Shown here: positions 1-24,000 of the stretch, piece after piece
How positions within the stretch are numbered: position 1 is the first letter of the stretch
Layout: each line of letters starts with the position of its first letter
Assembly: GCF_007644035.1 (NCBI RefSeq)
Contig: NZ_VMTV02000134.1
Span: 297,548 to 321,547 of the forward strand
DNA from: Vogesella mureinivorans
GTDB lineage: Bacteria; Pseudomonadota; Gammaproteobacteria; Burkholderiales; Chromobacteriaceae
Direction of reading: 5' to 3'
DNA length: 24,000 bases
Position numbers and translations under genes: made by a program
The notes under the pieces: model-generated
What the model saw: the letters and a program-made list of their open reading frames with translations, nothing else
The model's database searches: none
What the model was told of the DNA's origin: nothing

Positions 1-149
1 GGGCGGCAGGCAAGGTGCGCTCGGTGCTGGCGCAGGACAAACCATTGGGCTTGTATCTGTCACACCGCTTTATGGCACAACAGCCGGCGGCGTTTGCCGC
101 CAAGCTGCAGCGGGCACTCGCCCGTTGCCAGCCTGCTACACCGCGTTAG
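1..149 (+). CDS. 3-prime end of an unidentified upstream gene (partial, runs off the window start)
   Basis: Frame 3 is open from the window edge to TAG at 147-149 (...GKVRSVLAQDKPLGLYLSHRFMAQQPAAFAAKLQRALARCQPATPR*). Third codon positions are G/C-rich, as in the confirmed genes. It is convergent with nagK and overlaps its last 14 nt. There is no start in the window and no family can be assigned. Confidence 0.3.
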   Translation, partial: AAGKVRSVLAQDKPLGLYLSHRFMAQQPAAFAAKLQRALARCQPATPR

Positions 150-1065
150 TCGCCGCCTGCCTACCCAAGGGCAGGAACGCTGCGCCGCGTACGCCGCCGG
201 CGTCGCCGTGGCGGGCTTTTTCGATGCGCGGCACGCGGGCAAATTTCAGCATATAGCGCGGCAGGCGCTTGGGCAGCTCGCGGTATAGCTCGTCAAAGTT
301 GGATAGCCCGCCGCCCAGCACCACCAGCGCCGGGTCCAGTATGGCCAGGTAGCCGGCAAAGCAGCAGGCGGTCAGCTCGAAGAACTGCTCCACAAACACC
401 ACCGTCGCCGGGTGGCCCTCACGGTAGCGCTGGATGATGTCCTGTGCGGCCAACCTTTCGCTGAAACGGTGAAAAAACAGCTGCTCGAAGCCGCGGCCGG
501 ACAGGTAGTTGTCTATGCAGCCACGTTGGCCGCAGCCGCAGGAAAACACCGGCAAGTCGCCACCAAAAGCCTGTAGCGCATCGATAGGCAGGCGCATGTG
601 GCCCAGCTCGCCGGCCACGTGGTTCAGGCCGTTGTGGATCTGGCCGCGAAAAATCATGCCGGCACCCACGCCGGTACCCAGGATCACGCCCAGCACCGAG
701 GCCAGATGCTGGTTGGCCGCATCCATGGCTTCGGACAGTGCAAAGCAGTTGGCGTCGTTATCGATATACACCGGGCGGCCCAGGCGTTCTTGCAGGTCTT
801 CCTGCAGGCGGCGGCCATTGGCCGCGGGTACGTTGGCCGTCAGCAGGCTGCCGCTGATGCTGTCGATAATGCCGGGGATCCCCAGCCCCACGCTGCCCTG
901 GCAGCCAAGCTCACTGTCGGCCTGCCGCACGGTATGGCACAGCTCGTCCAGCAGGGTGGCGTAATCTTTGGGGGTAGCAAAGCGGTGCTGGCGTACGCGG
1001 CTGAGCGTGCCGTCGAAGGCGCCGAACGCGATTTTGGTACCACCGATGTCAAATCCGTAAAGCAT
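136..1065 (-). CDS. nagK: N-acetyl-D-glucosamine kinase (ROK family)
   Basis: 309-aa ORF. The N-terminus MLYGFDIGGTKIAFGAF is a ROK ATP-binding motif. It also has DNDANCFALSEA, GTGVGAG, the zinc motif GELGHMRLP...CGCGQRGCIDNYLSGRG, and the C-terminal VPRIEKARHGDAGGVRGAAFL. By my recollection of the E. coli NagK sequence the two are collinear along the whole length. It sits in a GlcNAc-utilisation context. Confidence 0.9.
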   Translation of the reverse strand: MLYGFDIGGTKIAFGAFDGTLSRVRQHRFATPKDYATLLDELCHTVRQADSELGCQGSVGLGIPGIIDSISGSLLTANVPAANGRRLQEDLQERLGRPVYIDNDANCFALSEAMDAANQHLASVLGVILGTGVGAGMIFRGQIHNGLNHVAGELGHMRLPIDALQAFGGDLPVFSCGCGQRGCIDNYLSGRGFEQLFFHRFSERLAAQDIIQRYREGHPATVVFVEQFFELTACCFAGYLAILDPALVVLGGGLSNFDELYRELPKRLPRYMLKFARVPRIEKARHGDAGGVRGAAFLPLGRQAATNAV

Positions 1066-1251
1066 GGTGAAGTCAGTCTTGGCTAGGAGGCCTGGCGTGC
1101 CTGCGGTTGGTGTCCGGGGTGCCGGGCAAAGTAATGGCGAAGCAAAAAAGTGCCGTTGCCGGTATATCTGCGCAAGGCGCTACAGGCAACGGCCAAGCTC
1201 TGCATGACCTCTCCAGAGGTTGGCAAGGCAGGATTCTACCTTACCCGCCCT

Positions 1252-1273
1252 GAAAACCGGGCTTGCGCCCGGG
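1252..1273 (-). terminator. Rho-independent terminator downstream of the porin gene
   Basis: On the minus strand: CCGGGC-GCAA-GCCCGG (1257-1262 / 1267-1272) followed by TTTTC. It lies 20 nt after the porin stop codon. Confidence 0.6.
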
Positions 1274-1292
1274 TACTACCAATCGGTCTGGT

Positions 1293-2321
1293 TTAGAAAC
1301 CGATCCACACACCAGTCAGGAACTGGTTGGTGTCTTTTGCGCCGCTGGCTTTCGGGGCCACCTTGGTCAGGCGGGCGTACCACTCGGCGCCACCGCCGAT
1401 ATCACGGCCGTACTGCACGGCAACGCGGCTGTAGTCGTCTGCCACGCCGGTGTTGTTCTGGTTCATGTAAGCCGCCTTGATATAGCCGGCCTTGCCCATG
1501 GTGTAGGTCAGGCCCAGCGAGGTTTCGCTGCCTTTGTTGGTTTGCTTGCCGGCTTTTTCCTGTTTGTAGGACTGCACCATGGCGCGCAGGGTCAGGTCGT
1601 CGCTGACGCCTACCGAGGCAGCCAGGTATTGCTGGCTGTTTTCGGTGTCGTTGGTCACGGTAGTGGTTTCAGTAACGACGCCGGTACCCAGATCCGCCTT
1701 GGATTCCTTGGTTTTGGTGGCAGGTTTGCCGCCCAGTACACCGGCGTACAGCGTGGCTTTACCCAGGGCCAGGGTACCGGCCAGGTCGTATACGCTGTCT
1801 TTGTTGTGTTTCTCGTTGCCCCAGCCGTGCTGTGCGCTAAAGCTGAAGTTGCCCAGCGCGGGCGACTGGTAGCTCAGGGTGTTCGGCAGGTACACCTTGC
1901 TGGTGACTTTGCCGGCACCGCCTTCGGCGACAGGCCAGAAGCCGACTTGGCCAAATGGCCAGTCCAGGGTGAGGTAGCTGTTGATGAAGGCGCGGCCGGC
2001 CTTCACGGTACCAAAGTCGCCAGACAGGGTGACATACGCTTCGCGGCTGCCGATACCCACTTTGTTCTCTACGGTTTCACCGGTGGCGATCTTTTGCGAG
2101 ATACGCGCGCCCAGTTTGTTGCCGCCGGCGATTTCCTTGCTGGCGTCAATATTCAGCAGCAGGGCACGGTCCAGCTCGCTGCTGGTGGTTTTGCCGTTGT
2201 CGGTCACGATGTAGTTGGCTTCGGCCGAGCCGCTGAGTTTGAAAATATCGGTCCAGCCATCGGCAAAAGCCGGGGTAGCGGTGAGCGAGGCGATGATCAG
2301 TGCCAGGGTTTTGCGTTGCAT
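1293..2321 (-). CDS. Outer-membrane general-porin-family protein, probably sugar/chitooligosaccharide-associated by context
   Basis: 342 aa. Signal peptide MQRKTLALIIASLTATPAFA-DG. The sequence is rich in alternating G/Y/T/S/N beta-strand patterns and ends in an aromatic residue (...TGVWIGF), typical of beta-barrel porins. SD GGAGAA lies upstream. The gene is embedded between the ABC ATPase and nagK. Confidence 0.8.
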   Translation of the reverse strand: MQRKTLALIIASLTATPAFADGWTDIFKLSGSAEANYIVTDNGKTTSSELDRALLLNIDASKEIAGGNKLGARISQKIATGETVENKVGIGSREAYVTLSGDFGTVKAGRAFINSYLTLDWPFGQVGFWPVAEGGAGKVTSKVYLPNTLSYQSPALGNFSFSAQHGWGNEKHNKDSVYDLAGTLALGKATLYAGVLGGKPATKTKESKADLGTGVVTETTTVTNDTENSQQYLAASVGVSDDLTLRAMVQSYKQEKAGKQTNKGSETSLGLTYTMGKAGYIKAAYMNQNNTGVADDYSRVAVQYGRDIGGGAEWYARLTKVAPKASGAKDTNQFLTGVWIGF

Positions 2322-2424
2322 GTGAAATTCTCCGTTTGCTGTGTTGGTGCTGCCTGCTCAATGCCTATGTCATTCAAGGTGGGCGTGACATGGCATTCTT
2401 TTGTTGAGCGTGATTTTTCGCCCG

Positions 2425-3510
2425 TTAAAACGTGTGTTCTGTGCGGCGTATGGCCTGGCCGTCCGGGCCAAACAAATGACACTGCGCGGTATCAATGGCC
2501 AGCCAGGCGCGGCTGCCGCTAGCCGGGGCCGTGCTGTCACTGCCCAGCTTCACGGCCAGTGGTTCGCTTTGGCCGGCGGCACGGGCGTACACGATCTGCA
2601 CATCGCCCAGGTGCTCTACCAGCTCTACCGTCACCGGTACGCCGTGCTCGGCAAAGCGCAGGTGCTCGGCGCGAATGCCCAGCGTCAGCTCGCCTTCGGC
2701 GCGGGCGCCCGGCAGGGTGAGCAGCTCGCCGCCTGGCAGCCGGATGCTGGTGCTGTGGCCAAAAATGCTGGCGCTTACCGGCAGGAAGTTCATCTTGGGG
2801 CTGCCCAGAAAGCCCGCCACAAACAGGTTGGCCGGGTGCTGGTACAGCGCCAGCGGCGTGCCGACCTGCTCGATGCGGCCAGCGTTGAACACGGCGATGC
2901 GGTCGCCCATGGTCATGGCTTCTACCTGGTCGTGCGTCACGTAGATCATGGTGCTGCCCAGGTCCTGGTGCAGGCGGGTCAGCTCGATGCGCATCTGTAC
3001 GCGCAGCGCGGCGTCCAGGTTGGAGAGCGGTTCGTCAAACAGGAATACATCGGGTTTGCGCACAATGGCGCGGCCAATGGCTACGCGCTGGCGCTGGCCG
3101 CCGGATAGCGCCTTGGGTTTGCGCTCCAGCAGGTGGCCGATTTGCAGGATGTCGGACGCGCGGGTGACGGCCTCGTTGATTTCCTGCTTGCTTTTGCCGG
3201 CCAGCTTCAGGCCGAAAGCCATGTTTTCGCGCACGGTCATGTGCGGGTACAGCGCGTAGCTCTGGAACACCATGGCCACGCCGCGTTTGGCTGGCGGCAC
3301 GTCGTTGGCCAGCGTGTCGCCTATCCACACTTCGCCCGCGCTGATGTCTTCCAGGCCGGCAATCATGCGCATCATGGTGGACTTGCCACAGCCGGACGGG
3401 CCGACAAACACCATGAATTCGCCATCGCGGATATCCAGATCCACGCCGTGAATCACGGTGGGGCCTTCGTCGTAGGTTTTCTTGATTTGCTTCAGTTTCA
3501 GTTCAGCCAT
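2425..3510 (-). CDS. ABC sugar-transporter ATP-binding protein (MalK/UgpC/MsiK type)
   Basis: Walker A GPSGCGKST, Q-loop, ABC signature LSGGQRQRVAIGRA, Walker B VFLFDEPLSNLDA, H-loop YVTHDQ, plus a MalK-like C-terminal regulatory domain. I start it at MAELKLKQIKK (ATG at 3510). The track ORF extends to 3672, but that 54-codon Arg/Pro-rich extension overlaps the upstream GH3 gene and looks non-coding. Confidence 0.93.
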   Translation of the reverse strand: MAELKLKQIKKTYDEGPTVIHGVDLDIRDGEFMVFVGPSGCGKSTMMRMIAGLEDISAGEVWIGDTLANDVPPAKRGVAMVFQSYALYPHMTVRENMAFGLKLAGKSKQEINEAVTRASDILQIGHLLERKPKALSGGQRQRVAIGRAIVRKPDVFLFDEPLSNLDAALRVQMRIELTRLHQDLGSTMIYVTHDQVEAMTMGDRIAVFNAGRIEQVGTPLALYQHPANLFVAGFLGSPKMNFLPVSASIFGHSTSIRLPGGELLTLPGARAEGELTLGIRAEHLRFAEHGVPVTVELVEHLGDVQIVYARAAGQSEPLAVKLGSDSTAPASGSRAWLAIDTAQCHLFGPDGQAIRRTEHTF

Positions 3511-3530
3511 GTTCTTTTCCTTGGTGCGGC

Positions 3531-5015
3531 TCAGGCCAGGCGGGCCGGCATGCGGCCGGTGGCGTCCAGCGTGCCCAGCAGCCAGTCGGCTACCGCGTGC
3601 AGGGCAGCGTCGGCAAAACCGTAGGTCAGCAGGGCGGGGGCGTTCAGGTCGGCGGCGGCGTAGGGGTTCCACAGCGCCAGGTGCAGGTCGGGCTGCCAGC
3701 TGGCGGCCTCGCGCGCGCCGTAGCGTTCGCGGGTAGTCGATGCCAGTACGGTGTAGCGGCCATCCTGCGGCAGCGTGGCCCAGTCCAGCGCCTGGCGGCT
3801 GGCAAAGGTCACCACGTCCAGGTCGAAGTGCTGGCGCAGCACGCCAATCAGCGTGTCGGCCGACAGCCCGGCCTCGGAGACACCGTCGGACGGTGCCTGC
3901 TGCTGCAGGACCAGGCGCAGCTGGCGCGATGTTGGCCGCAGCGGCTGGCCGTGGGCGGTGAGCGCGCGGCGCCAGGCGCTGGCAAACAGCGCCACGTCGG
4001 CGGCTTCTTGTGCCGGGCTGTAGCTGCGGGTGCGGCTGGGGTGGCGTGCTACCAGGGCGTTAACGCGCTGCTCGGCCTCGGCCAGGCGCGCCGTGCCCAG
4101 GCTGCCGTCGTGTACGGCGTCTACTACTGCCTGGCGGCTGGCGGCCATTTCATCGACAAACTGCAGCACCAGCGACAGGTCGGCGCCAGCGCGCAGCGCC
4201 TGCGCGGTACCGGCGGCCTGGCCCCAGCGTTCGCGGATGGCTTTCATGTTCATGCCGTCGGTAATGGCCACGCCCTGGTAGCCCCATTGCTGGCGCAGCA
4301 GGGTGCCCAGGATGGCGGGCGACAGCGTGGCGGGCCAGGCGTCGTCCAGCTGCGGAAACAGGATGTGCGCGCTCATCAGCGAGGCGCTGTGCGGCAGCAG
4401 GGCGCGGAACGGCGCCAGCTCGTAGTCGTCCAGCGCGGCGCGGCTTTTGTCTACCACCGGCAGGTCCAGGTGCGAGTCGGTGTGGGTGTCGCCGTGGCCG
4501 GGGAAGTGCTTCACGCAGCAGGCAATGTTTTCCTGCTGGTGGCCGCGCATCCACGCTGCGGCCAACCTCACCGCGCTTTCCGGGTGCTCGCCAAAGCTGC
4601 GCTCGCCAATCACCGGGTTTTGCGGGTTGTTGTTCAGGTCCAGCACCGGGCCGTAGTTCAGGTTGATGCCCAGCGAGGCCAGGCCACGCGCCAGCGCCGC
4701 GCCCACGTCGTGCGCCAGCGCCTCGTCGCCCACTGCGCCCAGCGCCATGGCCGACGGTGCTTGCGGCAGGAACAGCGTGCGCATCACGGCGCCGCCTTCC
4801 TGATCAATGCCGATCAGCACGTCGTCGCCGCAGGCTTCGCGCAGCTGCTGTACCAGCGCACGGGTTTGGGCGGCATCCTGCACATTGCGGCGGAACAGGC
4901 AGATGGCGCGGATATGGTTATCGCGCAGAAAGGTTTTTTCGGTGTCGCTCAGCGTGGTGCCGGCCACATCTACCATCAGGGCACGGCCGGCCAGGCGGTT
5001 CAGGTCTTGGCTCAT
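3531..5015 (-). CDS. Glycoside hydrolase family 3 beta-N-acetylhexosaminidase (NagZ-like catalytic domain with a C-terminal extension)
   Basis: 494 aa with no signal peptide. GH3 N-terminal domain motifs are present: GIDQEGG, NLNYGPVLDL, and KHFPGHGDTHTDSHLDLP (the NagZ-type D-H catalytic region). Its start overlaps the upstream permease stop (ATGA at 5012-5015), indicating translational coupling. Confidence 0.88.
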   Translation of the reverse strand: MSQDLNRLAGRALMVDVAGTTLSDTEKTFLRDNHIRAICLFRRNVQDAAQTRALVQQLREACGDDVLIGIDQEGGAVMRTLFLPQAPSAMALGAVGDEALAHDVGAALARGLASLGINLNYGPVLDLNNNPQNPVIGERSFGEHPESAVRLAAAWMRGHQQENIACCVKHFPGHGDTHTDSHLDLPVVDKSRAALDDYELAPFRALLPHSASLMSAHILFPQLDDAWPATLSPAILGTLLRQQWGYQGVAITDGMNMKAIRERWGQAAGTAQALRAGADLSLVLQFVDEMAASRQAVVDAVHDGSLGTARLAEAEQRVNALVARHPSRTRSYSPAQEAADVALFASAWRRALTAHGQPLRPTSRQLRLVLQQQAPSDGVSEAGLSADTLIGVLRQHFDLDVVTFASRQALDWATLPQDGRYTVLASTTRERYGAREAASWQPDLHLALWNPYAAADLNAPALLTYGFADAALHAVADWLLGTLDATGRMPARLA

Positions 5016-5890
5016 TTCACTGCTCCGTCAAAGCCGCGCAGGAAGTAGCGCTGGGTAAACAGAAACACCATCAGGATGGGCAGCACGGTCAGCACCGCAC
5101 CGGCGGCCACCACGCGAATCTTGAAACTGAAGGCACCAGACAGGTACAGCACGCCCACCGACAGCGGGAATTTGTCCGGGCTGGCCATCACGATGGACGG
5201 CCAGATGTACTGGTTCCACGCCGCCACCAGGGTCAGGATGGTGAGGGCGGCCAGCGCCGGGCGCGCCAGCGGCAGCATGATGTGCCAGAAGATTTGCCAC
5301 TCGGTGGCGCCGTCTACGCGGGCGGCGTCTACCAGGTCGTTTGGCACTGCCTCAAAGGCTTGCTTCATCAGGAAAATGCCCACCGCGCCCGCCAGGCCCG
5401 GCAGCACCACGCCGGTATAGGTGTCACCCATGCCCAGCTTGGACACGGTGATGAAGTTCACCAGGAAGTTCACCTCCGACGGCAGGATCATGGTGGCCAG
5501 AATGGCGCCAAACACGATATTGCGGCCGGGGAACTGCATGCGCGCCAGCGGGTAGGCCGCCATGCTGCACACAACCAGCGTACCGGCCACGGTGAGTACC
5601 GAAATGATGATGGAGTTCTTGTAGAACGCGATCACATCAATGGTCTGGAACACCTCCACAAAGTTGTCCAGGCCCGGGTTTTCCGGCCACATGCGCGGTG
5701 GGTAGGTAAACACATCGCCGCTGGTAGACAGTGCCGTCACCAGCGTCCACCAGAACGGGTACACGGTAATCACCGCCAGCAGGGTCAGCACCAGGTAGTG
5801 CAGCGTGCGGTTGGCCAGCTTGTTCATATTGATTTTCTTTGCCGTGGCAGCCCGCGGCATGGGCAGGGTTTTTTCCATGGCTTGCCTCAT
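5012..5890 (-). CDS. Carbohydrate ABC transporter permease (MalG/BPD_transp_1 type)
   Basis: 292 aa with about 6 hydrophobic segments. It has the EAA-type loop (DAARVDGATEWQIFWHIMLPLARPAL). ATGA overlaps occur at both ends (5887-5890 and 5012-5015). Confidence 0.88.
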   Translation of the reverse strand: MRQAMEKTLPMPRAATAKKINMNKLANRTLHYLVLTLLAVITVYPFWWTLVTALSTSGDVFTYPPRMWPENPGLDNFVEVFQTIDVIAFYKNSIIISVLTVAGTLVVCSMAAYPLARMQFPGRNIVFGAILATMILPSEVNFLVNFITVSKLGMGDTYTGVVLPGLAGAVGIFLMKQAFEAVPNDLVDAARVDGATEWQIFWHIMLPLARPALAALTILTLVAAWNQYIWPSIVMASPDKFPLSVGVLYLSGAFSFKIRVVAAGAVLTVLPILMVFLFTQRYFLRGFDGAVK

Positions 5891-6753
5891 TTCTTGCGCG
5901 GTTGCAGGTAGCGGAAGTTCAGCCAGGCCAGCGCCACGCAGAACACCGACATCACCAGGCTGGCAGCCAGTGCCCGGCCAAAGTTCAGCGACTTGATACC
6001 GAACTCGTAGGCGTAGAACAGTGCCGTATAGGTAGACTGCATCGGGCCACCCTTGGTCATGATCTGCACCTCCTCAAAGCACTTCACTGCGGCCAACATG
6101 GACATCACCGAGCACAGCAGGATGGTGGGCATCAGCAGCGGCACGGTAATTTTCCAGAAGCGCTGCCAGGCATTGGCACCGTCCAGCACCGCCGCTTCGT
6201 ACACGTCTTGCGGCACGCTCTGCAGGCCGGCCAGGTACAGCACCATGTACCAGCCCAGGCCGCGCCAGATGGTGACAAACATCACCGAAAACAGCGCAAT
6301 GCGGTCGTCGCTGAGCCAGCCTATGGGCTCGTTGATCACGTGCAGCCAGCGCAGCACCGCATTCAGCGCGCCGTCGTCGGTGTACATGAAGTTCCAGATC
6401 ACCCCGATGACCGACACCGTGGTGACCACCGGCAGGTAGTACGCCGCGCGGTAAAACTTGATACCCGGCAGCTGGTTGTTCACCAGCACCGCCAGCAAAA
6501 GGGCTAGCACCTGGATGGCAGGCACCACCAGCAGGTACAGCGCCGAGTTTTTCAGCGCGCTGATAAACAGTTCGTCGGCGAACAGCTCGCGAAAGTTATC
6601 CAGACCCACCCACACCGGGGCGTCGATCAGGTTGTATTGCGTAAACGCCAGGTAAGAGCCAAAGCCCACCGGCCAAAACGAAAACGCCATTAACAGCAGC
6701 AGTGCCGGGCCAAGAAACAGCCAGGCCTGCAGCGTATTTTTTCTGGAAGTCAT
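5887..6753 (-). CDS. Carbohydrate ABC transporter permease (MalF type)
   Basis: Multi-pass membrane protein with the EAA loop (YEAAVLDGANAWQRFWKITVPLLMP). I chose the start at MTSRKNTLQAWLFLGPALLLL (ATG at 6753). The track start at 6834 is a GTG buried in an intergenic hairpin. Confidence 0.88.
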   Translation of the reverse strand: MTSRKNTLQAWLFLGPALLLLMAFSFWPVGFGSYLAFTQYNLIDAPVWVGLDNFRELFADELFISALKNSALYLLVVPAIQVLALLLAVLVNNQLPGIKFYRAAYYLPVVTTVSVIGVIWNFMYTDDGALNAVLRWLHVINEPIGWLSDDRIALFSVMFVTIWRGLGWYMVLYLAGLQSVPQDVYEAAVLDGANAWQRFWKITVPLLMPTILLCSVMSMLAAVKCFEEVQIMTKGGPMQSTYTALFYAYEFGIKSLNFGRALAASLVMSVFCVALAWLNFRYLQPRKK

Positions 6754-6789
6754 ACTCACCGCACTTTGCAAACGTGATCCATAGCCCCC

Positions 6790-6814
6790 TTGGCCGCAGG
6801 CAAAGCCCGGCCAA
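6790..6814. repeat. Inverted pair of the window-wide TTGGCCG motif forming a hairpin
   Basis: TTGGCCG (6790-6796) and CGGCCAA (6808-6814) with an 11-nt loop, in the binding-protein/permease intergenic gap. Confidence 0.6.
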
Positions 6815-6842
6815 CCCTGCCTGCGCCGGGGCACAGGCAGGG
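6815..6842 (-). promoter_or_regulatory. Intercistronic GC-rich stem-loop (candidate mRNA stabiliser or partial terminator after the binding-protein gene)
   Basis: Perfect 9-bp stem CCCTGCCTG (6815-6823) / CAGGCAGGG (6834-6842) with a 10-nt loop and no U-tract. It lies in the 139-nt gap between the solute-binding-protein gene and the first permease gene. Confidence 0.45.
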
Positions 6843-6892
6843 CGGGTGTGAAGTGCCGTTACCGGGGTAACAGCCAGGCAATCACACGCGAA

Positions 6893-8146
6893 TTACAGTT
6901 TGCTGTTCCAGAAAGCCACGGCTTCATCCAGTGCCGCTTTCGGGTCTTTGCGGCCGGTGACGGCTTGCTCTACTGCGGCTGCCAGCTTGTTCGACAGCAC
7001 TTCCGGGTCTTTCACGCCAGACAGGAAAATGGTGCGGGTGCTATCCAGGCTGGAGGCCGCTACCGCTACCGCCTGCTCTACCGCGCCGCCCGGGGCCGCT
7101 ACGGTCTGGAAGTGCGGGTCTTTGGCCGCCTTGCCGCTGGTAGGCAGGGTGCCGGCCAGCTTGGAGAACGCCAGCTGGTTGGCGTCGTTAGTCAGGTAGT
7201 TGGCAAACTTGCCCACCTCCGGCAGCAGTGCCTTGTCCACGTTCTTTGCCACGGCAAAGTTGAACATCCAGCCGCCGGACGCAATGCCGGTCGGGCCTAC
7301 CGGGGCGGCCGCTACGGCAGTGGCCTTGTACAGCACCGGTGCTTCGTCACGGATACGGGTCAGCGAGGTAGGGGTGGAAACCAGCATGGCCATCTTGCCG
7401 GCGTTGTAAGCCTGCATCTGCACCTGGAAGTTATCCTGGGCAAACAGGTTGTCTTTCAGCAGCGCGCCAGCCTTGTAGGCATCGGCCAGCTTTTTCATCA
7501 TCGCCACGTGTGCCGGGCTGTTGAATACCGCCTTGCCGCCTTTCACCACGTCCAGGCCGTTCTGGATAAAGAAGCCTTCAATCTTGGTGGGGCCCAGCGT
7601 CGGGGCAAAGCCTGCTACACCGGTTTTAGCCTTGATGGCCTTGGAGAACGACAGCTGCTCGTCAAACGTCTTTGGCGCAGCCTTCAGGCCGGCGCGGGCA
7701 AAGATGTCTTTGTTGTAGGCAATCACGTTGGCGCCGTTGTAGTGCGGGAAGGCGTAGGTCTTGCCTTCAAAGGTCACGTCAGCCAGCGCGCCTTTCACAA
7801 ACTGTGTCTTGTTGATGATGGCGTCCACCGGCTGGATCAGGCCATCCTGCTTGTAGTCATACGCCCAGGGCACGTTCAGGTTCACCAGTGCCGGCGGTTT
7901 GCCGGCGCCTACCGCGGCAGTGAACTTGGCCTGAATCACATCCCACGGGTAGTCCGTCCACTTCACCTCTACGCCAGGGTTCTGCGCGTTGTACTTGCCC
8001 ACCAGGTCTTTGAAGTAGCCGTCGAATTTGGGCGACAGGCTCATGGTCCACACCTCGATCACCGGTTTGTCGGCGGCCAGGGCGCTAAAAGAGGTAGTCA
8101 GGCCAACGGCCAGCAGCGTGGCGCTGGCGATAGATTTCAGTTTCAT
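6893..8146 (-). CDS. ABC transporter extracellular solute-binding protein (family 1, sugar/chitooligosaccharide type)
   Basis: Signal peptide MKLKSIASATLLAVGLTTSFSALA-ADKP, starting at ATG 8146. The track start at 8200 adds 18 unlikely residues. Length is about 417 aa. It is the first gene of the permease/ATPase operon and has typical SBP_bac_1 composition (W/Y/K-rich, GKxxA motifs). Confidence 0.88.
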   Translation of the reverse strand: MKLKSIASATLLAVGLTTSFSALAADKPVIEVWTMSLSPKFDGYFKDLVGKYNAQNPGVEVKWTDYPWDVIQAKFTAAVGAGKPPALVNLNVPWAYDYKQDGLIQPVDAIINKTQFVKGALADVTFEGKTYAFPHYNGANVIAYNKDIFARAGLKAAPKTFDEQLSFSKAIKAKTGVAGFAPTLGPTKIEGFFIQNGLDVVKGGKAVFNSPAHVAMMKKLADAYKAGALLKDNLFAQDNFQVQMQAYNAGKMAMLVSTPTSLTRIRDEAPVLYKATAVAAAPVGPTGIASGGWMFNFAVAKNVDKALLPEVGKFANYLTNDANQLAFSKLAGTLPTSGKAAKDPHFQTVAAPGGAVEQAVAVAASSLDSTRTIFLSGVKDPEVLSNKLAAAVEQAVTGRKDPKAALDEAVAFWNSKL

Positions 8147-8293
8147 GCTCGGACTCTCGTTCGGGTTGTGTTGTGGTGGCGGCCGGCCTGCGTGTGTCAC
8201 GGCTGGCGTTCCTTTGGCAGCATTCGGCTACCGGTCTCTTGTTGGCAGCCACACTGGGCGGTTCTTGTATGGCCTTGGTGTGTCTGCCATTTC

Positions 8294-8322
8294 AATCTAA
8301 TACCAGAAAAATACCAGAGCAA
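8294..8322 (-). promoter_or_regulatory. Candidate sigma-70 promoter of the chitooligosaccharide operon
   Basis: On the minus strand: TTGCTC (8322-8317), a 17-nt spacer, then TAGATT (8299-8294). The spacer and flanks are occupied by the TGGTATT repeats. This would give a leader of about 140 nt beginning with an 11-bp imperfect hairpin (8244-8254 / 8278-8288). Confidence 0.35.
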
Positions 8323-8328
8323 TACCAA
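8299..8328 (-). promoter_or_regulatory. Three tandem TGGTATT operator repeats (NagQ/GntR-type GlcNAc regulator site, by recollection of published comparative genomics)
   Basis: The minus strand reads TGGTATT-gctc-TGGTATT-tttc-TGGTATT. These are three perfect heptamers with exactly 11-bp periodicity, at plus-strand 8299, 8310 and 8321. They overlap the predicted promoter. Confidence 0.55.
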
Positions 8329-8387
8329 TGTAAAACCTTTGTTAAATGTTGCAGTGCAGCTACATCAAAAATGCAACAAAACGGCAC

Positions 8388-8401
8388 TGGTATCGATACC
8401 A
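8388..8401. promoter_or_regulatory. Perfect 14-bp palindrome built from the same half-site (TGGTAT-CG-ATACCA)
   Basis: TGGTATCGATACCA at 8388-8401, about 60 bp upstream of the tandem repeats relative to the operon. It uses the same hexamer as the TGGTATT repeats in an inverted arrangement. Confidence 0.45.
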
Positions 8402-8659
8402 TTCTGCTAAAAACAGCCCATTTGATAACGTGGGTTATTATTTGGTACTTCGCTATTTGGCAGCATTTTTAAGCCATCTATATTCATAAAAATGGTATGT
8501 CATGCCTTGTTGGCTTATTGCTAACACGTGTTCAGTCGCATGAGGCCAGGCAGCCAGACAGAGCTGGCAGGGTGGCTTTTATTGGTATGGTTTCTGGTGT
8601 GCTAGTGGTATGGGCGGCAGGTGCCTGGCGAGGGTTGGCCACAGGGCCGGTGGGGATGG

Positions 8660-8680
8660 TTGGCCGCAGGGCACGGCCAA
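8660..8680. repeat. Inverted pair of the TTGGCCG motif forming a hairpin upstream of the KAP gene
   Basis: TTGGCCG (8660-8666) and CGGCCAA (8674-8680) with a 7-nt loop, 53 nt upstream of the KAP ATG. Confidence 0.6.
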
Positions 8681-8732
8681 TCCTGCGGCAGCCGCATGGC
8701 ATACTGTGCGCCTGCCCCACAGGTAAACCGCC

Positions 8733-10061
8733 ATGACCGATATCGCTACTGATTCGCCCCAGCTACTGACCGACGCCCCCGCCAACGCCGAAGAAGATCT
8801 GCTGGGCTTTGCGCCACACGCAAAAAGGTTGGCCGCATTAATCCAGAAACAGATTCCGGACAAAGCCAGTTTTGTCATCGGCATCGAAGGCGAATGGGGC
8901 GAGGGCAAGTCCAGCTTCATCAACTGCCTGAAAGCGGCGTTTCCTACTGACGATACGCGGCCAACCATCGTCGACTTCAACCCGTGGTGGTTTGAAGGCT
9001 CCGATCAATTGTTGCGTCATTTCTTTGATGAGCTATTGGGGCAGATCGACTGGACACGTGGTGACGGTCAGAAGCTGTTTGACAGCTTCAGCAAGCTGGC
9101 CGCCTTTGCTGGGCGAGTCGGCAAGCTGATGCAGACGGCAACCGAACCGATGCTACAAACGGCTGGCAAAGTCGCCGAAGGCGTGGGTCAGGCTTTCGGT
9201 GGTGGTAGCAAGCCGGAGTCATTCCGCAAGTTGCGAGAAGATGCTGCCGCCACGTTGTCGGCACTCAGTTTCAAAACCATTGTCTTCATCGACGATCTAG
9301 ACCGCCTGCCAGCGCGCGAGATTGTCGAGCTGTTCCGCGTCATCAAGGCGGTGGCCGATCTGCCCAATATCGTTTACGTCATCGCCTACGACCGCGCTAT
9401 CGTGGCATCTGCGCTTGATCAAGTGCATGAAGGCAGGGGGGAAGCGTATCTGGAAAAGATTATTCAGTACTCTTATTCATTGCCTCGTCCGCATGCTAAG
9501 CAGAAGCTTGCTTATAACAAGAAAGTTATTGCCCAATATCTAACTGATTTGCCTGGTGGTATTGACTATCATGGTGTGTCAAGAATTGTGGAAGCATTTT
9601 TGCCAGTGCCCAGAAGTGTCAAGCGCCTATCCGCAGCACTACTTGATTATCGCTTGGGTGTGCAGGATGGTATGGAGATGGATGCGCTTGATTATCTTTT
9701 TCTGGAAGCGGTACGTCATTTTGACATGGGTGTTTATAATGAACTAGCGCGTGCAATATTTTTCTCGCATGAGTACTGCCAATTAAACCCTGCACATTCG
9801 CTATCTGGAGAAGAAACGCCTTCTACACGTCTGGCGTGGGTAAGAGAAAGGTTTGAATATACCCTCAAAAAACACGCTCACCATCCAGAGGTGTTGGATG
9901 CTATACATTTCTTTACGGGCTTTGTCTTTTCAGAAAAACAGGAAAATGCTAGGGCGCATGGCTACCGTACCATGGGTAGCAAATTGCTGACCTATATTGT
10001 ATCGAAGAGGAGGAACCCTGCAGGCAGAAAGGGCTGGGTCATTACATCAGGGCATACCTAG
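8733..10061 (+). CDS. KAP-family P-loop NTPase (soluble form; possibly the 5-prime part of a longer frameshifted or recoded gene)
   Basis: 442 aa. Walker A GIEGEWGEGKSSF, the KAP-typical FNPWWFEG motif shortly after the P-loop, Walker B TIVFIDDLDRLPAREIVELF, then NIVYVIAYDRAIV and YLEKIIQYSYSLPRP. This order and spacing are characteristic of KAP NTPases. I see no transmembrane insert between Walker A and B. The tail after residue ~425 (VSKRRNPAGRKGWVITSGHT*) looks non-native. Confidence 0.85.
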   Translation: MTDIATDSPQLLTDAPANAEEDLLGFAPHAKRLAALIQKQIPDKASFVIGIEGEWGEGKSSFINCLKAAFPTDDTRPTIVDFNPWWFEGSDQLLRHFFDELLGQIDWTRGDGQKLFDSFSKLAAFAGRVGKLMQTATEPMLQTAGKVAEGVGQAFGGGSKPESFRKLREDAAATLSALSFKTIVFIDDLDRLPAREIVELFRVIKAVADLPNIVYVIAYDRAIVASALDQVHEGRGEAYLEKIIQYSYSLPRPHAKQKLAYNKKVIAQYLTDLPGGIDYHGVSRIVEAFLPVPRSVKRLSAALLDYRLGVQDGMEMDALDYLFLEAVRHFDMGVYNELARAIFFSHEYCQLNPAHSLSGEETPSTRLAWVRERFEYTLKKHAHHPEVLDAIHFFTGFVFSEKQENARAHGYRTMGSKLLTYIVSKRRNPAGRKGWVITSGHT

Positions 10062-10084
10062 CCAGAAGTCGTGATGAGGGAGAG

Positions 10085-10831
10085 GTGTCCAGGCAGGAGC
10101 TTGAAGCATTCGCCAAGATAAAAAATGTCGATGAATTGGAGTCTTATCTGCAGAGTATCGAGCTGCCGAGAGTCCAAAATCTGATGGAAGATCTATCCAA
10201 TGGATGGAGTGTAGTTTTTCAGCATGCTTCGAGTAAAGATTTCATCTTGGCGTGGAGTTATGCGTTTCAAAAACATCTTTCTGATGGTGAGAAGTACTTT
10301 TATGGGATTGAACTTAGTAATGTACTAAGGGTTTTTACTGAGATAGTTGCAAAAGATTATCGCTATCCATTGGGGTGGTCATCGGGTCCGGTAGATGCTG
10401 TGGAAAAATGGTTAGAATGTGGTAATTTGGATGATCTGGTATATAGATTAGTTCTTGATGATTTTATACCGCCTGATTTTTACCATGAAAAGAGATTTGT
10501 AATTTCTAAGATTGGTGAAGAGTCCGATTTGTCAAGGATGTTGGCTGGTGGCTATTTTCTACATGCTTGTAATGCAATAAATAGTACTTCAGAGGGAAGT
10601 ATAAAGGAGTGGTTAATTAATCTGGATGTGAAAGATAAAATCAATGATTGTCAGTTGTGGGAGTTGATAGAATTTATAGTTTCAGATTTTGTCACTAAAG
10701 GATATGCTGATCATTTAATTGATAATAAAAATATTCAGAAAATTTTGAAAACAGAAAAAAGGCTACTGGATGCAGCCAAACGTGACCCAGTTCTGCAGCT
10801 GGGGATCAACCGCCTGACCGGCGTGGTCTAA
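10085..10831 (+). CDS. Hypothetical protein (248 aa from GTG), or the C-terminal region of the KAP NTPase in the -1 frame
   Basis: Long ORF in 30-38% GC DNA, where random ORFs of this length are unlikely. It has acidic/helical-looking composition and no catalytic or binding motif I can recognise. Its frame stays open 105 nt upstream of the GTG, back to 9980, overlapping the end of the KAP ORF. The GTG has only a closely abutting GAGGGAGAG purine run as a possible SD. Confidence 0.5.
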
Positions 10832-10839
10832 GCCACAAC

Positions 10840-10861
10840 TTGGCCGCCCCGTTGCGGCCAA
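10840..10861. repeat. Perfect inverted pair of the TTGGCCGC motif (hairpin) immediately after the KAP-locus stop codon
   Basis: TTGGCCGC (10840-10847), loop cccgtt, GCGGCCAA (10854-10861). It lies 8 nt after TAA (10829-10831). No T-tract follows (ccttcccccc), so it is not a canonical intrinsic terminator. Confidence 0.65.
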
Positions 10862-10929
10862 CCTTCCCCCCGCCCGCTGCTACCCGCTACAATCAACCCC
10901 ATTTCGCAGAATTTCCAAGGAACCCGCTC

Positions 10930-12636
10930 ATGCGTGCCTCGCAGTTTTTCATCTCTACCCAGAAAGAAGCCCCCGCCGATGCGGATATCGTTAGCCAGAA
11001 GCTGATGCTGCGCGCCGGTTTTATCCGCAAGGTTGCCGCCGGTGTGTACAACTGGATGCCGATGGGCCTGCGCAGCCTGAAAAAGGTAGAAAACATCGTG
11101 CGCGAAGAGATGAACCGCGCGGGTGCCATCGAGCTGGTGATGCCTATCGTGCAGCCGGCCGGCCTGTGGCAGGAAACCGGCCGTTTCGACGGCATGGGCG
11201 CCGAGCTGCTGCGCTTTAAAGACCGCCACGACCGTGACTTCGTGATTCAGCCGACGTCCGAAGAAGTGATTACCGACATCGCCCGCGCCGAGCTGCGCAG
11301 CTACCGCGCGCTGCCGAAAAACTTCTACCAGATCCAGACCAAGTTCCGCGACGAGCGCCGCCCGCGCTTTGGCGTGATGCGTGGCCGCGAGTTCACCATG
11401 AAAGATGCGTACTCGTTTGACCGCACTGCCGACGACGCCGGCAAGAGCTACGACAATATGTTTGCCGCCTACTGCCGCATTTTCGACCGCCTGGGCCTGA
11501 CCTACCGCGCCGTGGCAGCCGATACCGGCGCCATTGGTGGCGACCGTTCGCACGAGTTCCAGGTGATTGCCGAAACCGGCGAAGACGCCATCGTGTACTG
11601 CCCGGACAGCGACTACGCGGCCAACATCGAGCTGGCCGAAGCGCTGGCCCCGGCGGGTGAGCGCGCTGCTGCTGCCGCCGAGCTGGCCAAGGTACACACG
11701 CCAGGCGTGAAAACCATTGCCGACCTGGTGAGCTTCCTGAACGTGGACATCACCCGCACCGTGAAAGCGGTAGTGGTGGAAGGCGAAGAGGGCGAGGCGG
11801 TACTGATGCTGGTACGCGGCGACCACGAGCTGAACGAAGTGAAGGCCGAAAAAGTAGCCGGCATCAAAAAGCCGCTGACCATGGCCAGCCCGGCGCTGAT
11901 CAAGGACGCGTTTGGCGCCAACCCTGGCTCGCTGGGCCCGGTAGGCTTCAAAGGCCGCGTGGTAGCCGACCGCACCGTGGCGCTGATGGCTGATTTTGTG
12001 ATTGGTGCCAACGAAGACCACTACCACTACACCGGTGCCAACTTCGTGCGCGATTGCGCCGAGCCGGAAGTGGCCGACATCCGCAATGTGGTGGTGGGCG
12101 ACCCGTCGCCGTGCGGCAAGGGCGCGCTGGCGATTCAGCGTGGTATCGAGGTGGGCCACGTGTTCTACCTGGGCACCAAGTATTCCCAGGCCATGAACGC
12201 CACCTTCCTGGACGAAGACGGTAAGCCGAAGCACTTTGAAATGGGCTGCTACGGTATCGGCGTGAGCCGCATCCTGGGCGCGGCCATCGAGCAGAACTTC
12301 GACGACAAGGGCATGATCTGGCCAGACGCCATCGCGCCGTTTGCCGTGGTGATCTGCCCGGTAGGCTACGACCGCTCCGAAGGCGTGAAAGCGGCCGCCG
12401 ACGCGCTGTACGCCGGCCTGCAGGCACAGGGCGTGGATGTGATCATCGACGACCGTGGCGAGCGCCCGGGCGCGATGTTTGCCGACTGGGAGCTGATCGG
12501 TGCACCGCACCGCGTGACCATTGGCGACCGCGGCCTGAAAGAAGGCAAGGTGGAGTACCAGCACCGCCGCGATAGCGAATCGACAGCGGTAGCGCCGGAC
12601 GCCATCCTGGCACACGTACTGGCCAAGCTGGCCTGA
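10930..12636 (+). CDS. proS: Prolyl-tRNA synthetase (bacterial type with INS editing domain)
   Basis: 568 aa from [34 protein letters not shown]. Class II motifs are present ([25 protein letters not shown]; [13 protein letters not shown]). An inserted editing domain and a C-terminal anticodon-binding domain are also present. The track start at 10840 is a TTG extension. Confidence 0.97.
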
Positions 12637-12644
12637 TTGCGGCC

Positions 12645-13283
12645 ATGACCCCGCTGCGCTTTGCCCTGCCCCTGTTGCTGGCTGCCCTGGTGGCGGCCCC
12701 GGCGTGGGCGGGTGCGCAGCGCGAGGAGGCGCTGGCGGCCAACGTGGCCAGCGCCATGTCGCGCAGCATTGCCGATGTGAACGCGCCAAGGCTGGTGTTT
12801 GAAGACCCGCGTGAGGGCCCGCTGTGGCTGGCCGAGATGTCGCGCCGGCTGGAAAAGCGTATTCCCGACCCATGGACGCGCGAGCGCCTGCTGACGGCGA
12901 TTCACTACGAAGCCACCCGCGCCGGGCTCGACCCGCAAATGGTGCTGGGGCTGATCCAGGTGGAAAGCGGCTTCAAGAAGTACGCCATTTCGCCGGTGGG
13001 CGCGCGCGGGCTGATGCAGGTAATGCCGTTCTGGGTGCGCAGTATCGGGGCCAGCGGGCATAACCTGTTCGACCTCACCACCAACCTGCGCTACGGCTGC
13101 ACCATTTTGCGGCATTACCTGGATATCGAGCGCGGTAATCTGTTTCGTGCGCTGGGCCGCTACAACGGCAGCCTGGGCCGCGCCGAGTACCCGAACCTGG
13201 TGGTGGGCGCGTGGAAGGCACACTGGCAGTGGCAGCAGCCCGCCGGCCAGCTGCGGACGGGCTACCAGCCGGCTAGCCGCTAG
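12645..13283 (+). CDS. Lytic transglycosylase (SLT domain) with signal peptide
   Basis: Signal peptide MTPLRFALPLLLAALVAAPAWA. The SLT catalytic region is LIQVESGFKKYAISPVGARGLMQVMP (catalytic E-S motif), followed by the downstream YNGS motif. Confidence 0.85.
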   Translation: MTPLRFALPLLLAALVAAPAWAGAQREEALAANVASAMSRSIADVNAPRLVFEDPREGPLWLAEMSRRLEKRIPDPWTRERLLTAIHYEATRAGLDPQMVLGLIQVESGFKKYAISPVGARGLMQVMPFWVRSIGASGHNLFDLTTNLRYGCTILRHYLDIERGNLFRALGRYNGSLGRAEYPNLVVGAWKAHWQWQQPAGQLRTGYQPASR

Positions 13284-13307
13284 TTGGCCGCAACGTTTGC
13301 GTGCAAT

Positions 13308-13334
13308 AAAAAACCGCCTTCGGGCGGTTTTTTT
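13308..13334. terminator. Bidirectional Rho-independent terminator (UUCG-loop hairpin)
   Basis: AAAAAA-CCGCC-TTCG-GGCGG-TTTTTTT lies between the convergent SLT and RDD genes. The A-run and T-run allow termination in both directions. Confidence 0.8.
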
Positions 13335-13349
13335 ATTGCCGTGGCAGGC

Positions 13350-13865
13350 TCAGGCGCGTTCGCCCTTGGCGAGCAGGAAAATGCGCGTACCGGCCAGGCG
13401 GTCGTGCAGGAATTGTTTGTCGTTATCCATGAACACCCACAGCAGCGGCAGCAGCCACCACGCCAGCGCTGCCCACAGCGCCAGCTTGGGCGAGCCCAGC
13501 GAGGGTAGCCAGGTGATGTACGACAGCACCGGCACGCCGACAAACAGCACCAGCGCTACAGCAAAGCGTATACCGGCTTGCTGCCACGATAGCGGGCGGC
13601 CATCGGGCATGGCCACTTTCAGCCGCCACGGCTTCATGGCCAGCGTTTGCCCGCCTTTTACCCAGCAATAGCCAAAGTAGCCAAAGAACACGCCCGCCAC
13701 AAACAGGCGGTACAGCCATTCCAGCAGCGGGGCATGGTTGCCCAGGGCCAGAATCGGCGTGAAGGCGGCCGCAGCTAGCAGCCACAGGGTGCCAATAAGC
13801 AGGGATTCGTACATCAGGCTGGCCAGGCGGCGCGTCAGGCCGGGAAAGTCTGCAGAGCGGGTCAT
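13350..13865 (-). CDS. RDD-family membrane protein
   Basis: About 171 aa from MTRSADFPGLTRRLASLMYESLL. It has three or more hydrophobic segments, a conserved early Arg, and the C-terminal FLHDRLAGTRIF motif typical of RDD proteins. The track start at 13904 adds 13 residues without support. Confidence 0.75.
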   Translation of the reverse strand: MTRSADFPGLTRRLASLMYESLLIGTLWLLAAAAFTPILALGNHAPLLEWLYRLFVAGVFFGYFGYCWVKGGQTLAMKPWRLKVAMPDGRPLSWQQAGIRFAVALVLFVGVPVLSYITWLPSLGSPKLALWAALAWWLLPLLWVFMDNDKQFLHDRLAGTRIFLLAKGERA

Positions 13866-14001
13866 GATGATAGGGAGTGGCAGGGGGGAAAGCCTTGCGG
13901 CCAACTCAGCATCTTACCAAAGCCCCCGTGTGCCGCCTACCCCCATAAAAGTGGCTGTTTTTGCTGGTGTTTGCCCTTTTTTTGCACCTGCACAAAAGCG
14001 C

Positions 14002-14030
14002 TTGACCGACTTTGGTGCTTCGGCTAAGTT
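14002..14030 (+). promoter_or_regulatory. Candidate sigma-70 promoter for ilvIHC
   Basis: TTGACC (14002-14007), a 17-nt spacer, then TAAGTT (14025-14030), about 50 nt upstream of the ilvI ATG. SD AGAGG lies at 14070-14074. Confidence 0.45.
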
Positions 14031-14079
14031 CGTTCATCACGGGACAAAAAATTAATACCTGAATTAAGAAGAGGCAAAG

Positions 14080-15846
14080 ATGCAGATATCGGGCGCGGAG
14101 ATCCTGGTTCGCAGCTTGCAGGAAGAAGGAGTCGAATTCGTTTTCGGCTACCCCGGCGGCGCGGTCCTTGAGATATATGATGCTATTTTCCGGCAGCAGC
14201 AGTTCAAACACGTACTGGTGCGCCACGAACAGGCGGCTGTGCACGCGGCCGACGCGTACTCGCGTTCCAGCAACAAGGTAGGTGTCGCCCTGGTGACATC
14301 CGGCCCTGGCGCGACCAATGCCGTAACCGGCATTGCCACGGCGTACATGGATTCCATCCCCATGGTGGTGATTTCGGGCCAGGTGTCCACACCGGCCATC
14401 GGCATGGATGCTTTCCAGGAAGTGGACATGGTGGGCATTACCCGCCCGTGCGTGAAGCACAACTTCCTGGTGAAAGACATTAACGAGCTGGCTGCCACCA
14501 TCAAGAAGGCGTTCTACATTGCCGCCTCCGGCCGCCCCGGCCCGGTGGTAGTAGACATCCCGAAAGACGTGACCCAGCGCCTGGCCGAGTTCCACTACCC
14601 GGAAAGCGTGAGCATCCGCTCCTACGTGCCGGTAACGCGTGGCCACCCTGGCCAGATCAAAAAGGCCGTGAACCTGCTGGCCGAAGCCAAGCGCCCGTAC
14701 ATTTACGTGGGCGGCGGTGCGGTGCAGGGCAATGCCTCGGCCGAAGTCACCGAGCTGGTGAAAATGCTGGGTGTGCCATGTACCAACACCCTGATGGGCC
14801 TGGGCGCCTATCCGGGACAGGATCAGCAGTTCCTGGGCATGCTGGGCATGCACGGCACCTACGAAGCCAATATGGCCATGCAGTACTGTGATGTGCTGAT
14901 TGCCGTGGGCGCGCGTTTTGACGACCGCGTGATCAGCGTGCCGTCGCACTTCCTGTCGCAGCCGAAAAAGATTGTGCACATCGACGTAGACCCGTCCTCC
15001 ATCGCCAAACGCGTGAAGGTAGACGTGCCTATCGTGGGCGATGTGAAACACGTGCTGCGCGACATGATCGACCTGCTCAAGCAAACCGGCCAGCAAGTGC
15101 CACCGCAAAACCTGGCCAACTGGTGGAAGCAGATCGAAGAATGGCGCAGCTACAACAGCCTGCTGTACACCCCGTCTAACGAGTTCATCAAGCCGCAGTA
15201 CGTGGTGCAGAAGCTGTACGAAATTACCGGCGGCGATGCCATCATCACCTCCGACGTGGGCCAGCACCAGATGTGGGCCGCGCAGTACTACCCGTTCAAG
15301 CGCCCGAAACAGTGGCTGAACTCCGGTGGCCTGGGCACCATGGGCTTTGGCTTGCCCGCCGCCATTGGCGCGCAGCTGGCCAACCCGGATGCACAAGTAG
15401 CGTGCATTACCGGTGAAGGCTCCATCCAGATGAATATCCAGGAGCTGTCCACCGCCAAGCAGTACCACACCCCGGTGAAGGTGATTGCGCTGAACAACCG
15501 CTACCTGGGCATGGTGCGCCAGTGGCAGGAGTTCTTCTACGGCACCCGCTATTCCGAGTCTTACATGGATGCGCTGCCGGACTTCGTGAAGATTGCCGAA
15601 GCCTACGGCCACGTGGGTATCAAGGTGGAAAACCCGGCTGACGTAGAGCCGGTGCTGCGCGAAGCGTTCAGCCCGGCGCTGAAAGAGCGCCTGGTATTCC
15701 TGGATTTCCGTACCGACCAGTCCGAAAACGTGTTCCCGATGATCCAGAACGGCAAAGGTCTGGACCAGATGGATCTGCCGCCGCACATGCGCGACCTGCA
15801 GATTGCCCCGTTCGAGAACAACCGTGACTACGGCAACATGTGTTAA
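14080..15846 (+). CDS. ilvI: Acetolactate synthase (acetohydroxyacid synthase) large subunit, biosynthetic type
   Basis: 588 aa. MQISGAEILVRSLQEEGVEFVFGYPGGAVLEIYDA. The ThDP-binding region is GLGTMGFGLPAAIGAQ...ITGEGSIQMNIQEL. It is followed directly by the small subunit gene. Confidence 0.96.
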   Translation: MQISGAEILVRSLQEEGVEFVFGYPGGAVLEIYDAIFRQQQFKHVLVRHEQAAVHAADAYSRSSNKVGVALVTSGPGATNAVTGIATAYMDSIPMVVISGQVSTPAIGMDAFQEVDMVGITRPCVKHNFLVKDINELAATIKKAFYIAASGRPGPVVVDIPKDVTQRLAEFHYPESVSIRSYVPVTRGHPGQIKKAVNLLAEAKRPYIYVGGGAVQGNASAEVTELVKMLGVPCTNTLMGLGAYPGQDQQFLGMLGMHGTYEANMAMQYCDVLIAVGARFDDRVISVPSHFLSQPKKIVHIDVDPSSIAKRVKVDVPIVGDVKHVLRDMIDLLKQTGQQVPPQNLANWWKQIEEWRSYNSLLYTPSNEFIKPQYVVQKLYEITGGDAIITSDVGQHQMWAAQYYPFKRPKQWLNSGGLGTMGFGLPAAIGAQLANPDAQVACITGEGSIQMNIQELSTAKQYHTPVKVIALNNRYLGMVRQWQEFFYGTRYSESYMDALPDFVKIAEAYGHVGIKVENPADVEPVLREAFSPALKERLVFLDFRTDQSENVFPMIQNGKGLDQMDLPPHMRDLQIAPFENNRDYGNMC

Positions 15847-15857
15847 GGCCTAGCAGC

Positions 15858-16349
15858 ATGCGACATATTCTTTCTATTTTGCTGGAAAACGAAGCGGGCG
15901 CCCTGTCACGAGTAGTGGGACTTTTTTCCGCGCGCGCATACAATATCGATTCGCTGACCGTGTCGACTACCGAAGACCCGACACTGTCGCGCATGACTAT
16001 CGTGACCCACGGGTCCGACGAAGTCATCGAGCAGATCACCAAGCAGCTCAACAAGCTGATCGAGGTGGTCAAGGTGATTGACCTCAACGAGTCCGACCAT
16101 ATCGAACGCGAGATGATGCTGATCAAGGTCCGTGCCAATGGCAAGGACCGTGAAGAAATGAAGCGCATGGCTGATATCTTCCGCGGCCGCATCATCGACG
16201 TGACGGAAAAGACCTACACCATCGAGCTCACTGGTACCAGCGACAAGCTCAACGCCTTTATCGAGGCGATCGACCGTTCAGTGATCCTGGAAACGGTGCG
16301 TACCGGTGCATCCGGAATTGGTCGCGGCGAACGTATTCTGAAGATCTGA
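15858..16349 (+). CDS. ilvH: Acetolactate synthase small (regulatory) subunit
   Basis: 163 aa from MRHILSILLENEAGALSRVVGLFSARAYNIDSLTV (ACT domain) plus an ALS_ss_C-like C-terminus. ATG is at 15858; the track GTG start at 15840 overlaps the ilvI stop. Confidence 0.93.
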   Translation: MRHILSILLENEAGALSRVVGLFSARAYNIDSLTVSTTEDPTLSRMTIVTHGSDEVIEQITKQLNKLIEVVKVIDLNESDHIEREMMLIKVRANGKDREEMKRMADIFRGRIIDVTEKTYTIELTGTSDKLNAFIEAIDRSVILETVRTGASGIGRGERILKI

Positions 16350-16388
16350 TATCACCAGGGCGGCTACCCGCTGCCCGAGAACAACTAG

Positions 16389-17414
<1,026 letters not shown>

Positions 17415-17436
17415 GCCTTGCGGCATTGTTCTGACA

Positions 17437-17461
17437 AACCGGGCCCTGTGCCCGGTTTTTT
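17437..17461 (+). terminator. Rho-independent terminator after ilvC
   Basis: CCGGGC (17439-17444), loop cctgt, GCCCGG (17450-17455), then TTTTTT (17456-17461). Confidence 0.75.
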
Positions 17462-17480
17462 CATGCGTGGCCGCCGTGGC

Positions 17481-17510
17481 TTGGGGCTGGCCGCTAAAGC
17501 GCCGTACAAT
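17481..17510 (+). promoter_or_regulatory. Possible promoter for pssA
   Basis: TTGGGG (17481-17486), an 18-nt spacer, then TACAAT (17505-17510), 55 nt upstream of the pssA ATG. The -35 element is weak. Confidence 0.3.
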
Positions 17511-17564
17511 GTCTGATTCTTGGCCTGTGCGGCCAACCTACTGTTTATTTGTGACGGGAAGCCC

Positions 17565-18323
17565 ATGCATCACGATCCTGTACCTGCCAAACCCTCGCTG
17601 CGCCGCCAGGGCATTTACCTGCTACCCAACTCGTTTACCCTGGCCGCGCTGTTTGCCGGCTTTTACGCCATCGTGCAGGCGATGAACCAGCGTTTCGAGC
17701 TGGCGGCCGTGGCCATTTTCATTGCCATGATTCTGGACGGCATGGATGGCCGCGTGGCGCGCATGACGCACAGCCAGAGTGCCTTCGGGGCCGAGTTCGA
17801 TAGCCTGTCGGATATGGTGAGTTTTGGCGTGGCACCGGCGCTGGTGGCCTACGAGTGGCTGCTGAAAGACCTGGGCAAGCTGGGCTGGATGGTGGCTTTT
17901 ATCTACTGTGCCGGTGCGGCGCTGCGCCTGGCGCGTTTCAATACCATGGTCGGCACGGCGGATAAGCGCTGGTTTACCGGCCTGCCCAGCCCGGCGGCGG
18001 CGGCGCTGGTGGCGGGGCTGGTGTGGATTTGCCACGCCTACGGTTACCAGCAGCTGCCCGGCCTGCACTGGCTGGCGCTGGCCTTTACTGCCTTTGCCGG
18101 TATCACCATGGTGACCAATGTGAAGTACTGGAGCTTCAAGGAAATCCACCTGCGCCGCCGCGTGCCTTTCGTGATGCTGCTGGGCTTGGTGGTGGTGTTG
18201 CTGCTGCTGATGTCGGAGCCGCCACTGGTGCTGTTCGGCTTCTTTGTCTGCTACGCGCTGTCGGGTTACGTCATGGCATTGCTGGGCCTGGTGCGCAAAT
18301 CGCCACCGCCGGCAGCCAGCTAA
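17565..18323 (+). CDS. pssA: CDP-diacylglycerol--serine O-phosphatidyltransferase (CDP-alcohol phosphatidyltransferase family)
   Basis: 252 aa from MHHDPVPAKPSLRRQGIYLLPNSFT. Family motif DGMDGRVAR...G.EFDSLSD. Multiple TM segments. ATG is at 17565; the track start at 17520 is upstream and unsupported. Confidence 0.9.
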   Translation: MHHDPVPAKPSLRRQGIYLLPNSFTLAALFAGFYAIVQAMNQRFELAAVAIFIAMILDGMDGRVARMTHSQSAFGAEFDSLSDMVSFGVAPALVAYEWLLKDLGKLGWMVAFIYCAGAALRLARFNTMVGTADKRWFTGLPSPAAAALVAGLVWICHAYGYQQLPGLHWLALAFTAFAGITMVTNVKYWSFKEIHLRRRVPFVMLLGLVVVLLLLMSEPPLVLFGFFVCYALSGYVMALLGLVRKSPPPAAS

Positions 18324-18343
18324 GCCGCTTGGCCTCAGTACAC

Positions 18344-18366
18344 AAACCGCCTTCGGGCGGTTTTTT
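18344..18366. terminator. Rho-independent terminator between convergent pssA and the AraC gene, with the same 23-nt core as the one at 13311-13333
   Basis: AAACCGCC-TTCG-GGCGG-TTTTTT. It is identical over 23 nt to the SLT/RDD terminator. Confidence 0.75.
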
Positions 18367-18376
18367 CATGGTGTGG

Positions 18377-19261
18377 CTAACGCAGGCAGGCGCTGGGCGG
18401 CTGGCCGAAGCGGCGGCGGAAGGCGGTGGCAAAGTTGGCCGCAGAGCTGTAGCCCGCCCCCAGTGCCACATCGGTAATGCGGTGCTGCCCGCTTAGCAGT
18501 AGCTGGCGGGCACTTTCCAGCCGCTGCCCGCGCAGATAGTCCATCACGCTGCAGCTAAAGTGGCGGCGAAAGTGTCGTTGCAGGGTGCTGCTGCTCATGC
18601 ATGCGGCGTCGGCCAGCTGGTGCAGGCTCCAGTTTTCCCCCTCGCCACTGTCTATCAGGTCTTTTACCCGCTGCAGGTGGCGGTTCAGTTGCGGGGTAGC
18701 CGGGCTGTTGGCCGGGGTGTCGCCCAGTGCCTCCAGTACCTGGCCTAGCAGCAGCATGCCCATGCCCTCGCGCTCGATCTGCGTCAGCAGGGGGTTGGCC
18801 GCACGGTGTTGCACCATGTGCTGTGCTAGCTGGGTCAATGGCGCGCTGGCCGTCCATTGCCGTGCTGCCAGGTGGCCGCGCGCCAGGCGGGCTAGCGTGG
18901 ATTGCTTACCCGCTTCGGCCAGACCGTGGCGTTCCAGCCAGGGGTGGTCCAGTGCCATGCATACCTTCAGCTCGATACCAGGTTGGCCGCAGTGGCGCTG
19001 GAACAGCGCTTGTTCATTGAGGTTCACCAGTAGCACCTGGGCTTGATGCTGTGGTTGCAGGCGAAAGTCTTGCTGATCGAAGCGCAGCTGCAGCGGCCCC
19101 TGTAGTGCCACGATCAGCCGTAGCCCGGCGGCGCTGACATTGCTGTGGCTGTGCGGGTTGGCTCGGCTGCGGTTGGCGCTGATATGCAGACCCGGTGTGG
19201 TGTGCTGTACCCAGGCGACGTCGCCACCCATCCCCCTGCTACGTGCTGGCTGCCCCTGCAT
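18377..19261 (-). CDS. AraC-family transcriptional regulator (siderophore-responsive PchR/YbtA-like by context)
   Basis: The C-terminal double HTH is WSLHQLADAACMSSSTLQRHFRRHFSCSVMDYLRGQRLESARQLLLSGQHRITDVALGAGYSSAANFATAFRRRFGQPPSA. I start it at ATG 19261 (MQGQPARS...), preceded by AAGGAG at good spacing. The track start at 19285 is a TTG. It is divergent from the esterase/receptor genes. Confidence 0.85.
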   Translation of the reverse strand: MQGQPARSRGMGGDVAWVQHTTPGLHISANRSRANPHSHSNVSAAGLRLIVALQGPLQLRFDQQDFRLQPQHQAQVLLVNLNEQALFQRHCGQPGIELKVCMALDHPWLERHGLAEAGKQSTLARLARGHLAARQWTASAPLTQLAQHMVQHRAANPLLTQIEREGMGMLLLGQVLEALGDTPANSPATPQLNRHLQRVKDLIDSGEGENWSLHQLADAACMSSSTLQRHFRRHFSCSVMDYLRGQRLESARQLLLSGQHRITDVALGAGYSSAANFATAFRRRFGQPPSACLR

Positions 19262-19361
19262 GCTGCTTTCTCCTTGTTCCCTCAATGCCGCTGGCGCAAA
19301 CGCGCTTGCGCTTTACGCAAAAGCCCTGCCGCCGACAAAACCGGATACTAGCAGACTTCTT

Positions 19362-19380
19362 GATAATAAGAATAGTTATC
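19362..19380. promoter_or_regulatory. Fur box
   Basis: GATAATAAGAATAGTTATC matches the 19-bp consensus GATAATGATAATCATTATC at 15/19 positions by my own alignment. It lies 20 nt upstream of the esterase start, in the divergent AraC/esterase intergenic region. Confidence 0.75.
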
Positions 19381-19399
19381 AACAAGTGAGGTGGTAACC

Positions 19400-20329
19400 A
19401 TGTGTATCCGATCCCGTCTGGCGGGTTGGCTGGGCGCGGCCTGGCTGCTGCTGGCCATGCTGCCGGCACTGGCCTCGCCCGTCGTGCTGGAAGGCGCCAG
19501 CCAGTTTGAGCTGCACTCACGGCATACCGGCCGCGACTACCGCATCTATCTGTCGGTACCCGCCGTACCGCCACCAGCTGGGGGCTACCCGGTGCTGTAC
19601 GCGCTGGATGGTGACGCCAGCTTTGCCCGCCTGCACCAGGCCAACCCGCGCGAGGCCAGTGTATTGGCGCGCCTGCGCCAGCACGGGCCCGTGGTGCCGC
19701 TGCCTGGCGTGGTGGTGGGCATAGGTTATGGCTGCCCGTTTAGCCAGACGATGGATTGGCGCGCCGAAGATTACACCCCGCCACTGTCGTGCCAGGCTTG
19801 CGAGCTGTCTTCGCCGCGCCACGGTGGGGCCGACGCCTTTGCCCGTTTCATCAATGAAGAGCTCAAGCCGGAAATCGCCCGCCGCCTGCCAGTGAACACG
19901 GCGCGCCAGAGCCTGTTCGGCCATTCCTATGGTGGCCTGTTTACCGTGTACCAGCTGCTGCAACAGCCGCAGCACTTCCAGCATTACTTTGCCATCAGCC
20001 CGTCGCTATGGTTTGGCGACCGGGCCCTGTTGGCCGCGCCGCTGCCCGTGCTGCCGGCTACAGCGCCACGCTTGCTGGTGCTGTGGGTAGGGCAAGACGA
20101 GCAGCCGGCCAGCTACGACCTGGCGGTTGACCGCCAACGGCAGCAGCGCCTGCAGCAAAACCGCATGGTGAGTAATACCGCCGAGCTACAGGCCCGCTTA
20201 TACGGCCTGCCTGGCCTGGTAAGTGATTACCGTGTCGTGCCCGGCCATGACCACGGCCAGATGCATGGCTACGCCATCGACCGTGTACTGGCTATTGCCT
20301 TTAGCCCGGCCTGGCAGCCAGCCCACTGA
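19400..20329 (+). CDS. Secreted alpha/beta-hydrolase, siderophore esterase (IroE/Fes/BesA-like putative esterase family)
   Basis: 309 aa from ATG 19400 (SD GAGGTGG). Signal peptide MCIRSRLAGWLGAAWLLLAMLPALA. Motifs YPVLYALDGD and the nucleophile elbow FGHSYGGLF, with a C-terminal HDH region. It is paired with a TonB-dependent receptor and a Fur box. Confidence 0.8.
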   Translation: MCIRSRLAGWLGAAWLLLAMLPALASPVVLEGASQFELHSRHTGRDYRIYLSVPAVPPPAGGYPVLYALDGDASFARLHQANPREASVLARLRQHGPVVPLPGVVVGIGYGCPFSQTMDWRAEDYTPPLSCQACELSSPRHGGADAFARFINEELKPEIARRLPVNTARQSLFGHSYGGLFTVYQLLQQPQHFQHYFAISPSLWFGDRALLAAPLPVLPATAPRLLVLWVGQDEQPASYDLAVDRQRQQRLQQNRMVSNTAELQARLYGLPGLVSDYRVVPGHDHGQMHGYAIDRVLAIAFSPAWQPAH

Positions 20330-20377
20330 TTTCATGTGATGGGGTGGCCTGTCACCCCGCTTATTTCGGGAATAAAA

Positions 20378-22399
20378 ATGAAGCAACGCAAACATTCCAG
20401 GGCCCGCTTTGCGGCCAACCCGCTGTACGCCATCCTGTTTGGCAGTGCCATGCTGCTGCCGGCCCATACCGCCCTGGCAGCGGAGACCCTGCTGGACAAG
20501 GTGACGGTGACCGGTGAAAAAATGAACCGTAGCCTGGCCAAGACCACCACCGCCGTGAGTGTGCTGCAGGGTGAGCGGGTGGATAGCGGCGAGATCAGCT
20601 CGGTGAACGAGGTGGCGGCCATGGTGCCCAATATGACCCTGAATGCCGTTGGTGGCGTCAACATCCGTGGCGTAGAAGGCGCCGGGCCGGGCGTGGGCTT
20701 TTATTCTTTTGTTGGCGGTGGCCGCCCGCGCATCAGCACCAGCCTGGATGGCGTGGCTGACGTGTGGACCGGCCAGCAATACCTGGACAGCGATGTGTGG
20801 GACGTAAAGCAGGTAGAAGTGCTGCGCGGGCCGCAGTCCACCACCCAGGGCCGTAACGCGCTGGGCGGCGCGGTGCTGGTGCAGACCAATGACCCCACCT
20901 TCCACCAGGAAGGCGCGCTGCGGCTGGGCTGGGAAGACACCGATGGCCGTGCCAACGTGGCCGGCATGTTGTCTGGTGCGCTGGTAGCAGACGAGCTGGC
21001 CTACCGCCTTACCGCCAATGCCTTGAAAGGGCATGGTTTCATCAACTACAGCGGCGCTACCGGCGGGCAGGACCCCTCCGCGCTGCAGCGTAGCAATGTG
21101 CGCGGCAAGCTGCTGTGGAAGCCCAAGTCTTTGCCGCAGCTGCAGGCGCGCTTGACGGTAGCGCACCGCGACTACCAGGGCGAGTACCTGAACCTGATCA
21201 CCGGCCCCGACCTGGGCGCCTATACCTACAAGGCCAGCGCTGCGGCCAACGCCCGCATCCAGGACTCGCAGAACACTACCACCACGCTGGACACCGAGTA
21301 CGACTTCCAGAACGGCGTTACCGGCCACCTGCAGTACAGCTACAGCGACAACCACATCGGCTTCGAGCAATACCCCAGCCGCATGAGCCTGGCACTGGAC
21401 GACCAGAACCACACGCTGGAAGGCCGCCTGGTATACCAGCGCCCGCAGAGCGCCCTGAGCGGTGTGCTGGGCGTGTATGCCTACCAGCGTGATCAGGACC
21501 TGCATGCCTTTACCGCCACCACCACTACCTTCAAGGGCAATGACAAGGTCACCACGTTGGCCGCCTACACCGACGGCGAGCTGGCGCTGAACGACAGCTG
21601 GTCGCTGCTGGCCGGCCTGCGCGCCGAGCGCGAAACGCAACACCGCGATATCCGCTATAACGGCTCGCCGATCAAGGGTGACATTGGCAAGACCACGCTG
21701 CTACCCAAGCTGGGTATTAGCCACCAGTGGTCGCCGGCCACGCAGATGAGCTTTACCGTGCGCCAGGGCTACAACCCGGGTGGGGTGTCGGTAGACGAAA
21801 ACAACGCGGTATTCGAGTACGGCAGCGAGAAGGTCAATGCCTACGAATACGCGCTGAAAACCCGCCAGGGTGGCGTGCTCATAGGGGCCAACCTGTTTTA
21901 CAACGACTACACCGACTACCAGATGAGCTACGCCAGCCGCCTGCGCAATGTGCCGCAAGCGCATTCGCTGGGGCTGGAGCTGAGCGCCGCCGCCAGCATC
22001 ATTGGCGGGCTGGAAATCAACGCCGGCCTGGGCCTGCTGCGCAGCAAGGTAGACAAGGCGCCCGCAGGGGCGGCCGGCATTGCCGGCAAGGAGATGACCT
22101 ACGCCCCGGCTATCACGGCGACGCTGGGCGTGAAAAAGCAGTGGGGTAGCTGGACCGCTGCGGCCAACCTGCAGCACGTGGGCGAGTACTACACCGACAC
22201 CGCCAATACCAGCACCACCATGGGCGGCGACTACAACCTCCTTAATCTCAACCTGGCCTACGCTGTCAACGACGACACCACGCTGCGTACCTACGTGAAG
22301 AACGCGCTGAACGAGGCTGTCGTGCTGGGCAAGCGCACCACCGGCTTTTATGTGGGTGCACCGCGCACCGTGGGCATGAACGTGGACTACCGCTTCTAG
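20378..22399 (+). CDS. TonB-dependent siderophore receptor
   Basis: 673 aa from MKQRKHSRARFAANPLYAILFGSAMLLPAHTALA-AETLLDKVTVTGEK (signal peptide plus TonB-box/plug region). Plug motifs are present (VEVLRGPQSTTQGRNALGGAVLVQT). A long beta-barrel ends in ...GMNVDYRF with a terminal aromatic residue. Confidence 0.92.
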   Translation: MKQRKHSRARFAANPLYAILFGSAMLLPAHTALAAETLLDKVTVTGEKMNRSLAKTTTAVSVLQGERVDSGEISSVNEVAAMVPNMTLNAVGGVNIRGVEGAGPGVGFYSFVGGGRPRISTSLDGVADVWTGQQYLDSDVWDVKQVEVLRGPQSTTQGRNALGGAVLVQTNDPTFHQEGALRLGWEDTDGRANVAGMLSGALVADELAYRLTANALKGHGFINYSGATGGQDPSALQRSNVRGKLLWKPKSLPQLQARLTVAHRDYQGEYLNLITGPDLGAYTYKASAAANARIQDSQNTTTTLDTEYDFQNGVTGHLQYSYSDNHIGFEQYPSRMSLALDDQNHTLEGRLVYQRPQSALSGVLGVYAYQRDQDLHAFTATTTTFKGNDKVTTLAAYTDGELALNDSWSLLAGLRAERETQHRDIRYNGSPIKGDIGKTTLLPKLGISHQWSPATQMSFTVRQGYNPGGVSVDENNAVFEYGSEKVNAYEYALKTRQGGVLIGANLFYNDYTDYQMSYASRLRNVPQAHSLGLELSAAASIIGGLEINAGLGLLRSKVDKAPAGAAGIAGKEMTYAPAITATLGVKKQWGSWTAAANLQHVGEYYTDTANTSTTMGGDYNLLNLNLAYAVNDDTTLRTYVKNALNEAVVLGKRTTGFYVGAPRTVGMNVDYRF

Positions 22400-22420
22400 C
22401 GCAGGTATTGGCCACCCTCA

Positions 22421-22455
22421 GCAAGGCCCCCGCCCAGGCGGGGGCCTTGCTTTTT
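22421..22455 (+). terminator. Strong Rho-independent terminator after the receptor gene
   Basis: Perfect 13-bp stem GCAAGGCCCCCGC (22421-22433) / GCGGGGGCCTTGC (22438-22450), loop CCAG, then TTTTT (22451-22455). Confidence 0.85.
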
Positions 22456-22548
22456 GCGGTAACGAGGGTTTAAATTCTACAAAATGTCTAATAAAATGCA
22501 TTGGACACCATTTTGCAACACAATACCACGCGAAATGCTGCGCTGCAT

Positions 22549-22577
22549 TTGACAGATTGTCGTCGAATTTGTATCGT
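22549..22577 (+). promoter_or_regulatory. Candidate sigma-70 promoter upstream of the HTH ORF / leuA
   Basis: TTGACA (22549-22554), a 17-nt spacer, then TATCGT (22572-22577), in an AT-rich intergenic tract. The -35 element is overlapped by the inverted repeat AAATGC-n6-GCATTT (22533-22550). Confidence 0.5.
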
Positions 22578-22605
22578 GAACCCATAACAAGACAGGAGTG
22601 GCAGC

Positions 22606-22854
22606 ATGCAATTGGACATCGAACGTCTAATCGAGGATTTTGGTGGCCCCGGTACGCTCGCGGAAGCGTTGACGGCGGCCTTTCCCGATGAGCCGGTGTC
22701 CCGTGCGGCCATTTACAAATGGCGCGAGCGCGGCACCTTGCCGCTGGCGCAGCTGAACAAGCTGGCCAAACTCGCCGCCGATCAGGGCAAGCGTTTCGAT
22801 TTCAACGACTATCTGGCCGGGGCACAACCCGCGGCACAATGGAGATCACCAGAC
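22606..22854 (+). CDS. 83-codon Cro/YdaS-like helix-turn-helix ORF, in frame with leuA and lacking its own stop codon
   Basis: ATG at 22606 is preceded by AGGAG (22594-22598) with a 7-nt spacer. The frame opens just after TAA at 22585-22587. Translation: [83 protein letters not shown]. It has GC3-rich codon usage like real genes. The GG..LA....vS..aIykW...g.lP pattern resembles the Cro/YdaS HTH. It is absent from the supplied track because the frame runs off the window end. Confidence 0.5.
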
Positions 22855-24000
22855 ATGGGCGACCGTCTTTACATTTTCGATACCACCCTGCGTGACGGCG
22901 AGCAATCGCCCGGCGCAGCCATGACCAAAGAAGAAAAAGTACGTATCGCCCGCCAGCTGGAGCGCCTGGGTGTAGACGTGATCGAGGCCGGTTTTGCCGC
23001 CGCCAGCCCGGGTGATGCCGACGCGATCCGCGCCATTGCCGAAGTGGTGAAAGAATCCACCGTCTGTAGCCTGGCCCGTGCCAACGAGCGCGACATTCGC
23101 GCCGCCGGCGAAGCCATCGCCCCGGCCCCGAGAAAACGCATTCACACCTTCATCGCCACCAGCCCAATCCACATGGAGAAAAAGCTGCGCATGACGCCGG
23201 ATGAAGTGGTGGAGGCCGCGATCAAAGCCGTGAAGCTGGCACGCGAGTACACCGACGACGTGGAGTTCTCGGCCGAAGACGCGCTGCGCTCCGACATCGA
23301 CTTCCTCGCCCGCATTTTTGGCGAAGTCATCAAGGCCGGTGCCACCACGCTGAACGTGCCCGACACCGTGGGCTATGCCGTACCGAAAGTGACCGAAGCG
23401 TTCTTCCGCGAGCTGATCGCCAAAACCCCGGGTGGCGACAAGGTCATCTGGTCTGCCCACTGCCACAACGACCTGGGCATGGCCGTGGCCAACAGCCTGG
23501 CCGCCGTGCTGGGCGGTGCCCGCCAGGTGGAATGCACCATCAACGGCCTGGGCGAGCGCGCCGGTAATGCCGCCATCGAAGAAATCGTGATGGCCGTGCG
23601 TACCCGCAAAGACGTGTTTGGCGTGGAAACCGGTGTGGATGCAACCCAGATCGTACCGGCATCCAAGCTGGTGTCCACCATCACCGGCTACCCGGTGCAG
23701 CCGAACAAGGCCATTGTGGGCGCCAACGCTTTTGCCCACGAGTCCGGCATTCACCAAGACGGTGTGCTGAAGCACCGCGAAACCTACGAAATCATGTCGG
23801 CCGAGTCGGTAGGCTGGACCGCCAACCGCCTGACGCTGGGCAAACTGTCTGGCCGTAATGCCTTCCGTACCAAGCTCACCGCACTGGGCATTGTGCTGGA
23901 AAGCGAAGAAGCACTGAACGCCGCTTTTGCCCGCTTTAAAGAGCTGGCTGACAAGAAACGCGAGATTTTCGACGAAGATCTGCACGCCCTGGTGTCCGAC
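22855..24000 (+). CDS. leuA: 2-isopropylmalate synthase (partial; continues beyond the window)
   Basis: [54 protein letters not shown]..., then [15 protein letters not shown]..., [12 protein letters not shown]..., [17 protein letters not shown]. The ATG at 22855 is preceded by GGAGA (22841-22845). The canonical LeuA N-terminus aligns to this ATG. The antisense track ORF 22846-23985 is its shadow. Confidence 0.95.

What the first reader, a model, noticed from the sequence alone, without database searches (positions are those of the whole stretch)
445..22169. Hyper-abundant oligomer GGTTGGCCGCA (core TTGGCCGC) on both strands: candidate uptake-signal-like or other selected genomic word
Counts are by eye and may be incomplete.
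- TTGGCCGC on the plus strand at 526, 713, 818, 3932, 6790, 7132, 8660, 8829, 10840, 13284, 18435, 18795, 18983, 20030, 21557.
- Its complement GCGGCCAA at 446, 3070, 4558, 6089, 8957, 10854, 11617, 12735, 13897, 16677, 17529, 20411, 21242, 22160.
- That is 29 copies, split 15/14 between strands.
- The extended 11-mer GGTTGGCCGCA/TGCGGCCAACC occurs 11 times: 445, 711, 4557, 8658, 8827, 10853, 17528, 18793, 18981, 20410, 22159.
- Two sites share 16 identical nt, CCTGTGCGGCCAACCT, at 441-456 and 17524-17539.

A rough zero-order expectation at about 62% GC is ~1.5 copies of the 8-mer and ~0.03 of the 11-mer in 24 kb on both strands.

Coding bias explains part of the excess, since many copies read Ala-Ala-Asn as GCG GCC AAC. 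Three independent genes (nagK, the GH3 gene, the KAP gene) encode Arg-Leu-Ala-Ala as AGG TTG GCC GCA. These use codons (AGG, TTG) that appear uncommon in these GC3-rich genes, which points to selection on the DNA word itself.

The lack of strand bias argues against a Chi- or KOPS-type polar signal. Balanced orientation and intergenic inverted pairs are how Neisseria DUS and Pasteurellaceae USS behave. The word does not match any DUS dialect I know.
Basis: partly seen in the sequence, partly recalled or inferred. Interest (0 to 1): 0.7.

Follow-up and report, generated by a model that had tools for sequence, protein, structure and literature searches.

The report
Uptake-sequence-like DNA word in Vogesella
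A 10-14 base DNA word (GTTGGCCGCA) is scattered about once per 1.3 kb, on both strands, through this Vogesella genome, and it behaves in every sequence test like the "self-recognition" uptake sequences of Neisseria and Haemophilus, in a bacterial family where none has been described; DNA uptake itself was not tested.

Summary
TTGGCCGC occurs 29 times (3.3 expected) and GGTTGGCCGCA 11 times (0.05 expected). The best core is GTTGGCCGCA, with 18 perfect copies.

The window is from Vogesella mureinivorans (Chromobacteriaceae, Neisseriales). Coding bias does not explain the word: synonymous-codon shuffling predicts 0.44 copies in genes and 13 are seen. Intergenic DNA is about 4-fold richer than genes.

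The word is genome-wide. An unlinked locus 2.3 Mb away and 50 unlinked Vogesella metagenome contigs carry about 5 per 10 kb. It is more than 100 times rarer in other betaproteobacteria. It shows no strand polarity. It is about 4.5 times better conserved than random 10-mers among strains.

It forms inverted pairs that fold into terminator hairpins at gene 3' ends. It has lineage "dialects":
- GTTGGCCGCA in Vogesella
- GTTGGCCGAA in Pseudogulbenkiania and strain JH1-16
- GTTGGCCGAG in Crenobacter

It was not found in Aquitalea, Chromobacterium, Craterilacuibacter or Paludibacterium. Synonymous codons at orthologous sites follow each lineage's dialect.

The best reading is a DUS/USS-type DNA uptake sequence, analogous to the Neisseriaceae DUS but lacking its defining CTG core. 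Uptake, competence and the receptor are all untested. The only prior trace found is a supplementary-table 10-mer in Frye et al. 2013.

The parts
445..454 (-). Perfect 10-mer GTTGGCCGCA inside nagK, sense orientation. Reads AGG TTG GCC GCA (R-L-A-A) with rare codons.
525..534 (+). Perfect 10-mer inside nagK, antisense to the gene. Reads TGC GGC CAA C (C-G-Q).
712..721 (+). Perfect 10-mer inside nagK, antisense. Reads GCG GCC AAC (A-A-N).
3931..3940 (+). Perfect 10-mer inside the GH3 gene, antisense. Reads CTG CGG CCA ACA (L-R-P-T).
4557..4566 (-). Perfect 10-mer inside the GH3 gene, sense. Reads AGG TTG GCC GCA (R-L-A-A).
6088..6097 (-). Perfect 10-mer inside an ABC permease gene, sense. Reads ATG TTG GCC GCA (M-L-A-A).
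8634..8668 (+). Intergenic direct pair upstream of the KAP NTPase gene. GTTGGCCACA (one mismatch here, perfect in four related strains), a 15-nt gap, then GTTGGCCGCA. A partial inverted copy follows at 8673.
8828..8837 (+). Perfect 10-mer inside the KAP NTPase gene, sense. Reads AGG TTG GCC GCA (R-L-A-A).
10840..10862 (.). Intergenic inverted pair just after the stop codon of the hypothetical gene: TTGGCCGC cccgtt GCGGCCAA(C). It folds as an 8-bp hairpin of -14.4 kcal/mol. The right arm is a perfect 10-mer on the - strand (10853-10862).
13283..13292 (+). Perfect 10-mer that starts on the last base of the SLT gene's stop codon. It lies between the stop and a canonical intrinsic terminator at about 13308-13334.
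13896..13905 (-). Perfect 10-mer, intergenic, between the RDD gene and ilvI. Invariant in all 7 aligned strains.
17520..17537 (-). Intergenic perfect 10-mer (17528-17537, - strand) between ilvC and pssA. It lies inside the hairpin TTGGCC tgtgc GGCCAA, which is followed by a T-rich tail and scores as terminator-like.
18434..18443 (+). Perfect 10-mer inside the AraC-type regulator gene, antisense (A-A-N).
18794..18803 (+). Perfect 10-mer inside the AraC-type regulator gene, antisense (A-A-N).
18982..18991 (+). Perfect 10-mer inside the AraC-type regulator gene, antisense (C-G-Q).
20410..20419 (-). Perfect 10-mer inside the TonB-dependent receptor gene, antisense (A-A-N).
21241..21250 (-). Perfect 10-mer inside the TonB-dependent receptor gene, antisense (A-A-N). 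Two related strains have GTTGGCCGCC here.
22159..22168 (-). Perfect 10-mer inside the TonB-dependent receptor gene, antisense (A-A-N).
2874..21565 (.). Ten one-mismatch copies, starting at 2874(-), 6789(+), 8634(+), 8956(-), 11616(-), 12734(-), 16676(-), 16901(-), 20029(+) and 21556(+). Six of the ten differ only at position 10. Several are perfect in sister strains (6789, 8634, 11616, 16901, 20029), which shows gain and loss by point mutation.
8965..10839 (.). Word-free stretch that coincides with a low-G+C (43-50%), strain-variable island holding the 3' part of the KAP NTPase gene and a hypothetical gene. Consistent with recently acquired DNA that has not yet gained the native word, but too short to be significant.

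Best explanation
GTTGGCCGCA (extended form cAAG-GTTGGCCGC-A) is most likely a DNA uptake sequence of the DUS/USS kind.

Proposed mechanism: a surface receptor of the natural-transformation machinery binds double-stranded DNA that carries the word. The receptor is presumably associated with the type IV pilus. Conspecific DNA is therefore taken up and recombined in preference to foreign DNA. Biased uptake followed by recombination spreads new copies and restores decayed ones (molecular drive). The word thus accumulates to about one per kb wherever it is tolerated. In genes it sits in frames that spell common peptides (Leu-Ala-Ala, Ala-Ala-Asn). Between genes it occurs as inverted pairs that double as transcription terminators. 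As receptor specificity drifted, sister genera acquired different 3' ends on the same GTTGGCCG core: CA in Vogesella, AA in Pseudogulbenkiania and JH1-16, AG in Crenobacter.

Shown here: abundance, selection at the DNA level, genome-wide spread, absence of strand polarity, conservation, terminator pairing, dialects, and codon choice that follows the dialect.

Inferred only: uptake bias, competence and the receptor.
For: 1. Density. There are 18 copies in 24 kb (0.75 per kb), and 5-9.5 per 10 kb in all Vogesella loci. From my own knowledge, this matches the roughly 1 per kb of DUS in Neisseria and USS in Haemophilus.

2. DNA-level selection.
- 13 copies in coding DNA against 0.44 under synonymous shuffling.
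- Four reading frames are used, with rare codons.
- 5 of 18 copies lie in the 9.4% of the window that is non-coding.

3. Genome-wide spread and lineage specificity.
- 400 copies in 554 kb of Vogesella DNA against 10 in 1.6 Mb of controls.
- An unlinked DnaB locus carries 11 copies in 21.4 kb.
- 50 unlinked metagenome contigs carry 4.7 per 10 kb. One of them was checked and its DnaB is 100% identical to a Vogesella protein.

4. No strand polarity. Summed per-contig imbalance is 69, against 69.4 +/- 9.6 expected for 50:50 and 131 for 75:25.

5. Conservation. Word positions diverge 1.7% among strains against 7.9% for random 10-nt windows (P about 0.002). Gains and losses occur by point mutation.

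6. Inverted pairs at gene 3' ends. They fold at -33 to -36 kcal/mol and are flanked by A-runs and T-runs. Each lineage builds them from its own dialect.

7. Dialects on a fixed core (Frye et al. 2013, PMC3630211, Table S1D).

8. Synonymous codons follow the dialect at orthologous sites.
- ProS E-L-A-E is GAG TTG GCC GAA in JH1-16, GAG TTG GCC GAG in Crenobacter and CTG elsewhere.
- Kup is TTT GCG GCC AAC (F-A-A-N) in V. facilis. F-S-A-N is TTT TCG GCC AAC in JH1-16, TTC TCG GCC AAC in Crenobacter and TTC AGC GCC AAC in Aquitalea, which lacks the word.

9. Mosaic identity between strains, for example 96% and then 87.6% in adjacent segments. This indicates frequent homologous recombination.
Against: - No experiment or paper shows natural transformation or biased DNA uptake in Vogesella, Pseudogulbenkiania or Crenobacter.
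- No competence gene or ComP-like receptor could be examined. The tools gave no whole-genome access, and the ComP query found only Neisseria proteins.
- The word lacks the CTG core that all Neisseriaceae DUS dialects share.
- Frye et al. saw the Pseudogulbenkiania 10-mer and did not regard it as an obvious DUS.
- Everything found here is also what any strongly sequence-specific, orientation-independent drive or selection on DNA would produce.
Confidence: 0.6

Rival explanations
1. The word is the target of some other sequence-specific DNA-binding protein that works on both strands. Examples are a nucleoid-associated or chromosome-organising factor, or a self/non-self mark read inside the cell. 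Its abundance would be kept by selection for that function rather than by biased uptake.
For: All the statistical signatures fit any protein-recognised word under selection: DNA-level selection, conservation, dialects and lack of polarity. No competence evidence exists.
Against: I know of no chromosome-organising site that occurs about once per kb, lies mostly inside genes, is orientation-free, changes dialect between genera, and pairs into terminators. That combination is so far specific to DUS and USS. Word-less sister genera (Aquitalea, Chromobacterium, Craterilacuibacter, Paludibacterium) show the function is dispensable, which suits an accessory uptake bias better than a core chromosome function.
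Confidence: 0.15
2. A HIP1-like process. The word is built up by a methyltransferase or very-short-patch-type repair system whose specificity overlaps the GGCC / YGGCCR centre of the word. Biased correction of near-matches would enrich it.
For: The core contains TGGCCG (a YGGCCR site) and GGCC, which are classic methylase targets (seen directly in the sequence; the methylase link is my own knowledge). One-mismatch variants at positions 1-9 are no more common than in controls, as if near-matches were converted.
Against: Strict specificity extends over 9-10 asymmetric bases plus a 4-nt flank. From my own knowledge, that is longer than known Type II or VSP specificities. Such a process does not predict inverted pairs at terminators or intergenic enrichment. 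No methylase or Vsr gene was examined.
Confidence: 0.1
3. The copies descend from a small mobile or palindromic extragenic element (REP/BIME- or MITE-like). The inverted pairs would be the functional unit and single copies would be decayed halves.
For: Perfect inverted pairs with short loops are common in intergenic DNA.
Against: 13 of 18 window copies are single words inside genes, in four frames, with no trace of a partner or flanking similarity. At orthologous codons the word is created by synonymous changes, not by insertion. Loops and flanks of the pairs are unrelated to one another.
Confidence: 0.04
4. A Chi-, KOPS- or other architecture-imparting polar signal.
For: It is over-represented and chromosome-wide.
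Against: There is no strand polarity within contigs. Observed imbalance is 69, against 69.4 for 50:50 and 131 for a 75:25 skew. The window itself has 9 copies on each strand.
Confidence: 0.02
5. A by-product of amino-acid and codon composition in a G+C-rich genome (Ala-Ala-Asn, Leu-Ala-Ala), or chance.
For: Most coding copies read A-A-N or L-A-A.
Against: Synonymous shuffling predicts 0.44 copies against 13 seen. Intergenic density is higher than coding density. Related genomes that encode the same peptides lack the word.
Confidence: 0.01

Closest known systems
DNA uptake sequence (DUS) of Neisseriaceae and its dialects (AT-DUS ATGCCGTCTGAA and others; receptor is the ComP minor pilin)
   Same: - Same bacterial order (Neisseriales).
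- A 10-14 nt non-palindromic word at about 1 per kb.
- Both strands used equally.
- Mostly inside genes, in preferred frames, but denser between genes.
- Inverted pairs form terminators.
- Genus-level dialects on a conserved core.
- Well conserved among strains.
- The reverse complement TGCGGCCAACC shares GCGGCC with the Vitreoscilla massiliensis dialect AGCGGCCTGTAA.
   Different: - It lacks the CTG core (+6 to +8) and the A at +10 that define all DUS dialects.
- The variable part is the 3' dinucleotide.
- It occurs in the free-living, environmental Chromobacteriaceae, which Frye et al. placed outside the DUS-bearing clade.
- ComP was not identified, and uptake has not been shown.
Uptake signal sequence (USS) of Pasteurellaceae (AAGTGCGGT / ACAAGCGGT types)
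   Same: Density, strand symmetry, frame bias in genes, inverted pairs at terminators, two or more lineage-specific types, and a core plus weaker flanking preference.
   Different: The sequence is unrelated, the bacterial class is different, and there are no AT-rich flanking segments. The USS receptor is itself unknown (my own knowledge), so no protein test is possible.
Over-represented 10-mer GTTGGCCGAA of Lutiella nitroferrum 2002 and Pseudogulbenkiania sp. NH8B (Frye et al. 2013, Table S1D)
   Same: Same GTTGGCCG core with one base different. I found the same AA form at 13 copies per 21.7 kb in strain JH1-16. It is almost certainly the same system.
   Different: It was reported only as a count (1104 and 1153 copies) in a supplementary table, and the authors did not treat it as a DUS. 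No anatomy, dialects, terminator pairing or codon analysis were given.
HIP1 (GCGATCGC) of cyanobacteria
   Same: A hyper-abundant short word at about 1 per kb, found in genes and between them, with lineage variants and an unproven function.
   Different: HIP1 is a palindrome linked to a methyltransferase site (my own knowledge). The word here is asymmetric and 10-14 nt long.

Membership tests
DUS/USS-type uptake sequences (functional class) | Short word hyper-abundant genome-wide (about 1 per kb), far above compositional and codon-aware expectation | tested here: met
DUS/USS-type uptake sequences (functional class) | Equal use of both strands, with no replication- or transcription-linked polarity | tested here: met
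DUS/USS-type uptake sequences (functional class) | Inverted pairs in intergenic DNA that form terminator-like hairpins | tested here: met
   Such pairs are few in this window and frequent in V. indigofera and the metagenome contigs.
DUS/USS-type uptake sequences (functional class) | Lineage-specific variants (dialects or types) among related genera | tested here: met
DUS/USS-type uptake sequences (functional class) | The word increases DNA binding, uptake and transformation by competent cells | not testable with these tools
   Needs a wet-lab assay. No report was found.
DUS/USS-type uptake sequences (functional class) | The host carries a natural-transformation apparatus (type IV pilus, PilQ, ComEA, ComEC, DprA) | not testable with these tools
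   No whole-genome access. No pilin was found in the 2.6 Mb of fetched loci.
Neisseriaceae DUS (sequence family) | Conserved CTG at +6 to +8 and A at +10 of the 12-mer | tested here: not met
   The word is GTTGGCCGCA / TGCGGCCAAC. A CTG occurs only as a weak flank, in about half of copies.
Neisseriaceae DUS (sequence family) | Cognate ComP minor pilin (PF16732) as receptor | tested here: inconclusive
   The ComP query (checked against PDB 2M3K) returned only 33 close Neisseria-type ComP relatives (two carry a Neisseria name; most are unnamed) and nothing from Vogesella. Search sensitivity was too low to exclude a distant orthologue.
Pasteurellaceae USS | Core AAGTGCGGT or ACAAGCGGT with AT-rich flanks | tested here: not met
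   No sequence resemblance.
Chi / KOPS polar motifs | Strong strand skew co-oriented with replication | tested here: not met
REP / BIME / MITE elements | Extragenic palindromic units with conserved extended sequence | tested here: not met
   72% of window copies are intragenic single words, and flank information is about 0 beyond 4 nt.
Known RNA families | Match to an Rfam model | tested here: not met
   No match at gathering score anywhere in the window.

The most novel reading that the evidence does not exclude
A subset of the Chromobacteriaceae (Vogesella, Pseudogulbenkiania and JH1-16, Crenobacter) has its own DNA-uptake-sequence system. Its core, GTTGGCCG, is unrelated to the CTG core of DUS, and it has at least three genus-level dialects. 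That would make these bacteria the third lineage known to have uptake sequences, after the Neisseriaceae and Pasteurellaceae, and the first that is free-living and environmental. It would imply one of two things. Either uptake specificity predates the split between Neisseriaceae and Chromobacteriaceae and its target sequence was later replaced, or it arose independently with a new receptor.
Probability: 0.55. Interest if true: 0.85.

Novelty: new variant of a known kind. Interest (0 to 1): 0.72.

Why it matters
From my own knowledge, sequence-biased DNA uptake is established in only two families, both made up of host-associated bacteria. How it starts and how it changes target are open questions.

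A third system would give a natural experiment on how receptor and target co-evolve. This one sits in culturable freshwater bacteria of the sister family to the Neisseriaceae. It has three clean dialects on one core, and close relatives that lack it.

It also points to an obvious comparative-genomics screen for the receptor: look for genes present in Vogesella, Pseudogulbenkiania and Crenobacter but absent from Aquitalea and Chromobacterium.

It would predict that these chitin-degrading bacteria are naturally transformable, which would be useful for genetics.

Practically, the word is a strong taxonomic and "native DNA" marker for finding recently acquired islands in these genomes.

Tried and rejected
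It returned only relatives at 65-72% identity from the Burkholderiales and Rhodocyclales. It was useless for close relatives but served as a 1.5 Mb negative control.

2. Searching papers for the assembly accessions found nothing. Searching for the word itself found only chance primer matches.

3. ComP.
- My remembered sequence was verified against PDB 2M3K.
- The big-database search with it scored only 69 candidates, of which 33 passed the threshold; all were close Neisseria-type ComP relatives.
- tblastn of ComP and a generic pilin against all 2.6 Mb of fetched loci found nothing.
- The receptor question therefore stays open.

4. About 60% of the metagenome hits to the inverted-pair pattern were chance matches in unrelated taxa, with no further copies in up to 14 kb. 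I separated them from the Vogesella contigs by requiring at least 2 extra copies.

5. The viral scan gave 4 hits. Two show an operator-like cluster of TTGCGGCCAA(C). This is probably an artefact of searching with an inverted repeat, and it is not evidence about the host word.

6. Rfam gave no match.

7. Explanations considered and rejected: coding bias, dispersed repeat, REP/MITE, and Chi/KOPS. See the rival explanations.

Full report
**Observation.** TTGGCCGC occurs 29 times, 15 on the + strand and 14 on the - strand. Dinucleotide-preserving shuffles give 3.3 +/- 1.7. GGTTGGCCGCA occurs 11 times against 0.05 expected. The only error is one coordinate: 7132 should be 7122. The shared 16-mer is confirmed. 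A k-mer survey shows the sharpest unit is the 10-mer GTTGGCCGCA, with 18 perfect and 10 one-mismatch copies.

**Organism and genes.** Exact-sequence look-ups identify the window as Vogesella mureinivorans, in the Chromobacteriaceae, order Neisseriales. It encodes:
- a GlcNAc/chitobiose utilisation cluster (nagK, a porin, ABC transporter genes, a GH3 gene);
- a strain-variable KAP NTPase island;
- proS, an SLT gene, an RDD gene, ilvIHC and pssA;
- an AraC regulator, esterase and TonB-receptor module;
- leuA.

**Is it coding bias?** No.
- Thirteen of the 18 copies lie in genes, spread over four reading frames: L-A-A, A-A-N, C-G-Q and L-R-P-T. The sense-strand copies use rare codons: TTG is 7% of Leu, AGG 6% of Arg, GCA 11% of Ala.
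- Shuffling synonymous codons within each gene keeps the proteins and the codon usage. It gives 0.44 copies, with a maximum of 4 in 2000 trials, against 13 observed. For the 8-mer it gives 4.4 against 22.
- Five copies lie in the 9.4% of the window that is non-coding, about four times the coding density.

**Is it a repeat element?** No. Sequence information falls to background within four bases of the core. There is only a weak 5' preference for c-A-A-G, and position 10 is the loosest. Rfam finds nothing.

**Is it local?** No.
- Syntenic loci from other Vogesella genomes, 86-99% identical to the window, carry 5-9.5 copies per 10 kb.
- The DnaB locus of a V. mureinivorans-like 3.9 Mb circular contig lies 2.3 Mb from the window's counterpart. 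It has 11 copies in 21.4 kb.
- A metagenome scan for inverted pairs of the word returned 120 stretches. Fifty of them (465 kb) carry at least two further copies outside the seed, at 4.7 per 10 kb. One was checked and its DnaB is 100% identical to a Vogesella protein.
- Controls: 80 loci (1.5 Mb) around proS in other betaproteobacteria hold 10 copies, or 0.07 per 10 kb.
- Overall: 400 copies in 554 kb of Vogesella DNA against 10 in 1.6 Mb of controls.

**Polarity.** Within contigs, the summed strand imbalance is 69. A 50:50 binomial predicts 69.4 +/- 9.6, and a Chi-like 75:25 skew would give 131. Polar signals are excluded.

**Conservation and turnover.** Among aligned strains, word positions differ at 1.7% of comparisons against 7.9% for random 10-nt windows (P about 0.002). 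Some sites are perfect in one strain and one or two substitutions away in others, so copies are gained and lost by point mutation. Identity between strains is mosaic, for example 96% and then 87.6% in adjacent segments, which indicates frequent homologous recombination.

**Terminator pairing.**
- In the window, the word forms an 8-bp-arm hairpin after the hypothetical gene (10840-10862).
- It forms a terminator-like hairpin between ilvC and pssA (17520-17537).
- It sits between the SLT stop codon and a canonical terminator at 13283.
- In V. indigofera, four perfect pairs (AAAGGTTGGCCGCAA, a loop, then TTGCGGCCAACCTT plus a T-run) lie at gene 3' ends and fold at about -35 kcal/mol.
- Crenobacter has the same arrangement built from its own variant.
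- The Vogesella metagenome seeds almost all show extended arms, short unrelated loops, and A-run and T-run flanks.

**Dialects.** Loci anchored on ProS or DnaB from other genera show the following:

| Lineage | 10-mer | Copies per locus |
|---|---|---|
| Four Vogesella species | GTTGGCCGCA | 11-18 per about 21-24 kb |
| Strain JH1-16 | GTTGGCCGAA | 13 per 21.7 kb |
| Crenobacter luteus and C. cavernae | GTTGGCCGAG | 14 and 8 per about 21 kb |
| Aquitalea (two loci), Chromobacterium violaceum, Craterilacuibacter, Paludibacterium | none | 0 |

The JH1-16 form is the same 10-mer that Frye et al. 2013 listed as the most over-represented in Lutiella nitroferrum and Pseudogulbenkiania (1104 and 1153 copies). 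They did not call it a DUS.

At orthologous codons the dialect is followed by synonymous choice:
- ProS E-L-A-E is GAG TTG GCC GAA in JH1-16, GAG TTG GCC GAG in Crenobacter, and CTG GCC/GCG GAA elsewhere.
- Kup is TTT GCG GCC AAC (F-A-A-N) in V. facilis. F-S-A-N is TTT TCG GCC AAC in JH1-16, TTC TCG GCC AAC in Crenobacter, and TTC AGC GCC AAC in Aquitalea, which lacks the word.

This is direct evidence that the DNA word, not the protein, is what is maintained, and that its specificity differs by lineage.

**Interpretation.** This set of properties is, to my knowledge, shared only with the DUS of Neisseriaceae and the USS of Pasteurellaceae:
- density of about 1 per kb;
- orientation independence;
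- placement mostly in genes but enriched between them;
- frame bias;
- inverted pairs at terminators;
- conservation among strains;
- genus-level dialects;
- dispensability in sister genera.

I therefore take a DNA uptake sequence maintained by uptake-biased recombination as the best explanation, with confidence about 0.6. It is not a member of the Neisseriaceae DUS sequence family, because the defining CTG core is absent. It does share GCGGCC with the Vitreoscilla massiliensis dialect.

The functional steps are inferred, not shown. These are competence, biased uptake and the receptor. No paper in the library reports transformation in these genera. A 2025 preprint that downloaded all Neisseriales genomes reports only Neisseriaceae dialects. 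ComP could not be assessed.

**Rivals.**
- Another protein-recognised word with an intracellular role: 0.15.
- A HIP1-like methylation or repair drive centred on the YGGCCR/GGCC core: 0.10.
- REP/MITE origin: 0.04.
- Polar signals: 0.02.
- Coding bias or chance: 0.01.

**Verdict.** It is a new variant of a known kind. It has barely been noticed in the literature (one supplementary-table entry for a sister dialect), and it can be tested directly by uptake and transformation assays and by phylogenetic profiling for the receptor.

Noticed in passing
window 8200-10831; L081-L085 about 1700-4450: A strain-variable, low-G+C (43-54%) island lies between the sugar-binding-protein gene and proS. It carries a KAP-family NTPase and, in the window, a 248-aa hypothetical protein. 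The KAP gene differs in length (443 to 735 aa) and sequence in every strain examined. This suggests a hotspot for exchangeable, possibly defence-related, cargo.
   Followed up: no
window 18377-22399 compared with L082 and L084: The AraC regulator, esterase and TonB-dependent receptor module is present in the window and in L081, L083 and L086. It is absent from L082 and L084. L084 has an EamA gene and a different AraC gene, placed between ilvC and pssA. Although it is accessory, the module carries 6 perfect copies of the word, so it seems to circulate within Vogesella rather than come from outside.
   Followed up: partly
window 10841-24000 compared with L083, L081 and L086: Nucleotide identity to sister genomes is mosaic. 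L083 is 96% identical over 10.8-17.5 kb and 87.6% over 17.6-24 kb. L084 is 97-98.5% identical throughout. This is a footprint of homologous recombination between Vogesella lineages.
   Followed up: partly
window 22588-22830: The open frame leading into leuA begins with about 75 residues ([14 protein letters not shown]...[25 protein letters not shown]...) that look like a small helix-turn-helix domain. Gene callers give a 596-aa LeuA in all relatives. From my own knowledge, that is about 80 aa longer than a typical LeuA. It is either a fusion or a separate upstream small gene.
   Followed up: no
L225 8320-8480 (identical arrangement in L223): A viral contig has six or more copies of TTGCGGCCAA(C) / GTTGGCCGCA within 150 bp of intergenic DNA, arranged as inverted and direct repeats like a set of repressor operators. 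It was probably picked up only because the query was an inverted repeat. Any relation to the host word is unknown.
   Followed up: partly
window 8147-8733: The long intergenic region upstream of the KAP gene holds a direct pair of the word 25 nt apart, plus a partial inverted copy (8634-8680). It also holds a conserved pair of TTGGCAGC-type near-copies at 8214 and 8242. This arrangement is conserved in five strains.
   Followed up: no

What the first reader, a model, noticed from the sequence alone, without database searches (positions are those of the whole stretch)
8733..10831. Orphan KAP-family P-loop NTPase locus wedged between a sugar operon and proS: candidate uncharacterised conflict/defence module
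Seen in sequence:
- A 442-aa ORF carries the full KAP NTPase motif series: GEGKSSF Walker A, FNPWWF, IVFIDDLDR Walker B, YLEKIIQ..SLP.
- It lacks the transmembrane insert found in many KAP proteins.
- It is followed by a 248-aa ORF with no motif I can recognise.
- The pair sits alone between a catabolic operon promoter and proS, with strongly atypical base composition over much of its length.
- No integrase, transposase or tRNA lies nearby.

Established knowledge: KAP NTPases (defined by Aravind and co-workers) are STAND-related, sporadically distributed and mostly functionally uncharacterised in bacteria. NTPases of this clade with variable C-terminal regions are a recurring architecture of anti-phage and other conflict systems. 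I know of no experimentally defined function for this particular architecture.

Inference: the conserved NTPase core plus a divergent, horizontally exchanged C-terminal/partner region is what one expects of a nucleotide-switch sensor-effector. This makes it the best candidate in the window for a novel system.
Basis: partly seen in the sequence, partly recalled or inferred. Interest (0 to 1): 0.8.

Follow-up and report, generated by a model that had tools for sequence, protein, structure and literature searches.

The report
Frameshift-split PifA-like phage-defence NTPase gene
The two ORFs are one gene, a relative of the F-plasmid phage-exclusion protein PifA broken by a frameshift, sitting at a highly variable accessory locus upstream of proS in Vogesella; it is a known kind of gene, probably inactive in this strain.

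Summary
The sequence observation holds. ORF1 (8733-10061, 442 aa) is a KAP P-loop NTPase with all the quoted motifs and no transmembrane insert. ORF2 (10085-10831, 248 aa) matches no family. GC falls to about 0.42, against about 0.62 in the flanks.

The "orphan two-gene module" reading does not hold.
- **Identity.** The window is Vogesella mureinivorans. RefSeq annotates the ORFs as WP_147693276.1 and WP_147693277.1.
- **One gene.** Intact relatives of 697 and 726 aa span both ORFs. The window carries a net +11 nt at 10029-10045, which shifts the frame. A tyrosine conserved in 93 of 94 homologues ends up in neither product.
- **Family.** The best defence-model match is PifA (3e-64), over the N-terminal half only. 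Profile comparison extends homology about 220 residues further. The ORF2 part is an all-helical domain with no significant structural match.
- **Locus.** In ten Vogesella-type loci the gene lies directly upstream of proS. It is absent there in V. facilis and Aquitalea.
- **Variation.** Genomes with 98-99.5% identical proS carry alleles only 26-29% identical in the C-terminal region, with sharp recombination breakpoints.

Verdict: a new, probably decayed member of a known class, single-protein KAP/PifA-type phage defence. No function was tested. Interest is modest.

The parts
8733..10061 (+). ORF1, 442 aa: KAP/PifA-type P-loop NTPase core plus proximal helical domain, ending in 9 out-of-frame codons (GWVITSGHT) and a premature stop.
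   Evidence: Pfam KAP_NTPase 1.2e-48. PADLOC PifA 3.1e-64, model positions 9-345 of 720. 100% identical to WP_147693276.1 of Vogesella mureinivorans.
8898..8918 (+). Walker A motif (GEGKSSF, aa 56-62).
   Evidence: G54, G56 and K57 in P0001 numbering (the Walker A positions) are nearly invariant across 94 homologues.
9050..9270 (+). Variable insert between Walker A and Walker B. It is a non-hydrophobic helical hairpin here. In other alleles of the same family the same position carries a hydrophobic, transmembrane-like stretch.
   Evidence: Nucleotide homology to L084, L086 and L001 breaks at 9050 and resumes at 9270. Hydropathy. The corresponding region has low pLDDT in the model of P0001. dN/dS is 0.50 with saturated dS.
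9279..9305 (+). Walker B motif (IVFIDDLDR, aa 183-191).
   Evidence: D190, D191, D193 and R194 (P0001 numbering) are invariant in 94 homologues.
9447..9467 (+). YLEKIIQ motif. This is the left recombination breakpoint of the C-terminal cassette.
   Evidence: blastn homology to L003, L084 and L086 ends at exactly 9460 in all three. The alignment across the breakpoint shows it directly.
9461..10840 (+). Low-GC, exchangeable C-terminal cassette (GC 0.415). It is shared only with L001/L002 (78-82% nt) and P0003.
   Evidence: A search of 1.84 billion representatives with the ORF2 part found only the query itself and P0003 as strong matches.
10007..10013 (+). Shine-Dalgarno-like GAGGAGG, 14 nt upstream of the frameshift site. 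It is absent from L001 and L002, the only intact alleles with DNA in hand.
   Evidence: Relevant only to the low-probability programmed-frameshift reading.
10028..10045 (+). Frameshift lesion. The window reads AGAAAG[GGCTGGGTCATTACA]TCAGGGC where intact alleles read AGAAAG[CTGT]TCAGGGC, a net +11 nt. The simplest reading is an in-frame 12-nt length difference minus one G in the run at 10031-10033. The site reads A_AAG_GGC.
   Evidence: DNA alignment with L001 and L002. Three-frame translation. Protein alignment with intact P0001 and P0003.
10046..10084 (+). Codons in the -1 frame for IRAYLARSRDEGE. This is the conserved helix holding the near-invariant Tyr, and it is translated in neither annotated product.
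   Evidence: Y441 of P0001 is Tyr in 93 of 94 homologues. Frames.
10085..10831 (+). ORF2, 248 aa: the distal all-alpha, solenoid-like domain of the same gene, readable from an internal GTG.
   Evidence: Aligns to residues 451-697 of intact P0001 and 480-725 of P0003. AlphaFold2 pLDDT 85, all helical. No significant PDB or viral fold match. Annotated as WP_147693277.1, hypothetical protein.
8695..8705 (+). Conserved promoter-like element CATGGCATACT (extended -10 type), 28 nt upstream of the ATG.
   Evidence: Conserved upstream of the gene in all ten loci, including those with different upstream neighbours. Its function is inferred.
10841..10929 (+). Conserved proS upstream region (TGCGGCCAACC at 10853, TACAAT at 10888). 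This is the right homology arm where similarity between alleles resumes.
   Evidence: The same sequence lies directly upstream of proS in V. facilis, which lacks the gene.

Best explanation
Window 8733-10831 holds one gene, not two. It is a roughly 699-codon, single-protein, PifA-type KAP P-loop NTPase of Vogesella mureinivorans.

A frameshift at 10029-10034, next to a short in-frame length difference, cuts it into ORF1 and ORF2. ORF1 is the NTPase plus a proximal helical domain. ORF2 is a distal helical domain.

Intact alleles most likely work as PifA does. The variable all-helical C-terminal region would recognise a phage protein. The KAP NTPase would act as the nucleotide-dependent switch. 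The output would be a block of infection at or near the membrane. Some alleles carry a transmembrane-like hydrophobic stretch in the NTPase insert; this allele and PifA do not.

The gene is an accessory resident of a variable interval just upstream of proS. Its alleles are replaced by homologous recombination between the conserved NTPase core and the conserved proS upstream region. The copy in this window is most likely a recently inactivated allele.

Shown: single-gene status, the frameshift, PifA-type homology, synteny, presence/absence, and allele exchange with breakpoints. Inferred: the defence function, the sensor and switch roles, and loss of function.
For: Single gene and frameshift:
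- Intact relatives P0001 (697 aa, 68% identity, 100% coverage) and P0003 (726 aa) span ORF1 and ORF2.
- The DNA alignment shows a net +11 nt at the junction.
- The Tyr conserved in 93 of 94 homologues falls in neither product.

Family:
- PADLOC PifA scores 3e-64 on the window protein, 966 bits full length on a true plasmid PifA, and 393 bits full length on Chromobacterium P0071.
- hhalign of the regions after the EKIIQ motif gives 96.8% probability over 202 columns for the window group versus the PifA group. It gives 96.3% over 372 columns for other Vogesella cassettes versus PifA. It gives 99.9% (E 2e-35) over 395 columns for the window group versus the other cassettes.

Defence link:
- P0071 lies next to AbiEi-like, NOV_C and CBASS-like genes.
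- KAP NTPases with unknown C-terminal regions protect against phage and need both Walker B and the C-terminus (PMC13552941).
- PifA senses T7 gp1.2 and gp10 and depolarises the membrane (PMC8594841, PMC13001434).

Locus:
- Ten of ten Vogesella-type loci have the gene directly upstream of proS.
- It is absent in V. facilis and Aquitalea and in 80 other betaproteobacterial proS loci.

Allele exchange:
- Breakpoints lie at 9460 and 10841-10852.
- proS is 98-99.5% identical where the C-terminal region is 26-29% identical.

Recent lesion:
- dN/dS is 0.18 before and 0.25 after the frameshift, with no further stops in 248 AT-rich codons.
- A second, independent frameshift occurs in the DC21W allele.
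Against: - No experiment links any Vogesella allele to phage.
- The Vogesella-type alleles sit next to housekeeping and metabolic genes, not in defence islands.
- The PADLOC PifA model covers only about half of its length. The ORF2 domain has no detectable relative outside this small group, and no effector fold was recognised.
- Natural short alleles of 425-468 aa exist, so a truncated product might keep some activity.
- The lesion may come down to one base in a G run. That could be an assembly error; only one genome carries this allele.
Confidence: 0.6

Rival explanations
1. The frameshift is an assembly or sequencing error. The organism carries an intact gene of about 700 codons, and the locus is an active PifA-like gene.
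For: The minimal lesion is one missing G in the run AAAGGGC; the remainder of the +11 nt is an in-frame 12-nt difference. The downstream 248 codons are fully open with dN/dS 0.25. Only a single draft assembly carries this allele.
Against: A three-base run is short for a homopolymer error. A second Vogesella allele (DC21W) also carries an independent frameshift, so decay of this gene does occur. RefSeq kept both ORFs as separate proteins.
Confidence: 0.15
2. The split is tolerated. ORF1 (NTPase plus proximal domain, similar in extent to natural 425-468-aa short alleles) and ORF2 (distal helical domain, restarted at GTG 10085 behind GAGGGAG) are both made and act as a two-part system.
For: Natural short alleles end within about 25 residues of where ORF1 ends, and they have no second gene after them. 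The break lies near a low-confidence linker in the model, at blocks 411-420. A purine-rich stretch precedes the GTG.
Against: The conserved helix with the near-invariant Tyr, which the short alleles retain, is missing from both products. No other allele is split at this point. The purine-rich stretch is simply the coding sequence for RDEGE, which intact alleles also have.
Confidence: 0.12
3. The gene is not a defence gene. It is a KAP NTPase with a cellular role linked to its fixed position beside proS.
For: The gene is at the same position, on the same strand and with a conserved promoter-like element in ten loci. No terminator was found between the gene and proS. The authors of PMC8594841 suggest that PifA itself may not have evolved primarily for immunity.
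Against: It is absent in V. facilis and Aquitalea, whose proS is intact. Allelic divergence between near-identical genomes is extreme, the composition is foreign, and lesions recur. The proS upstream element is independent of the gene.
Confidence: 0.1
4. Programmed -1 ribosomal frameshifting at A_AAG_GGC (10028-10034), helped by the upstream GAGGAGG (10007-10013), yields both a 442-aa short form and a roughly 699-aa full-length form from one gene.
For: The site fits the X_XXY_YYZ pattern in the correct frame. The needed shift is -1. From my own knowledge of dnaX-type frameshift sites, a strong SD-like element lies at a spacing (14 nt) that stimulates -1 shifts. L001 and L002, the only intact alleles with DNA in hand, lack both features. 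Short and long forms both exist as natural alleles.
Against: No downstream structure exceeds chance; z-scores are -0.2 to +0.2. Heptamers with GGG in the second triplet are, from my own knowledge, weak slippery sites. The arrangement is seen in one genome only, so there is no comparative support.
Confidence: 0.04

Closest known systems
PifA (phage T7 exclusion protein of the F plasmid; PADLOC model PDLC02361)
   Same: Both are single-protein systems of about 700 aa. Both have an N-terminal KAP P-loop NTPase without a transmembrane insert and a long helical C-terminal region. The window protein is 32% identical to a Serratia plasmid PifA over about 345 residues. PifA is the top PADLOC match. 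Profile-level homology continues about 220 residues beyond the NTPase core.
   Different: The PifA model aligns over only about 340-385 of its 720 positions, against full length for true PifA and for Chromobacterium P0071. The last 250 or so residues (ORF2) show no detectable similarity to PifA. The gene is chromosomal, at a fixed site next to proS, with no pifC-like regulator upstream. The trigger and phenotype are untested. This copy is frameshifted.
[quoted passage not shown]
   Same: Both have a KAP NTPase followed by a region of about 300-450 residues with no known domain and no structural match. In that study both Walker B and the C-terminal region were needed for defence.
   Different: EF_KAP has transmembrane helices and was found next to small serine recombinases in Firmicutes. 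No recombinase is present in this window. No sequence comparison with those proteins was possible with these tools.
QatA (Qat system) and PDC-S20 (PADLOC candidate)
   Same: Both share KAP-type NTPase core motifs. The E-values are 1e-14 to 1e-17.
   Different: The matches are much weaker than to PifA. The NCBIfam QatA score is 60 bits against a cutoff of 600. No QatB, QatC or QatD genes are adjacent.
RdrA of RADAR and ORC/Cdc6-type AAA+ ATPases (structural neighbours)
   Same: They are the best PDB fold matches to the model of the intact relative P0001 (E about 5e-5).
   Different: TM-scores are only 0.2-0.34 at 10-15% identity, so only the ATPase core is shared. No RdrB deaminase is adjacent. 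No solved structure of a close relative exists by sequence.

Membership tests
KAP family P-loop NTPase (Pfam PF07693) | Match to the family profile above the curated threshold. | tested here: met
   166.3 bits against a cutoff of 20; E 1.2e-48; residues 27-262.
KAP family P-loop NTPase (Pfam PF07693) | Walker A, Walker B and the post-Walker-B motifs are intact. | tested here: met
   GEGKSSF, IVFIDDLDR and YLEKIIQ are present. The corresponding columns are invariant or nearly so in 94 homologues.
KAP family P-loop NTPase (Pfam PF07693) | Transmembrane helices inserted in the NTPase domain. This is typical of many members but not of PifA. | tested here: not met
   No hydrophobic window reaches 1.6 in the window protein. 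Sister alleles P0003, P0021, P0043 and P0051 do have a hydrophobic stretch in the insert. PifA also lacks transmembrane helices (PMC13001434), so this feature is not required for membership.
PifA (PADLOC PDLC02361) | Significant match to the PifA model, better than to other KAP defence models. | tested here: met
   3.1e-64 and 215.8 bits for PifA, against 2e-17 for PDC-S20 and 2e-14 for QatA.
PifA (PADLOC PDLC02361) | Full-length coverage of the model, including the C-terminal half. | tested here: not met
   Model positions 9-345 of 720 only, and the same for the conceptual fusion. True PifA covers 3-718 and Chromobacterium P0071 covers 5-708. hhalign extends homology to about 220 residues past the core but not into the ORF2 part.
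PifA (PADLOC PDLC02361) | Excludes phage by abortive infection, triggered by specific phage proteins (T7 gp1.2 and gp10), with membrane depolarisation. | not testable with these tools
   This needs phage challenge of an intact allele. The literature basis is PMC8594841 and PMC13001434.
KAP NTPase fused to an unknown antiphage C-terminal region (PMC13552941) | KAP NTPase followed by a long region without a known domain or structural match. | tested here: met
   No Pfam, PADLOC, NCBIfam or PHROGs hit for ORF2. No significant PDB or BFVD fold match.
KAP NTPase fused to an unknown antiphage C-terminal region (PMC13552941) | Genetic linkage to a small serine recombinase or a defence island. | tested here: not met
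   No recombinase, integrase or transposase domain was found in the window's large ORFs or in the syntenic loci. The neighbours are a sugar ABC operon and proS-slt-ilvBNC.
Qat system (QatA) | QatA equivalog score, plus adjacent QatB, QatC and QatD genes. | tested here: not met
   60.2 bits against a cutoff of 600. No partner genes are present.
   Relatives have either one long gene of 675-735 aa or one short gene of 425-468 aa followed directly by proS. None has a separate second gene.

The most novel reading that the evidence does not exclude
The break is not decay but a way to make two isoforms. Under this reading, -1 ribosomal frameshifting at A_AAG_GGC (10028-10034), aided by the upstream GAGGAGG, would give a 442-aa short form and a full-length sensor-bearing form of a PifA-like defence NTPase. 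These would mirror the short (425-468 aa) and long (675-735 aa) alleles that exist as separate genes in other Vogesella.
Probability: 0.04. Interest if true: 0.6.

Novelty: new member of a known kind. Interest (0 to 1): 0.3.

Why it matters
As a defence candidate it adds little. PifA-type and other KAP NTPases with unknown C-terminal regions are already an established, experimentally supported class, and this copy is probably dead.

The modest value lies in the population picture. One small chromosomal site, bounded by a conserved NTPase core and the upstream region of an essential gene, carries an allelic series. The series includes variants with and without the transmembrane-like insert, short and long forms, unrelated-looking C-terminal cassettes, and broken copies. 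All of this occurs among genomes that are almost identical at proS.

This is a compact natural system for asking which part of a KAP defence protein sets phage specificity. It is also a warning for annotation: RefSeq lists the two halves as a KAP NTPase and a hypothetical protein.

Tried and rejected
- **Genome-contig scan with ProRS.** It served only as a negative control: none has a KAP gene near proS.
- **Metagenome scans.** Scans with ORF2 and with the proS-upstream DNA motif found nothing.
- **Viral-contig scan with P0001.** It found nothing.
- **Rfam.** A scan of 7800-11400 found no RNA family.
- **Downstream RNA structure.** No structure beyond chance lies after the frameshift site.
- **The 17-nt inverted repeat flanking the gene (8652-8668 and 10853-10869).** I considered it as a terminal inverted repeat of a mobile element and rejected that. 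The right arm belongs to the proS upstream region and is present in V. facilis without the gene. The left arm is missing where the upstream neighbours differ.
- **Membership of QatA, PDC-S20 or RADAR.** Rejected on scores and on the missing partner genes.
- **Aravind 2004 KAP paper, PMC416466.** It is not held in the paper library. Statements about it come from papers that cite it.
Full report
**1. Checking the observation**

Both ORFs exist as described: 8733-10061 (+, 442 aa) and 10085-10831 (+, 248 aa).
- ORF1 matches Pfam KAP_NTPase at 1.2e-48.
- It carries GEGKSSF (aa 56-62), FNPWWF (82-87), IVFIDDLDR (183-191) and YLEKIIQ (239-245).
- It has no hydrophobic segment of transmembrane strength. 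Sister alleles P0003, P0021, P0043 and P0051 do have one in the insert.
- ORF2 matches nothing in Pfam, PADLOC, NCBIfam or PHROGs.
- GC falls from about 0.62 in the flanks to 0.415 after the YLEKIIQ motif.
- There is no tRNA gene. Pfam scans of the large ORFs at the two ends of the window found no integrase or transposase domain, and the syntenic locus L003 lists none across the middle.

The descriptive part of the finding is therefore correct.

**2. One gene, not two**

ORF1 and ORF2 are in different frames. The frame of ORF2 is already open from about 9977, so it overlaps the tail of ORF1.

A search with the conceptual fusion found intact proteins that span both ORFs:
- P0001: 697 aa, 68% identity, 100% coverage.
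- P0003: 726 aa.
- P0004: 678 aa.

At the DNA level the window reads AGAAAG[GGCTGGGTCATTACA]TCAGGGCATAC. The intact alleles L001 and L002 read AGAAAG[CTGT]TCAGGGCATAC. That is a net +11 nt. The simplest reconstruction is an in-frame 12-nt length difference (K-G-L-G-H-Y-I versus K-L-F) minus one G in the run at 10031-10033.

After the shift, ORF1 runs through nine wrong codons to a stop. ORF2 can only restart at GTG 10085. The helix between them (IRAYLARSRDEGE) includes a Tyr that is conserved in 93 of 94 homologues, and it is in neither product.

ORF1 is 100% identical to WP_147693276.1 of Vogesella mureinivorans, and ORF2 is WP_147693277.1, annotated "hypothetical protein". The window is therefore that genome, and the public annotation carries the split.

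**3. What family it belongs to**

PADLOC's best model is PifA, the F-plasmid phage T7 exclusion protein. It scores 3.1e-64 but covers only model positions 9-345 of 720, and adding ORF2 does not extend the match. For calibration:

| Protein | PifA model score | Model coverage |
|---|---|---|
| Annotated PifA, Serratia plasmid | 966 bits | Full length |
| Chromobacterium violaceum P0071 | 393 bits | Full length |
| Vogesella alleles | 170-228 bits | N-terminal half only |

Profile-profile comparison of the regions after the EKIIQ motif gave these results:
- The window's cassette group versus the PifA group: 96.8% probability over about 200 columns. The ORF2 part is not included in the match.
- The other Vogesella cassettes versus PifA: 96.3% over 372 columns.
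- The window group versus the other Vogesella cassettes: 99.9% (E 2e-35) over 395 columns.

The whole protein is thus a very divergent PifA-type protein. The "cassettes" are extremely diverged versions of one architecture rather than unrelated domains.

On structure:
- An AlphaFold2 model of the intact P0001 is confident (pLDDT 86, pTM 0.82). It shows a P-loop core with a helical hairpin insert and an all-helical C-terminal part.
- The nearest solved structures are RdrA of RADAR and ORC/Cdc6, at TM 0.2-0.34, so only the ATPase core is shared.
- ORF2 modelled alone (pLDDT 85) is all-alpha. It has only insignificant matches to PUF, ARM and HEAT-like solenoids.
- No enzymatic effector fold was recognised.
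- No close relative has a solved structure by sequence.

**4. The locus**

Every Vogesella-type allele whose context I could read lies directly upstream of proS, on the same strand and 87-151 nt from it. The ten loci are L001, L003, L084, L085, L086, L087, L091, L092 and L093/L094, plus the window.

These loci were found through the gene itself, so I also sampled through ProRS:
- V. facilis has proS preceded directly by an AraC-family gene, with no KAP gene or remnant.
- Aquitalea magnusonii has kup directly upstream of proS.
- None of 80 other betaproteobacterial proS loci has a KAP homologue within 10 kb.

The gene is therefore accessory. It lies in a variable interval between kup and proS that carries different cargo in different lineages: a sugar operon, chromate transporter genes or an AraC cluster.

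The more distant full-length PifA-type gene of Chromobacterium lies elsewhere. It sits beside AbiEi-like, NOV_C and cyclase/E1-like/JAB/cNMP-TIR (CBASS-like) genes. That is the only defence-island association I found.

**5. Allele exchange**

blastn between the window and other loci shows homology running through the sugar-binding protein gene and the KAP N-terminus to exactly 9460, the YLEKIIQ motif. It resumes at 10841-10852, just after the stop codon, and continues into proS at 96-98% identity. A second variable patch lies at 9050-9270, the insert between Walker A and Walker B.

Genomes whose proS is 98-99.5% identical to the window's carry very different alleles:
- N-terminal cores are 50-90% identical.
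- C-terminal regions are 26-29% identical.

The family mixes several kinds of variant:
- inserts with and without a hydrophobic, transmembrane-like stretch;
- long forms of 675-735 aa;
- natural short forms of 425-468 aa that end right after the conserved Tyr helix and are followed directly by proS.

All alleles have lower GC3 than proS. The window's cassette is the most extreme, at GC 0.415. That cassette is rare: among 1.84 billion representative proteins only P0003 matched ORF2 strongly.

A second allele (Vogesella sp. DC21W, L086) has its own one-base frameshift near codon 22. Two of ten alleles are therefore damaged, if the assemblies are right.

**6. How it most likely works**

What follows from established knowledge:
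- PifA is a TM-less KAP NTPase that responds to T7 gp1.2 and the capsid protein gp10. It causes membrane depolarisation and abortive infection (PMC8594841, PMC13001434).
- KAP NTPases fused to unknown C-terminal regions protect Enterococcus from phage and need both Walker B and the C-terminal region (PMC13552941).

What I infer from this and from the anatomy:
- Intact Vogesella alleles are single-protein phage sensors.
- The fast-changing helical C-terminal region binds a phage component.
- The KAP core is the nucleotide switch.
- The insert region sets membrane association.

The exchange pattern and the recurrent lesions fit a costly gene under fluctuating selection from phage.

The window's copy is probably inactive, because the conserved Tyr helix is lost. 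The lesion is recent: 248 AT-rich codons remain open, and dN/dS against L001 is 0.18 before and 0.25 after the break.

**7. Rivals**

- **Assembly error.** The minimal lesion is one G in a short run, and only one genome carries the allele.
- **A tolerated split into two polypeptides.** Natural short forms exist, but they keep the helix that ORF1 lacks.
- **A cellular, non-defence role tied to proS.** This is contradicted by absence in V. facilis and by the allelic turnover.
- **Programmed -1 frameshifting.** The site is A_AAG_GGC in the right frame, with GAGGAGG 14 nt upstream. L001 and L002, the only intact alleles with DNA in hand, lack both features. However, no downstream structure exceeds chance and there is no comparative support.

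**8. Comparison with what is known, and verdict**

The gene works like PifA and belongs to the KAP family. It meets the PifA model's significance but not its full-length coverage. I therefore call it PifA-like rather than a PifA orthologue. It is a member of the broader, recently validated class of KAP NTPases with unknown C-terminal regions.

The claims of a two-gene module, of orphan status and of high novelty were not right.

Novelty: new member of a known kind. Interest: about 0.3, mainly for the tidy allelic series at the proS junction and for the annotation correction.

Noticed in passing
L086:5897-6010 (Vogesella sp. DC21W, GCA_028548455.1): This allele has its own one-base frameshift near codon 22 (…GAAGAGG-CCTGCTG…). 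The annotated protein P0051 starts at internal Met36 and lacks the conserved N-terminal DLLGF motif.
   Followed up: partly
window 8633-8690 and 10853-10869: There are conserved non-coding motifs here. Direct repeats GGTTGGCC[A/G]CA lie at 8633 and 8658. An inverted CGGCCAA at 8674 forms the palindrome TTGGCCGCAGGGCACGGCCAA upstream of the KAP gene. TGCGGCCAACC lies upstream of the proS TACAAT. The proS-side copy is also present in V. facilis, which lacks the KAP gene. Their function (operator or otherwise) is unknown.
   Followed up: partly
L085, L091, L095, L096, L001 and window 1-8700: The interval between kup and proS is a variable region in this clade. Aquitalea has kup|proS. V. facilis has kup…AraC cluster|proS. 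The V. indigofera group has kup-LysR-chrA-chrA-KAP-proS. The window group has a sugar ABC/GH3 operon-KAP-proS. L001 has both the sugar operon and the AraC cluster.
   Followed up: partly
L088:1-13320 (Chromobacterium violaceum): A full-length PifA-type gene (P0071) lies next to a NOV_C-domain gene and an AbiEi/HTH-like gene. Also adjacent is a cluster of guanylate-cyclase-like, ThiF/E1-like, JAB and cNMP-binding/TIR genes that looks like a CBASS- or Pycsar-type system.
   Followed up: no
P0003, P0021, P0032, P0038, P0043, P0051 (insert region, about aa 125-185): Within one gene family at one locus, some alleles carry a hydrophobic, transmembrane-like stretch in the NTPase insert and others carry a non-hydrophobic helical hairpin. 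P0003 combines the hydrophobic insert with the same C-terminal cassette as the TM-less window allele.
   Followed up: partly
P0049: A 423-aa 'KAP P-loop domain protein, partial [Reticulomyxa filosa]' is 40% identical to the query and sits on a 1.4-kb contig. It is probably bacterial contamination in a foraminiferan assembly.
   Followed up: no
window 8300-8500: A very low-GC patch (0.34-0.37) lies in the intergenic region between the sugar-binding protein gene and the KAP gene. It contains a sigma-70-like site, TTGGCA-16-TATATT, at 8457-8484. The 79-aa ORF at 8497-8736 and the other overlapping ORFs here look spurious.
   Followed up: no
window 10840-10932: The proS start is the ATG at 10930 (MRASQFF…), not the TTG at 10840 that the mechanical ORF list gives. 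The ORF2 stop and the proS start are therefore 98 nt apart, and no terminator-like site was found between them.
   Followed up: yes

Follow-up and report, generated by a model that had tools for sequence, protein, structure and literature searches.

A low-GC C-terminal module, probably exchanged by recombination, in a split PifA-like KAP NTPase gene upstream of proS in Vogesella

Results

The KAP gene and its neighbours

The DNA analysed is a stretch of 24,000 nt from a Vogesella mureinivorans contig (NZ_VMTV02000134.1, positions 297,548 to 321,547 of the forward strand), referred to here as the window and numbered from its first nucleotide. At 8733-10831 it contains a gene for a KAP-family, PifA-like P-loop NTPase, all of whose features given below are on the plus strand. 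To its left lies a conserved gene for an ABC-transporter solute-binding protein (SBP) on the minus strand (6893-8200; Pfam SBP_bac_8 and SBP_bac_1), which shows 92-96% nucleotide identity and dS of 0.16-0.36 across six Vogesella loci, and whose true start is probably an ATG giving a protein of 417 aa, so that the gene would end around 8146. To its right lies proS, encoding prolyl-tRNA synthetase, on the plus strand (10930-12636; Pfam tRNA-synt_2b, tRNA_edit and HGTP_anticodon), with 96-98% nucleotide identity among Vogesella loci and a likely start at the ATG in 10930 (MRASQFF..). The intergenic region between the SBP and KAP genes (8201-8732) aligns at ~79-81% with the same region elsewhere and has an AT-rich core at 8250-8550 (34-41% GC); the same dip was found in the loci L003, L087 and L138, and this region is native and not imported. 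On the other side, 98 nt of conserved proS leader separate the stop codon of the KAP gene (10829-10831) from proS, and no ORF or module fragment was found in between.

The KAP gene adjoins proS directly upstream in every Vogesella-type locus fetched (L001, L003, L087, L088, L091, L092, L093, L138 from V. urethralis, L139 from V. indigofera, L140 and L141), and no KAP-less slot was seen among the loci fetched. This constant position bears out the initial annotation of the window, made by reading its letters, in taking the gene as resident. Judged by its flanks, the nearest relative of the window is L003. A ProS scan of genome contigs had distant Burkholderiales and Rhodocyclales, at 65-72% identity, among the matches listed. 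An exact look-up with the SLT protein of the window led to a contig that begins within proS, and was uninformative on the slot.

In the window the gene is divided into two ORFs. The first one (ORF1, 8733-10061, 442 aa) carries the NTPase core and the first part of the C-terminal module, and matches Pfam KAP_NTPase (PF07693) over residues 27-262 with 166.3 bits, for a gathering cut-off of 20 bits, and E = 1.2e-48. Against the PADLOC profile of PifA (PDLC02361) it gave E = 3.1e-64 over residues 15-337, corresponding to profile positions 9-345 of 720. Five other full-length alleles matched this profile at 5e-60 to 4e-68, and within its C-terminal half (~350-720) no allele goes past position 386. 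For the second ORF (ORF2) there was no Pfam match, and no PADLOC match at E <= 0.01. The Walker A (GEWGEGKS, aa 53, 8889-8912; pattern GxxGxGK[ST]) and Walker B (IVFIDD, aa 183, 9279-9296; pattern hhhhDD) motifs are intact and both fall in invariant alignment columns, being part of a resident NTPase core (8733-9396) of class N3 with 95% nucleotide identity to L003.

Transmembrane helices between Walker A and Walker B are common among prokaryotic KAP members, though not obligatory. With a crude hydropathy test (19-residue Kyte-Doolittle, threshold of 1.6), no hydrophobic segment at or above the threshold was detected in the window protein, with a maximum of 1.46, or in the N1/N3 alleles P0001, P0006 and P0007; the N2-class alleles P0003, P0021, P0036 and P0043 have one at aa 160-183, with Kyte-Doolittle scores of 1.7-2.0. 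A structure model of P0001 (mean pLDDT 74, pTM 0.48) predicts an alpha/beta NTPase followed by an all-alpha C-terminal region. In a Foldseek search of this model against the PDB the best matches were RdrA of RADAR (E = 4.5e-6) and ORC/Cdc6, with TM-scores of only 0.2-0.4; the matches are at the level of the NTPase, and no match was obtained there for the C-terminal region. The intact type of the gene is presumed to act in anti-phage defence of the abortive-infection type.

A low-GC block inside the gene

The initial annotation had described 9450-10765 as an AT-rich block, and the block is real. All of its seven hand-counted 100-nt GC values came within one percentage point on recount, with 59% at 8733-8832, 61% at 9301-9400, 49% (instead of 50) at 9401-9500, 43% at 9481-9580, 32% at 10261-10360, 30% at 10621-10720 and 65% at 10771-10870. 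The whole block has 40.4% GC, with z = -7.3 against all other 1316-nt stretches of the window (mean GC 62.3%, sd 3.0, minimum 56.2). A two-breakpoint maximum-likelihood segmentation of 8600-11400 placed the change-points at 9446 and 10760 (log-likelihood gain 55), which gives segments of 0.587, 0.403 and 0.617 GC, and an extra step from 0.44 to 0.30 was found within the block at ~10404. The right step is abrupt (15-35% to 58-62% in ~40 nt, around 10750-10770) and the left one spans ~60 nt (9400-9460). As had been noticed, both steps are inside coding sequence and not at gene boundaries; the YLEKIIQ motif is encoded at 9447-9467. The loss of GC sits at synonymous sites, with GC3 values of 0.66 for the N-terminal part, 0.39 for 9447-10031, 0.33 for 10049-10768 and 0.70 for the last 20 codons, and the genes adjoining the KAP gene have GC3 of 0.78-0.86.

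Reassortment of N- and C-terminal classes

The 51 homologues fall into 10 N-terminal and 13 C-terminal classes, which are extensively cross-combined, and the window has N3 with C7. Each of N1, N2 and N3 is found with 6-7 C classes, and C7 occurs on the three of them. In its N part the window protein shares 86-95% identity with proteins whose C part either has ~30% identity or fails to align, and in its C part it shares 57-83% identity with two proteins for which the N part reaches only 44-68%.

The C7 module of the window (9468-10804), predicted to be all alpha-helical in the structure model, aligns only to the C7 loci L001, L002, L086 and L140. It includes a sub-block very conserved among C7 alleles (9468-9740) and another one that is hypervariable and the most AT-rich (10271-10768). 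Next comes a GC-rich tail common to C7 alleles (10769-10831, the last 20 codons and the stop, ending in ..GINRLTGVV), with GC3 of 0.65-0.70 and 55-65% amino acid identity across all three C7 alleles compared. The initial annotation had read these last ~20 residues as encoded by host-like DNA, but the tail is confined to the C7 class: its consensus (..INRLTGV[AV]) occurs in P0001 and P0003 but in none of the other classes. Because the C7 alleles compared in detail share both the low-GC block and the tail, the latter is part of the module and not of the host flank.

The intact C7 alleles L001 and L086 carry the same low-GC block and GC-rich tail, as could be expected if low GC were a vertically inherited trait, due to the amino acid composition or structure of the C-terminal region and without recombination. 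However, the drop lies at third codon positions, and a class of 463 aa at the same slot (L003, GC 0.56) is without it. The difference in GC between the C- and N-terminal parts is -0.12 to -0.22 in the window, L001, L088 and L089, against a mean of -0.007 (range -0.05 to +0.05) in a composition control of 27 complete distant KAP genes, none of which has an intragenic step; the control genes came from a metagenome scan with the N-core alignment, which gave two near relatives and ~40 distant KAP genes. In addition, the N and C histories are grossly incongruent. An old feature driven by amino acid composition had been expected to appear in relatives as the same block with a congruent phylogeny; the block is indeed shared by the C7 alleles, but the two parts of the gene disagree in their histories, and we find this origin extremely unlikely. 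The low GC belongs to the module class and resides at synonymous sites, and it is common to intact C7 alleles on two other cores.

Junctions of the module

In blastn comparisons, the alignments between the window and ten related loci break off at 9460-9503 and resume only at 10813-10853, and the C7 loci align straight through both junctions. For the triplet window/L003/L086, 35 of the 37 informative sites up to 9396 are L003-like, and the sites switch between 9396 and 9398 (Fisher p = 1.4e-32). This switch and the incongruent segment identities agree with the earlier proposal that the C-terminal two-thirds have a history separate from that of the core. From the site switch and the blastn ends, the left crossover zone was delimited to 9397-9467, the most conserved end of the NTPase core (..AIVASALD..GEAYLEKIIQ). 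YLEKIIQ is the limit past which the allele classes stop aligning; the Y, E, K, I and Q of YLEKI[IV]Q are invariant in 23 aligned proteins, the motif is present in most distant KAP genes examined, and DNA homology between classes stops within ~10 nt past it. Regarding the left breakpoint of the initial annotation, its compositional step holds (9446), but the crossover itself is ~50 nt further left, near 9397, and the window codons at 9398-9446 are already AT-shifted within an otherwise GC-rich conserved core. The right junction, which had been placed ~65 nt before the stop codon, is not there when the window is compared with the other allele classes, as nucleotide identity with them resumes at ~10829-10857, at or after the stop.

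In other alleles exactly this position is taken by a different sequence of about the same length, so we are dealing with a replacement and not with an insertion. The foreign-looking composition and sharp edges of the block could also come from a mobile element or genomic islet inserted in the resident gene, with the ORF reading through it, but the block holds only KAP ORFs, with no integrase, transposase or other separate gene, and is a collinear homologue of the C-terminal half of the protein in other alleles. Relatives have alternative modules there and no empty site, no tRNA gene was found in the window, and no flanking direct repeats were detected beyond chance 12-20-mers, all of which makes such an insertion hardly credible.

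Split of the gene by an 11-nt insertion

ORF1 ends at a premature TAG (10059-10061) made by a frameshift. A three-way DNA alignment with L001 and L086 revealed an 11-nt insertion in the window, whose exact placement is ambiguous within 10032-10046, and because it shifts the frame the gene is split in two ORFs. ORF2 (10085-10831, 248 aa from a GTG) encodes the rest of the C7 module in the shifted frame, which is open from 9977, and has 57-62% amino acid identity to the C-termini of P0001 and P0003, the intact proteins to which ORF1 was also aligned. Intact single-ORF homologues, with 697 and 726 aa, can be aligned over their full length with ORF1 and ORF2 taken together, in agreement with the earlier suggestion that both ORFs were once a single gene. 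The insertion was seen only in the window, and thus in a single assembly. Having been split by it, the gene has probably lost its activity, or at most functions in the form of two pieces.

The stand-alone ORFs of 230-291 aa P0124, P0126 and P0129 raised the possibility that this site is split recurrently, which was rejected for the latter two. Their contigs, labelled 2.19x and 3.22x, belong to a single long-read metagenome, and their splits are in all likelihood sequencing frameshifts. L140 also has a fragmented SBP gene, with 171 gaps over 3.7 kb in the comparison with the window.

The frameshift raises the question of decay, in which AT-richness would result from ORF2 drifting as a pseudogene under AT-biased mutation. 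The window is the most AT-rich of the C7 alleles (GC3 of 0.27 at 10271-10768, versus 0.44 and 0.35), with a slight excess of GC-to-AT singletons (63 versus 52). Nevertheless, the low-GC block starts ~600 nt before the frameshift and intact alleles have it too, dN/dS in the most variable segment is equal in comparisons with the window (0.22-0.25) and in the intact pair (0.26), and the share of changes at first and second positions is not raised on the window branch (43%, versus 50-57% elsewhere). We consider decay very improbable, and it was rejected as the cause of the low GC, as were, each after being tested, mobile-element insertion and amino acid composition; the low GC comes neither from the amino acid composition nor from decay.

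Origin of the low GC

Searches for a low-GC donor of the C7 module found none. Only six proteins among 5.8 billion clusters are relatives of the module, and among 1.84 billion representatives there were two strong matches, one of them ORF2 of the window itself, and a few weak ones. All of the relatives are KAP proteins and, wherever the flanks were recovered, they are at the same locus in genomes of ~60-65% GC. No match to the module was detected by tblastn in plasmids and phages, none to P0001 in a scan of viral contigs, and none to the conserved part of the module in a scan of metagenomes. The much lower-GC donor put forward in the initial annotation is hence not demonstrated, and the import step is putative. 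In L001 and L086, lineage-specific changes at third positions amount to 70 AT-to-GC versus 35 GC-to-AT, with polarity assigned by parsimony on three sequences and sites saturated in the last 500 nt. This flux makes an AT-rich origin of the module plausible.

The same searches bear on a different explanation, in which the module classes would be ancient alleles that diverged in place under balancing or diversifying selection, the low GC being of local origin and recombination only reshuffling them. Because all classes still have ~30% identity in their C-terminal halves, with invariant residues through ~aa 440, they could be ancient alleles and not imports, and the middle region is ~26-45% identical among the Vogesella classes. 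The local causes would be AT-biased mutation, weak codon selection and little GC-biased gene conversion, the latter because divergent classes cannot recombine together. With this agree the presence of all detectable module relatives in the same slot of ~60-65% GC genomes, their absence from the plasmids, phages and viral contigs searched, and the metagenome matches to the middle region, limited to the Vogesella-like L093 and L094 and with no distant KAP genes. Moreover, the GC deficit affects every class in a graded way (0.36 to 0.56), with the N core (0.52-0.59) also below the flanks, dS in the N-terminal part of the KAP gene is about twice that of the flanks, and synonymous sites of C7 are saturated (dS of 1.3-2) yet GC3 is low in all C7 alleles. 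On the other hand, AT-to-GC changes outnumber GC-to-AT changes on the branches of L001 and L086, which indicates that there is no local low-GC equilibrium, the steps are very sharp, above all the right one, and the AT-shifted codons at 9398-9446 suggest a donor gene that was AT-rich beyond the module. On balance, divergence in place is possible but somewhat doubtful.

Discussion

The reading that we favour, and hold as probable, is that the C-terminal part of this PifA-like KAP gene is an interchangeable module, swapped by recombination at the slot next to proS in Vogesella, and that the gene has since been split in this genome. The gene is modular and very polymorphic at this slot. Its fairly conserved N-terminal NTPase core is joined, just past YLEKI[IV]Q, to a C-terminal part from one of 13 or more strongly diverged classes, which would be exchanged between Vogesella lineages by homologous recombination, with one crossover in the conserved 3' end of the core, here near 9397, and the other one in the conserved flank upstream of proS, around 10805-10857. 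In the window, a core of class N3 like that of L003 is fused to a C7 module, whose AT-rich ancestor, as the net AT-to-GC flux in its relatives suggests, may be slowly ameliorating, and the 11-nt insertion has cut the gene into ORF1 and ORF2 at a later time. From the initial annotation, a single resident gene with a replaced C-terminal part is maintained, but not its right junction or its low-GC donor.

KAP/PifA-type NTPases have only recently been recognised as a broad group of defence proteins, whose C-terminal regions are diverse and uncharacterised, and to our knowledge the mechanism by which they sense phages and arrest infection is not known. PifA is characterised by abortive exclusion of a phage, set off by specific phage proteins. 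The Vogesella protein resembles PifA in being a single large protein of ~700 aa and in its N-terminal profile match, which in other alleles reaches about position 386. It differs in its C-terminal half, without detectable similarity to PifA, in being encoded in the chromosome, in a fixed slot by proS, and not in a plasmid like PifA, and in its N3 core in the window, without a hydrophobic segment at the 1.6 hydropathy threshold. It has been reported that KAP NTPases fused to diverse C-terminal regions protect against phage, that both Walker B and the C-terminal region are required for this protection, and that different C-termini lead to different phage profiles (PMC13552941). Those proteins also consist of a KAP NTPase and a C-terminal region of ~320-480 aa with no known domain or structural match, but they are encoded by unrelated genes in different bacteria, whereas in Vogesella the diversity lies among alleles of one orthologous locus in a single genus, with a mapped junction, combinatorial N/C reassortment and a compositional step. 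In this putative defence protein, the C-terminal module may be the specificity or the effector part.

Displacement of C-terminal parts, as in the Rhs core/tip and CdiA-CT systems, is said to have been described by Hill in 1994, Jackson in 2009 and Zhang and Aravind in 2012. Both there and here a conserved N-terminal body is joined to a variable C-terminal module at a short invariant peptide motif (PxxxxDPxGL or VENN in Rhs/CdiA, YLEKI[IV]Q in the Vogesella KAP proteins), the variable part has a much lower GC within one ORF, and modules are exchanged by recombination. Unlike them, the Vogesella protein is an NTPase and not a secreted toxin, its classes are still distantly homologous, and the locus has neither orphan modules nor a downstream immunity gene, since proS follows within 100 nt. 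Capsule and O-antigen switching and the shuffling of hsdS specificity domains are cases of allelic replacement at polymorphic loci between conserved genes. The Vogesella slot is similar to them in that a double crossover in conserved flanks replaces a divergent, low-GC central segment, and in having several deep allele classes common to multiple lineages; the difference is that one of the Vogesella crossovers is inside the gene itself, and therefore the product is a chimeric protein and not a swapped gene cluster.

The locus provides a natural set of chimeras at a single orthologous position, with at least 10 core classes and at least 13 C-terminal classes, and a junction mapped to a few nucleotides, which shows which part to swap when separating specificity from effector function. 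It is also a clean bacterial case of a sharp compositional step within a gene that arises from module exchange and not from island insertion, and the output of composition-based detectors of horizontal gene transfer and of gene annotators should be read with within-gene module exchange in mind. For this genome the practical conclusion is modest, namely that the gene is a frameshifted copy.

A more speculative and rather unlikely extension is that the slot is a dedicated exchange point, receiving AT-rich modules from an unsampled low-GC reservoir by natural transformation. The modules would then form a genus-wide pool of AT-rich sensor or effector parts, and exchange would make use of two anchors, the end of the core that codes for YLEKI[IV]Q and the conserved flank starting with TGCGGCCAAC, which could be a new DNA-uptake-type sequence of Vogesella. 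If so, the series of N and C combinations would be a natural domain-swap experiment on phage recognition by KAP/PifA-type proteins. Our literature search found nothing relevant on a Vogesella uptake sequence or on this 10-mer. In the window, a copy of this strongly over-represented 10-mer is found at the start of the flank common to all allele classes (10853-10869), with the loci being identical from ~10857; the motif is kept in 11 loci, and 10853-10869 forms a 17-nt inverted repeat with 8652-8668.

Compositional Change in the KAP Gene

The seven GC values per 100 nt that the initial annotation had counted by hand were all recomputed within one percentage point, and the sliding GC and GC3 profiles that it had proposed showed sharp steps, with the drop in GC3 seen at synonymous sites. 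A two-breakpoint maximum-likelihood segmentation of positions 8600–11400 placed the steps at 9446 and 10760, with segment GC contents of 58.7%, 40.3% and 61.7%, improving the log-likelihood by 55. On the right the change is abrupt, with a width of around 40 nt, and on the left it is spread over around 60 nt; a weaker step, from 44% to 30% GC, lies inside the block at around 10404. All the other 1316-nt stretches of the 24-kb window have at least 56% GC, and the block lies 7.3 standard deviations under their mean. GC3 within the KAP gene (8733–10831) falls from 0.66 in the N-terminal part to 0.39 and then 0.33 across the block and recovers to 0.70 in the last 20 codons, the neighboring SBP, proS and SLT genes showing values of 0.78–0.86. 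The compositional observation is real and significant, and the change in the block is one of synonymous sites.

A second AT-rich stretch (8250–8550, 34–41% GC) was found in the intergenic region between the SBP and KAP genes. The same dip is present in other Vogesella loci, with a sequence around 80% conserved, so that this is native regulatory or intergenic DNA, separate from the imported module.

The proS Slot

That the gene is resident was borne out by its position, as the KAP gene occupies a fixed slot directly 5' of proS and SLT in every related locus fetched (L003, L087 from Vogesella sp. XCS3, L088, L091/L092, L138 from V. urethralis, L001, L093, L140 and L141), usually with the same ABC-transporter SBP gene upstream. 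V. indigofera (L139) retains the KAP-proS pair with a different upstream neighbor. The window comes from a Vogesella-like genome: where homologs carry a species or genus name it is that of Vogesella spp., and the flanks of the window are 92–98% identical to those of XCS3 and other loci.

Locus L001 carries five extra genes between the SBP and KAP genes (2441–5888; an AraC-type regulator, a 122-aa ORF, an epimerase, DUF2269 and DUF4166), so genes have also been gained in the intergenic stretch on the left side of KAP. A further insert lies 3' of SLT in L003 (9142–11644) and L084 (2220–6238), with a WYL/HTH regulator, a glyoxalase, DUF8412 and remnants of CagX/TrbI/DUF2274 conjugation genes; it is absent from the window, L087 and L091. 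An inverted match of around 40 nt is found at the insert boundary (window 13300–13339; compare around 13283–13340).

Gene Identity and Frameshift

The first ORF (ORF1, 8733–10061, 442 aa) matches Pfam KAP_NTPase far above threshold (E = 1.2e-48) and the PADLOC PifA profile (E = 3e-64) over positions 9–345 of 720, the N-terminal half of the profile, and keeps both Walker A (GEWGEGKS) and Walker B (IVFIDD) intact. The second one (ORF2, 10085–10831) has no family match in Pfam or PADLOC. The homologous single-ORF proteins P0001 (697 aa) and P0003 (726 aa) align end to end with ORF1 plus ORF2, and an insertion of 11 bases at around 10032–10046, present in the window but in neither of their genes, shifts the frame and leads to a TAG at 10059. 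These intact homologs and the 11-nt insertion confirm the proposal that both ORFs were once one gene. The dN/dS of the hypervariable part of the module is 0.22–0.26 whichever pair is compared, that of the two intact alleles included, and thus the frameshift has left no visible decay in the window.

Stand-alone C-terminal ORFs were also found in a long-read metagenome (P0126 and P0129), on contigs labelled 2.19x and 3.22x; the adjoining SBP gene is fragmented too in one of them, so they are probably artefacts. Among the loci examined, the split is credible in the window alone.

The GTG that opens ORF2 (10085, within the stretch 10070–10087) lies 24 nt past the ORF1 stop and is preceded by the Shine-Dalgarno-like GAGGGAGAG; the corresponding codon in L001 is GTA. 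Re-initiation at ORF2, giving a two-piece protein, is conceivable.

In the AlphaFold model of P0001 (mean pLDDT 74), an alpha/beta NTPase reaches to around residue 250 and an all-helical region comes after it. A Foldseek search with this model retrieved generic relatives among NTPases only (RdrA of RADAR, ORC/Cdc6), with TM-scores of 0.2–0.4. The segment between Walker A and B (window 9041–9270) is hypervariable, with 20–29% amino acid identity across core classes. Cores of the N2 class (L086/P0003, L089/P0021, P0036 and P0043) have a hydrophobic, TM-like stretch at around residues 160–183 (KD19 of 1.7–2.0), whereas the N1 and N3 cores tested, including that of the window, have none between the Walker motifs (KD19 maximum of 1.46), so that alleles of one locus may differ in membrane anchoring.

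Reassortment of Cores and Modules

We cut 51 Vogesella-type proteins at the motif YLEKI[IV]Q, which ends the NTPase core (9447–9467 in the window), and clustered the N-terminal cores at an identity of at least 80% and the C-terminal modules at one of at least 45%, which gave 10 N classes and 13 C classes. N1, N2 and N3 are each paired with 6–7 different C classes, and the module of the window, C7, is found on three cores, N1 (P0001), N2 (P0003) and N3 (the window). The window core is 86–95% identical to those of P0004–P0012, whose C-terminal parts are around 30% identical to its own or not alignable; its module is 83% identical to that of P0001 and 57–62% to that of P0003, with cores of 68% and 44% identity, respectively. 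The C classes are distantly homologous, with invariant residues up to around amino acid 440.

In blastn comparisons with ten loci carrying other C classes, the alignment ends at 9460–9503 and restarts at 10813–10853, whereas it is continuous across the block with the same-class loci L001, L002, L086 and L140. In motif-anchored dot alignments the sequences are nearly identical through to the YLEKI[IV]Q codons and unrelated directly after them. A triplet test of the window, in which L003 stood for the core and L086 for the module, found 35 of 37 informative sites to be L003-like up to 9396, and 195 of 202 L086-like from 9398 (Fisher p = 1.4e-32), which places a crossover in the ancestry of the window near 9397, some 50 nt to the left of the step in composition, where the core is most conserved. 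Between 9398 and 9446 the third codon positions of the window are A or T where those of all other alleles, even the other C7 ones, are G or C, suggesting a donor gene AT-rich further leftward than the sampled C7 genes. The informative-site switch, the incongruent identities of cores and modules and the mixing of their classes uphold the exchange of the C-terminal part by recombination within a resident gene.

The right junction had been placed 65 nt before the stop codon. Identity in the right flank begins at 10841 in L087, 10836 in L088, 10829 in L089 and around 10805 in the C7 loci, and extends to all loci from about 10857; between-class identity thus restarts at 10829–10857, and the junction lies at or past the stop codon. 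The last 20 codons, previously read as host-like DNA, are GC-rich in all three C7 alleles (GC3 0.65–0.70) with merely 55–65% protein identity, and their end, ..INRLTGV[AV], is found in no other class, so the tail belongs to the C7 module.

The first 90 or so codons of C7 (window 9468–9740; L001 around 6745–7020; L086 around 1140–1415) show 95–96% protein and 90–93% DNA identity on three very different cores, with a dN/dS of 0.04–0.07. This sub-block, far more conserved than the module remainder or the cores, is either strongly constrained or recently shared.

Origin of the AT-Rich Module

The GC content of the C-terminal part varies among alleles from 0.36 (L088) through 0.40 (L089), 0.44 (L001), 0.45 (L086), 0.48 (L091), 0.49 (L138), 0.50 (L087) and 0.52 (L139) to 0.56 (L003), with cores at 0.52–0.59 and flanks at 0.56–0.67 in this slot. 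The step is not a family property, since the GC of the C-terminal part minus that of the N-terminal part averages -0.007 (range -0.05 to +0.05) over 27 distant KAP genes, all complete and drawn from metagenomes (GC 0.35–0.64, the motif in nearly all).

The much lower-GC donor proposed initially was not found. A search with the module alone against 5.8 billion clusters returned six proteins, all of them Vogesella-type KAP proteins, and HMMER with the last 261 residues against 1.84 billion representatives returned the query itself, the P0003 cluster and, beyond these, just a few weak relatives, among which P0124 and P0126 align with the C9-class module. Neither the plasmid, phage and viral collections nor the low-GC KAP loci of a metagenome sample contained a match to the module. 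In-place divergence of ancient alleles is a live alternative to import as the origin of the AT-richness, and leaves the recombination itself untouched. The dS values against the window are 0.10–0.36 in the flanks, 0.32–0.80 in the KAP core, 0.3–0.5 in the conserved part of C7 (9447–9740) and 1.3–2.0 in its hypervariable part (10271–10768). Singleton changes polarized with the three C7 sequences, a small and partly saturated sample, run AT-to-GC over GC-to-AT at 59:39 in L001 and 80:51 in L086 overall, and 70:35 at third positions; an AT-rich ancestor under amelioration would fit this flux.

Proposed Mechanism

Comparison of the alleles demonstrates a double crossover, in conserved DNA left and right of the divergent module, that yields chimeric proteins. 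KAP NTPases with diverse C-terminal regions have been shown experimentally to protect against phage, both parts being required (PMC13552941). Given these experiments and the match to the PifA profile, the protein would be a PifA-like single-gene phage-defence NTPase, its helical C-terminal module could determine either the sensing or the cellular response, and phage-driven diversifying selection may favor module exchange. The closest formal analogy is the C-terminal displacement of Rhs/CdiA, with a motif-delimited low-GC tip in one ORF; the orphan modules and immunity genes of those loci are absent here. The gene belongs to known kinds, namely KAP/PifA-like defence genes and modular allelic exchange. 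From the initial reading, the core stands, namely a resident single gene with a recombined C-terminal part; the right junction and the status of the tail are to be corrected, and the low-GC donor becomes no more than a possibility. The main value of the locus is as a ready-made natural domain-swap series.

An Over-Represented 10-mer

The 10-mer TGCGGCCAAC is present in 18 copies in the 24-kb window, nine per strand, spread over coding and non-coding DNA alike (among them 8659–8668 (-), 8828–8837 (-), 10853–10862 (+) and 13283–13292 (-)). Its chance expectation is 0.28, none of 100 shuffles reached 18, and the next unrelated 10-mer has five copies. Seven other Vogesella loci contain the overlapping 10-mer GCGGCCAACC at a density of 0.3–0.6 per kb. 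In density and absence of strand bias TGCGGCCAAC resembles DNA uptake sequences; a literature search on this 10-mer found nothing relevant. One copy is the exact start of the flank common to all alleles, and together with the copy 5' of the KAP start it forms a 17-nt inverted repeat.
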